Source: Parcubacteria group bacterium (lineage in GTDB: Bacteria; Patescibacteriota; Minisyncoccia; Moranbacterales; UBA2206). Taken from it: 64,000 nucleotides of DNA. The position numbers and the translations under genes were made by a program. Positions 1 to 64,000 of the stretch are shown here, piece after piece. Numbering within the stretch: the stretch's first letter is position 1; each line of letters starts with the position of its first letter. Location: NCBI GenBank assembly GCA_041661275.1, contig JBAZUU010000001.1, forward strand, positions 165,057-229,056, in the 5' to 3' direction. The notes under the pieces were generated by a model. That model ran no database searches. It was given only the letters and a program-made list of their open reading frames with translations, and was not told where the DNA came from.

Positions 1-400
1 TTATCTCGGTCATTTCGATAATCTTGTCGATGTTTCCATAAATAGTCTTCTCTCCCCAATAAATATACATGAGAGACTTGTCTGAAAAAATTGGAATAGC
101 CATATCGCACTCGCTGGCACCCATGCCGGCAATCCACTCCCATTTTGTTTTTCCAATCTTTATTTGCTTTCGCCCGGAAATAATGGCAATCCTGTACTCG
201 TAGTCTAATCTTACTTCGTCTGCTGTTATTTCAAGCCATAGTATTCTAGTGTCTGTGCCCATACCAAACGCAATGCGCATAGACTGCCCCCCATCAATAG
301 GAGAATCAGGCGAGTTTTTAGTGAAAATATCAGTGAAAGTATCACACCCCGTGTTGATCAAAAGCACAAAACAAACAATAATTTTTAGAAAATATCTCAT
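1..400 (-). CDS. hypothetical lipoprotein, 3' end runs off the window edge
   Basis: The minus-strand ATG at 398-400 translates to MRYFLKIIVCFVLLINTGC..., a signal peptide with a lipobox-like Cys. The frame stays open to position 1 and is absent from the ORF track only because it is partial. Confidence 0.45.
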   Translation of the reverse strand, partial: MRYFLKIIVCFVLLINTGCDTFTDIFTKNSPDSPIDGGQSMRIAFGMGTDTRILWLEITADEVRLDYEYRIAIISGRKQIKIGKTKWEWIAGMGASECDMAIPIFSDKSLMYIYWGEKTIYGNIDKIIEMTEI

Positions 401-581
401 TTCTCTCTCCTTCGCAGGTTATATATTTTCAAACAACTCTCACCATCAGTCATAACAAGGAATAATAGCAACTTTAAATTATTTTGTCAACTATTTCGAC
501 ATAATATCAATAATAATGGCTATTTTAAGCTATTTATTGATTATTAATGTTTTTTTCATTCCTAATGTTAGCCAAAAGTCC

Positions 582-634
582 TTGACTTTTTAGTTTTATG
601 GGCGTATAATATAAATGTAGTCGAAAATATCGAC
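582..634 (+). promoter_or_regulatory. sigma70-type promoter (TTGACT-17-TATAAT) plus palindromic operator candidate upstream of trmB-like gene
   Basis: TTGACT at 582-587 and TATAAT at 605-610 with a 17-nt spacer. GTCGAAAATATCGAC (620-634) is a palindrome-armed 15-mer between the -10 box and the ATG at 647. A related site GTCAACTATTTCGAC lies at 486-500. Confidence 0.5.
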
Positions 635-646
635 ATTTATACAATT

Positions 647-1372
647 ATGCTCATTTCTACTCTCAAACAAATAGGTCTCACTGAAAACCAGGCTAAAATA
701 TATCTGGCTTGTTTGGAATTGGGCGAATCCTCTGTAAAAGACATCGCTCAAAAAGCAGGGATTAAGAGAACTACTATATATGATTTTATCGACGAGATGT
801 TAAATAGCGGAATTTTAGAGCAAACCGTCCGCAGCAAAAAGAAAAGATATATCGCCACTCCGCCGGAAGAACTGAAATTACTTATCAGAAAAAGAGAAGC
901 CCTGCTTAACCAGATACTTCCGCAATTATCTTCTCTGGATAAATCAAGCCAAGGCAAACCAAGAATCCAATTTTACAGTGGCGCGGATGGTCTGAAAAAG
1001 GTTTACGAAGATTTATTAAATTACAAAAATATTATTGTTTATGGCTGGGCGTCGGAAGATATTCCTGAATTATTTGGGAAAGAATGGACTTTTAACTATG
1101 TGCATATGCGCGTAAAAAGAAATATTGAGGAATGGATCATTTATCCCCGAAGTAAAACAGGCGAGGAATATAAAAAACACGATGAGGAACATAAAAGAAA
1201 ATCGAAAGTAGTCGATCCAAAAAAATATAGGTTGGAAATTGAGATTAATATATATAAAAACAAAATTGCTATGACGTCAGCCAAGGATGAGGTCGGCATC
1301 ATCATCGAATCCACACCGATCGCCAACACTTGGAAAAAAATATTTGAAATGTGTTGGGATAGTTTGAAATAA
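647..1372 (+). CDS. TrmB-family HTH transcriptional regulator
   Basis: N-terminal winged-HTH motif LTENQAKIYLACLELGESSVKDIAQKAGIKRTTIYDFIDEMLNSGIL is typical of PF01978 TrmB. It is a paralog of the 10818..11558 gene. Confidence 0.7.
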   Translation: MLISTLKQIGLTENQAKIYLACLELGESSVKDIAQKAGIKRTTIYDFIDEMLNSGILEQTVRSKKKRYIATPPEELKLLIRKREALLNQILPQLSSLDKSSQGKPRIQFYSGADGLKKVYEDLLNYKNIIVYGWASEDIPELFGKEWTFNYVHMRVKRNIEEWIIYPRSKTGEEYKKHDEEHKRKSKVVDPKKYRLEIEINIYKNKIAMTSAKDEVGIIIESTPIANTWKKIFEMCWDSLK

Positions 1373-1458
1373 TCATTTGACTTTTCCATTGAATTTGACT
1401 GTTTAAAATGTTAAACTTCAGATAGAAAACAGCAGATAATCTACATGTATTATTAAGA

Positions 1459-1512
1459 ACCCTCTCCTGTCCCGCCAAGGCGGGACATCCTCTCCCAAAG
1501 GGAGAGGAGGAA
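1459..1512. repeat. 54-bp multi-hairpin palindromic element, family 2, intergenic copy
   Basis: ccctctcct / gtcccgcc-aa-ggcgggac / cctctccc-aaa-gggagagg. Its reverse complement is near-identical to 8929-8979. Confidence 0.7.
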
Positions 1513-1531
1513 GAGAAAAAGTACTAAATTT

Positions 1532-2065
1532 ATGTCAGGCCACTCACATTTTGCCGGAATAAAACACCGGAAAGGGATAAACGACTCCAAGCGCGCCAGG
1601 ATTTTTACGAAGTTAGCCAAGCCAATTACGATTGCCGCGCAGGAAGGTGGCGGAAATCCTGCTACGAACTTTAAATTAAGGATGGCCATTGATAAGGCGC
1701 GCGAGTTCAATATGCCCAAAGATAATATTGATCGGGCGATAAAAAGAGGAACAGGAGAATTAAAAGGAGAACAAATCCAGGAAATCATTTATGAAGTATA
1801 TGGTCCGGGCGGAATAATGATAATAATAAAAACCCTGACGGATAACAAAAACCGGACGGTTAGCGAGATAAAGACAATTCTCAATAAATTCGGTGGAAAA
1901 TTAGGCGGGTCAGGCAGCGTAATGTGGAATTTTCGGTTGGAAAACATGGAATACAAGCCGCAAAATACCATGGAAGTTGACGAAAATATAAAATCCCAAT
2001 ATGAAAAATTGTTGGAAGCTTTGGATGAACAAGACGATGTAGACGAGATTTATGACAATTTATAA
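1532..2065 (+). CDS. yebC: YebC/PmpR-family protein, shortened to 177 aa
   Basis: MSGHSHFAGIKHRKG...RTV...GGKLG matches the YebC/TACO1 N-terminal and central domains. About 65 aa of the usual third domain are missing. Conserved yebC-ruvC synteny. Confidence 0.8.
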   Translation: MSGHSHFAGIKHRKGINDSKRARIFTKLAKPITIAAQEGGGNPATNFKLRMAIDKAREFNMPKDNIDRAIKRGTGELKGEQIQEIIYEVYGPGGIMIIIKTLTDNKNRTVSEIKTILNKFGGKLGGSGSVMWNFRLENMEYKPQNTMEVDENIKSQYEKLLEALDEQDDVDEIYDNL

Positions 2066-2103
2066 ATTTTATAATCATTATTTTCTAAAATACACCCCCG
2101 CAA

Positions 2104-2258
2104 CTCGTCATCTCGAGCGAATTCGACCAAAGAGAGAATGAGTCGAGAGATCTGCCCGAAGTTACCATTAGTTTTGTTTAAATAGTAAAGCCACAAGTAA
2201 CATTAAGTAGATTCCTCGACTCGCACTTCATTTCATTCGTGCTCGCTCGGAATGACGG
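2104..2258. repeat. MITE-like palindromic element, family 1 copy A
   Basis: Terminal inverted repeats cgtcatctcgagcg ... cgctcggaatgacgg. Inner inverted repeat agtcgagagatct ... agattcctcgact. Lies between yebC and ruvC. Confidence 0.7.
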
Positions 2259-2274
2259 GTTAGGAAGAATGTTT

Positions 2275-2775
2275 ATGAAGAAAAACTTACGCTTTCTGGG
2301 AATAGATCCTGGCACCGCTACGACCGGTTGGGCCGTATTAGAATCAAAGGACGGCATTTGCACGCCCGTGGCCTATGGCGCCATTCTTACTTCCAAAGAC
2401 AAATCTGATGAAGAAAGACTTTTCGAGATATCACAAGATCTTGAAAAAATAATCAAAAAATATAAACCGGTAGAAGCGGCGGTGGAAAACCTTTTCTTTT
2501 TCAAAAACCAGAAAACTATCATTACTGTTGCCCAAGCCAGAGGCGCGATTCTCTTGACGCTACGGAAAAATCGTGTTAGGATATTTGGTTACACGCCGCT
2601 TCAAGTGAAGCAAGCGCTGACCAGCTATGGTCGCGCTGAAAAAAAACAGGTGCAGCTCATGGCTAAGGAAATTTTGAAGCTAAAATCACTTCCAAAACCG
2701 GATGATACGGCCGATGCCATGGCAGTGTGCATTTGTCATATTAATAGTAGAAAAATACTGGATTTGTCTAAATAA
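2275..2775 (+). CDS. ruvC: Holliday junction resolvase RuvC
   Basis: MKKNLRFLGIDPGTATTGWAVLE... matches the RuvC catalytic N-terminus. The ORF-track start at 2239 is a GTG inside repeat A; the ATG at 2275 follows GGAAGA. Confidence 0.85.
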   Translation: MKKNLRFLGIDPGTATTGWAVLESKDGICTPVAYGAILTSKDKSDEERLFEISQDLEKIIKKYKPVEAAVENLFFFKNQKTIITVAQARGAILLTLRKNRVRIFGYTPLQVKQALTSYGRAEKKQVQLMAKEILKLKSLPKPDDTADAMAVCICHINSRKILDLSK

Positions 2776-2789
2776 AATTGGTAATAATA

Positions 2790-2927
2790 ATTAATCTAGA
2801 GAATTTTATAATAATCTGTAATTTTAAATTTTTAATTTGAAATTTTTATTAAATTTTTAATTCTAAAATTTAGAAATTTAAAATTGATTAAAAATTAAAA
2901 ATTATAAATTAAAAATTTCTTAATATT
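2790..2927. repeat. AT-rich tract built from AAATTTTTAATT / AATTAAAAATT motifs
   Basis: Reiterated 11-12-mers and their reverse complements lie directly upstream of the ATG at 2928. Similar tracts are at 45848-45941 and 46314-46359. Confidence 0.5.
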
Positions 2928-3602
2928 ATGTATTATATCAATGAAATCGGCACTTATGCCAGTCCTATCGTCGGGTTCTTCTTGGCCGACGGCGTGCCCT
3001 ATGAAACTATCAAGCTAATATTATTCCTGCCGGTGATCGCCACGGTCATCGCCTTTTTGCGACAAGTAGTAGGCATCAAGGCCTTTGGTATTTATACCCC
3101 ACTTCTAATTACTTTTGCCTTCCTAGCGACCAATGGACTCAAATATGGCATCGCTATTTTTGTTTCTGTCATTATTATTGGGATGCTCATGCGCTTCATT
3201 TTGAAGCCTTTTCGCCTGCTCTATCTCCCGCGTGTGGCCATTATGCTCACGGTAGTGGCTGTTTTAATTTTGGGCATACTCACTTTTGGCGGCAACATGA
3301 AAAGAACGGGGCTGGCTTCTGTTTCTATTTTCCCTATTCTTATCATGATAACTCTCGTTGAAAAATTCATCACAGTGCAAATCGAAAAAGGAAACAAGGA
3401 AGCACTATATCTCGCCGCGGAAACATTGATCATTTCTGTGGCTGGATTCTACGCTGCCAACCTGACATTCCTCATAAAAATAATTATCACGGCTCCCTGG
3501 GTCATCCTCCTGACCATTCCCATAAACATACTTCTGGGCAAATGGACGGGCTTGCGTATAAGTGAATATTGGAGGTTCAAAGAAATTATAAAAAAAATGT
3601 AA
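2928..3602 (+). CDS. 7-transmembrane protein of the ATP-grasp/retropepsin-associated type
   Basis: 224 aa with about seven hydrophobic helices. Sits directly upstream of, and 4 bp from, the ATP-grasp gene. Confidence 0.45.
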   Translation: MYYINEIGTYASPIVGFFLADGVPYETIKLILFLPVIATVIAFLRQVVGIKAFGIYTPLLITFAFLATNGLKYGIAIFVSVIIIGMLMRFILKPFRLLYLPRVAIMLTVVAVLILGILTFGGNMKRTGLASVSIFPILIMITLVEKFITVQIEKGNKEALYLAAETLIISVAGFYAANLTFLIKIIITAPWVILLTIPINILLGKWTGLRISEYWRFKEIIKKM

Positions 3603-3605
3603 CTA

Positions 3606-5006
3606 ATGTTTGATTTTATAAGAAAAAGTAAAAAAATCCTTGGCATGAATTCCAGAAATCTGGAGTATATTCGGCCGTTCAATTTGAAAAAAAGTCGCCG
3701 GCTAGCCGATGATAAGCTTCTTTCCAAAAGAGTATTAAAGAAAAATGACCTGCCTGTTCCCGCTCTTATCACTAAGATAAAAAACGTTGAAGAACTAGAA
3801 AGTTTTGATTGGCAGACGCTTCCCGGCAGTTTTGCCTTGAAACCTAATCGCGGTTTTGGCGGTGAAGGAATTATCGTAGTTTATGGGAAGAAGAAAAATA
3901 GGGACGACGCCTGGATAAAAGCGGACAGCAGCATAATTACCATTTCTGATCTAAAAACTCACATTAGGAATATCCTAGACGGATCATTTTCACTGGCTGG
4001 AACACCCGATATCGCTTTTTTTGAAGAACGATTGAAGCTCCTAAAATTATTCAAACCTTATGCCTACAAAGGAATCCCCGATATCCGTCTTATCATTTTT
4101 AATAAAGTTCCCGTCATGGCTATGCTCCGCGTCCCAACCAAGGAATCTCACGGAAAAGCCAACCTCCAGCAAGGTGCTATCGGCGTTGGAATAGACCTAG
4201 CTTCCGGCATAACCACTACGGCTGTCCAGGGGAAAAATAAAATTATTGACTATGTCCCGGGAACACGCATGCTTTTATCCGGGATAAAAATTCCCTATTG
4301 GAAAGATATTCTTGACCTGGCTGTCCGCGCCCAAGAAATTTCCGGTCTTGGTTTTTTGGGTTCTGATATTGCGATTGATAAAGAGCGCGGACCAGTAATC
4401 GTAGAGCTTAATGCCCGACCCGGACTTTCTATTCAAATTGCCAACCTCACCGGCCTTAAGGATAGATTGGAAAGAGTAAGAGATATGAAAATAAAGACAG
4501 CTAAACGCGGAATAACGCTCGGCATGAATCTTTTTGGAGGAGAGGTGGAAGAAGAAGTGGAAGAGATTTCTGGACGCAAAGTTATCGGAATAGCCCAGAC
4601 CGTAAAACTTATCGGCAAAAAAGGAAAAGAACTTGAAATTGAAGCTAAGATAGATACTGGAGCAGGCTACTCCTCTATCGACACAGAACTGGCCAAGGAG
4701 TTAGGTTTTGCCGGCGCCCTCGAAGAGTTTGAAAAAATAATGCAAGATGACGATCAGATAAGACACTTGGGGAAAAGTGAGCGTGAAGAAATATTCAGAG
4801 CCATCCCCGATTTAGCTGATACAATAATAGTAAATTCCTCCCACGGGACCAGCTACAGACCGATGATCCGACTATCTATGATCTTAGGCGGAGTGGAAAT
4901 TTTTACTAAAGTTTCCGTGATTGACCGCTCTATCCTTAAAAAGCCCGTCATTATTGGGCGAAAGAATTTGGGTAAATTTTTAATTGACGTAAATAAACTT
5001 CAATGA
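3606..5006 (+). CDS. RimK-like ATP-grasp peptide ligase fused to a C-terminal retropepsin-like domain (RimB/PF05618-like, AKIDTGA motif)
   Basis: N-terminal 300 aa have an ATP-grasp fold (FALKPNRGFGGEGI, LRLIIF, VELNARPG). The C-terminus carries EAKIDTGAGYSSID, the clan-AA aspartyl protease signature. Confidence 0.65.
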   Translation: MFDFIRKSKKILGMNSRNLEYIRPFNLKKSRRLADDKLLSKRVLKKNDLPVPALITKIKNVEELESFDWQTLPGSFALKPNRGFGGEGIIVVYGKKKNRDDAWIKADSSIITISDLKTHIRNILDGSFSLAGTPDIAFFEERLKLLKLFKPYAYKGIPDIRLIIFNKVPVMAMLRVPTKESHGKANLQQGAIGVGIDLASGITTTAVQGKNKIIDYVPGTRMLLSGIKIPYWKDILDLAVRAQEISGLGFLGSDIAIDKERGPVIVELNARPGLSIQIANLTGLKDRLERVRDMKIKTAKRGITLGMNLFGGEVEEEVEEISGRKVIGIAQTVKLIGKKGKELEIEAKIDTGAGYSSIDTELAKELGFAGALEEFEKIMQDDDQIRHLGKSEREEIFRAIPDLADTIIVNSSHGTSYRPMIRLSMILGGVEIFTKVSVIDRSILKKPVIIGRKNLGKFLIDVNKLQ

Positions 5007-5959
5007 AAAAAGTAATGATCTTGTTCGGCAAAAGTGACTGGAAAAGCGCTAAGCCGTTTAGTAATAAAGATTACCAATATTCCTACGAATTTTTCTATAC
5101 CCTCTGTAAAAAGAATGGCATACAGATGTACCGAGCCTCTTATGAATGGTATGACTATGAAAAAGCTGTTTTTAAACATGCTTGGATATATGAAGGAGAG
5201 GGAGCCAAATGGAAAAAGGTTGGCAACATCAAGCCCGATCTTATCTACGACAAAACTAAAGCCAGAATGGAAACATATTATAAAAAGGAACTTATCGGTG
5301 AATATTACCCATTCATCAACGACCAGATTTTTACCCGGCTGATTGACGACAAACTGACTACCAGTTTGATATTTGAAAAATGGTCTAAAAAAAGCTGGAT
5401 AATAAATTCCAAAGAAGATCTGAAAATTATTTTGCCCAAAATTAAATCGAGCAAAATCGTATTAAAGCCGCTGTGCGAAAGTGGCGGAAAGGACGTGGAG
5501 ATACTGAGTAAAAAAGAAGCTCTCGAAAAATCATCCATTAAAAAAAATTTCATAGTCCAGGAATTCATAGATTCATCCAGTGGTGTTCCTAGAGTAAGTC
5601 GTGGCATGCACGACTTGAGGTTGGTATTTGTAAATGACAAAATAATTTACGCCTATATCCGCGAACCAAAGAAAGGGAGTTACCTGGCCAATCTGGCGCA
5701 GGGAGGAAAGCTCATTATCGTACCAAACAAAAAAATACCTAAATCCGTGAATCCCATTATCAAGCAGGCTAATGAGGCATTTATCACCTTTGATCCGCGA
5801 GTATATTCCCTGGATCTTATGTTTGACCGGTTCGGCCGCCCCTGGATAGTGGAACTCAACTCAATGCCCGGACTATTTTTTACTCCCGAAGAAAAATCAT
5901 CAATGTTGCAGATGTACGCGGAACTTCTAAAAGTTTTCAAGAAAAAACTTGGGATCTAG
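5003..5959 (+). CDS. second ATP-grasp family ligase
   Basis: KIVLKPLCESGGKDVEIL ... IVELNSMPGL matches ATP-grasp motifs. Overlaps the previous gene by 4 bp. Confidence 0.6.
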   Translation: MKKVMILFGKSDWKSAKPFSNKDYQYSYEFFYTLCKKNGIQMYRASYEWYDYEKAVFKHAWIYEGEGAKWKKVGNIKPDLIYDKTKARMETYYKKELIGEYYPFINDQIFTRLIDDKLTTSLIFEKWSKKSWIINSKEDLKIILPKIKSSKIVLKPLCESGGKDVEILSKKEALEKSSIKKNFIVQEFIDSSSGVPRVSRGMHDLRLVFVNDKIIYAYIREPKKGSYLANLAQGGKLIIVPNKKIPKSVNPIIKQANEAFITFDPRVYSLDLMFDRFGRPWIVELNSMPGLFFTPEEKSSMLQMYAELLKVFKKKLGI

Positions 5960-6011
5960 TCACTTTTGTAGTAAAATTGTATCTGAACTTTAAAATTAAC
6001 GTAATTATCCT

Positions 6012-8558
6012 ATGGCTTACGTTTATTCGCCCAAAAAATCTACTCCTGATTATGCGCGGAAGAAGGTTAATTGGAAAAAGGCTTGGAAATATTTAGGTTA
6101 TCTGTGTATCGCCGGTTTTTTTGTTGTTGCCGGCGTTTTTTTGTTTTTCTATAAAGATCTCCCCAGTCCCGGAAAGCTAAACGACCGTTTTGTGGCCGAG
6201 TCGACCAAAATTTATGACCGCACGGGGACGCATCTTCTCTATGACGTTCACGGCGAAGAAAAAAGGACGCAGATCCCCTATTCGGAAATGCCAGACACCA
6301 TCCGCTACGCCACCATCTCTCTTGAAGATCAGGGATTTTATACTCATGGCGGCGTTGACCTCAAAGGTATCGCTCGCGCGGCCTTGAAAGACGTTTTGCA
6401 CCTGGGAGCAGCGCAAGGAGGATCGACTATTACCCAACAACTCATCAAGCAATCAATGTTGAGCTCGGAGCGAACGATAACCAGAAAAATAAAGGAGGTT
6501 ATATTGGCAATTGAGCTGGAACAAAAATTTTCCAAAGATGAAATTCTGGCTATGTATCTCAATCAGATCCCTTATGGTTCCAATTCCTATGGCATTGAAG
6601 CTGCCGCTCAAACTTTTTTTGGCAAACACGCCAAAGACTTGAATCTAGCCGAATCAGCCCTCCTTGCTTCACTTCCTAACGCGCCTACATATTATTCCCC
6701 CTATGGTTCTCATCCGGAAGCCCTGAAAGCTCGCCAGGAATTAGCTCTCAATCACATGGCCGAATCAGGATATATCACCAAAGAACAAGCTGATGAAGCA
6801 AAAAACGTGGACATTATGTCTGAGTTGCAGCCCAATCGAGAAAACATCAGCGCTCCACATTTTGTGATGTATATCAAAGAATATTTAGAAAAAAAATACG
6901 GGCAAGACACGGTGGAACAAGGTGGACTGAAAGTCTATACCACTCTTGATTGGGACAAACAAATGGCCGCAGAGCAGGCAGTGAAAGATGGGGCGGAAAG
7001 AAACAAAAAATACAAAGCGGAAAATGCTTCTCTTGTTGCTATGGATCCAAAGACCGGGCAAATTCTGGCCATGGTCGGATCAAAAGATTATTTTGATACA
7101 ACAATTGACGGACAAGTGAATGTGGCTATCCGTGACCGACAACCTGGCTCGTCTTTCAAACCATTTGTCTATCTGACTGCTTTTCAAAAAGGCTTCACTC
7201 CGGAAACTATGATCTGGGACGTGGACACTAATTTCAGCACTGATTCCGGAAAAGATTATAATCCAAAAAATTATGACGGAAAAAATAGAGGACCGCTTGA
7301 GATGAAAGATGCTCTCGCCATGTCCCTTAACGTGCCGGCGGTAGAAACACTATATCTCGCCGGCGTCAAAAATTCAGTGGATACTGCCCATAAAATGGGC
7401 ATCACCACTCTCAATCAACCTGATCGTTATGGATTATCTTTGGTCTTGGGCGGAGGAGAAGTAAAACTGCTTGATCATGTTAATGCCTATGCCACACTGG
7501 CAACCGGCGGGGTTCACCACGACAAAGTATCTATTCTGAAAATAGAAGACGGTAAGGGAAGCATATTGGAACAATATAAACCCAATGATGGCAATCGAGT
7601 GATCGATGAAAAATATGTTTCCATGCTCGATTATATTATGTCTACCAATTCCTTGCGCGCTCCGGTTTTTGGAGAAAATAATCCTCTGAAGTTTGACTCC
7701 CGCCCGGTAGCCGCCAAAACTGGAACGACTAACGAATGGCGCGATGGTTGGACGATGGGCTACACGCCATCTTTAGCCGTTGGCGTTTGGGCAGGTAATA
7801 ATAATAATTCCGTTATGGCGCAAGGCGCAGATGGAGTTTATGTTGCCGCGCCAATTTTCCGAGCCTTTATGGATACTGTGCTCAAAAATTATTCCGTAGA
7901 AAAATTCCCGGAATACAAACAAGAAGACACTGGTAAAGATATTTTGGATGGCAAATTTTCTTCCGGAAAAGATGAAATAGAGGTTTGTGAGATCAAAAAA
8001 GATGAATATTGTTTGGCCAACGACACTTGCCCGGATGGCACAAAAGATAAAAAGAAATTTGCCCAAACACATAGCATTCTCTACTACGTCAATAAAGATG
8101 ATCCACGCGGAGACGCACCAAAAGATCCCCAAAAAGATCCGCAATTTGCCAATTGGGAAAAAGCAGTCAAGTCTTATGTCAAAGATCACAAGAAAGATTT
8201 TGGCGGCGATGAAGCGCCGACTGATCAGTGCAAAGCAAGTGATTTTGGAGACTCCGGTTCGTCAGATAGCAGCAGTGTAAAAATCAAAACTACCGTTTCT
8301 ACTCCAAAAGATGGCGACACCATCACTTCTTCACCATTTACCATTTCAGCTCAAGCTGTTTCCGGACACGCCATAACTTACATAACAATTAACATCGATG
8401 GCACAGACGTGTCGGTGGCCAATTCTGATTCAATTTCATATTCCTATACAGTTCCGGATGACAAAAAAAATGCCACACTCAATATCAAAGTAACGGCAGT
8501 TGATAAAAATGATAAGACTGATTCCGATAAGTTAACAGTGAAAATGAATATTCCTTAA
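6012..8558 (+). CDS. class A penicillin-binding protein (PBP1A: GT51 transglycosylase + transpeptidase) with a C-terminal Ig-like extension
   Basis: GT51 motifs EDQGFYTHGGVD and QGGSTITQQL. Transpeptidase SxxK (SSFKP), SxN-region and KTGT motifs. The C-terminal 180 aa are Thr/Ser/Asp-rich and beta-rich. Confidence 0.9.
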   Translation: MAYVYSPKKSTPDYARKKVNWKKAWKYLGYLCIAGFFVVAGVFLFFYKDLPSPGKLNDRFVAESTKIYDRTGTHLLYDVHGEEKRTQIPYSEMPDTIRYATISLEDQGFYTHGGVDLKGIARAALKDVLHLGAAQGGSTITQQLIKQSMLSSERTITRKIKEVILAIELEQKFSKDEILAMYLNQIPYGSNSYGIEAAAQTFFGKHAKDLNLAESALLASLPNAPTYYSPYGSHPEALKARQELALNHMAESGYITKEQADEAKNVDIMSELQPNRENISAPHFVMYIKEYLEKKYGQDTVEQGGLKVYTTLDWDKQMAAEQAVKDGAERNKKYKAENASLVAMDPKTGQILAMVGSKDYFDTTIDGQVNVAIRDRQPGSSFKPFVYLTAFQKGFTPETMIWDVDTNFSTDSGKDYNPKNYDGKNRGPLEMKDALAMSLNVPAVETLYLAGVKNSVDTAHKMGITTLNQPDRYGLSLVLGGGEVKLLDHVNAYATLATGGVHHDKVSILKIEDGKGSILEQYKPNDGNRVIDEKYVSMLDYIMSTNSLRAPVFGENNPLKFDSRPVAAKTGTTNEWRDGWTMGYTPSLAVGVWAGNNNNSVMAQGADGVYVAAPIFRAFMDTVLKNYSVEKFPEYKQEDTGKDILDGKFSSGKDEIEVCEIKKDEYCLANDTCPDGTKDKKKFAQTHSILYYVNKDDPRGDAPKDPQKDPQFANWEKAVKSYVKDHKKDFGGDEAPTDQCKASDFGDSGSSDSSSVKIKTTVSTPKDGDTITSSPFTISAQAVSGHAITYITINIDGTDVSVANSDSISYSYTVPDDKKNATLNIKVTAVDKNDKTDSDKLTVKMNIP

Positions 8559-8564
8559 TAAAAC

Positions 8565-8702
8565 CGTCATCCCGAGTGAAGGCTCAATTCTTATTGAGCC
8601 TGAGTCGAGGGATCTACTAATTGCTATTGCAAGTGCTAATATTTAGTAGATTCTTCGACTTCATTCCCCCGTCAAGACGGGGTCATTCCGCTCAGAATGA
8701 CG
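8565..8702. repeat. MITE-like palindromic element, family 1 copy B
   Basis: ccgtcatcccgagtg ... cgctcagaatgacg. Inner gagtcgagggatct ... agattcttcgact. Begins 7 bp after the PBP1A stop and supplies the first in-frame ATG (8697) of the uppP ORF. Confidence 0.75.
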
Positions 8703-9533
8703 AATGCCATTTTTATGACCTTATTCCACGCCATCATCCTCGGCCTTATCCAGGGTTTCGGAGAATTTCTCCCCATCTCTTCTTCCGGGCATCTCATTCT
8801 TGCGCCCTGGCTTTTGAATTTCCCCGATCCAGGGCTGTCCTTTGATGTGGCGTTGCATTTCGGAACATTGATTGCTGTCGTTTTATATTTTTGGAAAGAC
8901 TTTCTGGAAATAATATGCATAGCGTTTTCCTCCTCTCCCTTTGGGAGAGGATGTCGCGTCTTCGCGACAGGAGAGGGTTCAAAATATAACAAAAATATTT
9001 TCTGGCTCCTCGTCATCGCCACCATCCCCGGCGCTCTGTTCGGATTTCTTCTCGAAAGCAAAGCGGAAACAATTTTCCGAAACCCTTTGTTAATAGCAGG
9101 CACATTATCTATTGTGGGGCTAATATTATATCTAGCCGACAAATATGCTTCACATAAAAGAAATATTAACGAGCTAACAAAAAAAGATGCCACGCTTATC
9201 GGCCTCTCCCAAGCTTTCGCCATTATTCCTGGCGTTTCTCGCGCCGGCGCAACTATTACGACTGGATTATTTTTAGGCCTTGATCGCGTGTCCGCCGCCC
9301 GATTTTCATTTCTCCTTTCCGCCCCAATCATTCTTGGCGCAACCCTTGTTAAGATAAAATATATCGCTGCCGCTGGCACACTGGAAATTGTCGCCATCCT
9401 CACCGCCGCCCTCTCCGGCTACTTCGCCATCAGTTGGATGCTAAAATTCATCGAGCGTGTCAGTTACAAAGTTTTCTTTTGGTATAGATTGGCATTGGCA
9501 GTCATCATTGTCCTGGTCTGGTTTTTAAAATAA
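8697..9533 (+). CDS. uppP: undecaprenyl-diphosphate phosphatase UppP/BacA
   Basis: GFGEFLPISSSGH and PGVSRAGATITTGL are BacA signatures. An alternative start is at 8715. Contains an in-frame 51-bp repeat insert (see 8929-8979). Confidence 0.85.
   Translation: MTNAIFMTLFHAIILGLIQGFGEFLPISSSGHLILAPWLLNFPDPGLSFDVALHFGTLIAVVLYFWKDFLEIICIAFSSSPFGRGCRVFATGEGSKYNKNIFWLLVIATIPGALFGFLLESKAETIFRNPLLIAGTLSIVGLILYLADKYASHKRNINELTKKDATLIGLSQAFAIIPGVSRAGATITTGLFLGLDRVSAARFSFLLSAPIILGATLVKIKYIAAAGTLEIVAILTAALSGYFAISWMLKFIERVSYKVFFWYRLALAVIIVLVWFLK
8929..8979. repeat. family 2 multi-hairpin element inserted in-frame within uppP
   Basis: cctcctctccc-tttg-ggagagg / gtcgcg-tctt-cgcgac / aggagaggg. It is the reverse complement of 1459-1512 except for a compensatory change in the middle hairpin. 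Length 51 bp (17 codons), encoding about SSSPFGRGCRVFATGEGS in a loop where E. coli BacA is about 12 aa shorter. Confidence 0.65.
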
Positions 9534-9575
9534 AGACTGATTGAAATAAGTAGTAGTTTATGCTAGGATAATTTC

Positions 9576-9881
9576 ATGAGCAAAGAGGAAATAAAAAAAG
9601 CCCTTAAGGAAGCCATTGAAGTCGATCCGAATAGAGAGGCTATTTTAAAAGTGGCCTTATTTGGTTCTCACGTTTACGGCTCGCCGCGACCCGATTCTGA
9701 TGTGGATATTTTAATTGAATTCTCTCCTGAATATTCTATCGGCTTTTTCAAATTTTTTGACACGCAATATAATTTTGAAAAATTCATAGGCAAAAAGGTT
9801 GATTTGCTTACTCCGGAAGACATAAGTCATTTCTTCAGAAATGAAGTTTTGGCTCGTGCGGAAACAATTTATGAAAGATAA
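9576..9881 (+). CDS. MntA-type nucleotidyltransferase antitoxin
   Basis: The LFGSHVYGSPRPDSDVDILIEF motif is the polymerase-beta-like NTase signature. Confidence 0.8.
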   Translation: MSKEEIKKALKEAIEVDPNREAILKVALFGSHVYGSPRPDSDVDILIEFSPEYSIGFFKFFDTQYNFEKFIGKKVDLLTPEDISHFFRNEVLARAETIYER

Positions 9882-10203
9882 TAAATTTTACATTGGGCAC
9901 ATTGCCGAAGCTATTTCCTCTATAGAAGAATACCTTAATAATGTTGATTTTCTGTCATTTTCCCAAAATAAAATGCTCTTTGATGCGGTAGTAAGAGAAT
10001 TGGAAATAATAGGCGAGGCATCAAACAACATAGGAGATTCATTTCAGAATGAATACCCCGACATTCCATGGAGAAAAGTCATTGGAATGAGAAATAAAAT
10101 TACTCACGAATACTTCGCCGTAAATAAAAAAGTCGTCTGGGACACATGCAAGGACGACCTGCCTGAACTAAAAACTATAATTAGCTCCATCTTGGCTCAA
10201 TAA
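9871..10203 (+). CDS. HepT-type (DUF86) toxin
   Basis: RELEIIGEASNNI ... IPWRKVIGMRNKITHEY is the HepT RX4HXY-type motif. Overlaps mntA by 11 bp. Confidence 0.8.
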   Translation: MKDNKFYIGHIAEAISSIEEYLNNVDFLSFSQNKMLFDAVVRELEIIGEASNNIGDSFQNEYPDIPWRKVIGMRNKITHEYFAVNKKVVWDTCKDDLPELKTIISSILAQ

Positions 10204-10225
10204 AAGTAGGAACACCAGACAAGCA

Positions 10226-10248
10226 AAGGCCGCAAAAGCCTTTTTTTA
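10226..10248 (+). terminator. rho-independent terminator after hepT
   Basis: ggc-cgcaaaa-gcc hairpin followed by T7. Confidence 0.5.
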
Positions 10249-10270
10249 TTTTCGTAAATTCGTAGACAAT

Positions 10271-10301
10271 AAAAAACCTGCCCGAATGATTTCGAGCAGG
10301 T
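10271..10301 (-). terminator. rho-independent terminator after the 10310..10567 gene
   Basis: Minus-strand RNA ccugcucgaa-auca-uucgggcagg forms a 10-bp stem followed by U6. Confidence 0.6.
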
Positions 10302-10309
10302 GCAAGTGG

Positions 10310-10567
10310 TTAAAGAACCGAGATTAGAATGGCCCATTTATGCCATTCTTCTTTTATTATGTAGGGGGTTAACTCTACCCAATTCCCTCCCCACTGACCA
10401 AACGCTCTTGCTATTGTCATTTCTTCGCCAGGGTATCGCTTCAGAAAATCCACTACCGAAACCCAGGTGGACTCTCCTGGCCTAAGCTCCGACGCAGGTT
10501 TCACGTCGGTATTCTCTATTTCATTCCAATAGCGTTCGGTCTTTCCGTCACCAACTTTAAATCTCAT
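10310..10567 (-). CDS. hypothetical small protein (85 aa)
   Basis: ORF with its own terminator. No recognizable motif. Confidence 0.4.
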   Translation of the reverse strand: MRFKVGDGKTERYWNEIENTDVKPASELRPGESTWVSVVDFLKRYPGEEMTIARAFGQWGGNWVELTPYIIKEEWHKWAILISVL

Positions 10568-10756
10568 TGTAATCTCCTTATTCAGGTTAGAATTAACTCA
10601 GATCATTCACTTTTCAAACAACTCTCCAATTCCATCATAACTACCCATTATACCTCAAAATCACCAACTTATCAATAGTTGTTGTAATTTATAACTATAA
10701 TCATTCTTGATTTCCGCCTGGTATTCTGCTATTTTATGGCTTTATTATGCTGTATA

Positions 10757-10815
10757 TTGACATAATTACAAAGGCTTGCTATAATAGCATTATCTGTTGT
10801 CATAAATATCGACAA
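10757..10815 (+). promoter_or_regulatory. sigma70-type promoter (TTGACA-17-TATAAT) plus operator candidate upstream of the second trmB-like gene
   Basis: TTGACA at 10757-10762 and TATAAT at 10780-10785 with a 17-nt spacer. TGTCATAAATATCGACA (10799-10815) shares AAATATCGACA with the 620-634 site. ATG at 10818. Confidence 0.5.
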
Positions 10816-10817
10816 TT

Positions 10818-11558
10818 ATGGAAATTCAGAACACCCTCAAAAAACTAGGTCTCGACGATGACGAAATAGCTGTCTATACGGCCACCTTGTCATTGGGACC
10901 GAGCCTAGTCACAAGAATTGCTAAGGAATCAGGCGTTAAACGCACTACGGTATATTTAGTGGCGAAATCTTTAATGGAGAAAGGGTTGCTGGGAGAATAT
11001 AAAACTCGCCACGGAATGCATTTGTCCGCTCAATCCCCTGATTATCTTTTGACCAAGATTGAGGAACAAAAAAAAGAAGTGGAGGAAATTATTCCCCAAC
11101 TCAAAGCGCTGACCAAAAAAGAAGCGCATCGCCCGCAAGTGAAATATTTTGAAGGGAAAGAAGGATATTTTACGGTGGCCGAAGATACACTGGAAAAACA
11201 TGCTACAGAAATTTTGTGGTTGGGAAATCCAAAAGAATTATATAGCATCATCGGGAAGAAGTGGGATGATGAATATTATGTGCCCAAAAGAATGGAGCGG
11301 AAAATAAAAATGAAGGCCTTGCTTTTTGAAGATGATTGGTCAAGAGATATAAAAAAGACTGATGAAAATTTTTTGAGGCAAACTAAATTTCTGCCAAAAG
11401 ATTTTCCCTTCCATTCAACGCAACTAATTTACCAAAACAAGGTGGCCTATTTCAGCTCGCAAAAAGAACTGATCTGTGTCCTCATTGAAAGCGCTGATCT
11501 GGCCGCCATGGAACGGGCCAAATTTGAAATGTTGTGGAAAAATGCTATTATAAACTAA
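10818..11558 (+). CDS. TrmB-family HTH transcriptional regulator (paralog)
   Basis: LGLDDDEIAVYTATLSLGPSLVTRIAKESGVKRTTVYLVAKSLMEKGLL. Same architecture as 647..1372. Confidence 0.7.
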   Translation: MEIQNTLKKLGLDDDEIAVYTATLSLGPSLVTRIAKESGVKRTTVYLVAKSLMEKGLLGEYKTRHGMHLSAQSPDYLLTKIEEQKKEVEEIIPQLKALTKKEAHRPQVKYFEGKEGYFTVAEDTLEKHATEILWLGNPKELYSIIGKKWDDEYYVPKRMERKIKMKALLFEDDWSRDIKKTDENFLRQTKFLPKDFPFHSTQLIYQNKVAYFSSQKELICVLIESADLAAMERAKFEMLWKNAIIN

Positions 11559-11562
11559 ACAT

Positions 11563-11970
11563 ATGGAAACATTTCACGAAAATATAGCAACTCCGGAAAG
11601 ACAACACTCGGGCGTGGAATTAACAGCCAAACAAAAAGAGGAGGGCTTGATATTTGGCCTGACAAAATTGGACAACATTAAAGACTCTCTCCAAAAATAC
11701 CCATCAGCACTTTTGGAAGAATACGGCCTGGATTATATCCAGGAAAAATGCCAGGATTTGATCGCTCTAATCAAAAAAGACCCTGCCTTATTTAAAAACA
11801 TTGATCTTCAACATCAAATTGGAAACTTTGAACCGTGCGTTGCAATGCTGGATCATGTTATGAAACATCCATATAAGGAAAATATGAGAGAGAGCCTGAA
11901 AAAGGAAGTGTTTAATCTAAGCTTACAATTAGATGAATTGCTTTCCCTGGAAAAAGAAACTATCCATTAG
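11563..11970 (+). CDS. hypothetical protein (135 aa), likely co-transcribed with trmB-like gene
   Basis: Starts 5 bp after the trmB paralog stop. Predicted helical and acidic. Confidence 0.4.
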   Translation: METFHENIATPERQHSGVELTAKQKEEGLIFGLTKLDNIKDSLQKYPSALLEEYGLDYIQEKCQDLIALIKKDPALFKNIDLQHQIGNFEPCVAMLDHVMKHPYKENMRESLKKEVFNLSLQLDELLSLEKETIH

Positions 11971-12017
11971 ATAACAAAAGGAACCCCTCTGGTTCTTTTT
12001 TGATTGATAAACATTTT

Positions 12018-12356
12018 CTATTTTTCCTGTGAAATAATTTTTGAAACATTCTCGGCAAGTTCGGGAATGTTTTTTCGACAAGTTTCCCAAACCGTTTCCA
12101 CAATAACTCCGAAGTATTCATGTATTAGAACGTTTCTCATATCAATCATATCCCGCCATGGTATCTCCGGATGCGCTTCGCGGAATTCGGAGCTGACATT
12201 ATTAGCCGCTTCGCCAATTATTTCCAATTCCCGGATAATCGCGCTTACCATCATTCTATTTTTATCAAACTCGGCACGATCAGCGCCACTGCTAAAATTA
12301 ATGATATTATTAACAGAATCATTAATATGCTTCAGATAAGTTAGATCATTTCTCAT
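12018..12356 (-). CDS. HepT-type (DUF86) toxin, second copy
   Basis: RELEIIGEAANNV ... IPWRDMIDMRNVLIHEY. Confidence 0.8.
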   Translation of the reverse strand: MRNDLTYLKHINDSVNNIINFSSGADRAEFDKNRMMVSAIIRELEIIGEAANNVSSEFREAHPEIPWRDMIDMRNVLIHEYFGVIVETVWETCRKNIPELAENVSKIISQEK

Positions 12357-12651
12357 AAAAAGTTTCGGCTTTAGCTAAAACCTCGTCTCGAAAATATTTA
12401 CTCAAACCTTCGGGAGTCAGAAGATCAATTTTTTTGCCACAATAATCTGAAAAATTCCGTTGAATCTGGACATATTCAAACAACCCTATCCTGGCATTAG
12501 GCCTAAATTCTACAAGCACATCAATATCGCTATCCGGATGCGGTTCCCCATAGGCATAAGAGCCAAAAATTGACGCCTTAATAATATCCTCTTTATGAGG
12601 ATCTTTTTCTATAGCCTCCACTAATTTTTTCTTTATTTCTTCTTTACTCAT
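12346..12651 (-). CDS. MntA-type nucleotidyltransferase antitoxin, second copy
   Basis: IFGSYAYGEPHPDSDIDVLVEF. About 60% identical to the 9576 copy. Confidence 0.8.
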   Translation of the reverse strand: MSKEEIKKKLVEAIEKDPHKEDIIKASIFGSYAYGEPHPDSDIDVLVEFRPNARIGLFEYVQIQRNFSDYCGKKIDLLTPEGLSKYFRDEVLAKAETFYEK

Positions 12652-12697
12652 AACCCTAATCTAACATAAAGTAATACAATTTTCAACTTAAAACTTT

Positions 12698-12979
12698 TTA
12701 TTTCGTCCTAATTTTCAAAACCGCGCCTTCACCCAATTCTTCATTCATCTTGCGCATTATTTTTTCCTTATTAAGCCAAAGCTCGCTGGCCCAAGCAGGC
12801 GATTCGCAGCGAACTACCAAAACTTTTTTTCCAAAATAGTCCACTTGGAATTTTGACGCGCCGATCAGGCCAAATTCTTTTTTGATTATTTTGTTAAAAA
12901 TATAAAAGACGTCCTTATTGTCAAAAGAAAACTTCCTTAATTCTTTTCGCTTATCAAAAAGATTTTTGAGAGATCTCAT
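12698..12979 (-). CDS. DUF721/DciA-like protein
   Basis: About 93 aa with a C-terminal SPAWASELWLNKEKIMRKMNEELG motif typical of DUF721. Lies close to dnaN/dnaA. Confidence 0.5.
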   Translation of the reverse strand: MRSLKNLFDKRKELRKFSFDNKDVFYIFNKIIKKEFGLIGASKFQVDYFGKKVLVVRCESPAWASELWLNKEKIMRKMNEELGEGAVLKIRTK

Positions 12980-13776
12980 TGTTTTGCAAACCCGTCTAAA
13001 TATTTAGGCAATTCTAAAATCCATTTGGCTTGCTCCGGATAGAATAGGAATCTTTCCACGTCTTTAGCCGCTTGTTTTAAATCCAACCCGGAAATAATAG
13101 TTATTAATTCTGCTACCAATTCTTGGCGATTATTAATATTAATATTTTTTTCTTGCAAAATCTCATAATTCGGTTCGATGTCTTTTTGCGCCAAAAACCA
13201 AACGATATCATAGAAATCTCGCCCCTTTTGATATGGCCGCAGTTTCAAAGCGATAATTTTTTGGGCGAAGAGAGTTGGCAGCGTGTTAATTAACACGGGA
13301 AAACGCTCATTAAAACTATCAATAAATTTTGTTTCAGTAGTAGTAGCTTTATAAGGAGTATGGTCAATTTCAAACTTAATTAAAAATTTTTCGTCTTTCA
13401 TAGAACTCAGCTCGAATTCCCTCAGCACATCTTTAAATTTAATAAAAAGAATGTAGATATTTTCCGTGGTCTTGGTCCTTGCATCAATGGCAAAACCGAG
13501 AAGACTCAGGCTCTTGGTCAAATCTTTTTCCAGGGCATCGATGTTGAAGCCGTCTTTTTTAACCAAGTCGAAATCAAGATCCTCTGAAAATCGTGGAATT
13601 TCATGGATAAATCGAAGGCTCGTGCCACCCAAAAAAGAGACTGCGTCATTATAATCGCTTGATGACAGCGCTTTTAGGATTTGGGTTTGCAAATATTCTC
13701 GAAGAACGTCTTTTTCCCGCCAGGGAATATTCTTGCTCTCACAATAGTTTTTAAAATATTTTTTATCCGGCAACAT
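12976..13776 (-). CDS. AbiEii/AbiGii-family nucleotidyltransferase toxin (DUF1814)
   Basis: The LGGTSLRFIHEIPRFSEDLDFDL motif is the AbiEii NTase signature. Confidence 0.7.
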   Translation of the reverse strand: MLPDKKYFKNYCESKNIPWREKDVLREYLQTQILKALSSSDYNDAVSFLGGTSLRFIHEIPRFSEDLDFDLVKKDGFNIDALEKDLTKSLSLLGFAIDARTKTTENIYILFIKFKDVLREFELSSMKDEKFLIKFEIDHTPYKATTTETKFIDSFNERFPVLINTLPTLFAQKIIALKLRPYQKGRDFYDIVWFLAQKDIEPNYEILQEKNININNRQELVAELITIISGLDLKQAAKDVERFLFYPEQAKWILELPKYLDGFAKQ

Positions 13777-14392
13777 AAAATTTTATAAAATTATTAGTTA
13801 ATAACGAAACTTTCTTATTTTTAAACACGCGAGAAAACTTAATTAATCTATTTTTATTATACTTAAATTCGTCATTAAATCTATAGCCTTCGAATTGAAG
13901 TCGACTGCCGTCTAAAATATTTCGATTGAGATAAAAAAAATCAACCAATGCCTTTTCCGGCAAGGCCAAATTAAAAGAAATGTTAAATTCTTTCTTTTTT
14001 ATAGTTTCATACCCGCCAAAGGCTTCTTTTTTAATTTTTTGATATGAAAATTTTCCAAAATCATTTTTAACAGTCTTTGTCTCTCGGCTGGTTACAGAAG
14101 TGGTGGTAAAAACGGCTTCCGGAATAATGCCATAATAGCCTAGAGCTGATTCCAGGCTAACATACGAAGGCTCATAAATTTTCGAAGCTAGAGTGATAGG
14201 ATCTACGGCATATCTAAGATAGCCTAGAATATATAAGCCTTTTCCAAGTTGAAGAATATAACCTTTTTTCCGCCAATTTTCCAGATTATTGAGAAACGAC
14301 CGGCTAAACCCTGCTCCTAAAAGTAATTTTAGGTCTCTGGTGCTAAAAAGCGGGAATTCCTCCATTTTTTGCCTGAATTCGATATAATTCAT
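13763..14392 (-). CDS. AbiEi-family antitoxin/transcriptional regulator
   Basis: Lies upstream of and overlaps AbiEii. The N-terminal region fits an AbiEi-like wHTH. Confidence 0.55.
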   Translation of the reverse strand: MNYIEFRQKMEEFPLFSTRDLKLLLGAGFSRSFLNNLENWRKKGYILQLGKGLYILGYLRYAVDPITLASKIYEPSYVSLESALGYYGIIPEAVFTTTSVTSRETKTVKNDFGKFSYQKIKKEAFGGYETIKKKEFNISFNLALPEKALVDFFYLNRNILDGSRLQFEGYRFNDEFKYNKNRLIKFSRVFKNKKVSLLTNNFIKFYVAG

Positions 14393-14505
14393 TGTCTTAA
14401 TTCATCATTTTTAGTGAATTATGACATTATTATATCATGACGATACGATTTTTGTCAAGTAAAAATCTCGCCTAGGCGAGATTTTTACTTTCATTTAATC
14501 ATGTT

Positions 14506-15663
14506 TTAATTCTTTATCGGCATAACGATATAGGTATAATCGCCCAAAACCTCGCCACTTTTTTCATCAATCTCTTTTATCCCCACAGGTGTCGCTGCGG
14601 AATTAAGAAGAATAGCTACTTGTTGAGTGGAGACAGTATTAATTCCGTCTAAAAGATATCTAGAGTTAAAAATTACCTCTTGAGATGGTCCTGTAATGTC
14701 AAATTTAAGTTCAGTGGAGTTTTCTCCCGCTTCCACTGACTTAGCGCCCACTATTATTTTCTTGGCGCCAGCGTCAATTTTGAGCGAAATTTCACTAGTC
14801 TTTCCGGAAGAAAAAATACTAGCCATCTTCACTGCGTTCTGGATTGAGTTTTTATCCCCAACTACTCGAGTCTTAAATTCTTTAGGCATAATATGTTTAT
14901 ATTCCGGATATTTTCCATTAATAAGGCGAGAAACCAGCCGCGCCGAATCCACTTCAAAAAATATTTGCCCCTCTTCAATGGCGATCTTTACCTCCTTGTC
15001 GTCATCAGCCGGAATAATCCGTACCAATTCCTGAAAAGTAGCAGCTGGAACAATAATATTCCCTCTTTTTTCAGAGAATGCTTTGTAATTTTCCATATTA
15101 CAGTTTTTTTCGTCAATTTTTAGTCTATATTCTGAAAGACGAAAACTATCAGTGGAGGCAAAAAATAATTCCCTGGCGCCAAAAATTATATTAATTCCAG
15201 TCAGTTCTGGCCGGGCTTCATTAAAAGCCACTGAAATCATTATTTTAGAAAGAATGTTTTTCAGCTCTATCCCTGGAATTTTCAGTAAAAATTCTGTGCT
15301 TTTTCTAGGGATAAGTGGAAAATCAGCTGCTGATATTCCCTTAATAGCCGCCTTTACTGAGCCACTTTTAATTTTAAGGCTCTGATCGGCCATTTCAATA
15401 GAAACATTTTCTCCTTGAGGTAAATTAGCAGAAAAATTACTAATTAGTCGCGCAGGAATTGTTATTTTTCCCTCTTTTTCTACCTTTGCCCCAACCTTTG
15501 CCACTATTCCTATTTCTAAATTAGTAGCAGAAAGCCTTAACCTACTTTTATCTGTTTCAAAAAGGATATTATTTAATATAGGGAGGGTATTTTGTTTAGA
15601 AACTACTCTTTCGCAAAAGTATATAGCCTTTTTAAAATTCTCTTGAGTACAAATTAATTTCAT
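14506..15663 (-). CDS. dnaN: DNA polymerase III beta sliding clamp
   Basis: 385 aa with the three-domain clamp pattern. Immediately downstream of dnaA. Confidence 0.9.
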   Translation of the reverse strand: MKLICTQENFKKAIYFCERVVSKQNTLPILNNILFETDKSRLRLSATNLEIGIVAKVGAKVEKEGKITIPARLISNFSANLPQGENVSIEMADQSLKIKSGSVKAAIKGISAADFPLIPRKSTEFLLKIPGIELKNILSKIMISVAFNEARPELTGINIIFGARELFFASTDSFRLSEYRLKIDEKNCNMENYKAFSEKRGNIIVPAATFQELVRIIPADDDKEVKIAIEEGQIFFEVDSARLVSRLINGKYPEYKHIMPKEFKTRVVGDKNSIQNAVKMASIFSSGKTSEISLKIDAGAKKIIVGAKSVEAGENSTELKFDITGPSQEVIFNSRYLLDGINTVSTQQVAILLNSAATPVGIKEIDEKSGEVLGDYTYIVMPIKN

Positions 15664-15954
15664 ATAATTATATTTAGTATCTTATTAATTTATATAAATT
15701 ACTATTAATATTAGTAAAAGGAAAATGGGGGGATAAGTGTATGTTGGGGCTTATATAAAGGATATTTTCTGTGTATAAGTATGGGATAACCTCGTAATTA
15801 GTAGATAGGGAGAGGGTGAGGGGAAAAATGATTTATTGTATTTTAATAACCCTATCCCAGTTTAGTATTAGTCTTAGTGGGGGAATATTATTAGGTAATA
15901 AACAAGTTAATATACAACCTACACACAGCTTATCCCCCTTATATTAAAATAACC
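15664..15954. promoter_or_regulatory. dnaA-dnaN intergenic region with TTATCC-core DnaA-box-like motifs and an AT-rich tract (possible second oriC part/DUE)
   Basis: tgtgtataa (one mismatch), gggataagtg, gggataacc and cttatcccc motifs. A 55-bp AT-rich tract lies at 15664-15720. Confidence 0.35.
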
Positions 15955-17322
15955 CTAAACGGCATATAGGTGTTCTTTAAGAAGGGTGAGTTCTTCTGAT
16001 AACTTTTCATCTGTTTTAAGGGCTTTAGATATCTTTTCATAAGCGTGGATAGCGGTAGTATGATCACGACCGCCTAGTTTTTCTCCTATTCCCGGGTAGG
16101 AATATTGAAGTTCACTTCTCATGAGATACATAGCAATTTGTCTGGGCTTTACCACTTCCTGCTTTCGGTTTTTAGCGATTAAATCATTAGGACTTATGTC
16201 ATAAAAGTCAGAAATCACCTTGATTATGTGTTTGTGAGATATTCCCTTTTTTTTGCCACTGGAGATAAGTTCCGACAACACACCGGCCACGTAATCAAGG
16301 GTAATCGCGGTTTTTGTTAGCTGCGCCGAAACAGAAACCCTGTTTAGCGCTCCTTCCAGCTCACGAATATTATTCTTAACGTTTTGAGCAATAAATTCCA
16401 GAGCGGAATCATCCACATCTATCCCGTCATCTGTAGCTTTTTTGCGCAAAATCGCTACTCTGGTCTCAAAATCAGGGCGCGACACATCAGCGATCATTCC
16501 TCCTTCAAAGCGGGAGCGTAGTCTTTCCTCGAGAATTTGAATAGCCTTAGGCGCCCGGTCAGAAGAAAGCACAATTTGCTTATTTAGCTGGTAAAGATGG
16601 TTAAAAATATGGAAAAACTCTTCCTGGGTCTTTTCTTTTCCGGAGATGAATTGGATATCATCAATGATCAGAAGGTCTATTTTTTGATAATATTCCTTAA
16701 ATTGGGTAATTTTCTGGTTTTTTATAGAATCAATCAGCTCGCTGGTAAACCGTTCAGAGGTTATGTATTTAACCCGTGTATCACCACCGTTTTTCAAAAT
16801 TTCATTGCCAATAGACTGAATGAGATGAGTTTTTCCCAGACCCACTCCGCCATAAATGAAAAGCGGGTTGTAGACGTGACCTAAGCCTTGAGAAACAGCA
16901 AAACAAGCGGCTTTCGCCAGCTCATTACTCGACCCTACTACGAAATTATCAAAGATATACTTGGGGTTAAGGTTGCTTTCCTGATGAATAGGGCTTTTTT
17001 TAGCGGAAAAAACCATATTTTTAGGAGCGATAATAGCGTCAACACGAGGTTGTTCCTGGATAGTTTCTGATTCACTAGTGGCGGAAATGAGACAAGAAAC
17101 GGACTTTATACTTTCTTCCATGTTTCGCAGAGCCCGCAAAATATGCAGATTATATTTATTTTCCAGCCATTCCTTGGCAAAACCATTAGGAACACTGATC
17201 ACCGCATGACCGTCAGCAATAGAAAGAATAGAGGTATTTTTAAACCAGGTGATAAAGTTAGCCTTGGAAATAGAAAGTTCTATCTCTCCCAGGGCTGATT
17301 GCCACAGTTCCTCATTGGTCAT
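15955..17322 (-). CDS. dnaA: chromosomal replication initiator DnaA
   Basis: The AAA+ Walker A motif GGVGLGKTHL and a C-terminal DNA-binding domain ending ...TAIHAYEKI. Confidence 0.95.
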   Translation of the reverse strand: MTNEELWQSALGEIELSISKANFITWFKNTSILSIADGHAVISVPNGFAKEWLENKYNLHILRALRNMEESIKSVSCLISATSESETIQEQPRVDAIIAPKNMVFSAKKSPIHQESNLNPKYIFDNFVVGSSNELAKAACFAVSQGLGHVYNPLFIYGGVGLGKTHLIQSIGNEILKNGGDTRVKYITSERFTSELIDSIKNQKITQFKEYYQKIDLLIIDDIQFISGKEKTQEEFFHIFNHLYQLNKQIVLSSDRAPKAIQILEERLRSRFEGGMIADVSRPDFETRVAILRKKATDDGIDVDDSALEFIAQNVKNNIRELEGALNRVSVSAQLTKTAITLDYVAGVLSELISSGKKKGISHKHIIKVISDFYDISPNDLIAKNRKQEVVKPRQIAMYLMRSELQYSYPGIGEKLGGRDHTTAIHAYEKISKALKTDEKLSEELTLLKEHLYAV

Positions 17323-17637
17323 TTGTTTGTTAACCCCCCCCGGTATAATTGTTCAAGATGATAAAAAGATGAAGTAGTTTGGTAAAATCTAGTATAGCAC
17401 AGAAAATTTCTCGCGTCTTCTGTTTTTGTGGATAAGGTTGTTGATAAGATGTGTGGATCTCTACGAATTACGAATTTAGTATGAATATATTAATGTTATA
17501 ACCGTTAACCATTTAAAAAGCAAGAGCCGTTTTTTGTTAGTATAGTAGCGGCTAGCAATTAGTAAAGAATTCATTGACTTTTGATACTGCAGCTGGTAGA
17601 ATTTTAAGTAATTGTTAATAACATATTTTTAATTTTT
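17323..17637. promoter_or_regulatory. candidate oriC: DnaA-box cluster and AT-rich region between dnaA and rpmH
   Basis: TGTGGATAA (17427-17435, perfect reverse-complement R box), TGTTGATAA (17439-17447) and TGTGGATCT (17452-17460). AT-rich 17461-17520. rpmH promoter TTGACT-17-TAGAAT at 17575-17603. Confidence 0.6.
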
Positions 17638-17775
17638 ATGAGCCAGACATATCAGCCGAAGAGCAAAAGAAGAAAAAGAAGGCATGGCTTCAGAAAAAGA
17701 AGCCAGACGTCAGGCGGTCAGAACGTTTTGAAAAAAAGAAGAAGAAAGGGTCGGAAAAAACTAACCACAGTGTAA
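17638..17775 (+). CDS. rpmH: 50S ribosomal protein L34
   Basis: 45-aa [48 protein letters not shown]. Not in the ORF track because it is under 60 aa. Confidence 0.85.
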
Positions 17776-17787
17776 AAAGCGCAAAAA

Positions 17788-18147
17788 ATGCTTGCACGTC
17801 AATTTAGAATTACAAAAAAGGAGAATTTTGAGATAGTTTACCGCCAAGGAAGGAATTTTTCTTCCGGGGCAATATCCTTGATGGTGCGAGAAAATGGTTT
17901 TGGTTTGACTCGCTTTGGCGTTGTAGCTAGTACCAAATTTTCGAAACATGCCGTCGAAAGGAACCGGATCAAAAGACAAATCAGGGAAATCGTGAGAAAA
18001 AACAAGAAAAAGGTGAGATTAGGACTAGATATTGTCATTAGCGCGCGAAAAGTCGGCTCTAAAACAAAACATTCCAGTTTTGAGCTGGAAGTTGCAATCC
18101 TAGAAAGTTTACGCAGAGCTAAATTAATAAACGAAAAGAAAAACTAA
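17788..18147 (+). CDS. rnpA: RNase P protein component
   Basis: FGLTRFGVVASTKFSKHAVERNRIKRQIRE matches the RnpA RNR motif region. Confidence 0.85.
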   Translation: MLARQFRITKKENFEIVYRQGRNFSSGAISLMVRENGFGLTRFGVVASTKFSKHAVERNRIKRQIREIVRKNKKKVRLGLDIVISARKVGSKTKHSSFELEVAILESLRRAKLINEKKN

Positions 18148-18152
18148 TTATT

Positions 18153-18929
18153 ATGGGAGCGATATTTAATACTTTTATATACCAGCCAATATATAATCTC
18201 CTGGTACTGACATATAATATAGTTCCATTTCATGACTTTGGAATAGCTATTATCATTGTCACGGTGCTTATCAAGCTTGTTCTTGTTCCCTTGAGCAAAA
18301 AACAGATCGAATCACAGAAAAAGATGCAGGAACTTCAGCCGAAGATAAAGGAAACACAGAATAAATACAAGAACGATAAGGAAAAACAGACAAAAGCGCT
18401 TATGGAACTCTACAAAACCCATAAGACTAATCCGTTTTCCGGATGTCTGCCTTTGATTTTCCAATTAGTTTTTTTGATCGCTATTTACAGGGTGCTTTTT
18501 AATATTTCTAATGCGGGATTACGAGTGGACAGCTCGGCGCTGTATTCTTTCGTGGCTAATCCTGGACAAATCAACCAATATTTTTTGGGTATAGTGGATC
18601 TTTCTAAATCTCTAAATCTTGGTCAGTTGACTATCGCCAGCGTGCCGCATATCATTTTGGTGATACTGGCGGCCGGCGCACAATATTATCAGACCAAGAT
18701 GCTTATGGGGAAACAACCAAAGCCGGTGAAGGATAATACCAAGAAAGACCAAAAGGAAGATATCGCGCAGATGATGTCTAAGCAAATGCTTTATATGGGG
18801 CCGCTTCTGACACTGTTTATCGGGATAAAATTTCCGGCTGGGTTAGCTCTTTATTGGTTGGTGTCCACTGCGTTTGCCGTTGCTCAACAGTATCAACTGG
18901 AGAAGAAAAGTCTGGAGCCGGCGAAATAA
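18153..18929 (+). CDS. yidC: membrane protein insertase YidC (short form)
   Basis: 258 aa with the YidC/Oxa1 core including NPFSGCLPLIFQLVFLIAIY. Confidence 0.85.
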   Translation: MGAIFNTFIYQPIYNLLVLTYNIVPFHDFGIAIIIVTVLIKLVLVPLSKKQIESQKKMQELQPKIKETQNKYKNDKEKQTKALMELYKTHKTNPFSGCLPLIFQLVFLIAIYRVLFNISNAGLRVDSSALYSFVANPGQINQYFLGIVDLSKSLNLGQLTIASVPHIILVILAAGAQYYQTKMLMGKQPKPVKDNTKKDQKEDIAQMMSKQMLYMGPLLTLFIGIKFPAGLALYWLVSTAFAVAQQYQLEKKSLEPAK

Positions 18930-18955
18930 AAAAGATAATCGTTTAAATTAAACAT

Positions 18956-19432
18956 ATGGAGCAAAGAAAAGCTACAGGGGAAGAACTCAAGAACAAGATC
19001 GCGGAAATGATGGAGAAAATGGGTTTTGAAGCGGAGATCGAAGTGAAGGCCGGGGAAGAAAAAGATAATTCTTTTATGTGTAACATTCTTACCAAGGATT
19101 CAAATTTTTTGATTGGCCAATACGGGGTCAATCTTCAATCGTTGCAACATATCGCAAGGTTGGTTGTTAAAAAAGGTATTCCAGCGGAAATCAATTTTGT
19201 CCTTGATGTTAATTCCTATCGCCAGGAAAAGAACGAGTCGGTTATAAAAATGGCGAAATCCCTGGCTGAAGAAGCTCTCCTTGAGAAAAGAGCGGTGGTT
19301 ATGCGTCCGATGTCTCCTTATGAGCGGCGAATAGTGCATATGGAGCTGGCCAAAAACGAAAAAATCAAAACTGAAAGTATTGGCGACGGCGATGATAGAC
19401 GCGTGGTCATAAAACCAGCTGATTTAGTGTAA
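18956..19432 (+). CDS. jag: Jag/KhpB R3H RNA-binding protein
   Basis: C-terminal R3H-like RRIVHMEL. Conserved position after yidC. Confidence 0.75.
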   Translation: MEQRKATGEELKNKIAEMMEKMGFEAEIEVKAGEEKDNSFMCNILTKDSNFLIGQYGVNLQSLQHIARLVVKKGIPAEINFVLDVNSYRQEKNESVIKMAKSLAEEALLEKRAVVMRPMSPYERRIVHMELAKNEKIKTESIGDGDDRRVVIKPADLV

Positions 19433-19561
19433 GTTATTTTGGAAATTGGTTGAATAGAAATTGGAAATTAGTTTAAGAGAATAGAAATTAGAAAATGGAA
19501 TTTCTACTTTCTAATTTCTTCTTTCCTGAACCACTTTCTGTTTTCCAATCAACTATTTTCT

Positions 19562-21007
19562 ATGAAGGTAGCTAGAAAAATTGCCTACAATGTGGCGGCG
19601 AGCACCGTTTGCAAAATACTTTCCACGGTGCTAGCGCTAGTGTCTATCGGGATCATCACCCGATATCTTGGGCAAAAAGGCTTTGGCGACTACGCGACAG
19701 TACTTGCCTTCTTCTCCCTTTTTGCCGCCCTTTCCGATCTGGGGCTCTACTCTATTTCCACTCGGGAAATTTCTCGTGAGGGCGCCGATGAAACCAAGAT
19801 CATGGGCAATATGTTTTCTTTGCGCATCCTGTCCTCTTTGGTTGTTCTTATTCTTGCTCCAGCTATAGTCTATTTTTTCCCTTATTCTCCGGAAGTAAAA
19901 GGCGGCATCATCATCGCGGCCGGATCATATGTTTTTTCCTGCGCCTACCAGATTCTAAACGGTGTTTTTCAAAAAAACCTGGCAATGGACAAGGTGGCCT
20001 TTTCAGAAACACTGGGAAAAGCTCTGCAGGTGATATTGGTAATAATGGCTGTAAAATATGATTTGGGATTTGTCTGGATAATATGGGCGCTTTTTTTCTA
20101 TATGGTGTTCAGCTTCGCTCTGGTTTTTTGGTGGTCGCGCCGATATATAAAAATCAGGCCGCAATTCGATTTTTCTTATTGGAAAAAATTTCTCAAAGAA
20201 TCCTACCCGATAGGCATCGCGGCTGTCATTTCTTTCCTTTATTTCAAAATGGACACTATTCTTCTTTCGGTAATGAGGAGTAGCTCGGATGTGGGGATAT
20301 ATAACGCCGCCTATAAAGTTGTTGAAAACATTACTTTTTTTCCGGGAATGATCATGGGACTTATTTTCCCCATTATGTCGCACAGCATCTTCACTGATAA
20401 GGCCAGGTTTTTGGAAATTTCTAATAAAACTTTTAAAGTATTCTTTTTGGTAGTCGTTCCTCTTATTGTCGGGACGCTTTTTCTTTCGGAAGGTGTTATC
20501 AACCTTATTGGTGGAGCCGGTTTTACTGAATCGTCCGCAGTTTTGGAAATCCTGGTTTTTTCTCTGGCGCTCATATTTTTTGGCAATTTTTATAACTCCA
20601 TTTTGATTGCTGGAAACTTGCAAAAAAAATTAATGTTTGTTTTAGGAGCGGCAGCTGTTTTTAATTTTTCTATCAACTATTTTTTCGCTATCCCACAGTT
20701 TTCCTATACGGGAGCGGCGGTTGTTTCGGTTATGACGCAGCTTATCGTTACTGGCGGAACCTTCTATCTGGCGGCGAAAGAATTAAAATATCTTCCTTCC
20801 ATGGAGTCGGTTGGCGCGATAATTTTGTCTGGTCTGGCCATGGCTGCTTCCCTTTATGTTCTTCGGGGGCAAAACTTCTTCTTGGCGGGATTTTTAAGCG
20901 TAGTAGTTTATGCTTTTTTCTTGTGGTTATTTAAGGCGATAAAAACTGAAGAAATAACCAGCATTATAAGTCGAAGGGGTGTGGAGGAATATGAGCAAAT
21001 ATCCTAA
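19562..21007 (+). CDS. polysaccharide/oligosaccharide flippase (Wzx/MOP superfamily)
   Basis: 481 aa, about 12-14 TM helices, with the typical N-terminal pattern KILSTVLALVSIGIITRYLG. Confidence 0.7.
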   Translation: MKVARKIAYNVAASTVCKILSTVLALVSIGIITRYLGQKGFGDYATVLAFFSLFAALSDLGLYSISTREISREGADETKIMGNMFSLRILSSLVVLILAPAIVYFFPYSPEVKGGIIIAAGSYVFSCAYQILNGVFQKNLAMDKVAFSETLGKALQVILVIMAVKYDLGFVWIIWALFFYMVFSFALVFWWSRRYIKIRPQFDFSYWKKFLKESYPIGIAAVISFLYFKMDTILLSVMRSSSDVGIYNAAYKVVENITFFPGMIMGLIFPIMSHSIFTDKARFLEISNKTFKVFFLVVVPLIVGTLFLSEGVINLIGGAGFTESSAVLEILVFSLALIFFGNFYNSILIAGNLQKKLMFVLGAAAVFNFSINYFFAIPQFSYTGAAVVSVMTQLIVTGGTFYLAAKELKYLPSMESVGAIILSGLAMAASLYVLRGQNFFLAGFLSVVVYAFFLWLFKAIKTEEITSIISRRGVEEYEQIS

Positions 21008-21851
21008 AATATTTATCTTGGTTCTAAATTATAACGGCGCCGCTTGCATTGGCGCCTGTTTAAATAGTATTTTTAAGATCAATTATCCTAATTTTGAAGT
21101 GGTGGTAGTGGATAATGCCTCTACTGACGGATCGTTGGAATTGGCGCGACGACAATTTTCCCGATGTCATTTTATAAAAAATGAATCTAATATCGGATTT
21201 TCGGCCGGAAATAATGTGGGGATAAAATTTGCTTTGGAAAGGATGGCCGACTGGATACTTCTTCTTAATCAAGACACGCTAGTTTTCGAAAATTTTTTAG
21301 ATAAACTTTTGGAAGCGGCTCACGACGATCCGCAAGCCGGGATATTAAGTCCGGTGATAATGTCTGATTCCAAAAAAATCTGGTTTTCTGGCGGAAAAAT
21401 CGATTGGTGGAAAATGAGAACGACGCATCTGCGCTATATCAAGCGGACGTTGCCTTATGAAACGGAATTTATTTCCGGCTGCGCGATGTTTATCCGGTCA
21501 AATGTTTTCAGGCAGACGGGGCTTTTGGATGAGGATTTTTTTCTCTATTGGGAAGATGCTGACTTTAGTTTTCGAGCTAAAAAAGACGGTTTTTCTTTGC
21601 TTGTTGTTCCCGAAAGCCGCATCATACATCTGGAAAAGAGTGAAGAAAAAAAGGAAAGCAAGGTTTATTGGCTGGTCATCTCCGGTCTTATGTTTTTTCA
21701 GAAAAATTCATCAGGTCTTTTAAGATGGTGGCTAAAAATATATTATCAGTTAAGAAAAATAAAAAATTGGCGGGACATTAAGAACGGCAAAAATCAATTG
21801 GCGCTAGCGGTGAAAAGAGCTTATGATGATTTTGATAAATACGCCAAATAA
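20991..21851 (+). CDS. family 2 glycosyltransferase
   Basis: IFILVLNYNGAACIGACL...VVVVDNASTDGS and the DxD region. Confidence 0.8.
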   Translation: MSKYPKIFILVLNYNGAACIGACLNSIFKINYPNFEVVVVDNASTDGSLELARRQFSRCHFIKNESNIGFSAGNNVGIKFALERMADWILLLNQDTLVFENFLDKLLEAAHDDPQAGILSPVIMSDSKKIWFSGGKIDWWKMRTTHLRYIKRTLPYETEFISGCAMFIRSNVFRQTGLLDEDFFLYWEDADFSFRAKKDGFSLLVVPESRIIHLEKSEEKKESKVYWLVISGLMFFQKNSSGLLRWWLKIYYQLRKIKNWRDIKNGKNQLALAVKRAYDDFDKYAK

Positions 21852-21852
21852 T

Positions 21853-22632
21853 ATGGTTAAACTTTCTATCATTATTGTTAATTTCAGAAGCGCTCACTTA
21901 TTGCCAGAGTGCCTTTTTTCCATTCGGGAAAAAATATTAAATAGGGCTGATAGTGAAATAATTATTGTTAATAATGATGCTTGCGAAAACTTGGAAAACA
22001 TCAAGGAAAAATTTCCAGAAGTGATTATTATTGATAATGAAAAAAATGTTGGTTATGGTCAGGCGTGTAACATCGGAGCAAAAGTAGCCGGCGGAGAAAT
22101 TCTGTTATTTCTTAATCCGGATACAAAAATATTATCTGATAATATTTCCGAAGTGCTGAATTTATCGAATAGTAAAAGCGTAGCGATTATTGGTAGTGGG
22201 TTAGTCACAGAAGATGGCGAAAGTCAAAAATGGTGTGCCGGAGAGGATATCAATATCTGGAATCTAGTGAAAAATAATTTGGGGCTGGCTGGCGATAACA
22301 AGATTATAAATAGCAAAAAACCATTGGAAGTGGCTTGGGTGACGGGCGCGGCAATGTTCGTTAAAAAGGATATTTTTGAAGCGTTGAGCGGGTTTGACGG
22401 GAAATTTTTTATGTATTTTGAGGATGTGGATCTCTGTAAAAGAATAAAAATAGCAGGATATAAAATAGTTTACAATCCCCTTTTCCAAGTGTTTCACCGC
22501 GGTGGAGAAAGTCATTTGGAAAAAAAGGAACAAAAAGAAAATTATTATACTTCGCAGGAATATTATTTTAAAAAGCATTGTGGAGCTATCCAGGCAGCGC
22601 TTTTGAAAATATTGAGAAAAATTTTTATTTAA
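21853..22632 (+). CDS. family 2 glycosyltransferase
   Basis: LSIIIVNFRSAHLLPECL...IIIVNNDA. The ATG at 21853 follows the previous stop directly. Confidence 0.75.
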   Translation: MVKLSIIIVNFRSAHLLPECLFSIREKILNRADSEIIIVNNDACENLENIKEKFPEVIIIDNEKNVGYGQACNIGAKVAGGEILLFLNPDTKILSDNISEVLNLSNSKSVAIIGSGLVTEDGESQKWCAGEDINIWNLVKNNLGLAGDNKIINSKKPLEVAWVTGAAMFVKKDIFEALSGFDGKFFMYFEDVDLCKRIKIAGYKIVYNPLFQVFHRGGESHLEKKEQKENYYTSQEYYFKKHCGAIQAALLKILRKIFI

Positions 22633-22660
22633 GCGTCGCGTCCGTCATGACGAGCATGGT

Positions 22661-23077
22661 TTATTTCTCCATCATAATCCGGGCGAATTCGCCGGGTTTT
22701 TTGTTTCGGGAAAGTTTTTCCATGGGACATATATCATCACCAAGCCTATTCATTATTTTTCCGGTGGTTTTCAAATACTCAATTTTAATATTATATTTTT
22801 TAAATTTGGCTATAGCTGCGCGAGAAATGGTTGGCGTCATGACTGATTTTACTTTTCCATAAATCATGAGGCATGCGGCGGCGCGGCCGACAATTTTATC
22901 ATAAACAACAGCATTTTGCAGGGAACAATAATTATTGTTCCCTACTGATCTATTTTTCAGGCAAAAAAGAAGGGGTTTCAATCCTTCTTTTTTTGATCGA
23001 TAAACAATTTTACCGTTTTTCATGAGGACAAAAGTCCAATTTGATTTTTGAAAATATGCAAGATTATATTTTTTCAT
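22661..23077 (-). CDS. DUF1893-like protein
   Basis: VVYDKIVGRAAACLMIYGKV and a C-terminal DDICPMEK resemble the TM1506/DUF1893 family. Confidence 0.35.
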   Translation of the reverse strand: MKKYNLAYFQKSNWTFVLMKNGKIVYRSKKEGLKPLLFCLKNRSVGNNNYCSLQNAVVYDKIVGRAAACLMIYGKVKSVMTPTISRAAIAKFKKYNIKIEYLKTTGKIMNRLGDDICPMEKLSRNKKPGEFARIMMEK

Positions 23078-23597
23078 CCGAGATATATTTTTTCAGCGAT
23101 TTATAAATCAGTGGGATTAGAATTAATTGAATAGCGATTCCGATTACTCCGGCATAAGCTGCAGACAAAACATAGGCAATGGCGGATATTTTTATTGGTA
23201 AGATGGCAATGGTGGTCAAAAGCATTATTCTGCCTAAAACCATAGCGCTGGCAACAGACAAAATAATATTCCACTTTCGGGTTTTATAAAAATATCCGGC
23301 TAAAATTCCATAAAGAGCTGTTTCTGTAATAATTAGTGGAAGAATGATAATTAAGGGCATGCCAGTAAGTGAGTAACTGATAAGTGGTGCGAGCAGCCCG
23401 ACAGCTAGTCCTGCTCGCCAACCCAAAAGAAGAGCGGCCACGAAGACAAAAAGATGCATAGGAAGAAATAGTCTTCCGGCCGCTGGCCCGGCAACGACGT
23501 GCAATAGCATAGGCGTAACTACTGAAAGAGCGGTGAATGCGGCGACAAAAGCAATAGTTTTGACATTTATATTTTTCAATGTGTGTGTCGCGAACAT
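23064..23597 (-). CDS. small polytopic membrane protein, ECF-transporter S-component-like
   Basis: 177 aa with 5-6 TM helices. Overlaps the DUF1893 gene. Confidence 0.4.
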   Translation of the reverse strand: MFATHTLKNINVKTIAFVAAFTALSVVTPMLLHVVAGPAAGRLFLPMHLFVFVAALLLGWRAGLAVGLLAPLISYSLTGMPLIIILPLIITETALYGILAGYFYKTRKWNIILSVASAMVLGRIMLLTTIAILPIKISAIAYVLSAAYAGVIGIAIQLILIPLIYKSLKKYISDEKI

Positions 23598-23803
23598 AAA
23601 TTTATGCGAGATTATTTTTTAATATATTTATGATAGTCCTTTTCTTTATGTATGGCAATACTTTTGCACGCATACTTTAGTTGACATATGCTCTTTCTTG
23701 CCGTAAATTAGGAAAACAGAAGGAGCAGTTCCTTGACGTAAAAATATAGGAAATTGAAGTTTCCTTTTTTGATTTGGACAACTTTTGGGAGGAGAGGAAA
23801 AAA

Positions 23804-25162
23804 ATGAGTAAAGTCATGATCATTGGAGCGACTGGCGGAGTTGGATCGGTGGTAACTCAAAAATGCAGCCGATCGGAAACTATTTCGGAAATCGTGGGGG
23901 TAAATACAAATCCTCAAAAGTACGGAGAGCTTAATAAGCTTCTTGAGGAGCCCATTGACGGGCGGTCGGTGGATGTTTCTGATTTTGACCAGATACATGG
24001 GTTGATAAAGGAAACTAAGCCAGATCTGGTTCTCCACATTGGCCTACCTTACCACAATTTGATCATAATGGAGGCCTGTTATCAGGCTGGAGTTTGCTAT
24101 CTCGATACGGCCAATTATGAGCCAGAATGGGATCATCATCTGCGTTACGATGAGCAGTGGGAGTTTTTTGAAAAATTCAGATCCAGGGCTATCACAGCTC
24201 TCCTTGGAAGTGGGTTTGATCCTGGCGTTACAAATGTCTTCTGCGCTTACGCGCTCAAGAATTATTTTCGGGAGATTCATACGATTGACATCATGGATTG
24301 CAATGGTGGCGATCATGGCAAGGCCTTTGCTTCCAATTTCAATTTGGTCGTTAATCTTTGCGAGTTTCTTTTCAACCGGTACTGCTACTGGCAAAACGGA
24401 AGATGGGTTGTACACATGCCGCTCTGGTCACCGAAGGCCATTCATCAGACGTTTGATTTTGACGGTATCGGATCGCGGGAAATGTATGCCATTTTCCACG
24501 AGGAGATGGATTCGCTTCGGCTCTACATTCCAGGTGTCAAAAGAATGCGTTTTTGGATGACATTCGGAAAGTCCTATCTCGAACATCTACGGATGTTTAT
24601 GGATTTGGGACTGGCGTCGATTCAGAAATGGAGGCCGGCCTGCTCAGAAATCTCGCCAAGATCATTTCTGGAAATGCTGCTGCATGACACCAGAACAATC
24701 CGAGCGAAAATCAAGAAATACCAGCATCTGCTCGAGCCTATCGGAATGCTTTCTGAAAAGCCGATAAAACTTGACGAGGGCAAGACGATTTCTCCGCTGG
24801 AATTTCTGCAAAAGGTTCTCCCGGCACCGTCAAGCCTCGGCGAAAACTACACCGGAAAGACCAATATCGGAGTTCGCTTCGAGGGCATATCCAAAAGCGG
24901 AAATCCGATGAAATACTATATTTACAACATCTGCGATCATCACGACGACGCGTACGTAGATTGCAAGGCACAAGCGGTGTCGTATACAACAGGTGTGCCG
25001 GCGATGGTTGGAGCAGAAATGATCCTTCAAGGCAAATGGCAGGGTCGTGGCGTTTTTCATCCGGAGCAATTTGATCCCGACCCGTTTATGTATGAGCTCG
25101 GTCATTGGGGATTGCCGTACATTCAGAAATTCGATGACGAAGTCCCTGATCTCAAGTTCTAA
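23804..25162 (+). CDS. saccharopine dehydrogenase-family NAD(P)-binding protein (carboxynorspermidine dehydrogenase-like)
   Basis: The Rossmann N-terminus MSKVMIIGATGGVGSVV. Local GC is about 49%, against about 35% in flanking genes. Confidence 0.65.
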   Translation: MSKVMIIGATGGVGSVVTQKCSRSETISEIVGVNTNPQKYGELNKLLEEPIDGRSVDVSDFDQIHGLIKETKPDLVLHIGLPYHNLIIMEACYQAGVCYLDTANYEPEWDHHLRYDEQWEFFEKFRSRAITALLGSGFDPGVTNVFCAYALKNYFREIHTIDIMDCNGGDHGKAFASNFNLVVNLCEFLFNRYCYWQNGRWVVHMPLWSPKAIHQTFDFDGIGSREMYAIFHEEMDSLRLYIPGVKRMRFWMTFGKSYLEHLRMFMDLGLASIQKWRPACSEISPRSFLEMLLHDTRTIRAKIKKYQHLLEPIGMLSEKPIKLDEGKTISPLEFLQKVLPAPSSLGENYTGKTNIGVRFEGISKSGNPMKYYIYNICDHHDDAYVDCKAQAVSYTTGVPAMVGAEMILQGKWQGRGVFHPEQFDPDPFMYELGHWGLPYIQKFDDEVPDLKF

Positions 25163-25185
25163 ATCAGAAATATTTCAACTTTAAA

Positions 25186-25233
25186 AGCCGGGAGGAAAAC
25201 GAGACACGAGTCTCTGATCCTCCCGGCTTTTTC
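25186..25233. terminator. bidirectional rho-independent terminator between convergent genes
   Basis: agccgggagg ... cctcccggct forms a 10-bp GC stem with T5 on the plus strand and A4 upstream. The loop contains gagac-acga-gtctc. Confidence 0.6.
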
Positions 25234-25245
25234 TATTTTTCAAAG

Positions 25246-26118
25246 TTATAAGATATTTTTGATTATATTATAAACCAATTTTGCGGCCATGAAATTAGGA
25301 GCGTGGAGGCCGGGAATAGGCATCAGTTCGACAACGTCCGCGCCGACAATATTGACCTGCTTTGATATTTTTTCTATGAAATTTATGGTTTCGTGCCAAT
25401 AGAGTCCGCCCGGCTCCGGAGTGCCGGTTGAGGGCATAATGGACGGATCAAAAGCATCCACGTCAAAGGTCAAATATACATTTTTCGTCAGATTTTTTCT
25501 TGCTTTCTCCACCGGTGGCAGTCCTGGCGCGGGGAATATTGCAGGTCTTTCTTTTTTTATATAATCCCTGACTTCCGGATTAAAATTACGTATGCCGATA
25601 GAAACGGTTTTAATTTTTTCTTCTCTAATCCTTCTTATCACGCAAGCGTGGGAAAATTTTGATCCCTCCCACTGATCCATAAGGTCGGTGTGAGCGTCAA
25701 AATGCAAAACGGATAAATCCTTATAGTTCTTTTTCAAAGCGCGGACAGCGCCGAGAGTGATGGAATGTTCCCCGCCAAGCATAAGCGGAATTTTTTTGTA
25801 TTTTAATATTTCATTTTCAATGGCCTGTTCCACTCCTTCTATAGCTTCCTCGGCCGAATTACAAGTCGGAATAACTTTATCCAGAGTGTAAATATCCGTT
25901 GCCTTAAAATCCAAAAGATTAACTCCGGTTTCGTCCGGTTCAATTTCATCTAAAAAACAAGAGGCGCTGATTATTTCTTCGCCTCCTTCTTTGGTTCCGG
26001 ATTTATAGGACGAAGTGGCATCGTAGCTTACCGGAATAATAACTATTTTTGATTTTTGGAAATCCTGATTTTCAATAGCACCGAAATTATGCGGCCAGGT
26101 CTCGTATAATTTTTTCAT
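25246..26118 (-). CDS. speB: agmatinase/arginase-family ureohydrolase
   Basis: The manganese-binding motifs GGEHSIT, DAHTD and a DVDAFDP...GTPEPGGL-type segment. Confidence 0.8.
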   Translation of the reverse strand: MKKLYETWPHNFGAIENQDFQKSKIVIIPVSYDATSSYKSGTKEGGEEIISASCFLDEIEPDETGVNLLDFKATDIYTLDKVIPTCNSAEEAIEGVEQAIENEILKYKKIPLMLGGEHSITLGAVRALKKNYKDLSVLHFDAHTDLMDQWEGSKFSHACVIRRIREEKIKTVSIGIRNFNPEVRDYIKKERPAIFPAPGLPPVEKARKNLTKNVYLTFDVDAFDPSIMPSTGTPEPGGLYWHETINFIEKISKQVNIVGADVVELMPIPGLHAPNFMAAKLVYNIIKNIL

Positions 26119-27179
26119 TTCCTTTTCTTATTTTTCCTGTTTTTCTTAATTCGCTGCATAACAGCCTTTAGAATTATTGGCCAGGCTATTGTCGCGTCAG
26201 CCATAACTTCAGTGGTCTTCCCGCCCTCTTTTCGCGGGACGAATTTTCCCCAGGAAACTCCTTCGGAATAGGTACAGCCGGAAAGGCCGCCCCAATGCAC
26301 CGGTTCGGGGCAAATCCTCACCCCGTATTTATAGCGGAACGCTTTTCCTGTATCACCCAATCTTTTTTCTAGATAATCAAGATATGGTCCGACTTGTTGC
26401 GCCCAATTTCTTGGCACTCCTCCGCCGATAGTGAATATTCCGGCTTGTTTTTTTTCTTGCATAAGATCGGCGAAATGTTCCAGGTCAATAAATGGATTAT
26501 ATTGAAAGAGTTCTTTTCCTTCTCGCGCTCTCACTCGGTTGGTGGTAGCAAAATCCAGTCCCAATTCGGAGTCAGTGAAAGCGGGAATGTAGATCGGAAT
26601 TCCTTTTTTGTAAGCGCTGATCAAGATTCCCCGGCCGCCCATTTTTTTCGATATACTTTTCCCCAGATGCTGGCATAGGGTGCGACTAGAAAGGACTTCT
26701 TTGGGATCAAGTTCATCAAGCATGTCATAAACCATTAAATCCAGATCGTCCAGATTTTTTTCCAACTCCAAAACATCATAAATACGGTTATAACCTTTTT
26801 TATAAAGCTCAGCGTCGGTTGATTGCCCTTCTTTGTATTTAAAGTGGGTCATCCCTGTTGCTTCGATCATGCCGTGCGTCATCAGTGCGCCAGTGCTGAC
26901 CATGGCGTTAATCATGCCTTGGTCGATCATATCGCAAATAAGTAGACCCATCTTGGCCGGTGTCATAGCGCCGGAAAAAGTTCCGACCACGAAACAATCT
27001 GGATCCATGACCATTTCATAAAGTGTATCAACCGCCTCTCCCAATCTTCGACCGCCGAAACCAGTCATGCTCATGGCCTTGGCCAGTTCGTCAAAATCTT
27101 TGACTTTATTCAAATCCAGGGACTGGAGAGGTTCAAAGCCATCGCAGATTCCGTCAGAATAATTTTTTTGCTTTCTCAT
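26115..27179 (-). CDS. deoxyhypusine synthase-like protein (homospermidine/aminopropyl transferase-like)
   Basis: The DHS-family pattern ...GGGVPRNWAQQV... with NAD-binding stretches. Overlaps speB by 4 bp. Confidence 0.7.
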   Translation of the reverse strand: MRKQKNYSDGICDGFEPLQSLDLNKVKDFDELAKAMSMTGFGGRRLGEAVDTLYEMVMDPDCFVVGTFSGAMTPAKMGLLICDMIDQGMINAMVSTGALMTHGMIEATGMTHFKYKEGQSTDAELYKKGYNRIYDVLELEKNLDDLDLMVYDMLDELDPKEVLSSRTLCQHLGKSISKKMGGRGILISAYKKGIPIYIPAFTDSELGLDFATTNRVRAREGKELFQYNPFIDLEHFADLMQEKKQAGIFTIGGGVPRNWAQQVGPYLDYLEKRLGDTGKAFRYKYGVRICPEPVHWGGLSGCTYSEGVSWGKFVPRKEGGKTTEVMADATIAWPIILKAVMQRIKKNRKNKKRK

Positions 27180-27295
27180 CAGGCTATCACTAAATTATTA
27201 TTTCGCAATAATTTAATTTTACTCCCATTGCCCTTTATTTGTAAAGGTTTGTTTATTGGTGTGGGCTATGATATATTGAAAAAAATATAGAATCT

Positions 27296-28555
27296 ATGAC
27301 TACGCTTCTCATAATCCTGGCAATTTATTTGCCATTTCAGCTAGCGCTTAATCCAAGCGAGGGAATAGACCTGGCGTCAATAAGAGTTTTTATTCTTCTT
27401 ATCTTTTTTCTGTGGCTGGCGGAAGGTTTTCGAAAAAAACGCCTGAATATCGCCTCAAACTCAATAACTTACCTTTTGGTTGTTTTTCTATTTCTGAGCG
27501 CTTTTTCCTTTTTTTGGGCCAAAAATCAGGACTTTGCTATGCGGAAAATCCTTTTTCTTCTTTCAATTTTTCCGCTGTATTTTGTGGCCAGTGATGTGAT
27601 ATATGACAAGGAAAAAATGATAAAAATAGTTACGCTCCTGGTAGTTTCCGGAACGTTGGCGGCTGCCGTTGGAATAGTCCAGTTTTTTTCTCAATTTGTT
27701 TTTGGGTTGGAAAGAGTGTATAAACTTTGGGCTGATTTTGTGGCTATGCCGTTTTTAGGCTCCAGTGCCGGAAAAGCAGTCCTTGAAAATCCTTCCTGGC
27801 TGGTGAATATTTCCGGGCGTACTTTTTTGCGAGCTACTTCCACTTTTCCCGATCCGCATATGTTGGCGCTATATCTGGGAATGCTTATTCCTCTTTCGGC
27901 CGGACTATTTTTGAAAACTAGAAAAACTTTTTATCTCGTCGCGTTTCTCATTATGCTCATGGCTGATGTTCTGACATTTTCCAGAGGCGGGTATCTCGGG
28001 CTTCTTGTTGGTGGTATTTTTCTTCTGATTGTTTTTTGGAGGAAGATGGCCAGGAAGTATAAATTTTTTATCCTCGGCTTTGCGGTTCTTATAGCCATCG
28101 CTTTTATAGCTCCTGGTCCGATTTCTAGTCGCTTTAGTTCTATCTTTAATCTTCAGGAAGGCTCGAATGTTGGTCGCCTGGATATGTGGCAAAAGTCATG
28201 GAAAGTGGCGGTAAGCCACCCAATATTAGGAGTGGGAATAGGTAATTATTCTCTGGAGATTAAGCCAAATGCTGACTATCGTGAACCGATCACAGCCCAT
28301 AACACATATTTGGATATTGCCGCCGAAACGGGAATTATTACGGCACTCGTCTGGATTGCTCTTCTTACTTCCGCAATTATTATTTTTCTCAAAAAATCCA
28401 GGTATGATAATTTTTATCTAATGATGGCAGTTTCTCTGGTTATTTTTGCCGGACATCAAATTGCCGAGACAGCCATATATTCCCCGGTAGTTTTAACACT
28501 GTTTGTAATTATTATTAGTTTCGTTAATGTCAGAGAAAATGAAAAAATATCTTAA
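27296..28555 (+). CDS. Wzy_C/O-antigen-ligase-family membrane protein
   Basis: 419 aa polytopic with a Wzy_C-type periplasmic loop region. Confidence 0.6.
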   Translation: MTTLLIILAIYLPFQLALNPSEGIDLASIRVFILLIFFLWLAEGFRKKRLNIASNSITYLLVVFLFLSAFSFFWAKNQDFAMRKILFLLSIFPLYFVASDVIYDKEKMIKIVTLLVVSGTLAAAVGIVQFFSQFVFGLERVYKLWADFVAMPFLGSSAGKAVLENPSWLVNISGRTFLRATSTFPDPHMLALYLGMLIPLSAGLFLKTRKTFYLVAFLIMLMADVLTFSRGGYLGLLVGGIFLLIVFWRKMARKYKFFILGFAVLIAIAFIAPGPISSRFSSIFNLQEGSNVGRLDMWQKSWKVAVSHPILGVGIGNYSLEIKPNADYREPITAHNTYLDIAAETGIITALVWIALLTSAIIIFLKKSRYDNFYLMMAVSLVIFAGHQIAETAIYSPVVLTLFVIIISFVNVRENEKIS

Positions 28556-29699
28556 TCTGGAAAATTATTTTCTGCTGGTCATTTTTCTTTTGCCGGCTTA
28601 TCTTTTGCGTTTTACTATTTTTAAAATACCGGAAAATTTATGGGAGATATTAGCGGTGATATCTATTATTTTAGCGTTGGAAAAAATCAAGAAAGAAAAT
28701 AATTTCACTCTTTCCGGATATGAGAAGAAAATAATTTTTCTATTTTTGATAATAATTATTGGGCTGGCTTTGGGAATGATAAAAAGCGGAAATTATTCTG
28801 TGGGCTTGGGCATAATAAAAAGTTGGTTTCTGGTTCCATTTGCTTTTGCGTTTTTAGCCAATAGAATTATTGAAGACAAAAAAAGGCTTTATTCCAGCCT
28901 TTATTTGTCAATTTTGATTGTAGCAGTTATTGCTCTTATATATAAATTTTTAGGGATACTAACTTTTGACGGTCGGCTCCAGGCTTTTTTTAATTCGCCA
29001 AACTATTTGGCGATGTTTTTGGCGCCAGGAGTCATTATCGGAGTTTTCAGCAGTGGACTTAAGAATCTTAAGTTACTTAAGATTCTTAAGTTGATCATTA
29101 TTGCACTCGCAATATTTTTCACTTACTCTTACGCTTCCTGGATTTCGATTATCTTCGCGGTTCTTATTATTTTTTTCCTCACCCACAAAATTTCCGGAAA
29201 ACACATTCTTTTTCTTGTTTTGATTTTTCTGATTGTTGTTTTTCTTTCGAAGGATACTTCCAAATTCCAAGATCTGGCAAACTACAATTCCCGTTCTTCA
29301 TTAGCTTCCAGAATAATGATTTGGCAGTCAGCTGAAAAAATAGCAAAAGACAATTATCTGATCGGCATCGGTCCGGGAAATTTTCAGGATAAATATCTGG
29401 AATATCAAAAATATTTTCCGCCATATCTCCAGTGGGCGGCGCCGCATCCGCATAATTTATATCTCGCTTTTTGGCTAAGCGCCGGCCTAATTGGGCTGCT
29501 GGCATTTATTGGAATTTTATATTTATTCTTTACCAAGGTAGAGATGAGGCAGTCTGCGATGATAGAGACGAGGCACTGCCTCGTCTCTACAGTAGCGGCA
29601 GGTATTATTATTTATTTTCTCCTTCACGGCCTGGTGGACACGACTTATTTCAAAAACGACCTGTCGGTCGTTTTCTGGATGGCAATATTTTTGGTCTGA
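28527..29699 (+). CDS. Wzy_C/O-antigen-ligase-family membrane protein (paralog)
   Basis: 390 aa polytopic with AAPHPHNLYLAFW. Contains a cttaag-repeat-encoded LKNLKLLKILKL segment. Confidence 0.6.
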   Translation: MSEKMKKYLNLENYFLLVIFLLPAYLLRFTIFKIPENLWEILAVISIILALEKIKKENNFTLSGYEKKIIFLFLIIIIGLALGMIKSGNYSVGLGIIKSWFLVPFAFAFLANRIIEDKKRLYSSLYLSILIVAVIALIYKFLGILTFDGRLQAFFNSPNYLAMFLAPGVIIGVFSSGLKNLKLLKILKLIIIALAIFFTYSYASWISIIFAVLIIFFLTHKISGKHILFLVLIFLIVVFLSKDTSKFQDLANYNSRSSLASRIMIWQSAEKIAKDNYLIGIGPGNFQDKYLEYQKYFPPYLQWAAPHPHNLYLAFWLSAGLIGLLAFIGILYLFFTKVEMRQSAMIETRHCLVSTVAAGIIIYFLLHGLVDTTYFKNDLSVVFWMAIFLV

Positions 29700-29704
29700 A
29701 TATT

Positions 29705-30847
29705 CTATAGGGCAATCCGGTATAATTTACCGTCGGCCTTATTGGTGAAAAAGAGAAAGCTTTCGTCCAAGTTCAGAAATAGTCCGGTGGCATCATAGGA
29801 ATCTTTAATGTCAGTCGTTTCTAAAATTCTAGTCTTTTTCCCATCAGCTACATTGACTTTCCAAAATGTGTCTGTCGTTTTGAATTTTCCTTCCATATAT
29901 TCATTGGGCAAAATGGCTGAAGCTGGAATATTCCCCGGGAGAGAATAATAGATAGTTTTCCCGTCGCGCGACCAGACGCATTTAGACACAAATGTTGGAA
30001 TATCAAGATTTCTGTATTCTCCTCCGTTATAATTCATAACAGCCAGTTGCATTTTTGTTCCGGCGCGTTGGTCAGCGCTGGAAACGAGAACTAAATTGCC
30101 ATCGGGGCTCCACATATAATCAGCTCCGAATTTTTCCTTGTAAATGGCCTTTTTTTCGCCGGAAATTAGCGGAACCGTTTCAAAAATGGTTTGGGAATAG
30201 CTGTCGGCGCTATTCCAAAAAGAGACGAGGCCACTTTTGGGGATTTGAGCGATAGAAATATTCCGGTAGTCAATGTCGGCCAGTTTTGTCCAGCCGGATC
30301 CGTCAGGATTGGAAACGTTCAGGGTTCTTTTTTTGGTTTTGGGATCGTAGAATTTATAGAATATTTTGTTGCCGGTAGCTTGCCAGGCGATCTCATCAAC
30401 ATTTTTTTTGATGGGGACGGCTTTTTGGGTGGAATAATCATAATAGTAGAACTGCGCTGACCCGTCAGCTCCGGTAAATTTGGTGATCACTTTTGTCTGA
30501 TCCGGCGACCACAAAACACCAGCCAGTCCCGGAAGTTCTTTGGAAGAAATGGTAATTTTATTAGCGCCGTCAGTATCAATTTTGTAAGTCTGTCCGGTTT
30601 TGGAATAATACTCGATAGCGTTATCGGTGGGAATATAAACAGGAGCGATCACCGCTTCGTCACTCAAGGCTTTTATTTTTACTTCATCTTTCGGGACTGT
30701 CGGCGCGGGGATTTCCGCCGTTTTTTCAGGAGTCGTTTTGGCGGTTGTGTCCGGCTTTTTGAACGACAAATTATATACTCCCCAGAGGAGGAGCGCAAGA
30801 ACCAAGATTATTGAGGATAATAAAAAGATTTTTTTGACGATGGACAT
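29705..30847 (-). CDS. membrane-anchored PD40/TolB-like beta-propeller protein
   Basis: N-terminal TM segment, then WSPDQTK and MWSPDGN PD40-like blades. Confidence 0.5.
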   Translation of the reverse strand: MSIVKKIFLLSSIILVLALLLWGVYNLSFKKPDTTAKTTPEKTAEIPAPTVPKDEVKIKALSDEAVIAPVYIPTDNAIEYYSKTGQTYKIDTDGANKITISSKELPGLAGVLWSPDQTKVITKFTGADGSAQFYYYDYSTQKAVPIKKNVDEIAWQATGNKIFYKFYDPKTKKRTLNVSNPDGSGWTKLADIDYRNISIAQIPKSGLVSFWNSADSYSQTIFETVPLISGEKKAIYKEKFGADYMWSPDGNLVLVSSADQRAGTKMQLAVMNYNGGEYRNLDIPTFVSKCVWSRDGKTIYYSLPGNIPASAILPNEYMEGKFKTTDTFWKVNVADGKKTRILETTDIKDSYDATGLFLNLDESFLFFTNKADGKLYRIAL

Positions 30848-30872
30848 AAAATCTCCAGTCGTTTTTAAATGA

Positions 30873-31694
30873 TTATTTCGATGGTGCTATTAATTCTAAT
30901 GAAGCTTTGTTTAGACATTCTGGAGAACTTGAAAGGACTAGATAGTTACCAACTAATCCATAATTGATGGATTTTTTGGTATTGTCCGGAAGAACAACAT
31001 TTGCGTATCTATATTCTCCATTCTTAAAAGCCAAAGTTTGTTGTAATTGGGTTGATGTAAATTGGATTCCTGGGAAGAGGATAGAATATGTATCAGATAA
31101 AATTGATGATTCCCAATCCTTCATAAATTTGATAGCATCATCAAATTCATCACCATTATAGCCAGGAATATATTTAATAGTCATCTGTAATCCATAATCA
31201 TCTTTGTTTCCCAAGGTACAATGAAAAAATTCATAGTCAGTACTATCCAGAAATGGAACGAGACTGGCCTTTAAATTTAGCCCCAAATTTTTGGCCGTGC
31301 TGCTTAAGGGTATTATATTTTTATTTGAATCAGAAAAAACAGTCCATTTTATCGGTTTAGCTCCATCAGAAGCCTTTTTTGATGTAAAAGAATCAAATGA
31401 CTTTTGTGTTTCTTCCTGGTTGTTAGCGTTATTTATGACAGAATAGCTGGTGTTATCATCTGGAAGTATTTTTTTTGTGGCGTCGGAACTGGTTGAATTC
31501 TGCGTGCTGGAAGACGGGAAAGAGGACTGGTTATTGTAGGTTGATTTTGAAGAGGGTTGGTCGGAAGATGTAGCTGGAACTGTTTCGCCGGACCCTGTTT
31601 TTTGAGTTTTAGAGGAGAAAGCGAAAAATAAATAAGCCAGAATAATTAGGAAGATTATCGATATCATTATGATTATAAGTTTATTTTTTGACAT
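30873..31694 (-). CDS. secreted Ser-rich hypothetical protein
   Basis: N-terminal TM/signal segment and a low-complexity S/T/N-rich region. Confidence 0.4.
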   Translation of the reverse strand: MSKNKLIIIMISIIFLIILAYLFFAFSSKTQKTGSGETVPATSSDQPSSKSTYNNQSSFPSSSTQNSTSSDATKKILPDDNTSYSVINNANNQEETQKSFDSFTSKKASDGAKPIKWTVFSDSNKNIIPLSSTAKNLGLNLKASLVPFLDSTDYEFFHCTLGNKDDYGLQMTIKYIPGYNGDEFDDAIKFMKDWESSILSDTYSILFPGIQFTSTQLQQTLAFKNGEYRYANVVLPDNTKKSINYGLVGNYLVLSSSPECLNKASLELIAPSK

Positions 31695-31704
31695 ATGTAT
31701 TTAT

Positions 31705-33015
31705 TTAAGTACTGCTAGCTTTGATTACTTTTATATCCTGTTTGAGCATATAGTTGTTCGCTCCGGTAACAATTCCTTTTTCAGCTCCAGCGGCATGAGT
31801 GATAGTAGAACAACCGTCTTGTTCGCATATGGCAGCGTGCCCGCTGGATCCATCATTTCTGACTATGATATCCCCAGCTTTTAGGTCGCTTGTATTTCCG
31901 CTATATGTTTCTGCTTTGGAATATAATGTCGCTGTATTGATGGAAGAACAATCTCCCAGGGAAGTATTCCCTGATTTTTTAAATGCATCGCAAGCAAGTT
32001 GGCCGCAATCGGTATATTTTGGATCTGTTGCGCAATCGTTTCTTAGTGTTTGACTATAGGCGCATCCGTCAGTTTTCATTTGTTGGGCGGCGCTGACTAC
32101 GCTACTATTGCCTGTTCCGCTCGAACTGCTAGCTGCTGTTTTGGCATCTGATTCACATTTAGCGTTGCACGTAGTGAGCTCAGTACTTGTTTTAGAGGAG
32201 GAGGAACATTCTTTTTTGCAATCAGCCAGATTAGAAGCGATTTGAGAAGCGGTTTGGCCGCTACTGGTGCCGGAAGTGCCACTGCTGGTTGTTGCGCTGG
32301 AAGTGGTGTCGCAAGTAATAACATTCCACTTGCCGACAACCGTTCCAACTTCATTTGAACTGGCGGTGAGTATGGTTAGCAAAATGGTATTAATAGCCAG
32401 CCAGGCGGCAAGAGTGATAGCAAATCCGACTATAGAAGCCTTGAAACAATTTTTGGCGGTGGTGATCATCGCCTCCGATCCGGAAGACATCATATATATC
32501 AAACCGGCAATGACAATCCCGACAATAGCGACGGTGATGAGAATGCTTTTCCCCCAATTAACAAGGTTTTGGATGCCCTGGATCAGGTGGCAAATAGTGC
32601 ATGGCTTGCCGCCCGACTTTCCGCAAGGAACGATGCCGCCGGTGGAAGCAGTCGAGGAAGATGTTCCGGTTCCCGTGCCTCCAGTACCCAGGGAACTTCC
32701 TGTACCTCCCGTTCCCAAGTAAGTTCCAGTGCCTCCCGTTCCCAAGGCGCTACCGCTTGTTTCTTCGGCCCATTTATTTGCTCTATGACAACACACTTCA
32801 TCATCAGCGCAGCTCCCCGATACTATTCCGTACTCAATGCAATTAAGACTACTGCTGGAATTTGCTTTATTGATGCAAAACCCCATTTTCTGTCCGTCAG
32901 ACATTGTTTTCCCGCATTCGTCACCTTCAGCAGCTAAAGAGGTCGATGGCCATAATATAATCATCAAAAAAAATATGGCCGATAAATATAAAAAACTTTT
33001 TTTGTTTTTATTCAT
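31705..33015 (-). CDS. T4SS-pilin-like (two-helix hairpin) protein fused to a C-terminal CHAP-like hydrolase domain
   Basis: Signal peptide. IQNLVNWGKSILITVAIVGIVIAGLIYMMSSGSEAMITTAKNCFKASIVGFAITLAAWLAINTIL is the CPR/Gram-positive T4SS_pilin pattern. A Gly/Thr/Ser linker and a CKKEC Cys-rich segment follow. C-terminal CAYSQ...GDIIV...GHAAICEQDG is CHAP-like (Cys/His). Confidence 0.5.
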   Translation of the reverse strand: MNKNKKSFLYLSAIFFLMIILWPSTSLAAEGDECGKTMSDGQKMGFCINKANSSSSLNCIEYGIVSGSCADDEVCCHRANKWAEETSGSALGTGGTGTYLGTGGTGSSLGTGGTGTGTSSSTASTGGIVPCGKSGGKPCTICHLIQGIQNLVNWGKSILITVAIVGIVIAGLIYMMSSGSEAMITTAKNCFKASIVGFAITLAAWLAINTILLTILTASSNEVGTVVGKWNVITCDTTSSATTSSGTSGTSSGQTASQIASNLADCKKECSSSSKTSTELTTCNAKCESDAKTAASSSSGTGNSSVVSAAQQMKTDGCAYSQTLRNDCATDPKYTDCGQLACDAFKKSGNTSLGDCSSINTATLYSKAETYSGNTSDLKAGDIIVRNDGSSGHAAICEQDGCSTITHAAGAEKGIVTGANNYMLKQDIKVIKASST

Positions 33016-33037
33016 TTTTTTTATTTAAATTGTATTT

Positions 33038-34213
33038 TTATTCTCTTTTTCTTCTTTTCAAAACAACAAGAACGACAAAAATTACGATCATTATGAGAAG
33101 AGCGATCAGGATAATATAGACAATTTTTGAAGTTTGGGTGGTGGTTTGAGCAACGCTGTTATCTGATGGCTGGGTCGCGACAGAAGATGAAGCAGTCGGT
33201 TTTTGTTCGGATCCAGCCCTCAAGAGAAAAGACGATTTGTTTTCTGTATTTTCCCGATAAATGTTGCTTCCAATAGTGAATATAAATTCTTCCTTGTTTC
33301 CAGCGGAAAAAACTCGAGAAACTTTTCCGGAAGCGGTCAGCGTGATTGGCAGTTTTGTTTTTGTGCTGATGTCATAGGAGTACACTTTTCCATCAGTATC
33401 AACAATGACCAGCGAATCACTGTTCAAAAACGCCAAGTCTGTGGCGGAAAAAGCGTCGTCAGTGGCAGCCAGATTTCCATCTCGTGGAGTATATTTATAT
33501 ATAGAGTCACCTGATTTTATAATAAAATATTTTTGTTCAAACGGATCGGAAATAATTTTTTGAATGCCTCCGGCAAGAGGATGATATGTGGCTTTTTTTT
33601 CTGAAGAATTAATCGCATAAAATCCTTTTTTCATAGGGAAAACTGTAAAATTACCCATATTTACGGAAGAAACGATCAAATTCAAATCGTCAGAATCGCC
33701 GGTGATATCAGTTAGTTTTGTGAATTTTTTGAAGCCAGGATCATTGATACTGGCGATAGAAATATTTTTATTGTCCCAGTCGTAAACAACCTGGTCATTA
33801 GATGCCCAGCCAATGGATATAATTTTTTTGTCCAGCAGGGTTGCTTTCTTAGTGTCTAAATCATAAATCCACCAATTCAATGAATTTAATTCTCTTTGGG
33901 GAGAGTATAATTCCAGTTTTTGTAATACTGCCAAAACATTTTCTGACAAAATAAGTGCTTTTGTCCCATCAGGAGACCAGATAAAATTATGGACAAAACC
34001 GCCAAGGCTTTTATCCCTCGGAACAGAGCTGATATTATTATTGTTATCAAGTTTCTCTATTTCCCCTTTGTCACAATTAAAAAACAAAAAATTGCTGTTT
34101 TTAGTAAGCGTAAAATCAAAAGTCTGACATTGGGCAAAAGCGAAATTAGAAAATAACAAAAAAAAGATTATGAAGAAATTTGCCATACAAAGTATTTTTT
34201 TTATGTTATTCAT
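33038..34213 (-). CDS. membrane-anchored PD40-like beta-propeller protein
   Basis: FIWSPDGTKALI repeats. Paralogous in architecture to 29705..30847. Confidence 0.5.
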   Translation of the reverse strand: MNNIKKILCMANFFIIFFLLFSNFAFAQCQTFDFTLTKNSNFLFFNCDKGEIEKLDNNNNISSVPRDKSLGGFVHNFIWSPDGTKALILSENVLAVLQKLELYSPQRELNSLNWWIYDLDTKKATLLDKKIISIGWASNDQVVYDWDNKNISIASINDPGFKKFTKLTDITGDSDDLNLIVSSVNMGNFTVFPMKKGFYAINSSEKKATYHPLAGGIQKIISDPFEQKYFIIKSGDSIYKYTPRDGNLAATDDAFSATDLAFLNSDSLVIVDTDGKVYSYDISTKTKLPITLTASGKVSRVFSAGNKEEFIFTIGSNIYRENTENKSSFLLRAGSEQKPTASSSVATQPSDNSVAQTTTQTSKIVYIILIALLIMIVIFVVLVVLKRRKRE

Positions 34214-34232
34214 AATGATATAAAATTATAAT

Positions 34233-35237
34233 TTAACACTTGCTATAGACATCATAGTTGGACATGATTCCATCGCAGTAACTTCCGCCGCACGCGCTGT
34301 CATTGCATGATCCGCAATATGCTTTCGCGGCTTTTCTTATGCCTTCTTCGCTATAATCCCCGCCGCTATCCTTGGCAATCTTTTTTGCGCCGCAGTTCAG
34401 AGCATCTTGTCGATTAAATTTGCTTCCGCTACATCCGTATGTACTCCATGTAGTGTCGTCAAACTGCATAGCGCCTCCATTCTTTCCATTGATCGAGTTA
34501 TTACTTGAAACACACCCACCGAATGAATTGGTAAAAGCGGAGGTACATTCTCTTTGAATAAAGGAATTTAGAACTGATTCGGGCACTCCATATTTTTCAG
34601 ACGCAGACTTAACTTCACTGGCATAAGTAGAATCGCTTAAATTGCTGCAGCTGGCTTTTGTACTTACTCTACCGCCACTACTTGTGCTGGCTGCTGTTTT
34701 GGCAGTCATGCAGGTAGAATAACAGTCGTCGTATTTTATACTGGAATCGCTGCCGCCAGCCTCGCAATATTTTTTGCAATCTTCTGCATTTTGAGCGGCG
34801 GTTGCGGCAGATGTTCCGCTGCTACTGGTGCCGCTGCTACTGCCACTAGGGAATTTTATTTTTATATTCACTAAATCCGGATTGATGGTATTGAGCAGAA
34901 GCCAGGCGGTCATAGCCATGGCGAGGCCGATGAGAGCGTCAGTGATATATCCTTTGGCTTTTCCCATCGTGGCGTTGTTGCCGGCCGAAGTCATATACAT
35001 AAATCCGCCGATCATAATCATAAGAAGAGCGCAGATGCCGATAGCCCAGATGCCGAATTTGTAAACAGCTTTGACGTATGCAGGAAATTCAACGGCGCCG
35101 GAAGCCATACCGGGGATTTTTTCCATCGGAGTATATGTAGTGTTGGCTGTGCTAGCCGCGTGGGAAAAATGGGAAATGCCCAATCCAAAACCTACGATGG
35201 ATATTAATACAATAAGAAATATAATTTTTTTATTCAT
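34233..35237 (-). CDS. T4SS-pilin-like protein fused to a C-terminal lytic transglycosylase (SLT) domain
   Basis: YVKAVYKFGIWAIGICALLMIMIGGFMYMTSAGNNATMGKAKGYITDALIGLAMAMTAWLLLNTI pilin hairpin. A CKKYC Cys-rich linker follows. The C-terminus carries ESVLNSFIQRECT...GGAMQFDDTTWSTYGC, the SLT E-S/Q-AMQ pattern. Confidence 0.55.
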   Translation of the reverse strand: MNKKIIFLIVLISIVGFGLGISHFSHAASTANTTYTPMEKIPGMASGAVEFPAYVKAVYKFGIWAIGICALLMIMIGGFMYMTSAGNNATMGKAKGYITDALIGLAMAMTAWLLLNTINPDLVNIKIKFPSGSSSGTSSSGTSAATAAQNAEDCKKYCEAGGSDSSIKYDDCYSTCMTAKTAASTSSGGRVSTKASCSNLSDSTYASEVKSASEKYGVPESVLNSFIQRECTSAFTNSFGGCVSSNNSINGKNGGAMQFDDTTWSTYGCSGSKFNRQDALNCGAKKIAKDSGGDYSEEGIRKAAKAYCGSCNDSACGGSYCDGIMSNYDVYSKC

Positions 35238-35243
35238 TGATTT

Positions 35244-37865
35244 CTATATTTGTCTTTCTTTTATGTTCGGAAAAAATGAGAGGATAAATCCGGAGAAAAA
35301 TAGCAATAGCGCTCCAGTGAGAACTATTCTGAATAAAAATGCGATATAGGTCGGGGTTGAGGAGAAAAGAGAGGCCATTATTTTGTTCTTGCCGGTCGTA
35401 TTCTTTGACACTGATGAACCGGAAAATGAATCGACAGAAGTGATGTCGATGGAATCTCCCACTTCCGTTTCATAAAATCCGCCATAATTGACGCCCCAAT
35501 AAGCGTTCAGGGCTTTTTTGGTGAGAGTATTAGGAAAATATTTGGCGGCAATTCCCACCGTCGTTGTTTCTCCAGCAACTTTGGCTGGAATAACCAGTTC
35601 GTTATTGCTGTTGATCTCATAGCCATAAGTCTTGGCGTTAGACGTATTAATGCCAACGCCATCTACTATCCAGCCATAATTTTCGCCTTCCGGAATAAAC
35701 CCGGTGAAATTGGCAGTGAGTTTGATTTTTTCTCCAGCTATTGCTTCGAAATCGTCCTTGCTGTTGTCCGGCCATTTTTTGCCGTCATAGTCAGTGTAGT
35801 ATCCCAAAAGGACGGGCTTGCAAATAGTTTCATCGGCAGTGGCTATTTTCACTTCCGGCTCGACAACCTGGAAATAGCGGGTCAGATTAACTTTTTTTCC
35901 GCTGGTTATGTCGGTGGCGGTAAGTCCGATCGTATATTGCTCACCCGGTTCATCAAGAATCGGAAAATAGGCGACATTGGTTTGTTTGGATAGGTCGCAG
36001 CCTTCAAAAAAACATGTGGAATAGCTGAATTGTTCTCCATTGATTGTCCAGGAAAAATCGGACATCCCTGCGGGCACTTTCAATCCTATAATTTGATCTT
36101 TAACAACAGGGCAGACAGATTTATCTATGCCGCTGCCGCATAATTCCGTTGAACTCATACTGACTATCGGATTTCCCGAGGCGTTATTGGCAATAGTGGT
36201 TTTATAAGCCTTTATTTTTTCCGTGGCGGAAGTGACTGGAATGACAATGTAGTTGTGTCCCTCTCTGACTGATTTTGAAGAAATATTTTCCTTGACGGTC
36301 AGTTTGACTTTCAGATAAAAAGTATCTGTGTCAGAGAAATTGAGTCGGAAATTTAAGGAATCGATGCCTATTCCAGAAGTTTGGGTGGATTCTTTAAGCC
36401 GGGCTTTAGTAATAGGGTCTCCCCAGTCGTCGGGATTAGCTTCGCTGCTTTTATATACTTGCCAGGAATAATTCAAATAACTATCGTTATTAGCGTTTAA
36501 AACAGAAGAATTTATGGTAACTTTGTCTCCATCCTGGCCATCGGTGGTTGAATCATTCATAGGAGCTTCCGGGGAACTGGACAGTTCAACCTCCATCTTT
36601 TCTTTTGTTCCACCGCCTTGCATCGGGTCAATCATATTTTCAGGAAGACACTTGTCAAGGTCGGTAACATTTTTCACATTATTAGGATAATAACTGGAGT
36701 CTATATTTTTATACACCGGAGAAGCGGTAGTGGACGATGACGTATCAGAGATGACAGTTCCGTCTGCTGTTGTAGTCACGATAGTTCTTGTTGTGGTTGT
36801 GGTTGTAGTCTTGGCGTAAAAAGCCGCTCGTTCATTCAACACTTCATTAGTGGTGACAATCACCCTGGTTGTTTGTCCGGGATCCGGCGTATCAACAGTA
36901 GGGGTGTCGCTAACCGTTTCTGTTATCGGATACTTATCAGTATAGTTCAGGTCGCAGCTATTGTTGAGTGTGGCAAACATTATTTTATATGAAGAATCAG
37001 CTTCCTGGGTAGCCTCAATGGATATCCCTTCCACCACCACTCCGATCTCATCCCCTTCTTCATAAACCCAGGAAAAACTGGTCGCTCCCAGCCCAGCCAC
37101 GTTAGCCTCGTCTCCATTCCCCGTGTCAGCTGTGTCGGGATCATTGGGATCGGTATGCCAGAATTTTTCTTCATCCTTGCCAAACGAGCCGTCTCCTGTG
37201 TCATGGGCTGTATCAGACTTTTCAGCAAAAAGATGATGGTCGCAGGTTATTGGATATTCATCTCCTGACTCTGTGTCGTGGATATAGCAAAAGTTATTTT
37301 TCCCTTTTTGATCGTTTCCTCCCCAAACGGCGCTATAACCGTCGCTGTCAGAATCCGAACCATAGTTTTCATTTTTGTATTCAAAATCATTGTTGGCGAA
37401 TATACGCGCCGCCTTTATTTTATAGTCATTAATATCAATGTCGCCATCATCATCCAGATCGCATTTGTCTTTTTGAGTATCAGAAAGTCCGCTGGATTTT
37501 TCCGGACAGCCGTCAGATTTCAGGTACCAGGTGAAATACAAATCCTTATCAGTGTTTAGGAAATACATCGGAGTGGCGACAGCCGTCACTTTCTGTCCCG
37601 GAACGGGGTTAGAAGGGTTAAAATTCAGGGAAACCTGCGGCTGCTGTTTTTTTCTCCGTTGGACGTTCATTGTCTGGATGATGTATTTCAGTTCAGTTTT
37701 GTTGACGCCCAGGTCATTCAACGCGTCATTCATAGCTCCCGTGGTAGCTGACGTAGCAATACTGCCTACTTCAACAGCCGAAGCTTGGGTATGAGGGATA
37801 AAAAGCGAAAGACACATTATCAGAGAAAAAACAGAAAAAAATATTTTTGTTATTTTATTTTTCAT
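35244..37865 (-). CDS. large (873 aa) secreted surface protein with Asp-rich Ca-binding-like repeats and a C-terminal TM anchor
   Basis: Signal peptide. DLDDDGDIDINDYK is a dockerin/EF-hand-like motif. Thr-rich stretches and a C-terminal hydrophobic anchor. Confidence 0.5.
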   Translation of the reverse strand: MKNKITKIFFSVFSLIMCLSLFIPHTQASAVEVGSIATSATTGAMNDALNDLGVNKTELKYIIQTMNVQRRKKQQPQVSLNFNPSNPVPGQKVTAVATPMYFLNTDKDLYFTWYLKSDGCPEKSSGLSDTQKDKCDLDDDGDIDINDYKIKAARIFANNDFEYKNENYGSDSDSDGYSAVWGGNDQKGKNNFCYIHDTESGDEYPITCDHHLFAEKSDTAHDTGDGSFGKDEEKFWHTDPNDPDTADTGNGDEANVAGLGATSFSWVYEEGDEIGVVVEGISIEATQEADSSYKIMFATLNNSCDLNYTDKYPITETVSDTPTVDTPDPGQTTRVIVTTNEVLNERAAFYAKTTTTTTTRTIVTTTADGTVISDTSSSTTASPVYKNIDSSYYPNNVKNVTDLDKCLPENMIDPMQGGGTKEKMEVELSSSPEAPMNDSTTDGQDGDKVTINSSVLNANNDSYLNYSWQVYKSSEANPDDWGDPITKARLKESTQTSGIGIDSLNFRLNFSDTDTFYLKVKLTVKENISSKSVREGHNYIVIPVTSATEKIKAYKTTIANNASGNPIVSMSSTELCGSGIDKSVCPVVKDQIIGLKVPAGMSDFSWTINGEQFSYSTCFFEGCDLSKQTNVAYFPILDEPGEQYTIGLTATDITSGKKVNLTRYFQVVEPEVKIATADETICKPVLLGYYTDYDGKKWPDNSKDDFEAIAGEKIKLTANFTGFIPEGENYGWIVDGVGINTSNAKTYGYEINSNNELVIPAKVAGETTTVGIAAKYFPNTLTKKALNAYWGVNYGGFYETEVGDSIDITSVDSFSGSSVSKNTTGKNKIMASLFSSTPTYIAFLFRIVLTGALLLFFSGFILSFFPNIKERQI

Positions 37866-38521
37866 TTTATCGAATGTATTAAATAGGCATCAATAATGAA
37901 GGAGGATATTAGTATAATAGCATAAGAATAGGCAATTGACCTGGTGCGCCAGGCGACAAAACCCAAAACTGTCGATAGCGCTGTGGCATAGGCGGCTTGT
38001 CCGAAACTGTTTTTATAATAAATCAGAAAAAAAAGATAGAGCAAAGATTGAATGAATATTGCCCACCAGGAAAACCTGACGGAAAAAGTGAAAAGGACGA
38101 ATCCGCGCAGAAAAAATTCAAGACAAAAAATGGAAATGTTGGCGAAAACCAGCTCATATAGGAGAAAATACCAGAAATTATCCACCACGTAGCCCGGCAG
38201 GGCGTAGGAGTTGGCAAGCGTGGTGCGGGTTATGACGAAATATGTTCCAATCGTGACGATGGCCATAGCCAAAGTTCCCCAAAACAAGCCACTTTTCACA
38301 TTTTTTACATTAAGTCCATAATCAGACAGACTTTTTTTGAGAATGAACTTTATATATGCGGCAGGGATAAGGACAAGGAAAAAAATCTGTCCGGTGAATT
38401 TTTGGCCATCGTTTCCGGCCGGGAAAACGATGAAAAGGATGGAGCAGGCGATGATCAGAAAAACACTGGTCAAAAAATGACTGTCGGAGAAAAAAATATT
38501 ATATTTTTTATTTTGAAACAT
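37862..38521 (-). CDS. polytopic membrane protein, possibly a degenerate CPBP/Abi-family protein
   Basis: LEFFLRG resembles CPBP motif 1 (EExxxR). The other motifs are not evident. Confidence 0.35.
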   Translation of the reverse strand: MFQNKKYNIFFSDSHFLTSVFLIIACSILFIVFPAGNDGQKFTGQIFFLVLIPAAYIKFILKKSLSDYGLNVKNVKSGLFWGTLAMAIVTIGTYFVITRTTLANSYALPGYVVDNFWYFLLYELVFANISIFCLEFFLRGFVLFTFSVRFSWWAIFIQSLLYLFFLIYYKNSFGQAAYATALSTVLGFVAWRTRSIAYSYAIILISSFIIDAYLIHSIK

Positions 38522-38600
38522 AGCGTATTTTGTATACTAGCTCTTAGACGTCCAACCTCTAAAGAATTAAGGCCTGTTAGAGGTTGGACGTCTAAATATT

Positions 38601-39056
38601 CTAAGCTGTTTTTTGCGCCCGGCTTCTTTCTGATTGGGTCAGTATGTATATTGTCATTACCATCATCGTTTCTATCGGAAGAATATTTACTCCAAAAATC
38701 ATTTCCGCGGTTGTGCCGATCAGTAATATTATCCAGCAAATCATTCTCGTTTTTCCTCCGAGCATCATCATCATAGCGATAAAAATCGAAATACAAATGG
38801 TAATTACTATTATGATAATATAAGTTATTATGGCGAACTCAATTAAGTCTATTAAGTCTTTGAAAATGGCGGCCATTAGAGCCAGAAGATACATCCAATC
38901 AGAAGTAAGGCTGAATCTTTTGGCCATCTTCATCATTCCCCAAGGGGTTTTTGATTGAATTATATTTTTTATATCCTTGGCGGTATTGGGAGTGCTTCGT
39001 TTTCGATCTCTGTTTCTCGCGGCTTGCAGATTTTGTTGTTTCTCGTAATCAAGCAT
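38601..39056 (-). CDS. hypothetical membrane protein in the T4SS-like operon
   Basis: 3-4 TM helices. Start taken as the ATG at 39054-39056, because the ORF-track GTG start lies inside the intercistronic repeat. Confidence 0.4.
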   Translation of the reverse strand: MLDYEKQQNLQAARNRDRKRSTPNTAKDIKNIIQSKTPWGMMKMAKRFSLTSDWMYLLALMAAIFKDLIDLIEFAIITYIIIIVITICISIFIAMMMMLGGKTRMICWIILLIGTTAEMIFGVNILPIETMMVMTIYILTQSERSRAQKTA

Positions 39057-39060
39057 AATT

Positions 39061-39179
39061 GTCTGAACCACTGATTTTCACATGAATTCACATGATTTCA
39101 CTGATTTTTATTATTAAAATTGTTGTTATTTTTTATTCATGTGTAATCAGGATAATCAGTGCGAATCAGTGGTTCAGAC
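39061..39179. repeat. intercistronic palindromic element (family 3, copy a) overlapping the virB4 TGA stop
   Basis: Arms gtctgaaccactgatt (39061-39076) and aatcagtggttcagac (39164-39179). The interior carries CACNTGATT / AATCANGTG motifs around an AT-rich centre. Confidence 0.7.
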
Positions 39180-40982
39180 TTCTTCCGCTAATTCTTTTTT
39201 GGCTGCTTCAATTTCCAGAAGTTGCGCCGGATCAGTGGTGATTATCTGATCTTCGGAATATGAAGCGATGACTTTGATAGCGACATGTTTGGTGCCGGCA
39301 AAAAATATTCCCTCTCCAACGTTACTTTCGAGAAGCAAAAATTTTTCCTGATCAGTAAGATAGAATGTTTCCGTGATGACATCAATGCCGGCCGGTGATT
39401 GTTTCAAGAGAAGCTGGAGTGATGAGTTGGTGACGATCGCTTTTCCGTAGCGTGATGATAAAAAGTCGTTGACATCCTGGGTGATGGTGGTGAGGCCGGT
39501 GTAATATTTGCGGCAGCGCTTGGCGATGCCGAAAAGAAAAGATGCCGCGTCTTCATATTTCATCATTACCCAGGCTTCATCGACCAAAACCAATCTTTTA
39601 GTAAAATTAGTGCGCATTTCGTTCCAGACGAACTGCAAAACGATATACATAGCCACCGGTCGCATCTCCTCTTCCATATCGCGCAGGTTAAAAACCATCA
39701 GCTGATTATCCACCTTGATGTTGGTGGTGTTATTGAGAAATCCGGCAAAAATTCCTTCGGTGTATTTTTCCAGGCGTATGGCCAAATTTTCTCCGCCATC
39801 CATCGACCGCAAAACTTCCCAAAGATCGGTCATAGTGGGAAATTGATCAGGGGTAAGCAAATTGAAATTGGCTTGCGGCGTGATGTCACGGACGGAATAT
39901 GTTTCACGGATAGCCCGGTCAAGGATAGAATCCTCTTCCGGGGTGATGGATCCAAGCATAATGTGGAGAAGTCCGAGAAGATGAGCGATGTTGTTTCGCA
40001 AAATATCTTCCGGATCATCATCTTCTTTCAGGCGCGGCAGATCAAACGGGTTAATGTGATTTTGGGAACTCAAAGAAATCTTGATGAATGTCCCGCCGAC
40101 CGAATCACACAAGTGCTTATATTCATTTTCCGGGTCAATAATGATGACGTTCACCCCCAGCATCAGAGAGCGCAGAGTTTCCAGTTTGATAGTATAACTT
40201 TTTCCGGCGCCGGATTTGGCAAAAACCACCATATTGGCATTTTCCAGTTGAAACCGGTCGAAGATGATGAGACTGTTGTTGTGGCGGTTGATGCCATAAA
40301 GAATCCCGCGGTTGTCAGAAAGAGTTGAGGAAACGAAAGGAAAGGTAGTGGAAAGCGGAGCGCTGTTCATCGATGTGCCGATATCCAGTTCGTCATTGGC
40401 GATAGGGAGAGAGGAAACAAATCCTTGCTCTGTCTTGAAAACAGCCGGTTTTACATATACCAATTGAGCTTCCAAAATTGCCTCGATGGATTTGGCCAGT
40501 TCCGTCACTTCTTTTTCTGTTTCCCCGTAAGCAGTGATATAGAGGCCGAAGCGGAAAAATTTTTCCGTCCCTTGTTGCAATTTATCCCGCAGCTCGTCAA
40601 TATCTTTGACGGCTGTATCCAGCGCCGGATCGCGAATCATTCCTTTTTCCTGCTCGATATGCACTTCCGATTCCACTTGCGTGGCTGTTTTTTTGAGAGT
40701 TTTCAGGATGTCATAAGTATCGATGGGATGGATAAACATGGAAATATCGATGGGCATATCGATATTGATTATCGGGGAGAACCAGGCGCTTTGCAAGTAT
40801 CTCGGATAAGCGATAACGCCGATGGTGGAAACGAAAAGCTCTCCCACGCGGATATAGCGAGGCATCACTTTTATGGCCGAAGGAGCGATGAGATCAGAAA
40901 GTCTGGCCACGCCTTCCTGGTAGTATTTCTCACTGGCGATTATCTCGTCTTCTATCTCGTTTTTTTTGGAAAATAATGACAT
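39174..40982 (-). CDS. VirB4/TrbE-family T4SS ATPase, C-terminal ATPase portion
   Basis: Walker A FAKSGAGKSY, DEAW Walker B and the TQ...NDF region. The preceding region matches the VirB4 middle domain. Confidence 0.9.
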   Translation of the reverse strand: MSLFSKKNEIEDEIIASEKYYQEGVARLSDLIAPSAIKVMPRYIRVGELFVSTIGVIAYPRYLQSAWFSPIINIDMPIDISMFIHPIDTYDILKTLKKTATQVESEVHIEQEKGMIRDPALDTAVKDIDELRDKLQQGTEKFFRFGLYITAYGETEKEVTELAKSIEAILEAQLVYVKPAVFKTEQGFVSSLPIANDELDIGTSMNSAPLSTTFPFVSSTLSDNRGILYGINRHNNSLIIFDRFQLENANMVVFAKSGAGKSYTIKLETLRSLMLGVNVIIIDPENEYKHLCDSVGGTFIKISLSSQNHINPFDLPRLKEDDDPEDILRNNIAHLLGLLHIMLGSITPEEDSILDRAIRETYSVRDITPQANFNLLTPDQFPTMTDLWEVLRSMDGGENLAIRLEKYTEGIFAGFLNNTTNIKVDNQLMVFNLRDMEEEMRPVAMYIVLQFVWNEMRTNFTKRLVLVDEAWVMMKYEDAASFLFGIAKRCRKYYTGLTTITQDVNDFLSSRYGKAIVTNSSLQLLLKQSPAGIDVITETFYLTDQEKFLLLESNVGEGIFFAGTKHVAIKVIASYSEDQIITTDPAQLLEIEAAKKELAEEV

Positions 40983-41013
40983 AATTTTTTTGAATAGTAT
41001 TCCTTAAGTAACC

Positions 41014-41151
41014 CCGTCATTCTGAGCGGAATGACCCCGCCTTGGCGGGGGAATGAAGTCGAAGAATCTGCTAAATATTAGCACCAGTGATAATATATAG
41101 TAGATCCTTCGACTACGTCCAATAAGAATTGGACTTCGCTCAGGATGACGG
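41014..41151. repeat. MITE-like palindromic element, family 1 copy C, between the two virB4 parts
   Basis: ccgtcattctgagcg ... cgctcaggatgacgg. Inner gaagtcgaagaatct ... agatccttcgact. Carries an internal ccccgcc-tt-ggcgggg hairpin. Confidence 0.75.
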
Positions 41152-41159
41152 TTGTTTTT

Positions 41160-41846
41160 TTAGCGTATTTCCATCAAACTCGAATCCTTCAATTCTATCG
41201 AATTATATATTTCCGGATTATATGAATTAAACATCAACTCAATGAGTTCCTGCGTTTTCAAGGGAGCGATGCGCAGGCCGATTCCGGCCAGGGCGGCGAT
41301 AATGTGATCCACTCTTTGGAACAGCTGACTTTTGTATGTCTCAAAATTTTCCCGCTTTTCCAGAATGTTCTTTTTCGGATTGAACATATTGAAGAGATTG
41401 GAGAAAAAACCCTTACTTTCATTCTCAATGGGAGAAAACGGAACGATGATATAGAAATTCTTGTCCATAATGTTGGTGGAAGCGATGAGTTGCCCGATGA
41501 AGTTTTTATATTCCGAGATCTGCATCCGCAAAAGTTCATTGGGCTGTTTCTTCTCGTTTTCCGTGAGGAAATTGAGATAATTTTCCATATTGAGTTTTCG
41601 GGAACTAACCAGGATTTGCAATGGAAAATCGACGGAATTGAGAAAATTCTGATATTGATTAATGATCGCTTCCTGCTCGTCGGTGGATTTCAGTTCGAAA
41701 TTGATGGAAGATACGGCCAGGACACTGCGCAACGCGCCGCTTTTGAGCATAATGACATCTTCTTTCACTTCCGCCACGTCTAAAAATTGCTGGGTAGCGG
41801 CATTGGTTGGTTTTTTGGATATTTTGTTGGAATGTAGGATTTCCAT
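41160..41846 (-). CDS. VirB4 N-terminal domain protein (split VirB4)
   Basis: FLDVAEVKEDVIMLKSGALRSVLAVSSINFELKSTDEQEAIINQYQNFLNSV matches the CagE/TrbE/VirB N-terminal domain pattern. 229 + 602 aa approximates a full-length VirB4. Confidence 0.55.
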   Translation of the reverse strand: MEILHSNKISKKPTNAATQQFLDVAEVKEDVIMLKSGALRSVLAVSSINFELKSTDEQEAIINQYQNFLNSVDFPLQILVSSRKLNMENYLNFLTENEKKQPNELLRMQISEYKNFIGQLIASTNIMDKNFYIIVPFSPIENESKGFFSNLFNMFNPKKNILEKRENFETYKSQLFQRVDHIIAALAGIGLRIAPLKTQELIELMFNSYNPEIYNSIELKDSSLMEIR

Positions 41847-41852
41847 AAAAAG

Positions 41853-41948
41853 TCTCGAACCACTGATTAGCACATGATTATCCTGATTACACTTGATTTT
41901 TAAAATTCAGTGAAATCAAGTGTAATCAGTGATAATCAGTGGTTCTGA
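41853..41948. repeat. intercistronic palindromic element (family 3, copy b)
   Basis: Arms tctcgaaccactgatt and aatcagtggttctga. The upstream gene's TGA stop (41936-41938) lies within the arm. Confidence 0.7.
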
Positions 41949-42331
41949 TTTAGTATTTTACTCAACTCTTCTATCTTATCTCCGCTTATCTTCTTCCTCT
42001 CATGTATTATAGCATTTTTGTCTTTTCCTTTTTTCGGAATCACTATTTTTTCCGGCAAGCGATGCCAGACATACATTCGCGGGCGGAAGATATAGAAGAC
42101 GGAAGACGAAAGAAAAGCAATGAGCGGTTGGCCATACGGGCGGTAAAATGCCATGGCGCTGAAAACCGCGGCGATTATGATGGCGGCGATGATGAAGCCT
42201 TGAGTATCGAGAAAATTCCAAAAAACCAGCGCCACAACGCCACCCAATCCCAACCAGCCCAGCTGTTTGGCGGTGAGTGGTCCTACTATTTTATCTTCAA
42301 TGTCTAAAAATTGTGGAACGTTAAAAAGCAT
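41936..42331 (-). CDS. VirB3/PrgI-like small membrane protein
   Basis: 132 aa with two TM helices (LGWLGLGGVVALVFWNF; FIIAAIIIAAVFSAMAF), positioned directly upstream of virB4 as virB3 usually is. Confidence 0.45.
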   Translation of the reverse strand: MLFNVPQFLDIEDKIVGPLTAKQLGWLGLGGVVALVFWNFLDTQGFIIAAIIIAAVFSAMAFYRPYGQPLIAFLSSSVFYIFRPRMYVWHRLPEKIVIPKKGKDKNAIIHERKKISGDKIEELSKILNQNH

Positions 42332-42335
42332 AGCT

Positions 42336-42496
42336 GTCCGAACCACTGATTATCACTGATTTTCCTGATGACACGTGATTAGTGTCAGTGGCATTATTTG
42401 ATTAATATTTTTTATATATTACTTTACTTCTAAACTTTTTGCTCCGAAACAAATCAGTGAAATCATTTTAATCACGTGAGAATCAGTGGTTCAGAC
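42336..42496. repeat. intercistronic palindromic element (family 3, copy c)
   Basis: Arms gtccgaaccactgatt (42336-42351) and aatcagtggttcagac (42481-42496). Interior has cacgtgatt, cactgatt and aatcagtg motifs. The upstream TGA stop at 42491-42493 is in the arm. Confidence 0.7.
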
Positions 42497-43792
42497 ATCC
42501 TTGAGATTTACCACATTCCTCGGCAACTCTTCTTTTCCATCATCATATGGCGTGGCCGGAGCGATGTGCAACGGCTGCGGCTCGATCGGCGCTTGTGGTC
42601 TTTCGGGGACAAACGGTTTCGGCGGCGCTGGTTGCATTTGCGGTCTGACAGGAGCCGGCGGAGTCACGGGAGCTGGTGGAGAAAATTTTTGTTCTTTTTC
42701 TTTCTCAAACGGCAACTTTTGCGGGGAGGAAAAAACTAACTGACTGGTTTTGGATTGCTCAACTGGTTTGAACTCCGGAGAACCGAATCTCACTTCTCTT
42801 ATATTTTGGGAAGCATCTTGCCTGTGTTCAATATCTGATTCTTCCGGCTTTTGGGGAATATGATAGTGTTCGTAATTTTTTTCCAGATTATTTTGCGGCG
42901 CTTGTTTCTCAGGAGAAAACTGTGGCCGTATCGGCGCTCCAGCGGATTGGATATTATCGAAATTATAAACAGGCCTGCTTACCTGCCTGCCGGCAGGCAT
43001 GGCTTCTTGCTTCATACTTTCTTGTTTAGCCATTGCCGGAAAAACTATCTGTTTTTTTGTTGTGTCGATTGTTACCGGCGTTTTCTCATCGTATGATTTC
43101 AGGATATATGACAACTTATTCCTGTCTTCCGCGGACAATCTTTTGGCGTTTTCGTTCTGAAACATATAGTTCCCGCGAGTGATGGTGTCATGGGATTCAT
43201 AACCGACGCTATACGTATAATCCGAAACCCAGTTTTTGATTGTCGGACGAACCGGTTCTTGCCCTCCTCGTATTTTTATCGATTCGGACGTGACAAATTG
43301 ATCGGCAACAGTCGGGTATTTCGCCAGGGCGTCGGGCAGGGAAATTTTCGTCAGTTGCGCCTGGTAGGCTTTTTCCAGGCTGTCATCGTTGATAATTTTT
43401 TGGATAACTATTTGAGAAATTTCCTTGGCGGTGTTGAGATCTACGCCCATTTCTTTGTACAGGATTGACGGAAAATCTTCCAAATGAATCTCGCCGAAAT
43501 AATAACTGCGGATAGCGCGAGAAATGTCGGCTAGTTGCAGGAGTTGTAAATTGTATGTTTTTCCGATTTCTTGGATTTTATTGCTAGTTTCTTGAGAAAC
43601 AAGCTTATCTTTGATATTTTCAGGCAATGTTAAAAATTTTTCTTGTCTTTTTTCTACATCCCCATCGCGTTCATCTACTAGATTTTTTGTTACTGAAACT
43701 GCTTGGGGTACAGTAAATTGGCGAAGTTTTATTTTTTCTAAAACATCTGGCTTCACATATTTCAATACTTGAGGAGAATAATCTTGTAGCAT
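42491..43792 (-). CDS. hypothetical protein with a Pro-rich C-terminus (433 aa)
   Basis: No TM segment or signal peptide. The C-terminal PPAPVTPPAPVRPQ region is low-complexity. Confidence 0.4.
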   Translation of the reverse strand: MLQDYSPQVLKYVKPDVLEKIKLRQFTVPQAVSVTKNLVDERDGDVEKRQEKFLTLPENIKDKLVSQETSNKIQEIGKTYNLQLLQLADISRAIRSYYFGEIHLEDFPSILYKEMGVDLNTAKEISQIVIQKIINDDSLEKAYQAQLTKISLPDALAKYPTVADQFVTSESIKIRGGQEPVRPTIKNWVSDYTYSVGYESHDTITRGNYMFQNENAKRLSAEDRNKLSYILKSYDEKTPVTIDTTKKQIVFPAMAKQESMKQEAMPAGRQVSRPVYNFDNIQSAGAPIRPQFSPEKQAPQNNLEKNYEHYHIPQKPEESDIEHRQDASQNIREVRFGSPEFKPVEQSKTSQLVFSSPQKLPFEKEKEQKFSPPAPVTPPAPVRPQMQPAPPKPFVPERPQAPIEPQPLHIAPATPYDDGKEELPRNVVNLKDV

Positions 43793-43834
43793 ATTTTTTA
43801 ACTGATAATTTTTTAAACTAGTATAATGGAAGTA

Positions 43835-45847
43835 CTAAATAGGAACCCCAAGATTTCTTAATGCCTTAACATTAGCAGAGCTTAACCGCTTACTTAGTTC
43901 ACCTTGAGCTTGCGGTTTTAGGCTAATATACGAATCCAATAATGCAGCTGATAGCTTTGCCCTGTTTGGCCCTGTTAGTTTTTTATCAACAACTGCCCAG
44001 TTTTGATCTCCCCATTTTTCAGCTGTCATTTTACCCATTTCATCTTCGATTACTTGATATTTAATCATGTCGGGTGTCCATAATGGATTTGCTGTTTTAA
44101 TATCTTGATATTCTTTAGAATTAATATCCTCTGCTTTACTGATAGCAACAACATCAGTTCTGTTTTGTTTGACCTTGGCATCAAGTGCGCTCTTGATACG
44201 TGTTGACCCCTTTGTATTTCTAAGAAATTCGTTATAAACATCACTATCCATTTCTTTCAAATCGGCTAAGGCATAGGCGGCTGCGGCATCACCCTTTTTC
44301 GCAAGATCCTGAAGCTCAGGTAATGACTTCTCTTTTTTATATTCATCCGCTTGTTTTTTCATATCTCTTTCTTCAGCGCTTTTGGAGCCTAATGCAGTAG
44401 CCATTCTTGCTTCTCTGCTCTCTCTACTAGATTTAAACTTATTTTTAATTTCGCCATACCGCTGTTGTACTCCTCCAGGAATTCCAGTTGCCTTAAATCC
44501 CATCCAGGGTGCTTTATATGTTCCCCTGCCGACCCACTTCATAAATTTTTCTCCTCTTCCCACAATCGCCCCAGCGCCAGCGATACTCATTTTTTGTGCC
44601 GAGCCGATGCCGACCCATAAAATGACGATCGGGATAGAGAAAAAAGCGAAGGCGGCAATAGTCTTAGCAATCTCCGGTTGCGTTTGCGCTGTGGCTATTA
44701 TGCTCATCTGTCCTTTCTTCTTAGCAATTTCCCCCATCATCTTCGTAGCAACAACCATCATGAAAATCATAACCGGGCCAAAGAATGCGTATTTGAAAAG
44801 GGTGTCCCACCACTCACTGGCGTATTTAGAAAGGAAAGGAACGATTGATCCGACAAAAGCAATAGAAGCAAAAATTATAAGAATTGCCAAAACTACTATT
44901 CTAATAAGAAGCAAAATGGCGATAATAATCAGGGTTACCATAAACATGAAGGTAAAAACAATAGCAGCTATAAGAAAGCTCATATCCGAATTTACACTCA
45001 CAGACCCACCAACCTTAGGGTTAACAATATCGGCTAATCCCCCATTATTTGCAAAATCTATAAAAATTTTTCCGTCTTTAATATTGGATCCCAAGCCATT
45101 TATCAGGTAATACATTATAACATTGGAAAAGTCTATAATAACTCGGGCAATGGGAAAACTAAAATTGACCAAAAGAGCCATTATGATAAGAGTCACTAGC
45201 AGACTTTTGTAGCTATATTTTGAAATTTGAAAAACGGTGCAGAAGGCGGAGAAAAGAAGAACGAGAATGAAGGCTACGTTTAACATATCTCGGACAAAGC
45301 CCCATAATTCATATATAACAGAGTTATCCAAAACTGCTTTCATATTGGCCGTATCAATAACCCATACAAAAAGAGTGCTAGCGGCTACTATAAGAGCACC
45401 AATAAATTTCAGAACGTAAAGCAATAAGCATTTTATCCCCTTAAGCGAAAGGACAGCATCGAGCAAACCTATTCCACAAACATCTTCAGTTTTTTGACCC
45501 ACTCCTATTGTGCCTTCAGAATTTTTATCAAGTGTTGCTTGTGTTCCTGATTTCAATTCGTCTGCCTTTGCTTTATCCTCCGTGTATCCTACGAAAATTG
45601 AATCACCGCCTCCGCTAGCGCTAGAAGTTGTGAGTGTTTTTTTACACGCACTCTCGCTGTCTGACGTAAAATAATCTACTTCTGCAGAAAGCCCTCCCGT
45701 GTTATTTGTCTGATGGACGCAATATCCTGCTCTTGCTTTTTCCACTTTCCCCAATCCAAAACCAGCCACAATAAATACTGCGAGAAACATATAAAATACG
45801 ATTTTATTTTTCGTGTTTGTTTTCATTGTCTGGATTACCGAAAACAA
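43835..45847 (-). CDS. VirB6/TrbL-like polytopic membrane protein with a C-terminal hydrophilic domain
   Basis: Signal peptide, a 130-aa exodomain, at least 7 TM helices, and a 270-aa charged C-terminal domain. Confidence 0.55.
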   Translation of the reverse strand: MFSVIQTMKTNTKNKIVFYMFLAVFIVAGFGLGKVEKARAGYCVHQTNNTGGLSAEVDYFTSDSESACKKTLTTSSASGGGDSIFVGYTEDKAKADELKSGTQATLDKNSEGTIGVGQKTEDVCGIGLLDAVLSLKGIKCLLLYVLKFIGALIVAASTLFVWVIDTANMKAVLDNSVIYELWGFVRDMLNVAFILVLLFSAFCTVFQISKYSYKSLLVTLIIMALLVNFSFPIARVIIDFSNVIMYYLINGLGSNIKDGKIFIDFANNGGLADIVNPKVGGSVSVNSDMSFLIAAIVFTFMFMVTLIIIAILLLIRIVVLAILIIFASIAFVGSIVPFLSKYASEWWDTLFKYAFFGPVMIFMMVVATKMMGEIAKKKGQMSIIATAQTQPEIAKTIAAFAFFSIPIVILWVGIGSAQKMSIAGAGAIVGRGEKFMKWVGRGTYKAPWMGFKATGIPGGVQQRYGEIKNKFKSSRESREARMATALGSKSAEERDMKKQADEYKKEKSLPELQDLAKKGDAAAAYALADLKEMDSDVYNEFLRNTKGSTRIKSALDAKVKQNRTDVVAISKAEDINSKEYQDIKTANPLWTPDMIKYQVIEDEMGKMTAEKWGDQNWAVVDKKLTGPNRAKLSAALLDSYISLKPQAQGELSKRLSSANVKALRNLGVPI

Positions 45848-45941
45848 TTTTTAATTTGAAATTTTTAATTTTTAATCAATTTGTAATTTGGAAATTTTTA
45901 AATTTAAAATTCAATAAAAATTTCGAATTAAAAACTAAAAA
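45848..45941. repeat. AT-rich AATTTTTAATT-type repeat tract
   Basis: tttttaatttgaaatttttaatttttaat... Same motif family as 2790-2927. Confidence 0.45.
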
Positions 45942-46313
45942 TTATTTATTCTTATCTTTATTTTCCATTGTATTGATAATTTTGGAAAAAATCATTGCCA
46001 ATTCCTGCGATTCTCTCCATAATTCTCTACATTTCACTTTATGTTCCGGAGCTGCTTTGGCTAAAACTTGCAGCCAATACATACTTTCCTTAGTCTCTTT
46101 CTTGCATATATGAATTTTATTTTTAAAATCTTTTCTTGAACTGGCTCCATTTGCCTCACAGTAGTTGGCGCCGATACTAGTAATGGATCTTATTAATTGA
46201 CCGATAATAGGAATGGTAATTATATCTTTTTTAATATTCCTCAAAAACTCTATTGTATTTTCGCTAAGCTTTGTTGTTCTTTCTTCTAGATTATACTTTT
46301 CAGATTTACTCAT
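45942..46313 (-). CDS. four-helix-bundle protein of the 23S rRNA IVS / Avd-like family
   Basis: 123 aa. IGQLIRSITSIGANYCEANGASSRKDFKNKIHICKKETKESMYWLQVL resembles PF05635/TIGR02436. Confidence 0.65.
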   Translation of the reverse strand: MSKSEKYNLEERTTKLSENTIEFLRNIKKDIITIPIIGQLIRSITSIGANYCEANGASSRKDFKNKIHICKKETKESMYWLQVLAKAAPEHKVKCRELWRESQELAMIFSKIINTMENKDKNK

Positions 46314-46359
46314 TTAAAATTCTGTCATTTAAAATTTATTAAAAATTTCAAATTAAAAA
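46314..46359. repeat. AT-rich AATTAAAAATT-type repeat tract
   Basis: aaatttattaaaaatttcaaattaaaaattaaaaatt. Confidence 0.45.
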
Positions 46360-47511
46360 TTAAAAATTCCTTTGGGGTGGCGGGAAGCTGGAGCCGGAGC
46401 TGCGGGTGGTGGAGGTCGAGCCGGAATAGTCGGAAGAGCTAGTGCCGGAAGAACCGGAAGTTGACGAGCCGCCGACATATTTGTAATAGAGAGGATCTGA
46501 GCTTAGGCTGTCGACTGATGATGATGAGGACGAGCTGGAAAGCACGGAACTGGATGATGTGCTGGAGCTGTAATAGGAAGACGGACTTAGGCTTCCGGCC
46601 AGCCCGGTAAGCGTGCTGGAGGAAACGCCCAGTTTGCTCGCGGCCATACTGATGCCTTGCTTCAGAGCCTGTGTCATCAGCTTGGAAACCAGAGCGGTGA
46701 TCACTTCTTCCGGGTGGGTGGCGGCGGCGATAACTTTGTTGCCGGCATCCATCGTATTGGCCTTAGTTAAGGGAATCACAGAACCCGGAAGAGTTATTTT
46801 GCCCTTGCCGTTTGATCCTTCACCCACGCCGATGCCGCCAAGATAGGCTTTAGATTTAGTTTCAGCCAGTTTTCTTTCTTCCGCTTTCTTTTTTTGATAT
46901 TCACTTTGGGCATTCACATCAAATGACCAGGGGTTGTTGATGCCGGAAAGATAGCTGTTGAAATTTTTGAAATTTCCGCTGGAAAACATTGATGACGGAT
47001 TGCCCGAATAGGAAAAAGTCGGATCCTTTTTACTGATGGTGTTAGCCTTGGCCATCGCGACCAATTGGCTGGCATATCCTGAGCTGCCACTGCTGCTGAA
47101 ACCTTCGCTAAGGCTGGAATAGCTGCTGGTTCCTTTGCCGGACGTAATTTTGCTCAAATAATCGTTCATATAGAGTTTAGTGTTGTTGTCTGGAGTTTTA
47201 AAGAGGTAAGTTTCCCAATCAGTGATAAATTTGGCGCTGCCACTCTTCCCGCTGCCGGCGATTGCCGCATCCACTTGTTTGTTGAGGGTTGAAATGGCTT
47301 GCTGTTTCAACATTCCCAAGACTATTCCCTTGATCCGGTCGCGGATGTCTTCCAGCATTTGCTTGTAGGTGAATCCGGGAATGTCCGGCCAGAGGGCATG
47401 AGCTTTAGGGGTGGTTAGGGGAGAAGAAAAGATAAAAAGACAAACAAAAATAACAAGAATAAATCTTTTATAGTTTGGAAGCAAAATATTTTTTTTGTTT
47501 TTCTCTCCCAC
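46360..47511 (-). CDS. secreted Ser-rich hypothetical protein
   Basis: TM/signal N-terminus and long poly-Ser tracts at the C-terminus. Confidence 0.4.
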   Translation of the reverse strand: MGEKNKKNILLPNYKRFILVIFVCLFIFSSPLTTPKAHALWPDIPGFTYKQMLEDIRDRIKGIVLGMLKQQAISTLNKQVDAAIAGSGKSGSAKFITDWETYLFKTPDNNTKLYMNDYLSKITSGKGTSSYSSLSEGFSSSGSSGYASQLVAMAKANTISKKDPTFSYSGNPSSMFSSGNFKNFNSYLSGINNPWSFDVNAQSEYQKKKAEERKLAETKSKAYLGGIGVGEGSNGKGKITLPGSVIPLTKANTMDAGNKVIAAATHPEEVITALVSKLMTQALKQGISMAASKLGVSSSTLTGLAGSLSPSSYYSSSTSSSSVLSSSSSSSSVDSLSSDPLYYKYVGGSSTSGSSGTSSSDYSGSTSTTRSSGSSFPPPQRNF

Positions 47512-47521
47512 CCGTTTTATA

Positions 47522-48682
47522 TTAATTTGCGGTCGTACCTATGCCGACAGTCGTAGTTGAGGTTATTCCCACACCTACGCTCGTGTCCGTAGTTGTTGTA
47601 ACCGTGTCTATTATATTCGTGCCGTCAATTTTTATCCCGTCCAAGCCAAAGCTCTTCAACTTCGCCTGAAGATCTGCGTCGCTATAGGAGATGTTATATT
47701 CGGCAAATTTTGACTGGATATCGGTAGTGAAGCTCGTGATGCTTTCTACGAAAGTTTCCATTTTGGAAAAATTGGCGATGTCTCGCAAGGGATCATCAGC
47801 ATTAGGAGTGAGAGTTCCGCTTAGTTCTTTGGCGTACATGGTATAACGCATTGCTTTGATATGCGTATCCACCATCTCCTCCGGAACCTCTACGAGTTTT
47901 AGTTGCTCCAGAATTTTGTCAGAACTTTTTTCCAGATCGGTAAGATTGGAAGTGGAGCGCGCTTCCATCGCCTGAATGACAGTTTGATATATACTGGTGA
48001 CAACCTTGCTCATATCCTGGCTGGAAGTGATGGGAGTCGGAGAGTTGCTGGAAAAAATATAGGCGATAGCGACGGTATAGTTCAAAAAATCTTCCTTCTT
48101 TCTTTTTGTCTGTTCATCAGCGGAAAGCTTGGAATAATCCTGTTTCAAAATTTTTATATCTTCTTTTTTCACTTCTGGCAGATTATCGTCTGTTGTTCCG
48201 GATGTTCCCATGGACTGGTCGATTATTTCCTGGAGCTGGTCGAGTGTTACGGTCGCGTCATCCTGACTGACTGTTCCATCTTCATTGACTGTCGTACTCT
48301 GATTTTCCTGGGCGGTTTGCACCAGTTCTGTTATCTTTTGTGATACTTGGTTAGTAAGATTAGTATCACTTGTTCCCAGAACCGCACCGGAATTGGATGT
48401 GTTGGCCACAGCCAACTTGTCTCCCGGAGCCGGTTTTGTCGGGTCATAACCGCTTTTTACTTCCGTTCCGTCAGAATATCCGTCGCCATCCGTGTCGGCA
48501 TTTTTAGGATCAGTTCCGTAGAGCGCTTCCTCCTGATCGGTGAGGCCGTCCTGATCGGAGTCGAGAAAAATATTTCCGGAAGAATTAGTGTTTTGCTGGG
48601 CGCTGACGTAATACGAAAAACTCAAAACCACCAGCAACAACAGCACTGCCAAAGAAAGTTGGATGTTTTTTATTTTCATCAA
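47522..48682 (-). CDS. secreted protein with N-terminal thrombospondin-type-3-like Ca-binding repeats
   Basis: Signal peptide and DSDQDGLTDQEE...DTDGDGYSDGTEV motifs. Confidence 0.45.
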   Translation of the reverse strand: MMKIKNIQLSLAVLLLLVVLSFSYYVSAQQNTNSSGNIFLDSDQDGLTDQEEALYGTDPKNADTDGDGYSDGTEVKSGYDPTKPAPGDKLAVANTSNSGAVLGTSDTNLTNQVSQKITELVQTAQENQSTTVNEDGTVSQDDATVTLDQLQEIIDQSMGTSGTTDDNLPEVKKEDIKILKQDYSKLSADEQTKRKKEDFLNYTVAIAYIFSSNSPTPITSSQDMSKVVTSIYQTVIQAMEARSTSNLTDLEKSSDKILEQLKLVEVPEEMVDTHIKAMRYTMYAKELSGTLTPNADDPLRDIANFSKMETFVESITSFTTDIQSKFAEYNISYSDADLQAKLKSFGLDGIKIDGTNIIDTVTTTTDTSVGVGITSTTTVGIGTTAN

Positions 48683-48801
48683 ATATGGAAATTAAATTCA
48701 CTTAAATTATATCATATTTTTTTTAAGCAAGCCACATATTTTTGTCAACACCGGGTTATTTTTTATTTGATAATTTTTCCAACGACTGGTAGAGTTGATT
48801 T

Positions 48802-50451
48802 ATGGAAAAGATAAAAAGAATCATTGAGGATTTAGAAAAAAAAGAGATAACCGCAGTTATGTTTTTGGTTGTTTTTTTAGCGGTCATCACGGTACGTCTT
48901 TTTGTCGAACAATTCATCGCTCGAGCCGTTCCCTTGAACTTTTCGGAGGTTATCATGGAATATGTCCATAATGTCTATTTCTTTTCCATCCTCATTCTTT
49001 CTCTCTGGGTATGGTTGAGTCTAATACTTAGGATGAAACCGCAAAAGCTAGCCGGAATCTTTGTTTGGGCCTCACTTCTAGTCATTTTGCCGCCAATTTT
49101 AGATATAATTAAGACAAAAGGCGAAGTTTATTGGAGCTTCTATCTTTTGAGCAGCGTATCTGACCTCAAAATCCAATTTATGACCATTTTTGGTCATTTG
49201 CCAAGCGGGATTATGTATTTTGGAACCAGGATTACCTTTATTTTAGCCATAATCCTGTTATCAACGTTGGTATACGTCAAAACCAAAGACTGGCTGAAAA
49301 CTGTCTTTTCTGCAGTTGGAACCTATATAATTCTCTTTGCCTTGGGCGCTTTTCCATCGCTTTTTGCCTATTTTTACTATGGCATATTCGAAAAAAAGGC
49401 CATTTCCAGTATATATTCATTCCAAATCGCCCAGCTTTTTGGCTCACCAAAACCTATTTGGGGGCTAAATTCGGTCGATTTGACCCATTCTTTTGCCTAT
49501 AAGCTGGAAATAGTCTTTTTCCCCGTCCTTTTGGGAATCCTGGCGATACTGTTTTTTCTCATAAGCCGGGAAAAATTTTGGGCGGTAATCAAAAATTTCC
49601 GTTATCCCCAGCTTATCTACCACTCCGGATTGTTCTTCGTCGGAATGGCCTTGGGATATTTAAGCTATCCTCAAAGTTTTAATCTTAATATTTTCTCGTT
49701 TTTGACGGTTTTTGTGCTGATTTTGAGTATTTTTCTGGCCTGGAAGGCATCTGTGGTGATAAATGATATTGAGGACGTGGAAATTGACAAAATTACCAAC
49801 TTTTCCCGTCCTTTACCACAAAATATCTTCAGTGAAAAAGAATATTTCCATTTCGGCCTAATTTGCCTCTTTTTGTCGCTTTTAGGAGGATTGACCATCA
49901 GTCCGGTTTTCTTTGTTTTACTCCTAATCTATCAGATTCTAGCTTTTTTCTATTCGGCCAAACCTTATCGTTTGAAAAAATTTCCGCTAATTGCTACCGC
50001 GACCAGCTCTTTTGCTTCTATTTTTATTCTTTTTATGGGATTTGCCCTAATGTCATCGGGACAGACTTTCCAAAATATGCCCTGGCGGATAACGCTCCTT
50101 CTTTTTATAACTTACACGCTCTCCTTGCCTATTAAAGATTTCAAGGACATTGAGGGAGATAAAAAAGAAAAGATCTGGACTGTTCCGGTGATTTTTGGCG
50201 AAAAAAAAGGACGACTGATTGTCGCCTCTGGCGTTTTCGTTTCTTTTATGCTTTCCGTTTTTTTCCTGGCCGAACTGAAATTATTTTTTTGGGCGCTGGC
50301 TTTTGGAGTAATTTCTTTTTTTATAATAAATTCTGGAAATATTAATCCCAAGCGCTTGCCGTGGTGGATGCTTTTCCCGGTAATTTTTTATCTTTTAGTA
50401 CTGGTCAAGATTGTTTTTGTGGATAATTTAGATAAATTTTTGTTGAGATGA
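48802..50451 (+). CDS. UbiA-family prenyltransferase with an extra N-terminal membrane domain
   Basis: NDIEDVEIDK (NDxxDxxxD) and DFKDIEGDKK (second Asp-rich motif) in the C-terminal half. 549 aa polytopic. Confidence 0.6.
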   Translation: MEKIKRIIEDLEKKEITAVMFLVVFLAVITVRLFVEQFIARAVPLNFSEVIMEYVHNVYFFSILILSLWVWLSLILRMKPQKLAGIFVWASLLVILPPILDIIKTKGEVYWSFYLLSSVSDLKIQFMTIFGHLPSGIMYFGTRITFILAIILLSTLVYVKTKDWLKTVFSAVGTYIILFALGAFPSLFAYFYYGIFEKKAISSIYSFQIAQLFGSPKPIWGLNSVDLTHSFAYKLEIVFFPVLLGILAILFFLISREKFWAVIKNFRYPQLIYHSGLFFVGMALGYLSYPQSFNLNIFSFLTVFVLILSIFLAWKASVVINDIEDVEIDKITNFSRPLPQNIFSEKEYFHFGLICLFLSLLGGLTISPVFFVLLLIYQILAFFYSAKPYRLKKFPLIATATSSFASIFILFMGFALMSSGQTFQNMPWRITLLLFITYTLSLPIKDFKDIEGDKKEKIWTVPVIFGEKKGRLIVASGVFVSFMLSVFFLAELKLFFWALAFGVISFFIINSGNINPKRLPWWMLFPVIFYLLVLVKIVFVDNLDKFLLR

Positions 50452-50813
50452 ATAAAGATTTGAAGCTCATAATTATAACCGGCATATATTATCCCGCTGC
50501 CGTTTTGTCTCTTTGGATATTCTGGAAAGAATCTATGATGTTGACATTGATTTTGTTTATCCTAGCTATTATCGAGCTTATCGCCGCCAAGAGTCGCAAG
50601 CTCATGATTCTTTTTCTCCTCGGTTGCGTGGTCGGACCCGTAGTCGAGTCCGTAGCGATATGGCGGGGAAGTTGGAGCTATAGTTTGCCGGAGATATATA
50701 ACATTCCGTTGTGGCTGATTCCGGCTTGGGGGAATGTCACTATTTTTGTTGTTACATTCTACAAATTTCTTGGTCGTTTTAGTTGGTTAGAAAAGAAAGC
50801 CGATTCAGAATAA
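50448..50813 (+). CDS. small membrane protein, translationally coupled to the UbiA-like gene
   Basis: 4-bp overlap. 3-4 TM helices. Confidence 0.4.
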   Translation: MNKDLKLIIITGIYYPAAVLSLWIFWKESMMLTLILFILAIIELIAAKSRKLMILFLLGCVVGPVVESVAIWRGSWSYSLPEIYNIPLWLIPAWGNVTIFVVTFYKFLGRFSWLEKKADSE

Positions 50814-51713
50814 TGAGCTCAATTTTTTCCAATTTTCTATTGTCAACTCTTGCGCGCGGCAAGTCGGATTGATTCCGGCTTTTTTAATTTTTTCTTCAGT
50901 TTCACTTTTCCCTAGATGAAAACTAGAGGATAAATTATTAAGCAAAGTTTTTCTCTTTGAAGAAAAACCGGCCTTAACTATCCGAAAAAACTTTTTATTT
51001 TCCTCCTGACTTACTTCTTTCTTCTTACTTCTTACTTCTATTCTTATGACCGCGCTATCCACTTCCGGCACCGGCCAGAAGGCCTTTTTATCCACATAAA
51101 ACAGTAGTTTCACATCGGCATAATATTGCACGCTAACCGCCAAAATACTCATCTGTCCGGGACTGGCTACGATACGTTCGGCCACTTCTTTTTGCACCAT
51201 CAAGATCATTTCGGTTGGTGGATATTTAGTTTCCAAAAAAAGTTGAATGATGGGTGAGGTAATATAATATGGAATATTAGCAATGACCTTGTAATCATAG
51301 TCCGTCATCCCGAGCGAAGTGAGGATTTTATCCGAACGCAGTCGAGGGATCTGCCCTTGATTATTGCTGGTAGTATTATTTAGTAGATTCTTCGACTCCA
51401 TTCCGCCTACGGCGTCATTCCGCTCAGAATGACGGAGCATTTCCGGCAAATTTACTTTCAAAATATCATCATTAATAATCTTCACTTTGTCATTCCCGCG
51501 GAAGCGGGAATCCAGTTTCGTAGCTAAATTTTTATCAATCTCAATGGCCAATACTTTTCCGGCGTGCTTAACTAGTTCTTCTGTTAGCACTCCTTCTCCT
51601 GACCCGATTTCCACCACAAAATCATCCGTGCTCAAATTAGCAGACTCAATAATTCTTTCCAGCACGGCTTTATCCTTCAGAAAGTTTTGTCCGAGTGATT
51701 TTTTTGGTTTCAT
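50805..51713 (-). CDS. rsmA: 16S rRNA (adenine1518/1519-N6)-dimethyltransferase KsgA/RsmA carrying an in-frame MITE insertion
   Basis: KKSLGQNFL, EIGSGEG and NIPYYITSP are KsgA motifs. About 45 extra codons, RHSERNDAVGGMESKNLLNNTTSNNQGQIPRLRSDKILTSLGMT, sit just before the NIPY motif and are encoded by repeat D. Confidence 0.8.
   Translation of the reverse strand: MKPKKSLGQNFLKDKAVLERIIESANLSTDDFVVEIGSGEGVLTEELVKHAGKVLAIEIDKNLATKLDSRFRGNDKVKIINDDILKVNLPEMLRHSERNDAVGGMESKNLLNNTTSNNQGQIPRLRSDKILTSLGMTDYDYKVIANIPYYITSPIIQLFLETKYPPTEMILMVQKEVAERIVASPGQMSILAVSVQYYADVKLLFYVDKKAFWPVPEVDSAVIRIEVRSKKKEVSQEENKKFFRIVKAGFSSKRKTLLNNLSSSFHLGKSETEEKIKKAGINPTCRAQELTIENWKKLSSLF
51302..51435. repeat. MITE-like palindromic element, family 1 copy D, inside the ksgA coding sequence
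   Basis: ccgtcatcccgagcg ... cgctcagaatgacgg. Inner gcagtcgagggatct ... agattcttcgact. Read in-frame on the minus strand with no stop codon. Confidence 0.8.
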
Positions 51714-51780
51714 AAATTTATTGTCTAATAAAAAAGCGGAGGGAAACCCAGCGCCGCCTTTTTTAAATTCTAAAACAAAT

Positions 51781-52392
51781 TTAAGTCGTGCTGTATTTAG
51801 CCAATTCTTTTTTGATGGTCTTTTCATCCACTTCAAAGCCGGGCAAAAATTCAACTTTTTCCAAGTAGCTTACATCTTTAAAGTAGGATAATTGTGTCCG
51901 GAATATTTTTTCGTTGAAATGTGATCCAAAAAGCGCTCTTGCTTTTTTTATGATGCCATCTATTCCATGATATTTTTCCATAATAAAATACAGATCGACA
52001 TAATCCTTCCATTTAGCTCGCTGACCAAGAGCAAAGGCTTTCATAGCGGCCAAAGTCAGAAGATCAACAGTGCGGATCAAATCCTTAAATTTTTTATCAA
52101 ATTCCAGTTTATATGGAAATTGATAGAAAGTAACCTTCACATTATTTATCAAGAAAGTAAATTCTCCCTCTTTATTCACAATAATTTCCTGAATAGGTTT
52201 ATATTTGGAAATTTTTCTGATCAGATTTGTGTTATTAAATTTTTTGTGAGTAAATAAATCAAAATCAATCGATCTTCTATGACCAATATGAAGAGCTATA
52301 GCTGTTCCTCCCACTAACCCGAAGCTTCGGGAAAAACTTCTAATAAGCGGAGCCAATTCTAGCTGTTCTTTTGTTAAAATTTCATTGTGCAT
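51781..52392 (-). CDS. AbiEii-like (DUF1814) nucleotidyltransferase
   Basis: The GGTAIALHIGHRRSIDFDLF motif. Confidence 0.6.
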   Translation of the reverse strand: MHNEILTKEQLELAPLIRSFSRSFGLVGGTAIALHIGHRRSIDFDLFTHKKFNNTNLIRKISKYKPIQEIIVNKEGEFTFLINNVKVTFYQFPYKLEFDKKFKDLIRTVDLLTLAAMKAFALGQRAKWKDYVDLYFIMEKYHGIDGIIKKARALFGSHFNEKIFRTQLSYFKDVSYLEKVEFLPGFEVDEKTIKKELAKYSTT

Positions 52393-52645
52393 GTCGTTTG
52401 AAATAAAGGGAGAAAAAGTTTTTTACTTCCGGTCGATAATTGATTCTCATCCGTTTAGGGCTGGTTTCTTTTTTAAAAACTTTCGCTACTTTTTTTATTC
52501 CGAGTAGCTTAAAAAGTTTTTGTACATCATCCCAGTTGCCCAAGTTTAAAACCGCTTCTACCAAGGCTTCATCGTTAACTTTTTCCGGATGCTTCACATA
52601 CCAGAATAAATACTTTCTTTTTTTGATAAATTGTTCTCGTGTCAT
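52382..52645 (-). CDS. small partner protein (putative antitoxin) of the NTase
   Basis: 87 aa, overlaps the NTase by 11 bp. Paralogous to 53244..53528 (LFW.V...LNLGNWDD/LNFGDEED). Confidence 0.4.
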   Translation of the reverse strand: MTREQFIKKRKYLFWYVKHPEKVNDEALVEAVLNLGNWDDVQKLFKLLGIKKVAKVFKKETSPKRMRINYRPEVKNFFSLYFKRHAQ

Positions 52646-52671
52646 ATTTTGAAATTATTTGGCAGTAAATT

Positions 52672-53295
52672 TTATAAACTATCGAGATATTTAGCCGTTT
52701 CCCTGACAATTTTTTCTTTTACTTTTTTCCAGTCGTTTTCTTTTAGCATGATGGGCATGGGGTCGTTTTCGGCATCTTCAAAATAAGCAAGACTTTTCAA
52801 GATATGGAGCTTGTTGTAGCTGATTTTTTTGAACTTTTTCTTAAAAAACCCAATCAGATCAGCAAGCAGATATTTCTCCAGGAGAAAATATATATCAATG
52901 AAATCTTTCTTGCTTCCGCGAGTTGACATAGCATCGATTTTCATGGCGGAAATATCCCGCTCGTCCGATAAGTTGGCGTGATTAAAGACAACAAAGGGAA
53001 ATAGCTGGTCATATCTATACCGAAGAAAGGTAATATTGATCCCGTCCAATTGTCCATGGATTGTGCCTTCATCTTCACTTCGAATATCAAGATGCCCGAT
53101 ACTTGCCAGTTGATTTTTTATTTCAGCATTGGAAAAATCATTCTGGCAAAACCAGTCGAGATCTATGGATTTGCGATGGCCTAGTTGAAGCGCCAGCGCT
53201 GTTCCGCCAGCCAGGTAAAAATTTTTGGCAATTGGGGTTTGGGCTATCTTTTCAAAAACGCGCTTTGTTTTTTTGTCGATTGCTTGATCGAACAT
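52672..53295 (-). CDS. AbiEii-like (DUF1814) nucleotidyltransferase, tandem paralog
   Basis: The GGTALALQLGHRKSIDLDWF motif. Confidence 0.6.
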   Translation of the reverse strand: MFDQAIDKKTKRVFEKIAQTPIAKNFYLAGGTALALQLGHRKSIDLDWFCQNDFSNAEIKNQLASIGHLDIRSEDEGTIHGQLDGINITFLRYRYDQLFPFVVFNHANLSDERDISAMKIDAMSTRGSKKDFIDIYFLLEKYLLADLIGFFKKKFKKISYNKLHILKSLAYFEDAENDPMPIMLKENDWKKVKEKIVRETAKYLDSL

Positions 53296-53528
53296 TTTTT
53301 CTCGTTAATATTGAAATATTTACACCAAAAAAGCAATGATTTTTTGGTCAGAGATTTTATGTCTAACAAGTTCTTGATAATTTTTCCTCGGGAATAATAT
53401 TTGATCGCCCATTTAAAATCTTCTTCATCGCCGAAATTGAGAACTCTTTCAATGACAAAACGTTCATTTCTCTCCGGGTCTATTTCTTCGACATCCCAGA
53501 AAAGGGACTTTTTTTGAAGTGTTTCCAT
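53244..53528 (-). CDS. small partner protein (putative antitoxin), tandem paralog
   Basis: 94 aa, overlaps the NTase by about 50 bp. Confidence 0.4.
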   Translation of the reverse strand: METLQKKSLFWDVEEIDPERNERFVIERVLNFGDEEDFKWAIKYYSRGKIIKNLLDIKSLTKKSLLFWCKYFNINEKKCSIKQSTKKQSAFLKR

Positions 53529-53568
53529 AACTGAATTATAGCATAAATAGGCCGGAAATACAAGTGAT

Positions 53569-54522
53569 TTAGTTCAAAACTTCCTCCACCTTCACTCCAA
53601 TCACTCCCGCGCCCAGTGATGCGATTTTTTCAAAAGCGGGTTTGTCGAGGTCTATGATGCGACCCTTGCCATAAGGTCCGGCATCATTTATTTGGACGAT
53701 GACCGATTTGCCATTAGCTGTGTTGGTAACTTTTGCATATCCGCCTCTGGCTATACTCAAGCTGGCAGCGTACATCCCTCCTTGATAGGAATACCACGTC
53801 CCTTGTCCCTTGGCGGCTTTTCCGGTTTTAACATATGTCCCTTGTGTTTCCACTTGTGTCACTGGTTCTTTTACCACACTTTTCGAAAGTACGACGCGTG
53901 AAATTTCCTTGCCGTCTTTATATGTTATTTTATAATTCACTTCTCGTATCCCTTTTTCTCCCGGTGTGGTAACACTTTTTTCTCGCCAACCCATCTTGGA
54001 GTCGAGTTTCTGCGTTGTCTTGAAGTCAATATCTTCCTGTTTTGTCACTTCTTCCACATTGATGCGCGTGACGGCGATGATCATTCCATTTTGTACCGGA
54101 AAATTTTTGTCAGGATCAGTTTTATCCAGTCGCCCAAGTGTTACATTACTATCTCTTAATGCGTTTTCTACTGTGTTTTCCAGGGTATAATTTTCTTGCG
54201 TCTTTCCATCAACTTTGATTTTTATTTTCGAAGCGCGCCTGATGGCAATGTTCGTTCCGGGAAAAAGCTTTTCATTTTTTTCAGGAATTATCTGATCACG
54301 GTCATTAAGTGAAACATTTTTTTCTTTTAAAAAATCATCGACGGAATTAGTATTAGTGGATAGTTGATAATTCAGGCCGTTATCGTTGAGTTTGATAATT
54401 TTGGAAGTATCGTCAAAACCAATCCGCCTGTTATTAAAAAAGGCAATAGATTTGATGCCGAAAATTATGGCGAACACTACAACAGCTATCCAAAATAGTT
54501 TTTTATAATGAGATTTTGACAT
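53569..54522 (-). CDS. cell-wall-associated protein with G5-like and C-terminal 3D/RlpA-like (DPBB) domains
   Basis: N-terminal TM segment. C-terminal GTWYSYQGG...VTNTANGKSVIVQINDAGPYGKGRIIDL matches the 3D/DPBB fold family. Confidence 0.55.
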   Translation of the reverse strand: MSKSHYKKLFWIAVVVFAIIFGIKSIAFFNNRRIGFDDTSKIIKLNDNGLNYQLSTNTNSVDDFLKEKNVSLNDRDQIIPEKNEKLFPGTNIAIRRASKIKIKVDGKTQENYTLENTVENALRDSNVTLGRLDKTDPDKNFPVQNGMIIAVTRINVEEVTKQEDIDFKTTQKLDSKMGWREKSVTTPGEKGIREVNYKITYKDGKEISRVVLSKSVVKEPVTQVETQGTYVKTGKAAKGQGTWYSYQGGMYAASLSIARGGYAKVTNTANGKSVIVQINDAGPYGKGRIIDLDKPAFEKIASLGAGVIGVKVEEVLN

Positions 54523-54534
54523 TCAAAAATAAAT

Positions 54535-54694
54535 CCGTCATCCTGAGCTCGACCCTGAGTGAGCGTAGCGAGTCGAAGGGGAAGAGCGAAGGATCTATAA
54601 ACGATTACCAGAAGTTATATTTATATGGCAAAACTTGTGGTTATAATTAGCAGATCCTTCGCGTCGGTTTTACGACCGACGCTCAGGATGACGG
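54535..54694. repeat. MITE-like palindromic element, family 1 copy E
   Basis: ccgtcatcctgagc ... gctcaggatgacgg. Inner cgagtcgaagg...gaaggatct ... agatccttcgcg. Lies between the comM stop and the next gene's start. Confidence 0.75.
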
Positions 54695-54701
54695 CTTTTT
54701 T

Positions 54702-56228
54702 CTATTCAGTCTTGAAACGGTACTGTATCGCTTCCGCGATATTATTGGCTTCTATAGTATCATTTTCAGACAAATCAGCAATAGTCCGGGCGACTTTAAT
54801 GATGCGGTAATATGATCGGGCGGAGAGATGTAGGTTGGAAACGGCCACGCGCATGAGATCAAGACATGGCTGGTCGAGGGCACAGAATTTTTTTATCTCC
54901 TCGCTTCCCATTTCGCTGTTGGTAATTGTGGAAGATTCTAAAAATCTTTCTTTTTGAATTTTCCGCGCTTTTTCCACCCGATCACGGATAGTTTTCGAGT
55001 TTTCACCGGTGGCGTCTTCGGATAATTTTTCAAATTTTATTCTCGGTACTTCTACGTGGAGATCGATGCGATCAAGAATCGGTCCGGAAATCTTTCTTTG
55101 ATAGCGGATGATATTGGCGGGACTGCAAGAGCAGGCCTTTTGCGGGTCAGTGGCGTTGCCGCAAGGGCAAGGATTCATAGCGGCTACGAGCGTGAAACGG
55201 GCTGGAAATTCCAGTGTTCCCTGGGCTCGCGAAACTGTTATAAGCCCGTCTTCCAGGGGTTGCCGCAAATTTTCGAGGACTGATCTGGAAAATTCCGGAA
55301 ATTCGTCTAAAAATAGTATTCCCCGGTGAGCCAAGCTGATTTCTCCCGGTCGCGGATATGTTCCGCCACCAACAAGCGAAACGGCGGAAGCGCTATGATG
55401 AGGTGAGCGGAATTGCCGTTGGGTCATAAGCGCGGTTTCGCGAGGCAATTTTCCGGCGACCGAATAAATTTTCGTTATTTCTAACGATTCATCTATGGTA
55501 AGGCGCGGCAAAATGGAAGGCAAGGTTTTGGCGAGCATCGTTTTTCCCGATCCTGGCGGACCATTGAGAATGGCATTGTGTCCGCCGGCAGCAGCAATTT
55601 CAAGGGCACGTTTCGCGTGCTCTTGTCCGCGGATGAATTTCATATCAAGTGCAATTTCTTCATTTTGGAACAAATTATCCAGATCTATCGGAGTCATTGG
55701 TCTGATCTTGTTCTCGCTAGTTAGATGCGCGATAACTTGGTTCAAATTTTCACAAGGGATGACATTTAATTCATTAATAATAGTTGCTTCATTGGCATTT
55801 TCACGGGGAACAAAAAATTCAGTGATGCCTTTTTCCTTTGCGAGGATGGCCATCGGCAACACGCCTTTTATCGGTCGGATCTTTCCATCCAGTGATAATT
55901 CTCCTAGAAACAATCTGTTTTTCCAGTCAAATTCAATTTGAGAGGTGGCGAGAAGAAAAGCCAAGGCTATTGGAAGATCATATATTGGCCCTTCTTTTTT
56001 GAGATCCGCCGGAGCCAGATTGACTGTCACGCGTCCAGCCCGGTGCGGCGGCAGATATTCGCTATTTCTGATAGCCGCGCCGACACGGTCGCGCGATTCT
56101 TTGATGGCCGTGTCAGGTAGTCCTACGATATTAAAAGCGTGAAGCCCGGCGCTGACAGTGTCGGCTTCAACTTCGACCAATTCACTTTTGAGACCGATGG
56201 TTGCGGCCGAAAGGACTTTTGAAGACAT
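54702..56228 (-). CDS. comM: YifB/ComM-family Mg-chelatase-like AAA+ ATPase
   Basis: ILNGPPGSGKTMLAK Walker A and a C-terminal Mg-chelatase ChlI domain. Confidence 0.9.
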   Translation of the reverse strand: MSSKVLSAATIGLKSELVEVEADTVSAGLHAFNIVGLPDTAIKESRDRVGAAIRNSEYLPPHRAGRVTVNLAPADLKKEGPIYDLPIALAFLLATSQIEFDWKNRLFLGELSLDGKIRPIKGVLPMAILAKEKGITEFFVPRENANEATIINELNVIPCENLNQVIAHLTSENKIRPMTPIDLDNLFQNEEIALDMKFIRGQEHAKRALEIAAAGGHNAILNGPPGSGKTMLAKTLPSILPRLTIDESLEITKIYSVAGKLPRETALMTQRQFRSPHHSASAVSLVGGGTYPRPGEISLAHRGILFLDEFPEFSRSVLENLRQPLEDGLITVSRAQGTLEFPARFTLVAAMNPCPCGNATDPQKACSCSPANIIRYQRKISGPILDRIDLHVEVPRIKFEKLSEDATGENSKTIRDRVEKARKIQKERFLESSTITNSEMGSEEIKKFCALDQPCLDLMRVAVSNLHLSARSYYRIIKVARTIADLSENDTIEANNIAEAIQYRFKTE

Positions 56229-56694
56229 AGAAAAATATTAGTATTATAGCTCCTATTGTAATATATATGTCGGCCAAATTGAACACCGGCCAAATTCTTA
56301 GATCTATAAAGTCTATTACACAGCCGAAATATATACGGTCGATTATGTTGGAAATAGCACCGGATATTATTAATGTGAAGCCAGTTTTCAATAACCAATT
56401 TTTCAAATTCCAAATTTTATTTTTGGTTATTGATAATTGAGACTTGAATTTTATTTGGTTTTTGTTTCTTGTATCTTGTTTCTTGAGGAATAAAAAGAAA
56501 AAAAATCCAATGATTATTAAGGTAACGGCAATCCAATATAGTTGAATTCCAAAAGCAACTCCCTTATTGCAAATATAAAATCCGCCTTGCGTGCGGATGA
56601 TATATTTGGAAATTTGATCAATAGCTATTAAGACGAAAAACAATATGATAAATATTTTTTTTCTTTCTTGCATAGCTACTTGCATTCGATACAT
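56182..56694 (-). CDS. lspA: lipoprotein signal peptidase II
   Basis: WPVFNLADIYITIGAIIL and the NxxDR-like region. Confidence 0.7.
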   Translation of the reverse strand: MYRMQVAMQERKKIFIILFFVLIAIDQISKYIIRTQGGFYICNKGVAFGIQLYWIAVTLIIIGFFFFLFLKKQDTRNKNQIKFKSQLSITKNKIWNLKNWLLKTGFTLIISGAISNIIDRIYFGCVIDFIDLRIWPVFNLADIYITIGAIILIFFYVFKSPFGRNHRSQK

Positions 56695-57032
56695 GTTTTG
56701 GCGGCTGGATTGGCGCGCAATCTTTCAATGCTGATGTCCTTTTTACAGTTGGAACATATTCCATAAGTTCCTTTTTCCATTCTGTCCAAAGCGTCGATTA
56801 TCTCCTGCAGTTTTTTCTCCAGAGTATTTTCTACGGGCATATTGCCGCTATATTGATCGACTTCCGTGGCATTATCGTCACGGTCTGACCCAATTTCATC
56901 AAATGTGGTTTCATAATCACCTTCCTTGGCATTGACGGGACGGGCAATTCTAGAGAGATTTTTTTCCAGTTCCTCTTTTTCTTTGAGTAGTTGTGTTTTG
57001 AGTTCTTCTAATGTTTTTTTATCAATAGTCAT
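56676..57032 (-). CDS. DksA/TraR-family C4 zinc-finger protein
   Basis: C-terminal CSNCKKDISIERLRANPAAKTCIEC with four Cys, and an N-terminal coiled coil. Confidence 0.7.
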   Translation of the reverse strand: MTIDKKTLEELKTQLLKEKEELEKNLSRIARPVNAKEGDYETTFDEIGSDRDDNATEVDQYSGNMPVENTLEKKLQEIIDALDRMEKGTYGICSNCKKDISIERLRANPAAKTCIECK

Positions 57033-57198
57033 ACATTTTCGCTCGGGTACATTTTATTTTTTGCGCGAATTGCTCCGAACAAATCATACTAACATTAATG
57101 TGAGCAATTTATGCAAAAAATAAAAAGTACCCTCGCTCAATAATAGAATTTATCTTTCTATTCTTATAGTATCAGACATGAAAGACATTGTCTAATTA

Positions 57199-57576
57199 CT
57201 ACAAATGAGAAATATGCTTTATTTTAGCTGTTTTCTCTCTCAAATCCAACCAAACGGAAATAGCATCAAAACGGTATGGCGCATTTTCCAGATGATGTAA
57301 TCGCAAATACGACCAGGCAATTTTGGCAAGCTTATGTAGTTTGGAACGGGTGATGTTTTCTTCAGGGAGGGTATCGCCGTATTTTTTTATATCCCGTGAT
57401 TTTACTTCTACAAAAACAATCTCGTCTTTTTCTTTGGCGATGATATCGATTTCGCCTAGTCTCCAGCCAGAATTATTTTGGAAATTAAATCCTAAAATCT
57501 CGTAACCTTTGTTTTTAAGATATTTAGCGGCGGCTTTTTCACCGATATCGCCAAACTTTGTTTTTATTGATGTCAT
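57199..57576 (-). CDS. yraN: YraN-family (UPF0102) endonuclease
   Basis: EIDIIAKEKDEIVFVEVKSR is the PD-(D/E)xK-like motif of UPF0102. Confidence 0.7.
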   Translation of the reverse strand: MTSIKTKFGDIGEKAAAKYLKNKGYEILGFNFQNNSGWRLGEIDIIAKEKDEIVFVEVKSRDIKKYGDTLPEENITRSKLHKLAKIAWSYLRLHHLENAPYRFDAISVWLDLREKTAKIKHISHL

Positions 57577-57589
57577 AGTTATATTATAC

Positions 57590-57610
57590 TACGGCAAACA
57601 AAAAACGCCC
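57590..57610 (-). terminator. candidate rho-independent terminator immediately upstream of yraN
   Basis: Minus-strand gccc-augaag-gggc hairpin followed by U6. A TATAAT box lies 7 nt before the yraN ATG. Confidence 0.35.
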
Positions 57611-57881
57611 CTTCATGGGCATCTATATGAAAAACCTACCAGCAGCATAATCTGCCGGCGCCTTCAGCGCCTGTATAATAAATTAATAAAGCGAGAAAGC
57701 GCCAGCCATCCATGTTACACATGTTGGCTTCGAGCTTCATCGCCCCGGGTGGGAGGCAACTTATCTACGTAAGTTTAACATGTAATAGTATCATGGTTAT
57801 TTTCTTGTTTCTGTGACAAGACTCAACTTCTACCGTTCTCTGGTCTGTGACCTTTTTTGAAAGAACGAATACTTGGTGTTT

Positions 57882-58082
57882 ATATTTTTTTTACACTTTG
57901 TATTTTTGTTTTTATTTTTAGGGTCCTCCATCCAGAATAATGAAGGCGGTTCTGTCCCAACGTATAGAGCCAAATTGGTTAGCTGGATGCGATGGGGACA
58001 GAACACTTGAACAGCAGAATGGTTTTCAATGGCAAATAGGGGGAAATTGCCATTGAAAACTATTCCGCCGTACTACTCTTAT
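57882..58082 (+). ncRNA. candidate structured RNA of unknown class in a 720-bp gene-free gap
   Basis: Upstream TTGAAA-17-TTATAT at 57846-57874. Pseudoknot-like interleaved stems catccag/ctggatg and ggttctgtccc/gggacagaac. A perfect 13-bp hairpin ttttcaatggcaa...ttgccattgaaaa at 58013-58049. The ccgta-N9-tacgg hairpin plus T5 at 58059-58082. Confidence 0.2.
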
Positions 58083-58302
58083 ACGGTTTTTAATGTTCTA
58101 CTTGTCTATTATAGCAAAAAAATTGTCGTTAGTCAATGACCGAGCGTTAATTACTCCATTTCCAGCCGCTTTCTTTCAAAAAATCAAATTAACTTTAAAT
58201 TCGGGGGAAATTCGTTAAATTGGAAAGCAATTTTCTTTTTATTTTTTAGGGTGCATTTTCACCAAATTCAACAAGTTATCCACAGTTTATGCATCAATCA
58301 GG

Positions 58303-59427
58303 CTATAAATTCCCGTTTTGCAGGTCTTCCTCCGGAATTCCGTCTATCACATCTTCCACTCCCTGCACCTTTCCATTGGCAGTCAGATAATCAATGATGG
58401 ATCTGGCGGTCATCTTGCTTGTGCCGATAATCAACTTGTCGCGGAAAATAGTATAATCCAATGACATCGTAGGTATGGGGATATTTTTATAGCGAATCTC
58501 TGCTCCCCCATAGTAGCTGGTGGTGAACGGAGTATCATCAGTGTTTACGGAATTACCCAGATAAAGAGAGGTCATATTGGAAATGAGCGAAGTCTCATTT
58601 TTTAAAAGAGCATCTTTTAAATTGATTCCGACTAAATCGTTGGAATCAACAGCAAGGCCGATTCGTGGTTGTTCCTCATCTAAATATATAAAAAGGGAAA
58701 AGGTATCTTTCAGATTGCCAGTTATATCTTTCGGCAGGGACAATCCGGATTTTGAAGCGAAATCCTTAAATAATATCGGATTATTCTGGTTGTCGACGAC
58801 TATGAATTCAACGGGTGTATTCGGCTTCTCATCCGTCACTTCCCTTACATATTTATCAATCGCACTGGCAATGTCTATCTTTTCGGAGCTAGTGTCGACG
58901 TTGAGATAGTTAGGTTTATCCAGAGCCAGAGTGGATTTGGGAGGCGAGACAGTTGTGCTTGTCGGAATTTTTGCAGCACTTTTTTTATTTATCCAGAAAT
59001 AGTATCCTCCGGCTCCCGCGGCAAACAACAAAAATATGACGACTGTTATGAGAATCAATTTTCCCCAGCTTGATGGAGTGTGCGGTGCTGGACCAGCCTT
59101 AATATTTATCTGTTCATTGCTTGGAGCGGAAACAGGCATTGCCACGCTTTCTTTTTTGACATCCTGGCTTAGGAAGGGGCTGGTTCTAAGTCTTGAGTCG
59201 GATCTGGCGGGCGCAGGTGTTATTCTTATAGTTTCTGCCGATACGTCTCCACTATTATTTGAATCACTAAAGTATTGGTTATTATTAATATTTTGCAGAT
59301 CCTTTTTCATCGTGTAAATCGGAATATTTTCTGGTTGAGCTGGTTTTGCGTCGTTAAAAGAAAGTTTGGTATCGACTGAAGAAACCGATTCCGGAGAAGG
59401 TGAATTTTTTTTATCATCATTAAACAT
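58303..59427 (-). CDS. hypothetical membrane-anchored protein (374 aa)
   Basis: Single TM segment LILITVVIFLLFAAGAGGYYFWI after a Ser/Pro-rich N-terminus. Confidence 0.4.
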   Translation of the reverse strand: MFNDDKKNSPSPESVSSVDTKLSFNDAKPAQPENIPIYTMKKDLQNINNNQYFSDSNNSGDVSAETIRITPAPARSDSRLRTSPFLSQDVKKESVAMPVSAPSNEQINIKAGPAPHTPSSWGKLILITVVIFLLFAAGAGGYYFWINKKSAAKIPTSTTVSPPKSTLALDKPNYLNVDTSSEKIDIASAIDKYVREVTDEKPNTPVEFIVVDNQNNPILFKDFASKSGLSLPKDITGNLKDTFSLFIYLDEEQPRIGLAVDSNDLVGINLKDALLKNETSLISNMTSLYLGNSVNTDDTPFTTSYYGGAEIRYKNIPIPTMSLDYTIFRDKLIIGTSKMTARSIIDYLTANGKVQGVEDVIDGIPEEDLQNGNL

Positions 59428-59567
59428 ATTTTTATTTTTTTTACCTTGTTAAATAAATTTTGCTTCGCAAAATTATTTTTCATCCATGAAAAATAATTAA
59501 CAGGGTGAAAATTAAAATAGAAGCGAGTTTCAATCGCTTCTATTTTAACAGATTTTTGAAAAACGCG

Positions 59568-61670
59568 CTATTGAATTTTTGTAACTGCCTTGGCAGAGAG
59601 GTTTATTCTTCCTTGCGAGTCAATTTCTTTGACTTTGACCGGAATGACATCGCCGATTTTCAGAACATCTTCTACTTTTTCAATTCTTCTGTCGGCAATT
59701 TCGGAAATATGGATCAGTCCCTCTTGTCCAGGTAGAATTTCAGCAAAAGCGCCAAAATTCATGATTTTGGTCACTCGAGCATTGAAAATCTCTCCCGCTT
59801 TCACTTCGTGTGTCAGCCCATCGATCCATTTCTTGGCCTTCTCGGCCGATACTGAATCCGGAGAAGTAATGAATACTGAACCATCATCCTCAATATCAAT
59901 CTGTACGCCGGTTTCATCGATGATTTCATTGATAATTTTTCCGCCAGTGCCAATAACATTTCTGATCTTATCGGGATTGATGTGCATAACGATTATTCTT
60001 GGTGCATATTGGGACATCTCAGATCGGGGTTCGGATATGACAGAAGTGATTTTTTCCATGATTTCCAGCCGATTGTCATGAGATTGTTTTAATACAGCTT
60101 CCAACATATCAATAGTCACACCGTCCACTTTTACATCCATCTGCAGTGCGGTGATGCCATCACGCGTTCCAGCCGCTTTAAAATCCATGTCGCCATAGTG
60201 ATCTTCCAACCCTTGAATATCGGTTAAAACCTTGAATTTATCTTTGCCAATAATGATTCCCATGGCAATTCCGGTCACCGGTTTTTTGATCGGTACGCCG
60301 GCATCCATAAGAGAAAGTGTGGAGCCGCATACGGAAGCCATGGAAGAAGATCCGTTGGAAGAAAGGATTTCCGAAACTAAAAGCATAGTATATGGGAAAT
60401 CTTCTTTGGCAGGTAAAACTGGCACCAGCGCTTTTTCAGCCAAAGCCCCGTGTCCGATTTCTCGTCTTCCTGGACCTCTCATTGGCCGTACTTCACCAAC
60501 GGAAAACGGAGGAAAATTATAATGATGCATATATCTTTTTTTCATGTCCACTTCCATTGTGTCGATGATTTGTTCATCGCCAGGCGAACCCAATGTCGTA
60601 ACAGTGAGAGCTTGAGTTTCACCTCTGGTGAAAAGTCCGGTTCCATGAGTTCGAGGAAGAACACCAACGCGGCATTCGATGTGGCGAATTTCATTGAGTT
60701 TTCGTCCGTCCGGTCTTTTTTCTTTTCCTAAAATATTCTCATGGACAATAACATCGGAAACTTCGTCAAAAATAATGTCGGCTACTTCTTTTAGCCTGTC
60801 TTTCTCGTCCGGGTATTTTTCCGAGATTATGGCGTTCATCTTTTCCTTTATTTCAGCCGTTTTTTCTTCAATGACTTTTTTGTCTTTGTCATAAAGAATA
60901 TCGCTCAAATTGTTTTCCAGAAGCATTTTCTTTATTTCTTCCTCAAATTCAGGCGTTCCAGCAACCAAAGTCGCTTCCATTTTTTCTTTTCCTACTTCTT
61001 TTTGGATATCAGAAATAAATCCGGTAATTTTCTTGACGGCTTCTTGAGCAAAAGCGATGGCTTTCACCATTTCCTCTTCCGGAACTTCCTTGGCAGCACA
61101 TTCGATCATATTTATCTTGTCGCTAGTTCCAGCCACGAGCAAATCTATCTTTCCTTCTGATACCTCACCGTTAACTGGGTTGAGAATAAAATCACCATCG
61201 GTTTTTCCCACGCGAACTGCCGCTACTGGTCCAGCCCAAGGAATATTAGAGATAGAAAGGGCAAGTGAAGCGGCAATGATAGCCACAATATCCGGATCAT
61301 TTTCTCCGTCATAAGAAAGGACAGTGAGAACTGCCTGCACATCATTGCGCATCCGATGGTTAAAAAGCGGGCGGATAGTCCGATCAACGGCTCGTCCAGA
61401 AAGGATGGCGTCGTCAGACGGTCGCCCTTCGCGCTTGATAAATCGCGAACCCTTGATTTTTCCAGCGGCATAATATCTTTCTTCAAAATCCACCATGAGG
61501 GGGAAATATCCACTCACGCGCGAAGCTCCCTTGCTCATTGTGGCTGTCGCCAAAACGACCGTGTCACCATAACTAACAGTGACCGCACCATTGGCCTGCC
61601 CGGCGAGAAGTCCTGTTTCAACTTCCAGAATTCGTCCCCCGATCTGGAGGGACCATTTTTTTGATTCCAT
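59568..61670 (-). CDS. pnp: polynucleotide phosphorylase
   Basis: Two RNase PH domains, KH and C-terminal S1 (GEIFNARVTKIMNFGAFAEI). Confidence 0.9.
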   Translation of the reverse strand: MESKKWSLQIGGRILEVETGLLAGQANGAVTVSYGDTVVLATATMSKGASRVSGYFPLMVDFEERYYAAGKIKGSRFIKREGRPSDDAILSGRAVDRTIRPLFNHRMRNDVQAVLTVLSYDGENDPDIVAIIAASLALSISNIPWAGPVAAVRVGKTDGDFILNPVNGEVSEGKIDLLVAGTSDKINMIECAAKEVPEEEMVKAIAFAQEAVKKITGFISDIQKEVGKEKMEATLVAGTPEFEEEIKKMLLENNLSDILYDKDKKVIEEKTAEIKEKMNAIISEKYPDEKDRLKEVADIIFDEVSDVIVHENILGKEKRPDGRKLNEIRHIECRVGVLPRTHGTGLFTRGETQALTVTTLGSPGDEQIIDTMEVDMKKRYMHHYNFPPFSVGEVRPMRGPGRREIGHGALAEKALVPVLPAKEDFPYTMLLVSEILSSNGSSSMASVCGSTLSLMDAGVPIKKPVTGIAMGIIIGKDKFKVLTDIQGLEDHYGDMDFKAAGTRDGITALQMDVKVDGVTIDMLEAVLKQSHDNRLEIMEKITSVISEPRSEMSQYAPRIIVMHINPDKIRNVIGTGGKIINEIIDETGVQIDIEDDGSVFITSPDSVSAEKAKKWIDGLTHEVKAGEIFNARVTKIMNFGAFAEILPGQEGLIHISEIADRRIEKVEDVLKIGDVIPVKVKEIDSQGRINLSAKAVTKIQ

Positions 61671-61873
61671 AAAAGGAATTGTCCTAACTAAAGGCAACCA
61701 GTCGGAACTGGAATGATAAAGAAGAAACGAAGATTTACGAATGGCAGATTACGAGTTCCCTCATAAGCTATAATTCATAAATCATTCTTCTTTCTGGCTT
61801 TAATTAGGTTTTTAATTTACTTCATTAGTGGCTAAAGTTTAACTTAATTTTGGTGGTTTTGTCAATTTTTGGG

Positions 61874-61901
61874 AATAAAAACACCCCGGTTTCCCGGGGC
61901 G
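61874..61901 (-). terminator. rho-independent terminator after the 61917..62366 gene
   Basis: Minus-strand ccccggg-aaa-ccggggu hairpin followed by a U-run. Confidence 0.5.
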
Positions 61902-61916
61902 TCTTGATTATAAACT

Positions 61917-62366
61917 TTATGCTACTGGTTGCACCGGCGGAGCAGAGTTGCCGTTAGAAAAGGCTAGATATCCAGGAATGATAATATTGGCCACAGGAAT
62001 GATCATGAGAACACCCAGCCATTCTGGTTTTCCCAGTTCTTTGGCGATAGCCATCCAGACAATAATCATCATAACAATGTTAACGAGAGGAATAAGAAGA
62101 AGAATTATCCACCAGATTGGTTTTTTGGCGATTTGAAGCATCAAGATACAATTCAAAATCGGAATCCAGGCGAACCAGGCGTTGGGCGTGTTGGTCTTAT
62201 GCGCCATTTTCATAAGGCAAATGGCCATGTAAATGTAAATGATCAGAAAGACTACCAACAAAAAAAGCATTATTCCACCAAAAACAGCTAACCCCAGCCC
62301 AGCCGCTTCCGGAGAAACATTTGTGCTAGTAGAGTAAGAACCATAATTTGCGTAATTTGGATCCAT
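61917..62366 (-). CDS. small polytopic membrane protein (149 aa)
   Basis: 3-4 TM helices with repeated IPILN / IPVAN motifs. Confidence 0.4.
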   Translation of the reverse strand: MDPNYANYGSYSTSTNVSPEAAGLGLAVFGGIMLFLLVVFLIIYIYMAICLMKMAHKTNTPNAWFAWIPILNCILMLQIAKKPIWWIILLLIPLVNIVMMIIVWMAIAKELGKPEWLGVLMIIPVANIIIPGYLAFSNGNSAPPVQPVA

Positions 62367-62399
62367 AGTACACCTACCTTTCTAATTTTATTTTTGTTA

Positions 62400-62897
62400 C
62401 TATATCAAAAACTTCTTTTTGTTTTCGCTCAAATTGACAAAAGAATCAAGCTCCTCAATCAATTTTCCGGAAGTTGATTCTCCAAATGACATTCCTTCAA
62501 CTCGGCAGCCAGTAGTGTTTTGGATATATTCTACGAGCGGGACATAATCTCCGTCGCCAGAAACAAGAATAATGACGTCAAGGCTTTTAGACATTTTCAC
62601 GGCATCAATAGTAATGCCCACATCCCAGTCGCCTTTCTTGGCGCCTCCCGGAAAAATTTGCAGGTCTTTGCTTTTCACTTCATATCCCAATTTTCCGAGA
62701 GCCTCAAAAAATTTCCCTTCTTGTTTATCGATTGTAGCAATGCCGTAAGCAATGGCTCTAATGAGTTTTCTATCTCCAACTGCTTCTTTTAGGATTGCTC
62801 CAAAATTAGCTTTTTTCCCGTAAAGTACTTTGGCGCTGTAATATAGATTTTGAATATCTACCAGCACTCCTACACGTTGTTCTTTGTAAATTGACAT
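62400..62897 (-). CDS. NYN/LabA-like (PIN-fold) domain protein
   Basis: VGVLVDIQNLYYS...ILVSGDGDYVPLV is the NYN motif. Confidence 0.7.
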   Translation of the reverse strand: MSIYKEQRVGVLVDIQNLYYSAKVLYGKKANFGAILKEAVGDRKLIRAIAYGIATIDKQEGKFFEALGKLGYEVKSKDLQIFPGGAKKGDWDVGITIDAVKMSKSLDVIILVSGDGDYVPLVEYIQNTTGCRVEGMSFGESTSGKLIEELDSFVNLSENKKKFLI

Positions 62898-62905
62898 AAA
62901 TTATA

Positions 62906-63175
62906 TTATCCTTTTAGTTCCAGCTTTTTAACCAAGGTCTTATAAGCCTTCTCATTCGTTTTCTTTAAGTAATCCATCAATTTCTTTCTCTTAGAAACCA
63001 TCTTGAGAAGTCCACGTCTGGAATGGAAGTCTTTCTTGTTCTTTTTGAGATGAAGAGTTAGTTTTTTAATTTTCTCTGTAAAAAGAGCCACTTGATACTC
63101 GGGGCTGCCCGTGTCTTTTTCGTGACGTTTCACTTCTTTGGTTACTCTTTCCTTCTGTTTGGCGTTTAGTGCCAT
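62906..63175 (-). CDS. rpsO: 30S ribosomal protein S15
   Basis: MALNAKQKERVTKEVKRHEKDTGSPEYQVALFTEKIKKLTLHLKKNKKDFHSRRGLLKMV matches S15. Conserved rpsO-pnp neighbourhood. Confidence 0.85.
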   Translation of the reverse strand: MALNAKQKERVTKEVKRHEKDTGSPEYQVALFTEKIKKLTLHLKKNKKDFHSRRGLLKMVSKRKKLMDYLKKTNEKAYKTLVKKLELKG

Positions 63176-63323
63176 AGTTTTTTCGGCAAAACATAAGTTG
63201 GGAATCCCCACAACTGATGTTTGCTAATAAGTAATTAATATCTAAACTGTACCTTAAATGTGGGTTTTTGGCAAGGAAAATAAAAAAGACGTCCAATTGT
63301 GTCGTCCTTTCTGCGAGCTAGGT

Positions 63324-63545
63324 TTATATATTCAAAAAATCTTCCAGCGTCATATTGGCGTCCCGGATAATTTTGTGAAGCAATCCGGGTTTTATGAATT
63401 TGTGGGTCGGAACTGTCAGCGGCTTAAGCCGTGGATCATTATTTTTGAGTCTGACATGGCTTCCTTTTTGCCTGATAACTATGTATCCTTGCCTTTCTAA
63501 CTTTTTGATAAGTTCTTTTCCAGAAATTACCGGAAGCTTAGGCAT
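63324..63545 (-). CDS. hicA: HicA-family mRNA interferase toxin
   Basis: GKELIKKLERQGYIVIRQKGSHVRLKN is the HicA motif. Confidence 0.7.
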   Translation of the reverse strand: MPKLPVISGKELIKKLERQGYIVIRQKGSHVRLKNNDPRLKPLTVPTHKFIKPGLLHKIIRDANMTLEDFLNI

Positions 63546-63783
63546 AGTTGTTTTTAAGAGTAATTAGATGAAGGCTAATTTCTTTGGTTTTGGCAGTTTT
63601 ATTTTCATCCTCCAAGTCCATCAGGCAAAGTTCAGTAGCTTCTCTTATATTTTCTAAAGCCTTCTCGACAGTGTCTCCTTGACTGTAGCAACCTTCAAAA
63701 GCGGGATTGGTTACCACGTACCCGCCAGTTTCGTCTTGCTCCAAAATGACTGGAAAAACTTGTTCTTTATGATTAAATTTCAT
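63538..63783 (-). CDS. hicB: HicB-family antitoxin
   Basis: FPVILEQDETGGYVVTNPAFEGCYSQGDTVEKALENIREA is the HicB/UPF0150 fold. Overlaps hicA by 8 bp. Confidence 0.65.
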   Translation of the reverse strand: MKFNHKEQVFPVILEQDETGGYVVTNPAFEGCYSQGDTVEKALENIREATELCLMDLEDENKTAKTKEISLHLITLKNNYA

Positions 63784-63882
63784 ATTTTTGGCTTCATTCT
63801 TTATACCATTACGATAGCATAAATATTCCAAAAATGCAAACAAAAAGGCGAGCGGTATTGATATACGCACTCGCCCTCGACC

Positions 63883-64000
63883 TTACGGTCGCCATAGGAT
63901 GGCCTTACCATTGGGAATTAATCCGAAAATTATTTCAGAAAGGTCTGTATTGGGACTTTGAACCAATAATTTTTCCAATCTTCTTAAAATTCCACAAGGG
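63883..64000 (-). CDS. C-terminal end of a gene running off the right edge
   Basis: Minus-strand open frame ...LEKLLVQSPNTDLSEIIFGLIPNGKAILWRP ending at the TAA at 63883-63885. Confidence 0.2.
   Translation of the reverse strand, partial: PCGILRRLEKLLVQSPNTDLSEIIFGLIPNGKAILWRP

What the first reader, a model, noticed from the sequence alone, without database searches (positions are those of the whole stretch)
2928..5959. 7TM protein + RimK-like ATP-grasp fused to a retropepsin-like domain + second ATP-grasp next to peptidoglycan genes
The 3606..5006 protein joins an ATP-grasp ligase with a C-terminal AKIDTGA retropepsin-like domain of the RimB/PF05618 type. It is preceded by a 7TM protein and followed by a second ATP-grasp enzyme. 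This matches the poorly characterised 7TM / ATP-grasp / clan-AA protease association predicted to build and trim peptide tags or peptide-derived metabolites. It sits next to PBP1A and uppP and is preceded by an unusual AT-rich repeat tract (2790-2927). Substrate and function are unknown.
Basis: partly seen in the sequence, partly recalled or inferred. Interest (0 to 1): 0.6.

Follow-up and report, generated by a model that had tools for sequence, protein, structure and literature searches.

The report
Compact Rlo-like peptide ligase–protease operon

Summary
2928-3602 encodes a 7-helix membrane protein (PF14402). 3606-5006 encodes an RloC-type ATP-grasp ligase (PF14397; TIGR02291-like) fused to a RimB/RloA-type retropepsin domain (PF05618) with an intact AKIDTGA motif. 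5003-5959 encodes a RimK-like ATP-grasp. PBP1A and UppP follow.

The closest known system is the rloABC operon of Pseudomonas (2025). It has the same three modules, but here the protease is fused to the C-terminus of the ligase and so is cytoplasmic. The membrane protein also lacks the outer inactive-transglutaminase domain.

In 81 non-redundant related loci, all from Patescibacteria-type genomes:
- the 7TM gene lies directly upstream in 76 of 76 testable cases;
- an extra ATP-grasp follows in 54 of 70;
- PBP1A lies downstream in 24 of 54.

The residues that bind polyglutamate in RloA are conserved here.

Most likely mechanism (inferred, not shown): ATP-dependent synthesis of Glu-rich peptide at the membrane, trimmed by the fused protease, with a role in the cell envelope.

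I rate it a new variant of a known kind, of moderate interest. Related fusions replace the protease with a MATCAP-like carboxypeptidase.

The parts
2776..2927 (.). Extreme AT-rich spacer between ruvC and the 7TM gene (7.9% GC, degenerate AATTTAA/ATTAAAA repeats). Probably the promoter region of the operon.
   Evidence: It is the lowest-GC 150-nt stretch in the window. TRF finds periods of 7/8/14. There is no Rfam match. Similar tracts occur at the same position in L012, L016 and L031, but not in most relatives.
2928..3602 (+). 7TM membrane protein: the RloB-like core without an extracellular domain. Predicted N-terminus outside and C-terminus inside. The invariant cytoplasmic C-terminal motif is G-L-R210-x-S-E213-Y-x-R216-F217.
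   Evidence: PF14402 scores 117.6 bits. NF052267 RloB matches only model positions 312-507 of 508. The AF2 model shows 7 TM helices plus a C-terminal helix. Conservation is shown. The gene is adjacent to the fusion gene in 76 of 76 loci. A natural 7TM+ATP-grasp fusion exists, P0270.
3606..5006 (+). Fusion protein (466 aa): RloC-type ATP-grasp ligase, acidic linker helix and RimB/RloA-type retropepsin domain. It has no signal peptide or TM segment and no cysteine in the protease domain, so it is cytoplasmic.
3654..4484 (+). ATP-grasp ligase domain (aa 17-293). The K79-P80 and G-rich loop, D159-x-R161, D254 and E267-x-N269 catalytic and Mg-binding motifs are invariant.
   Evidence: PF14397 scores 231 bits and TIGR02291 286.6 bits. 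Invariant columns are listed. The best solved relatives are RimK, cyanophycin synthetase and ArgX/LysX. It is 43% identical to the RloC of a canonical rloABC-type operon.
4533..4574 (+). Conserved acidic linker FGGEVEEEVEEISG (aa 310-323). Predicted as an amphipathic helix, but with low model confidence.
   Evidence: Invariant positions are F310 G311 G312 E313 E315 E316 E319 S322 G323. pLDDT is below 50 over 312-322. Acidity tracks an intact DTGA motif: 62% against 8% of sequences have at least 5 acidic residues out of 14.
4575..5003 (+). Retropepsin-like (RimB/RloA-type, PF05618) domain. The catalytic D350-T-G-A is at nt 4653-4664 and IIGR is at aa 448-452. K348, R418 and R441 correspond to the RloA polyglutamate-binding residues K46, R114 and R137.
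   Evidence: PF05618 scores 30.4 bits against a cut-off of 27. Profile matches to PDB: 9g58 E=1.6e-11, 9g59 5e-10, 2pma 1e-6, Ddi1 3e-3. The residue mapping comes from the alignment and the residues named in the paper. Invariance is shown.
5003..5959 (+). Second ATP-grasp ligase (318 aa), RimK-like, translationally coupled to the fusion gene by an ATGA overlap. It fills an accessory slot that varies in copy number and subfamily among relatives.
   Evidence: PF08443 scores 45.6 bits. A family profile hits RimK structures at E=6.5e-19 to 1e-16, well ahead of ArgX (4e-7), GshB (3e-5) and TTLL6/7 (6e-4). Variability is shown.
6012..8558 (+). Class A penicillin-binding protein (PBP1A), co-oriented and 52 nt downstream. 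This is context and may be co-transcribed.
   Evidence: Transgly and Transpeptidase domains. PBP1A lies downstream on the same strand in 24 of 54 relatives. No terminator-like site was found between 3602 and 6012 on the + strand.
8697..9533 (+). Undecaprenyl-diphosphate phosphatase (UppP/BacA). Context only.
   Evidence: PF02673 scores 264.6 bits. Among the fetched loci it is adjacent only here and in L017.

Best explanation
This is a compact, rearranged member of the Rlo-type (RloB/RloC/RloA) peptide-ligase/peptidase systems, in a form specific to Patescibacteria.

Shown:
- A 7TM protein homologous to the membrane core of RloB.
- An ATP-grasp homologous to RloC, with a complete catalytic set.
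- A RimB/RloA-type retropepsin domain fused to the ligase's C-terminus, with an intact DTGA motif.
- A RimK-like second ligase.
- All are tightly packed or overlapping, and the 7TM-fusion pairing is invariant in relatives.

Inferred mechanism:
1. The 7TM protein (N-terminus out, C-terminus in) holds the ligase at the inner face of the membrane through its invariant cytoplasmic C-terminal helix.
2. The RloC-like ligase, helped by the RimK-like paralog, uses ATP to join L-glutamate into alpha-linked oligo- or poly-Glu. The product is either free or built on the C-terminal carboxylate of an unidentified acceptor. One enzyme may initiate and the other elongate.
3. The retropepsin domain must dimerise to form its active site, so it also dimerises the fusion protein. 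It cuts runs of Glu, which sets chain length or turnover. It may also stimulate the ligase, as RimB stimulates RimK.
4. The product is handled at the membrane by the 7TM protein, either exported or presented, and acts on the cell envelope.

The main difference from Pseudomonas Rlo is that cleavage occurs on the cytoplasmic side, as in RimK/RimB, because the protease is fused to the ligase.
For: Homology to a canonical rloA-rloB-rloC operon: its RloC is 43% identical to the window's ligase domain, and the operon has the same three modules.

Published genetics place RloA, RloB and RloC in one pathway. Deleting rloB or rloC suppresses the defects of the triple rloA mutant. RloA and RimB cleave runs of at least 8 Glu, and RimB stimulates poly-alpha-Glu synthesis by RimK (PMC12239564; PMC11957791).

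The RloA polyE-coordinating residues K46, R114 and R137 map to K348, R418 and R441. These are invariant in close relatives and at least 90% conserved in distant ones.

Both ligases have RimK as their best solved relative.

Co-occurrence: the 7TM gene is adjacent in 76 of 76 loci, and an extra ATP-grasp follows in 54 of 70.

Natural fusions link the parts: 7TM+ATP-grasp (P0270), and ATP-grasp+retropepsin+second ATP-grasp (P0145, P0148).

In other lineages the retropepsin degenerates while a MATCAP-like metallocarboxypeptidase is fused in. That family's eukaryotic member trims an acidic tubulin tail. This fits a ligase-plus-trimming-peptidase logic.

Topology is supported by the positive-inside distribution read from the sequence, the AF2 helices, and the variable N-terminal extracellular domains (PKD) in relatives.

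The envelope link rests on PBP1A lying 52 nt downstream here and downstream in 24 of 54 relatives, even when 0-4 accessory genes intervene. Rlo mutants also show cell-shape and beta-lactam phenotypes.

The fusion protein is at least as conserved as the neighbouring housekeeping genes: 65% mean identity against 57-60%.
Against: - No substrate or product has been shown for any RloC-type ligase, including in Pseudomonas. Glutamate specificity is inferred from relatives and from the protease.
- TIGR02291 scores below its curated cut-off, and RimK-family TIGR00768 scores far below its cut-off for both ligases.
- The 7TM model has no structural relative in the PDB, so export, anchoring and sensing cannot be told apart.
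- PBP1A adjacency co-varies with ruvC/yebC adjacency and is absent in Microgenomates-type relatives. It could therefore be inherited gene order rather than functional linkage.
- Multiple divergent accessory ligases (up to 4) suggest a heteropeptide rather than a pure Glu homopolymer.
- A cytoplasmic protease means the Pseudomonas model, where the product is degraded outside the membrane, cannot transfer directly.
Confidence: 0.6

Rival explanations
1. The 7TM protein is a sensor, not an exporter. It detects an envelope or osmotic signal through its outward-facing side (bare here; PKD or inactive transglutaminase in relatives) and switches the cytoplasmic ligase/protease pair. That pair builds and degrades a cytoplasmic Glu-rich peptide pool or tag. 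Nothing crosses the membrane.
For: The protease is cytoplasmic here, having no signal peptide and being fused to the ligase. The N-terminal extracellular modules vary while the cytoplasmic tail is invariant. The 7TM model shows no transporter-like fold match. A canonical rlo operon sits beside MscS and a glutamate symporter.
Against: In Pseudomonas the protease is periplasmic and its loss is suppressed by deleting rloB or rloC. This implies that the product reaches the periplasm. Conserved charged or polar residues inside the TM helices (E145, Q151, E165, R45, R89, R102) would also suit a translocation path.
Confidence: 0.2
2. The ligases assemble a short defined heteropeptide in an L-amino-acid-ligase-like cascade. 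The protease processes it and it is released through the 7TM protein, for example for interaction with a host cell by these presumed episymbionts.
For: The accessory ATP-grasp genes vary in number (0-4) and subfamily between lineages. Separate MATCAP-like peptidase genes occur in some clusters. The fold is similar to other peptide-forming ATP-grasps, including PsnB and cyanophycin synthetase.
Against: The core pair is very conserved (65% mean identity) and sits among housekeeping genes near oriC, unlike typical variable secondary-metabolite loci. The polyE-binding residues of the protease are conserved.
Confidence: 0.12
3. The ligases modify peptidoglycan precursors by adding amino acids to the stem peptide or cross-bridge. 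This would explain the position upstream of PBP1A and UppP.
For: PBP1A lies 52 nt downstream and UppP follows. PBP1A is downstream in 24 of 54 relatives. ATP-grasp ligases that build peptidoglycan side chains are known from established knowledge (Ddl, D-aspartate ligase). D-Ala-D-Ala ligases are among the fold matches.
Against: The core 7TM + fusion pair persists without PBP1A in more than half of relatives. Sequence profiles favour RimK over Ddl by many orders of magnitude. A polyE-type endopeptidase and a 7TM partner have no role in known stem-peptide synthesis.
Confidence: 0.08
4. It is a RimK/RimB-type system that polyglutamylates ribosomal protein S6 or another cytosolic protein, and the membrane protein is incidental.
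For: The ligase and retropepsin are cytoplasmic together, as in RimK/RimB and the RimBK hybrid. The second ligase is RimK-like.
Against: The 7TM gene is adjacent in 76 of 76 loci and is sometimes fused to the ligase. Both ligases score far below the RimK-family cut-off of 143.4 bits, at 49 and 53 bits. The domain order is opposite to RimBK. The S6 C-terminus of this genome was not examined.
Confidence: 0.06
5. It is a graspetide/RiPP locus: an ATP-grasp macrocyclase with a leader protease and an exporter.
For: Graspetide loci have been reported in the Candidate Phyla Radiation. PsnB appears among the fold matches.
Against: There is no room for a precursor gene inside the cluster, because the gaps are 3 nt, a 4-nt overlap and 52 nt. 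The AT-rich spacer is non-coding. The ligases belong to the RloC and RimK clades.
Confidence: 0.02

Closest known systems
rloABC operon of Pseudomonas aeruginosa/fluorescens (Lormand et al., mBio 2025, PMC12239564). A canonical example was fetched here as L087.
   Same: It has the same three homologous modules in one operon: a PF05618 retropepsin, a PF14402 7TM protein and a PF14397/TIGR02291-type ATP-grasp (43% identical). The DTGA motif and the polyE-coordinating Lys/Arg residues are conserved. There is a circumstantial link to the cell wall.
   Different: Here the retropepsin is fused to the C-terminus of the ligase and is cytoplasmic, with no signal peptide and no disulfide cysteines. The 7TM protein lacks the periplasmic inactive-transglutaminase domain (relatives have none, or a PKD domain). 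Gene order is B-C::A rather than A-B-C. An extra RimK-like ligase is present. The host is Patescibacteria, whereas RloB was reported as 96% Proteobacteria.
RimK/RimB and the RimBK hybrid of Desulfotalea psychrophila (Little/Malone laboratory, JBC 2025, PMC11957791)
   Same: A cytoplasmic ATP-grasp glutamate ligase is paired, or fused, with a retropepsin-like protease that is specific for polyglutamate. The stand-alone second ligase here is most similar to RimK.
   Different: The fused ligase is RloC-type, not RimK-type. The domain order is ligase then protease, the reverse of RimBK, so this is an independent fusion. It has an obligatory 7TM partner. There is no evidence for S6 as the substrate.
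Retropepsins (clan AA: HIV protease, Ddi1, APRc)
   Same: It shares the D-T-G-A catalytic motif, the hydrophobic-hydrophobic-Gly-Arg motif and the predicted fold. An active site is expected to form only in a dimer.
   Different: It has a long helical insertion of about 50 residues in place of the flap, a basic substrate groove, and is fused to a ligase.
Tubulin tyrosine ligase/TTLL with MATCAP (the eukaryotic 'tubulin code' writer and eraser)
   Same: An ATP-grasp ligase acting on acidic C-terminal tails is paired with a trimming peptidase. Relatives of the window protein are fused to a PF08014 MATCAP-like domain.
   Different: The window protein itself has no MATCAP domain. The similarity is in logic and in relatives only.

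Membership tests
Rlo system (RloA/RloB/RloC) | RloC: cytoplasmic ATP-grasp of the PF14397 / TIGR02291 family | tested here: inconclusive
   PF14397 scores 231 bits, well above its cut-off of 31.4. TIGR02291 scores 286.6 bits, below its curated cut-off of 314.2. The domain is 43% identical to the RloC of a canonical operon. It is a homolog, but not an equivalog by NCBI's threshold.
Rlo system (RloA/RloB/RloC) | RloB: inactive transglutaminase domain fused to 7 TM helices | tested here: not met
   The 7TM part is present (PF14402, 117.6 bits). The transglutaminase part is absent: NF052267 scores 88.6 bits against a cut-off of 900 and matches only model positions 312-507, and the protein is only 224 aa.
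Rlo system (RloA/RloB/RloC) | RloA: secreted retropepsin-like peptidase (signal peptide, disulfide pair) | tested here: not met
   The domain is present (PF05618 30.4 bits; 9g58 E=1.6e-11). However, it is fused behind a cytoplasmic ligase, with no signal peptide and no cysteine (sequence). NF052262-4 score 25-29 bits against cut-offs of 210-280.
Rlo system (RloA/RloB/RloC) | Conserved basic residues that coordinate polyglutamate (RloA K46, R114, R137) plus catalytic D48 | tested here: met
   They map to K348, R418, R441 and D350 through the alignment to 9g58 and the residues listed in the paper. These are invariant in A1 and at least 90% conserved in A2.
Rlo system (RloA/RloB/RloC) | The three modules are encoded together | tested here: met
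   The genes have a 3-nt gap or overlap. The 7TM gene is adjacent to the fusion gene in 76 of 76 loci.
Rlo system (RloA/RloB/RloC) | Role in hypo-osmotic tolerance, cell shape and beta-lactam resistance | not testable with these tools
   This needs genetics in a cultivable host. Only PBP1A adjacency is available as circumstantial evidence.
RimK / RimB (and RimBK hybrid) | RimK-family alpha-L-glutamate ligase (TIGR00768 cut-off 143.4) | tested here: not met
   The fusion protein scores 49 bits and the second ligase 53.1 bits. The second ligase's family profile does hit RimK structures best, at E=6.5e-19, so it is RimK-like but not a member by the curated cut-off.
RimK / RimB (and RimBK hybrid) | RimBK architecture: RimB domain N-terminal to RimK | tested here: not met
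   Here the order is ligase (aa 17-293) then protease (aa 324-466). RimBK has RimB at residues 1-163.
RimK / RimB (and RimBK hybrid) | Substrate is ribosomal protein S6 with a C-terminal Glu | not tested
   rpsF was not located in the window.
Retropepsin-like aspartic peptidase (clan AA) | D-T/S-G-A catalytic motif and the C-terminal hydrophobic-hydrophobic-Gly motif | tested here: met
   AKIDTGA is at aa 347-353 and VIIGRK at 447-452. D350, T351, G352, A353, I449 and G451 are invariant.
Retropepsin-like aspartic peptidase (clan AA) | Retropepsin fold | tested here: met
   The AF2 model of the C-terminal domain mostly has pLDDT 80-90. Foldseek matches a phage acid protease (E=8e-10, TM 0.75, rmsd 2.4) and the STLV-1 protease and caulimovirus/badnavirus polyprotein or reverse-transcriptase entries at about 1e-4. 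The profile also hits Ddi1 at E=3e-3.
Retropepsin-like aspartic peptidase (clan AA) | Homodimer forms the active site; proteolytic activity | not testable with these tools
   No multimer prediction or assay was available.
Graspetide (RiPP) cluster | Precursor peptide gene next to the ATP-grasp | tested here: not met
   There is no coding space within the cluster.

The most novel reading that the evidence does not exclude
Patescibacteria use this near-origin operon, co-oriented with PBP1A, to make a defined-length anionic Glu-rich peptide. The fused protease cuts it to size in the cytoplasm. The 7TM protein then passes it outward to become part of, or to regulate, the cell wall. It would be a peptide counterpart of teichoic acids or periplasmic glucans. 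The fused ligase-protease would be the minimal form of the whole Rlo family, and its MATCAP-fused relatives would be bacterial forerunners of the tubulin-tail writer/eraser pair.
Probability: 0.15. Interest if true: 0.75.

Novelty: new variant of a known kind. Interest (0 to 1): 0.5.

Why it matters
What RloB and RloC make is an open question. The answer bears on antibiotic tolerance, biofilm formation and cell shape in Pseudomonas.

This Patescibacteria form packs ligase and protease into one soluble protein and reduces the membrane partner to its bare 7TM core. It is therefore a simple target for finding the product by biochemistry.

Three features argue that it does something basic for the envelope of these reduced-genome bacteria: strict conservation, placement among core genes near the replication origin, and recurrent adjacency to PBP1A.

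The related fusions to a MATCAP-like carboxypeptidase suggest that the 'ligase plus trimming peptidase on acidic tails' logic is old and modular.

Tried and rejected
- Foldseek of the whole fusion model against the PDB was swamped by ATP-grasp hits. The protease fold was recovered instead through a domain profile and the viral library.
- Rfam and tRNA scans found nothing in or near the AT-rich tract. The one sub-threshold hit (whalefall-1, 22.7 bits against 37) is treated as chance.
- I considered the AT-rich tract as a conserved element of the system and rejected it. Only 3 of about 78 relatives have a comparably AT-rich spacer.
- PADLOC found no defence-system match.
- The graspetide/RiPP reading was rejected for lack of a precursor gene.
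- Self-cleavage or pseudo-substrate binding at the acidic linker: I found only a correlation between linker acidity and an intact DTGA. It is confounded by phylogeny, and the linker has 6 Glu interrupted by Val, whereas RloA needs at least 8 consecutive Glu. This stays an idea, not a claim.
- Iyer et al. 2009 (amidoligase survey) could not be read.
- The record labels 'uncultured Bdellovibrionales/Gammaproteobacteria/Saccharibacteria' on TPA assemblies were not trusted. Those loci share 40-68% identity and gene order with Moranbacteria loci.

Full report
**Observation**

The + strand carries three tightly packed ORFs at exactly the reported coordinates: 2928-3602 (224 aa), 3606-5006 (466 aa) and 5003-5959 (318 aa). 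The spacing is 3 nt, then a 4-nt ATGA overlap, then 52 nt before the next gene. No terminator-like site lies on the + strand between the end of the first gene and PBP1A.

Pfam and NCBIfam give these results:
- Gene 1: PF14402 7TM_transglut, 117.6 bits. It matches only the C-terminal 7TM part of the RloB model NF052267.
- Gene 2: PF14397 ATPgrasp_ST, 231 bits, aa 17-292. TIGR02291 'alpha-L-glutamate ligase-like' scores 286.6 bits against a cut-off of 314.2. PF05618 scores 30.4 bits (cut-off 27) over aa 340-463, with weak RloA1-3 matches.
- Gene 3: RimK-like ATP-grasp, PF08443 45.6 bits.

The flanks are YebC, RuvC, PBP1A and UppP.

The spacer 2776-2927 has 7.9% GC, the lowest of any 150-nt stretch in the 64-kb window. 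It carries degenerate 7/8/14-nt repeats.

**The protease domain**

AKIDTGA lies at aa 347-353. In 30 close homologs D350, T351, G352, A353 and the retropepsin 'IIG' motif (I449, G451) are invariant.

A profile of the C-terminal domain hits the RloA crystal structures 9g58 (E=1.6e-11) and 9g59 (5e-10). It then hits the Legionella homolog 2pma (1e-6) and the Ddi1 retropepsin domain (3e-3).

The AlphaFold model has a mean pLDDT of 79, and the C-terminal domain is mostly 80-90. It matches a phage 'acid protease' at E=8e-10 with TM 0.75. It also matches the STLV-1 protease and caulimovirus/badnavirus polyprotein or reverse-transcriptase entries at about 1e-4.

The RloA paper names K46, R114 and R137 as conserved polyglutamate-coordinating residues, and D48 as catalytic. 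Through the alignment to 9g58 these map to K348, R418, R441 and D350. All are invariant in close relatives and at least 90% conserved in relatives down to 35% identity.

The domain has no cysteine, and the protein has no signal peptide or TM segment (sequence). The protease is therefore cytoplasmic like RimB, not secreted like RloA.

**The ligases**

The fused ATP-grasp keeps the K-P/Gly-rich loop, D-x-R and D...E-x-N motifs. Its best solved relatives are:
- by profile, RimK (2e-8) and cyanophycin synthetase (5e-8);
- by fold, ArgX/LysX, RimK, cyanophycin synthetase and Ddl.

No RloC-type structure has been solved.

The second ligase's family profile hits RimK at E=6.5e-19 to 1e-16. This is far ahead of ArgX, GshB and TTLL6/7.

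**The membrane protein**

AlphaFold predicts seven TM helices plus a C-terminal amphipathic helix. Counting Lys and Arg in the loops gives about 15 on one side and 4 on the other. This places the N-terminus outside and the C-terminus inside (read from the sequence).

The C-terminal G-L-R210-x-S-E213-Y-x-R216-F217 motif is invariant even in relatives of 26-40% identity. Relatives carry an N-terminal PKD domain or an unassigned extension in place of RloB's inactive transglutaminase domain. One representative fuses the 7TM C-terminus directly to the ligase (P0270). The fold has no match in the PDB.

**Relatives and co-occurrence**

The fusion protein is identical to a protein from a 'Parcubacteria group bacterium' MAG. 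It has thousands of homologs, and the best 120 are 68-82% identical and full length, mostly Moranbacteria.

A scan of species-representative genomes returned 597 relatives. The best 80 loci are all from Patescibacteria-type MAGs.

I built local HMMs and mapped the neighbourhoods. Among 81 non-redundant fusion loci:
- the 7TM gene is directly upstream on the same strand in 76 of 76 loci with enough upstream DNA;
- another ATP-grasp gene starts within 1.5 kb downstream in 54 of 70;
- PBP1A lies within 7 kb downstream on the same strand in 24 of 54;
- RuvC lies upstream in 33 of 67.

DTGA is intact in nearly all.

The third gene is a variable slot. It holds 0-4 ATP-grasp paralogs, true orthologs (61-69% identical) in only some loci and 26-41% identical paralogs in others. 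Some clusters add a stand-alone second retropepsin or MATCAP-like genes.

The fusion protein is conserved at least as well as its housekeeping neighbours. Mean identity is 65%, against 57-60% for YebC, RuvC and PBP1A.

PBP1A stays at the 3' end of the cluster whatever accessory genes intervene. However, it co-varies with ruvC adjacency and is missing in Microgenomates-type relatives. A functional link is therefore suggested, not shown.

**Wider architecture space**

Among the 150 best representatives of 50%-identity clusters:

| Architecture | Count |
|---|---|
| ligase + retropepsin | 50 |
| ligase + retropepsin + MATCAP-like (PF08014) | 36 |
| ligase + MATCAP-like | 15 |
| ligase alone | 46 |
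| ligase + retropepsin + extra ATP-grasp | 2 |
| 7TM + ligase | 1 |

In the MATCAP fusions the retropepsin has mostly lost DTG. One peptidase type has therefore replaced the other, which fits a conserved 'ligase plus trimming peptidase' logic.

A stand-alone relative (P0223, 43% identical) sits in a canonical operon: secreted-type RimB-like protein, inactive-transglutaminase-7TM protein, then ATP-grasp. A glutamate symporter, an AstE/AspA-like deacylase and MscS flank it.

**Comparison with what is known**

The closest system is rloABC (PMC12239564). Triple rloA mutants fail under hypo-osmotic stress and have shape, biofilm and beta-lactam defects, and deleting rloB or rloC rescues them. RloA cleaves at least 8 consecutive Glu. 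The product of RloB and RloC is unknown.

RimB cleaves polyGlu tails and stimulates poly-alpha-Glu synthesis by RimK. A RimB-RimK hybrid with the protease at the N-terminus exists and is proteolytically active (PMC11957791).

The window locus shares homologous parts with Rlo but fails two defining features. The RloB-like protein has no transglutaminase domain, and the protease is not secreted. It also has the opposite domain order to RimBK and a different ligase clade.

My full-text searches found no paper that describes this Patescibacteria form or the ATP-grasp-MATCAP fusions. This is absence within the held library only.

**Mechanism**

I commit to the following, at about 0.6 overall:
- It is a membrane-tethered Rlo-type module. 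The homology and the 7TM-fusion pairing are well supported.
- The ligases make Glu-rich alpha-peptide, probability about 0.5. This is inferred from the RimK-like relatives and the conserved polyE-binding groove.
- The fused, dimerising protease trims the product on the cytoplasmic side. This is inferred from the fusion and from RimB/RimK.
- The 7TM protein exports or presents the product with an effect on the envelope, probability about 0.35. This is inferred from the Pseudomonas genetics and PBP1A adjacency.

The rivals are a sensor role for the 7TM protein, a heteropeptide product, peptidoglycan-precursor modification, S6 modification and a RiPP locus. They are listed with their evidence in the rival explanations.

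**The acidic linker**

FGGEVEEEVEEISG is invariant in close relatives, predicted helical with low confidence, and more acidic where DTGA is intact. It may be a pseudo-substrate or a self-cleavage site. This is untested and weakly supported.

**The AT-rich tract**

It is real and extreme, and similar tracts occur at the same position in a few relatives (L012, L016, L031). It is absent from most relatives and matches no RNA family. The simplest reading is a promoter or curved-DNA spacer for the operon.

**Verdict**

The finding is real. This is a Patescibacteria-specific, rearranged variant of a system that was named only in 2025 and whose chemistry is still unknown. I rate it a new variant of a known kind, with interest 0.5.

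Noticed in passing
window 14506-19432: The replication-origin neighbourhood lies here: dnaN (14506-15663, -), dnaA (15955-17322, -), yidC (18153-18929, +) and jag/R3H (18956-19432, +). The operon is therefore about 10 kb from the likely oriC. In relatives PBP1A directly abuts DciA/dnaN/dnaA.
   Followed up: partly
window 8697-14392: Compared with relatives, about 6 kb is inserted between PBP1A and dnaN. It holds UppP, a MntA-like nucleotidyltransferase/HepT toxin-antitoxin pair (9576-10203), a TrmB-like regulator (10818-11558), an unassigned ORF (11563-11970) and an AbiEii/AbiEi pair (12976-14392).
   Followed up: partly
window 647-1372 and 10818-11558: Two TrmB-family regulator paralogs lie on either side of the operon region.
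   Followed up: no
window 1532-2065: YebC is only 177 aa here, against 237-245 aa in relatives. Its second Pfam domain matches only partially (profile positions 2-54 of 160). It may be a shortened or internally deleted copy.
   Followed up: no
window ~45767-46024: This is the second most AT-rich tract in the window, with a minimum of 12% GC at about 45841.
   Followed up: no
L045/L089 3414-5873, and representatives P0132, P0147, P0165: Proteins of about 790 aa fuse the same ATP-grasp to a degenerate retropepsin and a MATCAP-like (PF08014) metallocarboxypeptidase. Their clusters carry up to three more ATP-grasp genes and a second MATCAP-like gene. No paper in the held library mentions MATCAP together with ATP-grasp.
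   Followed up: partly
L087 2853-8592: A canonical rloA-rloB-rloC-type operon is followed by an AstE/AspA-like deacylase and an MscS channel, and is preceded by a glutamate symporter. This context fits glutamate and osmotic themes.
   Followed up: no
L010, L013, L020, L044 and other TPA_asm loci: Records titled 'uncultured Bdellovibrionales', 'Gammaproteobacteria' or 'Candidatus Saccharibacteria' share 40-68% identity and, for those with 62-68% identity, the same YebC-RuvC-7TM-fusion-PBP1A order as Moranbacteria loci. The taxonomic labels look unreliable.
   Followed up: no
L033 7119-7664, L035 4320-4802, L065 2831-3331: A stand-alone second PF05618 retropepsin gene directly follows the fusion gene. 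In L065 the fused copy has DTGL instead of DTGA, so the separate copy may supply the activity.
   Followed up: partly
BFVD hits to model me93b2d9c81a5: Phages encode small RimB-like 'acid protease' or 'ATP-dependent zinc protease' proteins and RimK-type ATP-grasps that match the two domains of the fusion protein.
   Followed up: no
window 1459-1510 (-): A sub-threshold Rfam match to whalefall-1 RNA scores 22.7 bits against a gathering score of 37 (E=0.035). It is probably chance.
   Followed up: no

Follow-up and report, generated by a model that had tools for sequence, protein, structure and literature searches.

Next to its replication origin, the chromosome of a member of the Moranbacteria (Parcubacteria, CPR) carries two HepT/MntA toxin-antitoxin (TA) modules that face in opposite directions and enclose three genes, with an AbiEi/AbiEii pair close by. 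Did these genes arrive as a mobile cassette with its cargo, or did modules accumulate around genes that were already resident? We analyzed a 64-kb stretch of DNA containing the locus (the window), along with loci from related genomes.

Gene order beside the origin

The cumulative GC skew reaches its minimum at ~15–16.5 kb, and DnaA boxes occur at 17427–17447. Both signals agree with the origin-adjacent position proposed in an earlier, sequence-only reading of this DNA. The gene order along the region is dnaA-dnaN-abiEi-abiEii-dciA-mntA2-hepT2, and the features are as follows.

8697–9533, plus: uppP (undecaprenyl-diphosphatase), conserved left border of the variable uppP–dciA slot
9576–9881, plus: MntA1, minimal nucleotidyltransferase antitoxin of type VII TA module 1 (PF01909, E 3e-12; PF18765, E 4e-12)
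9871–10203, plus: HepT1, HEPN RNase toxin of module 1 (PF01934, E 9e-30)
10225–10243, plus: terminator-like hairpin 3' of hepT1
10276–10301, minus: strong terminator-like hairpin 3' of orf85 (11-bp stem, then T-run)
10310–10567, minus: orf85, singleton ORFan, acidic, Trp-rich, predicted mostly β
10647–10675, minus: orf85 promoter-like site (TTGATA, 17-nt spacer, TATAAT; 11/12)
10757–10785, plus: sigma-70-type promoter of the TrmB-like gene (TTGACA, 17-nt spacer, TATAAT; 12/12 consensus, extended -10 TG)
10795–10815, plus: 21-nt imperfect palindrome TGTTGTCATAAATATCGACAA between -10 box and ATG, likely the TrmB auto-operator
10818–11558, plus: TrmB-family winged-helix regulator with uncharacterized C-terminal domain (PF01978, E 9e-13)
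11563–11970, plus: orf135, lineage-specific acidic helical-bundle protein (predicted), starting 4 nt after the TrmB stop
11981–11995, no strand assigned: hairpin between convergent orf135 and hepT2, likely bidirectional terminator
12018–12356, minus: HepT2, HEPN RNase toxin of module 2 (PF01934, E 9e-28)
12346–12651, minus: MntA2, nucleotidyltransferase antitoxin of module 2 (PF18765, E 4e-14)
12698–12979, minus: dciA (DUF721), core replication gene between the two variable slots (PF05258, E 6e-11)
12976–13776, minus: AbiEii, DUF1814 nucleotidyltransferase toxin, type IV TA/Abi (PF08843, E 2e-20; PADLOC AbiEii, E 9e-56)
13763–14392, minus: AbiEi, wHTH antitoxin and putative autoregulator (PADLOC AbiEi, E 3e-50, full length)
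14429–14458, minus: consensus promoter (12/12) upstream of abiEi
14457–14490, no strand assigned: perfect 17+17-nt palindrome directly 3' of dnaN, likely its intrinsic terminator
14506–15663, minus: dnaN
15955–17322, minus: dnaA

Because no HepT, MntA, or AbiE gene beyond those listed occurs elsewhere in the 64-kb window, the clustering of TA genes is real. The proposal of a TA/abortive-infection cluster beside the origin was thus borne out, and the modules occupy segments that differ among related genomes. The genes reported earlier are real and correctly positioned, apart from the start of HepT1 (see below). The AbiE pair had been described as directly following the HepT/MntA modules, with a dciA-like gene after it; this order is wrong, since dciA separates MntA2 from AbiEii. 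The GC content of the TA genes (0.33–0.37; 0.36 for dnaN and dciA) gives no sign that the inserts are foreign.

HepT/MntA modules

In type VII (HEPN/MNT) systems, MntA neutralizes HepT through a known mechanism with defining motifs (PMC7641770). As in SO_3166/SO_3165 of Shewanella oneidensis (PMC7641770), mntA precedes and overlaps hepT, both proteins are small (101 and about 110 amino acids) and belong to PF01909/PF18765 and PF01934, and the GSX10DXD motif occurs in both MntAs (at residue 30 in MntA1) and the RX4HXY motif in both HepTs (at residue 74 in each). The longest possible ORF of HepT1 starts at 9841. The start is probably 9871 (110 amino acids), because the overlap with mntA1 is then 11 nt, as between mntA2 and hepT2. 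Unlike the S. oneidensis pair, the modules here are two diverged, inverted copies 1.8 kb apart on a CPR chromosome, and their NCBIfam equivalog scores are 37–46 bits against a cutoff of 60 (45 bits for MntA1 with MntA_antitoxin). HepT, MntA, and AbiEi all score under the curated NCBIfam cutoffs; they are members of their families and not close orthologues of characterized proteins.

Module 1 is on the plus strand and module 2 on the minus strand, in the inverted arrangement noted before. The identity of about 60% ascribed to their proteins holds for MntA (59%) and not for HepT (42%). Each HepT resembles plasmid HepTs of unrelated phyla at least as much as it does its neighbor: a plasmid HepT from Ca. 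Fervidibacter shares 51% identity with HepT1, and one from Synechocystis shares 46% with HepT2. By analogy with the characterized families, each MntA would oligo-AMPylate the tyrosine of RX4HXY in its cognate HepT and thereby neutralize it, while free HepT would cleave mRNA and cause growth arrest.

AbiE operon

AbiE has been described as a type IV TA/Abi system that is bicistronic and regulates itself (PMC3985639, PMC7319586). Like the Streptococcus agalactiae AbiEi/AbiEii of those accounts, the pair in the window is bicistronic, with abiEi first and the genes overlapping (by 14 nt). Further likenesses are the wHTH N-terminus of AbiEi, covered by the full-length PADLOC match, the DUF1814 domain of AbiEii with its GG...DLD nucleotidyltransferase motif (here GG...RFSEDLDFD), and a strong promoter directly upstream. 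AbiEi scores 24.2 bits against PF13338 (cutoff, 25) and falls under the cutoff of NCBIfam TAA_AbiEi (E 7e-13).

Unlike that of S. agalactiae, the operon here is placed between dnaN and dciA. Because the stop codon of abiEii overlaps the start codon of dciA (ATGA), the operon appears to include this essential replication gene as its third cistron. The S. agalactiae operator consists of paired inverted repeats; here the palindrome of the putative dnaN terminator (RNA fold -24.6 kcal/mol, z = -7.35) abuts the -35 box of abiE. By comparison with the characterized system, AbiEi would hold the AbiEii toxin in check and also repress the operon promoter. The modules may act in phage defense.

Variable slots around dciA

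We identified dciA by tblastn in 57 relatives (27–74% identity, mostly full length). In 40 distant relatives, dnaN and the dciA match are <310 nt apart (median about 40); in 11 insert-bearing relatives (dnaN 61–70% identical) the distance is 0.5–8.6 kb, and the inserts comprise trxB, gdh, thioredoxin, PEBP, TrmB paralogues, and similar genes. Where this genome has abiEi-abiEii, the relatives compared have trxB or nothing. On the other side of dciA, the gap to uppP or PBP1A is 21–224 nt in 10 of 12 relatives, and the GTDB relative L005 lacks the whole 3.1-kb block between dciA and uppP. The bordering uppP is 65–78% identical to its counterparts (tblastn), and the equivalent on one relative's contig has a BacA match in Pfam. 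No homologues of HepT, MntA, or AbiE were found in 78 loci of relatives (about 1.2 Mb).

TrmB-like regulator and its palindrome

The TrmB-like protein is part of a family widespread in the CPR; of its 63 homologues, those with names are from Parcubacteria/Patescibacteria. It shares with Pyrococcus/Thermococcus TrmB (PF01978; PDB 3qph) an N-terminal winged helix-turn-helix (3qph residues 6–136) and a palindromic DNA element at its own promoter. The match to 3qph, its closest in sequence in the PDB, is confined to the N-terminal half (E 1.7e-4), and nothing resembling the TrmB sugar-binding domain was detected in the C-terminal half. It is also shorter (246 versus about 340 amino acids), has an NCBIfam equivalog score of 38 against a cutoff of 650, and has several paralogues in Moranbacteria (two in the window and many in relatives).

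The consensus promoter attributed to this gene is confirmed. Downstream of it, the 21-nt element occupies the identical position upstream of TrmB in all six orthologue loci compared (62–88% identity); it is exact or 1 nt off at five of these, and a palindrome-preserving variant occurs at the sixth (L072). The element is unique in the window (chance expectation, 0 matches) and is found only upstream of TrmB itself. By binding this palindrome at the transcription start, the TrmB-like protein probably acts as a repressor of its own promoter, in which case orf135, co-transcribed 4 nt downstream, would be controlled as well.

Five TrmB orthologues with readable neighborhoods (60–88% identity) are followed by five different genes, none of which is an orf135 homologue. 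Neighbors of TrmB orthologues include a DUF433/PIN pair (L002 and L078), a pair of MNT and HEPN-like genes (L072), and, at L004, a RAYT-like gene; others are housekeeping or unrelated genes (Fpg, Pol I, ATP synthase, and radical-SAM genes). The sequence-only reading had named, as the finding that would speak against it, flanked genes conserved with housekeeping neighbors and never beside TA genes; the TrmB orthologues have neighbors of both sorts. With its promoter and 21-nt element kept in six orthologue loci amid differing neighbors, the TrmB gene is an autonomous unit.

orf135 and orf85

Three distant homologues of orf135 (P0066, P0067, and P0068) were found among 1.84e9 representative proteins. 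Its AF2 model is all-helical (pLDDT 76.8) and gave no significant match in a fold comparison against the PDB. The contexts of the homologues, for which two of the three contigs were read as DNA, place each after uppP, and dciA follows in both contigs that reach that far. the P0066 locus reads PBP1A-UppP-[3 small ORFs]-TrmB-P0066-[249 aa]-DciA; P0067 follows UppP (75%) in the same direction and converges on DciA (74%); and P0068 begins 1 nt after UppP (78%). No HepT/MntA match was found near the homologues at any of the three loci, although the ORFs of no assigned kind flanking the homologue on the third contig may be undetected TA or defense genes. From this conserved position between uppP and dciA, orf135 appears to be a resident chromosomal gene.

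A search of 5.8e9 proteins with orf85 returned only itself, and it has no match in Pfam, PADLOC, NCBIfam, or PHROG; the pLDDT of its AF2 model is 58.9. It is a singleton with good predicted expression signals, including an AAGGAG ribosome-binding site.

Origin of the cluster

The inverted modules had been taken as arms of a composite cassette that moves or stabilizes orf85-TrmB-orf135 as a whole. Related inverted modules flanking other genes, in a segment missing from some relatives such as L005, recall a composite transposon or TA-stabilized genomic island, and TA modules are typical of mobile DNA (HepT homologues occur in >1,400 plasmid records). However, the modules are 58% identical in nucleotide sequence by global alignment and form no DNA-level inverted repeat. 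The region contains no transposase, integrase, recombinase, or tRNA gene, and no plasmid, phage, or viral sequence matched it. The central gene orf135 is fixed in place across relatives with no HepT/MntA match nearby, and HepTs of other phyla are as close to each HepT as its partner is. These observations largely refute the composite cassette, which we consider very improbable.

We give equally little credence to TrmB and orf135, possibly with orf85, as a new regulator-plus-effector defense or TA module, with the TrmB-like protein acting as an island-associated regulator comparable to those beside many defense systems. The two genes are 4 nt apart behind a common promoter, their pairing recurs in one relative (P0066), and some TrmB orthologues adjoin the DUF433/PIN, MNT/HEPN-like, or RAYT-like genes listed above. 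Against this, the other two orf135 homologues follow uppP without TrmB, other TrmB orthologues adjoin housekeeping or unrelated genes, and the 21-nt element lies upstream of TrmB alone. The PADLOC screen that matched AbiEi/AbiEii returned nothing for TrmB-orf135-orf85 beyond weak HTH similarity, and orf135 is modeled as a generic helical bundle. The view of orf135 and orf85 as regulator-associated effectors is therefore not upheld.

An old in-situ inverted duplication of one HepT/MntA module is somewhat easier to entertain, though still unlikely; divergence would then have prevented cross-neutralization, and the inverted arrangement would be incidental, without any function as a cassette. It is possible because the MntAs, both of 101 amino acids, share an identical eight-residue N-terminus (MSKEEIKK) and the modules the same 11-nt overlap; apart from one another, the modules also have no homologues in the window. 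Yet the HepTs are only 42% identical, each is matched as well or better by a protein from an unrelated phylum, and the relative sharing TrmB-orf135 has flanking genes with no recorded Pfam match.

The explanation we favor, and consider probable, is that three conventional TA modules accumulated in two variable slots flanking dciA. The dnaN–dciA slot contains abiEi-abiEii, and the dciA–uppP slot the two diverged HepT/MntA modules, the TrmB-orf135 unit, and the singleton orf85. The HepT/MntA modules would be separate acquisitions or an old duplication on either side of a pre-existing TrmB-orf135 unit. The genes between the HepT/MntA pairs are resident chromosomal genes and not mobile-cassette cargo, and all three TA modules are new representatives of established TA types, located near the origin where the chromosome varies between relatives.

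Gene organization of the locus

The gene map, confirmed by an ORF listing and profile searches of the window, places two HepT/MntA modules and an AbiE pair next to dnaN and dnaA.

Genes of the locus
8697-9533, plus strand, uppP
9576-9881, plus strand, MntA1 (module 1)
9871-10203, plus strand, HepT1 (module 1)
10310-10567, minus strand, orf85 (85 amino acids)
10818-11558, plus strand, TrmB-like regulator
11563-11970, plus strand, orf135 (135 amino acids)
12018-12356, minus strand, HepT2 (module 2)
12346-12651, minus strand, MntA2 (module 2)
12698-12979, minus strand, DciA
12976-13776, minus strand, AbiEii
13763-14392, minus strand, AbiEi
14506-15663, minus strand, dnaN
15955-17322, minus strand, dnaA

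The two small proteins, orf85 and orf135, are listed at NCBI as hypothetical protein WCV59_01920/_01930. The nearest genomes by DnaN are Moranbacteria/Candidatus Moraniibacteriota. The sequence-only reading of the locus was largely correct, two factual errors aside, and its description of a toxin-antitoxin (TA) island beside the origin is a fair one. The cumulative GC skew turns at ~15-16.5 kb and DnaA boxes occur at 17427-17447, upstream of dnaA, which puts the origin close to the TA genes. No other HepT, MntA, or AbiE gene occurs in the 64-kb window, and the three modules within 4.8 kb thus form a genuine local cluster. The same families were absent from 78 loci (~1.2 Mb) of relatives. GC content was rejected as a marker of foreign origin, since values for the TA genes (0.33-0.37) are no different from those of dnaN/dciA (0.36).

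Elsewhere in the window, a PrgI-family protein (PF12666, E = 3e-10; 41936-42346, minus strand) lies amid large ORFs of 433-670 amino acids, and this cluster (39174-45847) is possibly type IV secretion or conjugation-like. Small accessory-type genes on the minus strand encode a 23S-rRNA-intervening-sequence protein (PF05635; 45942-46313), a UPF0102/NERD nuclease-like protein (57199-57576), and an NYN-domain protein (62400-62897).

HepT/MntA modules

In both modules mntA is upstream of hepT on the same strand, with an 11-nt overlap; HepT1 probably starts at 9871, which yields an overlap equal to that of module 2. MntA1 and MntA2 have a GSX10DXD motif at residue 30 (GSHVYGSPRPDSDVD and GSYAYGEPHPDSDID, respectively), and their identity as MNT-fold antitoxins is backed by matches to PF01909 and PF18765. 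An RX4HXY motif occurs at residue 74 of HepT1 (RNKITHEY; PF01934, E = 9e-30) and of HepT2 (RNVLIHEY; PF01934, E = 9e-28). The two motifs together are the signature of type VII HepT/MntA, a system where the motif tyrosine is tri-AMPylated by MntA and the HepT RNase is thereby blocked (PMC7641770). The modules match this type in motifs, PF01934 domain, gene order, and co-orientation and, judged by their sequences, are conventional members of it. By family, HepT would be expected to act as an RNase kept inactive by MntA-mediated AMPylation.

An identity of about 60% between the modules had been reported. This holds for MntA1 and MntA2 (59%), but the figure for HepT1 and HepT2 is only 42%. A plasmid HepT of Ca. 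Fervidibacter shares 51% identity with HepT1, and one from a Synechocystis plasmid 46% with HepT2. As these cross-phylum identities are at least as high as the mutual 42%, HepT1 and HepT2 appear to be separate family members and not products of a recent duplication.

AbiE operon and dciA

AbiEii matches PF08843 (DUF1814; E = 1.8e-20) and, over its full length, the PADLOC AbiEii model (E = 8.6e-56), and has a nucleotidyltransferase motif. AbiEi, with the N-terminal wHTH of an AbiE antitoxin, matches the PADLOC AbiEi model across residues 1-205 (E = 3.3e-50) and scores 24.2 bits against PF13338, slightly below the cutoff of 25. The genes are bicistronic, with abiEi upstream and a 14-nt overlap, the overlapping layout reported for AbiE (PMC3985639). 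The predicted proteins are conventional members of the AbiE type IV TA/Abi family. By family, AbiEii would be a nucleotidyltransferase toxin and AbiEi the partner that keeps it in check and also autoregulates the operon.

The AbiE pair had been described as directly following module 2, with the dciA-like gene after it; DciA in fact sits between MntA2 and AbiEii. Its domain (PF05258, DUF721; 42.9 bits, cutoff 24) and its synteny, downstream of dnaN in 57 relatives, agree in identifying it. A perfect 17+17-nt palindrome at the end of dnaN (14457-14490) forms a strong hairpin (-24.6 kcal/mol, z = -7.35). The features seen in the abiE promoter region were this terminator palindrome and an adjoining 12/12 consensus promoter (14458-14429). 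The start of dciA overlaps the stop of abiEii as ATGA (12976-12979). Given the dnaN terminator, the adjoining promoter, and the ATGA overlap, dciA has the look of a third cistron in the abiE operon.

That the abiE operon has captured an essential replication gene is nevertheless an unlikely account of this arrangement. In relatives dciA is likewise butted against its upstream gene, whether dnaN, trxB, or gdh, which may simply be a sign that dciA has no promoter of its own. If capture were true, a TA promoter autoregulated by AbiEi would control the supply of DciA, the TA module would be effectively impossible to lose, and helicase loading at oriC would be coupled to whatever state an abortive-infection system is in. 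Even if dciA merely has no promoter of its own, the AbiE module would be hard to lose.

Variable slots flanking dciA

We compared the window proteins by tblastn with 65 dnaN loci from species representatives in GTDB. Ancestrally, the genes run dnaA-dnaN-dciA and converge with PBP1A. Spacing between dnaN and dciA is at most ~300 nt in 40 distant relatives (median ~40), and 0.5-8.6 kb in 11 insert-carrying relatives whose DnaN is 61-70% identical. Housekeeping genes make up most of the inserts: eight of the 11 contain trxB, and gdh, thioredoxin, PEBP, TrmB paralogues, and further genes also occur. The closest GTDB relatives (loci L005-L018 and L069) have the thioredoxin reductase gene in this interval, directly upstream of dciA. 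The 64-kb window contains no trxB homologue, and abiEi-abiEii takes its place. The slot from dciA to uppP/PBP1A measures 21-224 nt in 10 of 12 relatives, as compared with 3.1 kb in the window; in L005, for example, the order is dciA-uppP-PBP1A, with just 140 nt from dciA to uppP.

TrmB-like regulator

The regulator has an N-terminal wHTH domain (PF01978; E = 8.6e-13, 48.4 bits, cutoff 25.6) in common with the TrmB family, but no match to the C-terminal sugar-binding effector domain of TrmB and TrmBL1. The 3qph and NCBIfam TrmB models match its N-terminal 108-146 residues only, with scores far under the equivalog cutoffs. The regulator has 63 homologues, of which those with a named source belong to Patescibacteria; the literature searched yielded nothing on TrmB-like regulators of CPR. 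Among orthologues at 60-88% identity, neighbours differ.

Neighbours of TrmB orthologues and positions of a shared 21-nt element
Window: element at 10795-10815
L001: element at 233-250
L002 (element at 7874-7891) and L078: DUF433/PIN pair
L004: RAYT-like gene; element at 2952-2969
L072: MNT and HEPN-like pair; element at about 57-77
L073 (element at 7929-7946) and L076: radical-SAM, methyltransferase, and ATP synthase genes
L075: ORF6N and small ORFs; element at 2295-2312
118-kb contig of the homologue P0009: Fpg, Pol I, and a second TrmB

These contexts are too mixed to back the idea of a dedicated TA or defence regulator, and that role was rejected. The L072 pair (857-1609, minus strand) is convergent with its TrmB orthologue (72% identity) and consists of a nucleotidyltransferase (GS...DVD) and a 134-amino acid HEPN-like protein, another MNT/HEPN-type pair beside a TrmB-like regulator in a different genome.

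What travels with the TrmB gene is its promoter and, just past the -10 box, an imperfect palindrome of 21 nt (TGTTGTCATAAATATCGACAA). Each of the six orthologue loci compared has this element; in L072 it takes a variant form (TGTTGTCATAAATCACAACAA) that is still palindromic (TGTTGT-N8-ACAACA). The element is single-copy in the window and, in the loci, occurs only upstream of TrmB orthologues. We infer that it is likely an auto-operator of TrmB. Because orf135 starts 4 nt past the TrmB stop, it would be under the same control.

Between the element and the start codon, L002 (~7892-8000) and L073 (~7947-8000) have in common a GC-rich hairpin-like insert (AACCCCACCCAACCTCCCCTTT...GGGAGGGG), and L004 has a different insert of ~95 nt; either kind of insert may be a small mobile repeat or a leader structure. 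A second TrmB-family paralogue, ~30% identical to the 10818-11558 gene, lies at 647-1372 (plus strand; PF01978, E = 1e-14). Such paralogues are frequent in relatives' loci, several of them within the variable dnaN-dciA and dciA-PBP1A gaps (L006, L007, L009, and L012).

orf135 and orf85

A word-indexed search of 5.8 billion proteins matched orf135 only to itself. Three distant homologues (E = 2e-7 to 1.5e-4) did emerge from an exhaustive HMMER scan of 1.84 billion representatives. All occupy one common chromosomal position, past uppP and, as far as the contigs extend, followed by dciA. Two metagenome scans for relatives, with the family alignment and with P0066, gave no loci.

Context of the orf135 homologues
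P0066: PBP1A, UppP, three small minus-strand ORFs, TrmB (246 amino acids), P0066, a 249-amino acid ORF, DciA
P0067: UppP (75% identical to that of the window), P0067, convergent DciA (74%)
P0068: starts 1 nt past UppP (78%)

Identity within the family is only 33-41%, as against 74-78% for the flanking UppP and DciA, indicative of a fast-evolving protein with few fixed residues. Fixed in the alignment of the four proteins are C63, a GNF motif (87-89), and Y54, and a C-terminal histidine (...T/A-I/L-H) occurs in all four. The AlphaFold2 model of orf135 (pLDDT 76.8) shows a helical bundle whose N-terminus is disordered, and had no significant match in the PDB.

orf85 is probably a real orphan gene. 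Its expression signals comprise a promoter-like site, a ribosome-binding site (AAGGAG), and a strong terminator; no homologue or family match was found. Its single-sequence AlphaFold2 model (pLDDT 58.9) was too poor for a fold search. Nothing credible came from permissive scans against Pfam and PHROG, which covered orf85, orf135, and the orf135 homologues.

Origin of the bracketed arrangement

The inverted HepT/MntA pairs had been likened to a composite cassette around a TrmB-like cargo. The analysis does not support that reading: none of three marks of a composite transposon or mobile cassette, namely arms, recombinase or integration site, and occurrence of the unit elsewhere, was found for the region. 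The modules are 58% identical in nucleotide sequence (global alignment), and neither the near-identical DNA arms expected of such an element nor an inverted DNA repeat joining the modules was found. There are no transposase, integrase, or recombinase Pfam domains in the 10 genes and no tRNA gene as an integration site in the window. The region had no DNA match to plasmids or phages, a viral-contig scan with TrmB gave no match, and the whole unit was not found at other loci or on mobile replicons. A short inverted repeat (9589-9605/10235-10251) was rejected as the boundaries of module 1, being an A/T-rich chance match partly in coding sequence, and an Rfam scan gave chance-level matches only.

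The related proposal, that the flanked genes are effector cargo associated with the regulator, fares no better against the homologues. The TrmB-orf135 pairing does recur, once, at P0066 on a 7.7-kb contig of JGI 3300075153, without recognised TA flanks and next to ORFs of 197, 65, 135, and 249 amino acids; the TrmB orthologues compared have other neighbours. As the orf135 homologues occupy a common site with no HepT/MntA match recorded near any of them, orf135 appears to be a resident, fast-evolving lineage gene of the uppP-dciA interval. Its family might also serve the cell-wall (PBP1A-uppP) or replication (dciA) genes as a partner restricted to the lineage, a weaker possibility than the capture of dciA. 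Most likely, the two slots flanking dciA are sites where this sub-lineage accepts insertions, and three modules of addiction or abortive-infection type have settled there in this genome. HepT/MntA pairs on either side of an older TrmB-orf135 unit give the look of bracketed cargo.

Significance

The TA modules are, by sequence, new members of well-known families in a CPR genome and are themselves routine; the case documents several TA/Abi modules stacked in hot spots right beside oriC in a small CPR genome. What looks like cargo bracketed by TA modules can be a pair of resident genes flanked by insertions that arrived independently, a caution for calling islands or cassettes from sequence alone. 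Three features of the locus are worth recording: dciA embedded in an abiE operon, apparently as its third cistron; the very small, lineage-specific orf135 protein family, fixed between uppP and dciA; and a conserved promoter-plus-operator unit, with a putative operator, in a TrmB-like regulator family that has several paralogues in Moranbacteria.

Follow-up and report, generated by a model that had tools for sequence, protein, structure and literature searches.

The gene block at positions 29705-48682 of the analysed DNA, a stretch of 64 kb referred to here as the window, is probably a non-conjugative T4SS of the kind known from Patescibacteria, encoded on the chromosome and passed on vertically, in which VirB1-type hydrolases are placed on VirB2-like anchors. 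All 16 open reading frames of the block were confirmed, and all lie on the minus strand as had been predicted; the original prediction of a T4SS-like, non-conjugative chromosomal envelope locus is supported. Gene identities, folds, catalytic residues, topology signals, conservation and domain swapping were all observed. This type of locus is already known from the literature on Patescibacteria T4SSs (Wang 2023, PMC10633639; Quinonero-Coronel 2025, PMC12102498; FEMS review, PMC12857230), including the missing relaxase and the proximity to dnaA and ksgA, and it is related to the Gram-positive conjugation machines of mating-pair-formation class FATA. The rule that hydrolases are carried on pilin hairpins recurs in the lineage and looks undescribed, as no published description was found. 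The sections of the PMC12102498 survey used here give one label per protein, conclude that most genomes with VirB2 have no VirB1, and make no mention of pilin-hydrolase fusions.

The first fusion protein (34233-35237, minus strand) consists of a pilin-like hairpin (approximately 34884-35087), a twin CX3C motif (34710-34778) and an SLT/lysozyme-like head (approximately 34236-34670). In the second (31705-33015, minus strand) the hairpin is found at approximately 32359-32595, the twin CX3C motif at 32155-32220 and an NlpC/P60 endopeptidase head at approximately 31708-32109. The second protein matches T4SS_pilin (PF18895) with 31.2 bits, above the cut-off of 26.6 bits, and the first with 26.2 bits, 0.4 bit below it. 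A homologue profile of each protein recovers the hairpin of the other (E 1e-9 and 2e-11), in favor of the pilin-type hairpins recognized earlier. The Cys-rich linkers, first noticed as CKKEC and CKKYC, are twin CX3C motifs in both proteins, CKKEC...CNAKC and CKKYC...CYSTC. Over the common module of hairpin, linker and CX3C motifs, the two proteins have an identity of 31% in 134 aa (E 1e-9). The homologue profiles of both proteins recovered no further pilin hairpin, and no bare pilin, in the window.

The head of the second protein had been described as CHAP-like. It is a peptidoglycan hydrolase, as proposed, and more precisely belongs to the NlpC/P60 type and not to CHAP. The pLDDT of its AF2 model is mostly above 90, Foldseek matches it to SagA (prob 1.00, TMt 0.76) and also to LytE and P60 (prob ~1.0), and PF00877 is matched in 42 of 49 homologues. 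The residues Asp336-Cys337 and His393 are invariant in all 49 sequences, and His407 is present in 37. The SLT-type head assigned to the first protein is borne out by its fold and by the catalytic residue Glu230, present in 14/16 sequences.

The comparison set contains 82 related loci, 47 of them complete. Of the 82 pilin-domain proteins in these loci, 59 have a C-terminal extension of at least 80 aa, and the 52 hydrolase heads detected are all, without exception, on a hairpin. There are five types of head: canonical SLT, SLT_3-like, divergent SLT-like, Hedgehog/LAS peptidase and NlpC/P60. In all 16 LAS heads the zinc ligands H/D/H are conserved without change. A glycosidase head is found in 34 of the complete loci and a peptidase head in 16; 11 loci have the two together. 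The fusion had been called a non-standard architecture, which holds against the model T4SSs but not within this clade, where it is the norm. Non-homologous enzymes replace one another on the same carrier, which speaks for wall cutting as the function under selection. Eight of the 47 complete loci have no recognized hydrolase head and five have no pilin gene; therefore either the fusion is not indispensable or some heads are unrecognized.

The membrane core consists of PrgI/VirB3, TrsD-like, VirB4 and VirB6-like proteins, joined by clade-specific envelope proteins. The VirB4 ATPase (39174-40982, minus strand) matches P-loop_TraG with 99.3 bits, as well as AAA_10, DUF87 and CagE_TrbE_VirB in Pfam. 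Its closest solved structure is that of Thermoanaerobacter VirB4 (PDB code 4ag5, E 2e-51), and the 120 homologue matches listed have identities of 78-100% over 587-628 aa. The TrsD-like frame (41160-41873, minus strand, probable ATG start at 41846) resembles the N-terminal part of VirB4. It has a weak TraC_F_IV match at profile positions 134-173, its orthologue in one related locus (L001) has the TraC-like domain PF26593, and the alignment of TrwK to VirB4 begins only at residue 293. These two frames had been taken for a split VirB4. Two frames are indeed present, but they are not the product of a disrupted gene, since a separate TrsD-like frame adjoins VirB4 in 79 of the 82 loci (median identity 66%); the pair is an ancestral arrangement of TrsD plus VirB4.

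The PrgI/VirB3-like small membrane protein (41936-42346, minus strand, probable ATG 42331), correctly recognized before, matches PF12666 with 41.1 bits and occurs in 75 loci. The VirB6-like polytopic membrane protein (43835-45847, minus strand) has at least six hydrophobic segments and a long hydrophilic C-terminal part. Its assignment is a weaker point: the protein itself has no Pfam match, but 4 of 35 orthologues match TrbL/VirB6 (best E 1e-8). For a Moranbacteria genome, a table in the part of PMC12102498 used here assigns VirB6 to the second gene upstream of PrgI. Between the VirB6-like and PrgI genes, in 66 loci, sits p433 (42491-43792, minus strand), a protein of 433 aa without a TM segment and with a Pro-rich C-terminus; no Pfam family was found among 34 orthologues.

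The gene order TSP3 ... VirB6-like, p433, PrgI, TrsD, VirB4, p156, Rce1, p873, pilin(s), propeller is shared with related Moranbacteria genomes, and RsmA/UbiA and Wzy are the flanks in the window and in the related Moranbacteria loci alike. Gene order and housekeeping flanks are shared by most of the 82 related loci, and the locus is therefore considered vertically inherited. VirB4, with a median identity of 78% across the related loci, is more strongly conserved than its housekeeping neighbors RsmA (55%) and UbiA (49%). The distance to dnaA/dnaN is 12 kb. A class A PBP and UppP are encoded in the window, which indicates that the organism makes peptidoglycan. In agreement with the original prediction, no VirD4, VirB11 or relaxase was found in a Pfam scan of 49 reading frames of the window, nearly all of those with a length of at least 100 aa. 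Another part of the genome may encode a VirD4-like coupling protein, as is the case in other Moranbacteria, and this counts against the preferred reading.

It is useful to compare the locus with known systems. The T4SS of the cultured relative Southlakia epibionticum ML1 (SEML1_0006-0019, PMC10633639) is likewise chromosomal, adjoins dnaA and is without relaxase. It has PrgI, TrsD-like and VirB4 proteins in the same order, a VirB6-like protein and PF18895 pilins. Just downstream of virB4 lie two essential genes (PMC10633639 supplements), one with lysozyme-like and cysteine-peptidase domains and the other with a Hedgehog/DD-peptidase domain. However, these domains belong to two separate proteins of large size (643 and 1113 aa) and the six pilins are bare (104-186 aa), whereas in the window the hydrolase heads are on the hairpins and no bare pilin was found. 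The Patescibacteria T4SSs in the cited sections of PMC12102498 also have VirB4, TrsD, VirB3, VirB6 and VirB2-like proteins with no relaxase or coupling protein nearby, and in Paceibacteria they are close to dnaA, rnpA and ksgA.

All VirB1 homologues known from Gram-positive bacteria have a membrane anchor, and their domains are of the SLT, CHAP, muramidase or LytM type (PMC12857230). PrgK (pCF10), TraG (pIP501) and Orf14 (Tn916) are such extracellular hydrolases, encoded within the T4SS operon, in which an SLT or muramidase domain for the glycan and a CHAP or LytM domain for the peptide are joined in one chain behind a single N-terminal anchor. In the window these activities are divided between two proteins, and in each the head follows a signal peptide that can be cleaved off, a two-helix hairpin of VirB2-like type and a twin-CX3C stalk. 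The TrsC-TrsD-TrsE series of the pGO1-type staphylococcal plasmids similarly has a VirB3-like protein, a separate small protein with a remote likeness to the VirB4 N-terminus and then VirB4, but that system is conjugative, with relaxase and coupling protein. The ComB system of Helicobacter pylori is a T4SS without relaxase, VirD4 or VirB11 and gives a literature precedent for import; it differs in having VirB7-10, which are diderm parts, and in having no fusions of hydrolase and pilin.

The following mechanism can be proposed. The fusion protein would be exported by Sec and its signal peptide cleaved; the two-helix hairpin would then enter the membrane with both ends outside, and the catalytic head would be carried by a Ser/Thr-rich linker and the disulfide-stapled twin-CX3C stalk. 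The SLT/lysozyme-like head (Glu230) would cut glycan strands and the NlpC/P60 head (Cys337/His393/His407) peptide stems. The hairpin may dock the enzymes at the VirB6/VirB3/VirB4 platform, which would confine peptidoglycan opening to the sites where the machine and the surface proteins cross the wall, and the Rce1-like protease of the locus may process the carrier. We infer the docking and the processing, as well as the substrate wall and the transported cargo. We know of no PF18895 protein that polymerizes or binds VirB6. A role as a pilus, in attachment or in DNA uptake is speculation here, as it is in the literature.

It is possible, if rather unlikely, that the enzymes act on the wall of a host. 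The hairpins would polymerize into a VirB2-type pilus or ride on it, with heads on its outer surface or tip digesting host peptidoglycan at contact and so giving access for effector delivery or for taking up host material. The swapping of five enzyme types on one carrier in close relatives, as in host-range arms races, would fit such enzymes and is counted against the preferred reading. The Saccharibacteria pilin arrays are essential and divergent in sequence, the long flexible linker and stapled stalk suit an exposed location, and in Foldseek the hairpin weakly resembles conjugative pilins from archaea and Agrobacterium (8dfu, prob 0.69; 8exh). However, a head of 130-210 aa on each subunit is hard to fit in the known VirB2/TraA lattices. 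In addition, no immunity-type partner follows the head type in the related loci, where the propeller gene occurs irrespective of the head.

NlpC/P60 and SLT enzymes are common as housekeeping autolysins, and envelope genes (Wzy-type ligases, UbiA) are found in the flanks, so that the fusions might be autolysins of normal growth or division that have a membrane anchor of two helices and only happen to adjoin T4SS genes. This is improbable: in most of the complete related loci the fusion gene lies directly 3' of the p873 gene, enzymes of these classes are essential in the Southlakia cluster, and the anchor belongs to the T4SS_pilin family, which the consulted part of PMC12102498 places near virB4 in 1135 assemblies. 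That the heads are inactive peptidoglycan-binding adhesins, as proposed for some Gram-positive plasmid VirB1 homologues (PMC12857230), is very improbable; the cited sections of PMC12102498 record no classical adhesin for the T4SS loci of Patescibacteria, but the catalytic residues are kept in the glycosidase, NlpC/P60 and LAS heads. A conjugative or mobilizable element with relaxase and coupling protein outside the window is hardly credible, although the core of VirB4, TrsD and PrgI goes back to conjugation systems of Gram-positive bacteria and coupling-protein homologues occur elsewhere in Moranbacteria genomes, because the chromosomal position between the same housekeeping genes is fixed across related genomes, the 64 kb revealed neither an integrase or relaxase nor the borders of an element, and relaxases are present in only 103 Patescibacteria genomes, rarely near virB4 (both survey statements from the sections of PMC12102498 used here).

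The remaining envelope proteins, all on the minus strand, are mostly conserved in position. The first gene of the conserved block encodes the predicted secreted TSP3-repeat protein (47522-48682; PF18884 TSP3_bac, 49.3 bits), with a hydrophobic N-terminal segment and orthologues at the same position in 47 loci. A Ser-rich (20% Ser) exported protein of no known family (46360-47511), assigned by composition and an N-terminal hydrophobic segment, has orthologues in 48 loci. The small membrane protein p156 (38601-39071, probable ATG 39056, approximately 150 aa) has hydrophobic segments, occurs in 57 loci and is of unknown family; a pilin-like nature was rejected (hhalign prob 1-3%). The Rce1-like/CPBP intramembrane protease (37862-38521; PF02517, 26.2 bits with a cut-off of 22.4) holds the same position in 67 loci. 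The 873-aa exported protein p873 (35244-37865) is Asp/Thr-rich, with conserved Cys and a C-terminal TM anchor; it is found in 62 loci and has no family.

A PD40 propeller had been proposed behind each fusion gene. The last conserved gene (29705-30847; N-terminal anchor, 47 loci) encodes a probable beta-propeller; its matches are all to propeller families (DUF5050, PD40, SGL, WD40) and all sub-threshold. The propeller-family matches of the two proposed propellers do not rise above threshold, which makes this a weaker point. The last gene is constant in the locus, but the other (33038-34213), a variable exported protein with a C-terminal TM anchor, has an orthologue in only 1 of 82 loci and is a distant paralogue of the former (25% identity, E 9e-6). 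A lineage-specific Ser-rich protein of 273 aa with an N-terminal anchor (30873-31694) also has an orthologue in 1 of 82 loci.

The four-helix bundle protein of the original prediction is present (45942-46313, minus strand; 23S_rRNA_IVP, PF05635, 48.1 bits), but its gene is a sporadic insertion and no T4SS component: it is found in 7 of 82 loci with differing junctions, and the AT-rich repeats on either side of it (45838-45955 and 46298-46376) also match 2792-2942. The TrsD-VirB4 spacer, which with three exceptions has a length of 2-250 nt in the related loci where it was determined, is filled here by a palindromic repeat element (40983-41159, minus strand; RNA MFE -72.2 kcal/mol, z -9.5), with further copies at 8603-8702 and 51336-51407. 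An intercistronic hairpin between VirB4 and the small membrane protein (39065-39175, minus strand) is bracketed by the 12-mer AATCAGTGGTTC and has sister hairpins at 41857-41945 and 42340-42492; the folding z values are -7.0 and -7.7. The 12-mer has six exact copies, against 0.24 expected, all in the T4SS core, and the hairpins bracketed by it are sporadic among the related loci.

The locus consists of 16 consecutive minus-strand ORFs that occupy positions 29705-48682 of the window. Its exact proteins are already on record in the public databases under the names 'MAG: pilin' and 'ATP-binding protein', assigned to a Parcubacteria-group bacterium and encoded on a 299.6-kb contig. The original prediction of a T4SS-like locus with pilin-hydrolase fusions was confirmed, with minor re-labelling of its parts. 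The two fusion proteins are encoded at 31705-33015 and 34233-35237. According to hydropathy and AF2 models, both have a signal peptide and, after it, a hydrophobic hairpin of two helices, which span residues 51-83/88-118 in one model and 141-176/181-219 in the other. A signal peptide and two hydrophobic helices in a hairpin, as predicted here, are features of a pilin; the small, hairpin-only mature protein of a pilin is not found, the products having 334 and 436 aa. The PF18895 score is 31.2 bits for 31705-33015 and 26.2 bits for 34233-35237, against a cut-off of 26.6, and profiles made from the relatives of each hairpin detect the other hairpin and nothing else in the window. A match to PF18895 at E 0.01 or better was obtained for 76 of 82 locus relatives, with the caution that such a match need not mean a pilus subunit. 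About 210 aa lie beyond the hairpin in each protein, comprising a Ser/Thr-rich linker, a twin CX3C motif (the stalk) modelled as a helical hairpin, and the C-terminal head. The entire carrier of hairpin, linker and stalk is homologous between the two proteins, with an identity of 31% over 134 aa (E 1e-9).

The heads of the two proteins are of different classes. In 34233-35237 the head has a lysozyme-like fold, a catalytic Glu at the helix end and the G-x-M-Q motif of GH23/SLT enzymes, in agreement with the SLT domain predicted for it. The head of 31705-33015 had been called CHAP-like. It is a predicted peptidoglycan hydrolase, as claimed, but of the NlpC/P60 and not of the CHAP type. This domain is confidently modelled by AF2 and is matched in Foldseek to SagA (6b8c, prob 1.00, TMt 0.76), LytE, P60 and MAP1204; it combines the NlpC/P60 fold with a Cys-His-(His) triad in D-C-S/G and G-H motifs. 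As a single sequence it reached E 0.02 at most. Sixty relatives were found in 1.84 billion representative proteins, and of the 49 that were aligned, 42 match NLPC_P60 (PF00877) and 37 also T4SS_pilin. All 49 have D336-C337 and H393, and 37 of them have H407. No helpful match to PDB sequences came from profile searches with the two fusion families, and fold searches were needed. The two proteins are membrane-anchored, predicted muralytic enzymes encoded within the T4SS operon, which corresponds to the definition of a VirB1-like hydrolase taken from PMC12857230.

For comparison, one genome per species was scanned, giving 80 loci, most of them with a Moranbacteria or Parcubacteria label; together with two earlier loci they make 82. 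The gene order is recurrent in the Moranbacteria-type loci displayed: RsmA-UbiA, TSP3, Ser-rich, VirB6-like, 433-aa, PrgI, TrsD, VirB4, small membrane protein, Rce1-like protease, 873-aa, one to three pilin genes, propeller and Wzy-Wzy. In more distant loci the outer genes are rearranged and the PrgI-TrsD-VirB4 core is kept. The median identity is 78% for VirB4 and 66% for TrsD, and 44-55% for the housekeeping flanks.

The comparison of 82 pilin-domain proteins, including the two of the window, indicates that enzymes of unrelated families have been exchanged for one another several times on a common carrier. At least 80 residues follow the hairpin in 59 of the 82. The extensions are canonical SLT domains in 19-20 proteins, SLT_3-like domains with ES...GLFQIN in 10, divergent SLT-like domains (the class found in the window) in 4-6 and domains with an invariant H...D...HxH in 16, while the NlpC/P60 head occurs in that set in the window only. 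The PDB matches of the H...D...HxH class are limited to Hedgehog N-domains (E 0.002-0.04), for which reason its sequence is read as that of a Hedgehog/LAS-type zinc peptidase head. These heads are Cys-rich, with the consensus SCHYGG..AVD..NHxHVS (n=16 pilin-hairpin proteins); examples from single loci of the set are L012:16893-17774, L004:17543-18634 and L024:17118-18038. All hydrolase heads detected in these loci (52/52) are hairpin-attached. Among the 47 complete loci, defined by the presence of the 873-aa gene together with the final propeller gene, a glycan-cutting head occurs in 34 and a peptide-cutting one in 16; 11 loci have both kinds and 8 have none. A complement of one glycan cutter and one peptide cutter per locus is rejected as a rule, since it is present in 11/47 complete loci.

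The core of the locus is of the T4SS type. VirB4 (39174-40982) matches P-loop_TraG with 99.3 bits, and its closest solved structure is the Firmicute VirB4 4ag5 (E 2e-51). The value for TrwK is 1.5e-8, and R388 TrwK was aligned to VirB4 solely from TrwK residue 293 onward. The sequence matches place the protein with VirB4 of the Gram-positive (MPF-FATA) related lineage, and the close homologues bearing a name are nearly all labelled Patescibacteria, Parcubacteria or Moranbacteria. The virB4 gene is directly preceded by the TrsD-like and VirB3/PrgI genes, with VirB6-like and VirB2-like genes near. The VirB3/PrgI-like protein, already predicted, gave a clear HMM match of 41.1 bits. The VirB6-like protein is polytopic, with 670 aa, and itself has no Pfam match; TrbL is matched by 4/35 of its orthologues (best E 1e-8), and a published table (PMC12102498) gives the label VirB6 to a gene that lies two places upstream of PrgI in a Moranbacteria genome.

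The TrsD-like protein (41160-41873) has 237 aa and weakly matches an earlier segment of the TraC/VirB4 N-domain profile, and an orthologue bears PF26593 TraC-like. The 'split VirB4' of the original description is this pair of adjoining genes and not a disrupted gene, since a separate TrsD-like ORF adjoins VirB4 in 79/82 related loci. The spacer between them is 2 to 250 nt in related loci, three excepted, and the VirB4 homologues have about 600 aa (587-628) among 120 listed. A pseudogene or recent disruption is rejected because a VirB4 of this length with a separate TrsD-like gene is the rule. The arrangement is thus of the TrsD/TrsE two-gene type, with no broken gene. PMC12102498 reports it as the T4SS component met most often close to virB4 among Patescibacteria. 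In this region the insertion is limited to a 177-nt spacer, which is filled in the window by a palindromic repeat element (fold -72 kcal/mol, z -9.5).

The window is chromosomal, with a replication origin region nearby: dnaN at 14506-15663, dnaA at 15955-17322 and rnpA/yidC/jag at 17788-19432. Two Wzy-type ligase genes border the locus on one side, UbiA and RsmA/KsgA on the other. The window also encodes a class A PBP and UppP, from which it follows that the organism makes peptidoglycan. Rfam and tRNA scans found no Rfam families or tRNA in the window. In a Pfam scan of 49 ORFs across the 64-kb window, no match was obtained to a relaxase, coupling protein (VirD4) or VirB11, so that their predicted absence is borne out for this stretch, and no mobile-element borders linked to mating-pair genes were found in it. 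The relaxase, coupling protein and element borders of a conjugative T4SS or ICE are missing and the chromosomal synteny is fixed. Within the 64 kb the locus has the properties of a Patescibacteria-type T4SS, with a chromosomal virB4 lacking a nearby relaxase or coupling protein and with its housekeeping flanks kept.

Genes for VirB4, TrsD, VirB3, VirB6 and VirB2-like proteins have been catalogued across Patescibacteria (Quinonero-Coronel et al. 2025, PMC12102498), and the same survey noted missing relaxases and the proximity of dnaA, rnpA and ksgA. Most genomes with VirB2 were inferred to be without VirB1 (PMC12102498). No mention of pilin-hydrolase fusions was found in the text or table of PMC12102498 or in the literature searched, the coverage of which is incomplete. 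The earlier interpretation was partly right: the locus type is already published, and the hairpin-hydrolase fusion rule is an apparently undescribed, new variant. In Southlakia epibionticum the T4SS, including its pilin array, is essential by Tn-seq and lacks a relaxase and coupling protein (Wang et al. 2023, PMC10633639). This is the one species tested for the essentiality of a Patescibacteria T4SS. Southlakia has six bare pilins of 104-186 aa, whereas here the hairpins bear hydrolase heads. Both genes just downstream of virB4 are essential in Southlakia; one encodes lysozyme-like and cysteine-peptidase domains and the second a C-terminal Hedgehog/DD-peptidase domain. The same enzyme classes accompany the Southlakia and Moranbacteria-type systems, but they are mounted on hairpins only in the latter.

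Gram-positive T4SSs need membrane-anchored VirB1-like enzymes, typically SLT/muramidase with CHAP/LytM (PMC12857230). On the simplest reading, by analogy, the two fusion proteins would be a VirB1-like pair targeted by the hairpin: they would supply the glycan- and peptide-cutting activities, and the VirB2-like hairpin would position these hydrolases at the T4SS machine. The fixed operon position, the conserved catalytic residues and the repeated head replacement support a T4SS-linked muralytic function. Host-directed action would account no less well for the high turnover of heads. The role of the Saccharibacteria T4SS was described as 'completely unknown', with uptake a possibility (2024 perspective, PMC11665869), and the Patescibacteria T4SS as unique among monoderms for possible pili (2025 review, PMC12857230). 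A more far-reaching proposal, which we consider unlikely, is that the Paceibacteria PF18895 'pilins' are not simple pilus subunits but a modular carrier of interchangeable peptidoglycan-cutting heads, either co-assembled as a T4SS filament studded with enzymes, with which the wall of a host bacterium is bored through, or cleaved by an Rce1-like protease into a bare pilin and a free hydrolase. If the enzyme-studded filament were true, the T4SS would be a feeding or drilling organelle. The locus and its relatives join two parts catalogued separately, VirB1 and VirB2-like, and where many genomes with VirB2-like genes seem to be 'missing' a VirB1 function, it may be built into the VirB2-like proteins. 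The exchange of non-homologous heads on a single carrier offers a clean natural experiment in what the machine requires.

The Rce1-like/CPBP intramembrane protease (37862-38521) is conserved in 67/82 loci, just upstream of the block of pilin-like genes, and was not found among the T4SS parts in the Patescibacteria T4SS literature examined. It may, as pure conjecture, be a candidate processing enzyme for the pilin-like carriers. The last propeller gene (29705-30847) is a constant member in 47 loci; the other propeller-like protein (33038-34213) and a 273-aa protein each occur in just one other locus. Both are putative propeller proteins, whose matches are all to propeller families and all sub-threshold (DUF5050 22.2 vs 27 bits). 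PD40 is matched by 5/37 propeller orthologues, and a PDB sequence search with the propeller proteins gave no match. Propeller proteins as head-specific immunity partners are rejected, because the last gene is kept irrespective of the type of head and also where there is no pilin gene. The small membrane protein after VirB4 is likewise rejected as a bare pilin (hhalign prob 1-3%), despite one orthologue matching PF18895. The orthologue sets of the 873-aa, 433-aa and VirB6-like proteins yielded no further family or PDB assignment. The 4HB (four-helix-bundle) gene, included in the locus by the original prediction, is rejected as part of the T4SS: it is sporadic (7/82 loci), has AT-rich repeat flanks and lies at varying junctions in other genomes, and therefore behaves like a small mobile cassette. 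In the window AT-rich repeats, both direct and inverted, lie on either side of this 23S_rRNA_IVP gene (45838-46376) and recur at 2792-2942.

Several palindromic elements were observed. The 12-mer AATCAGTGGTTC occurs in six copies, against 0.24 expected, in the T4SS core only. The copies form three inverted pairs of TGATT heptads around three intergenic regions (39065-39175, 41857-41945 and 42340-42492), which extend from the stop codon of the preceding gene to within about 10 nt of the following ATG, and the hairpins have fold z values of -7.0 and -7.7. A conserved riboregulator is rejected, since the exact 12-mer is present in 7/82 loci and a minority of the foldable junctions of related loci are strongly structured (9/33, 14/43 and 6/50). 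The hairpins are sporadic in related loci and are therefore probably inserted palindromes.

The element in the TrsD-VirB4 spacer (40983-41159) belongs to a strongly self-complementary repeat family with termini GTCATCCTGAGCGAAGTC ... GCTCAGAATGAC; other copies lie at 8603-8702 and 51336-51407, with related termini at 2107 and 8566. One copy of this palindromic element (51304-51407) lies in frame inside RsmA/KsgA (50805-51854, minus strand), at about aa 140-185, and adds about 40 residues in a loop. In other Moranbacteria orthologues the same loop has other insertions of varying length (e.g. those of loci L006, L016 and L017), and in some (e.g. L008, L021, L030 and L033) it has a few residues only. 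The insertion is reminiscent of the Rickettsia palindromic elements, which are likewise in frame. Another repeat type, CGCCAAGGCGGGACATCCTCTCCCAAAGGGAGAGGAGGAA, forms an inverted pair at 1433-1512 and 8927-9004, 93% complementary and 7.4 kb apart.

Elsewhere in the window, a cluster of saccharopine-dehydrogenase-like, arginase-family and deoxyhypusine-synthase-like genes lies just past the Wzy genes (23774-27179) and is probably for polyamine metabolism. At 2928-5959 two ATP-grasp proteins, one of them fused to a putative zinc protease domain, come after a 7TM_transglut membrane protein. The adjacent ORFs 51781-52392 and 52672-53295, about 280 nt apart, correspond to the two halves of AbiEii, C-terminal and N-terminal respectively, which suggests a split or interrupted toxin gene; an intact AbiEii/AbiEi pair (12976-14392) adjoins dnaN.
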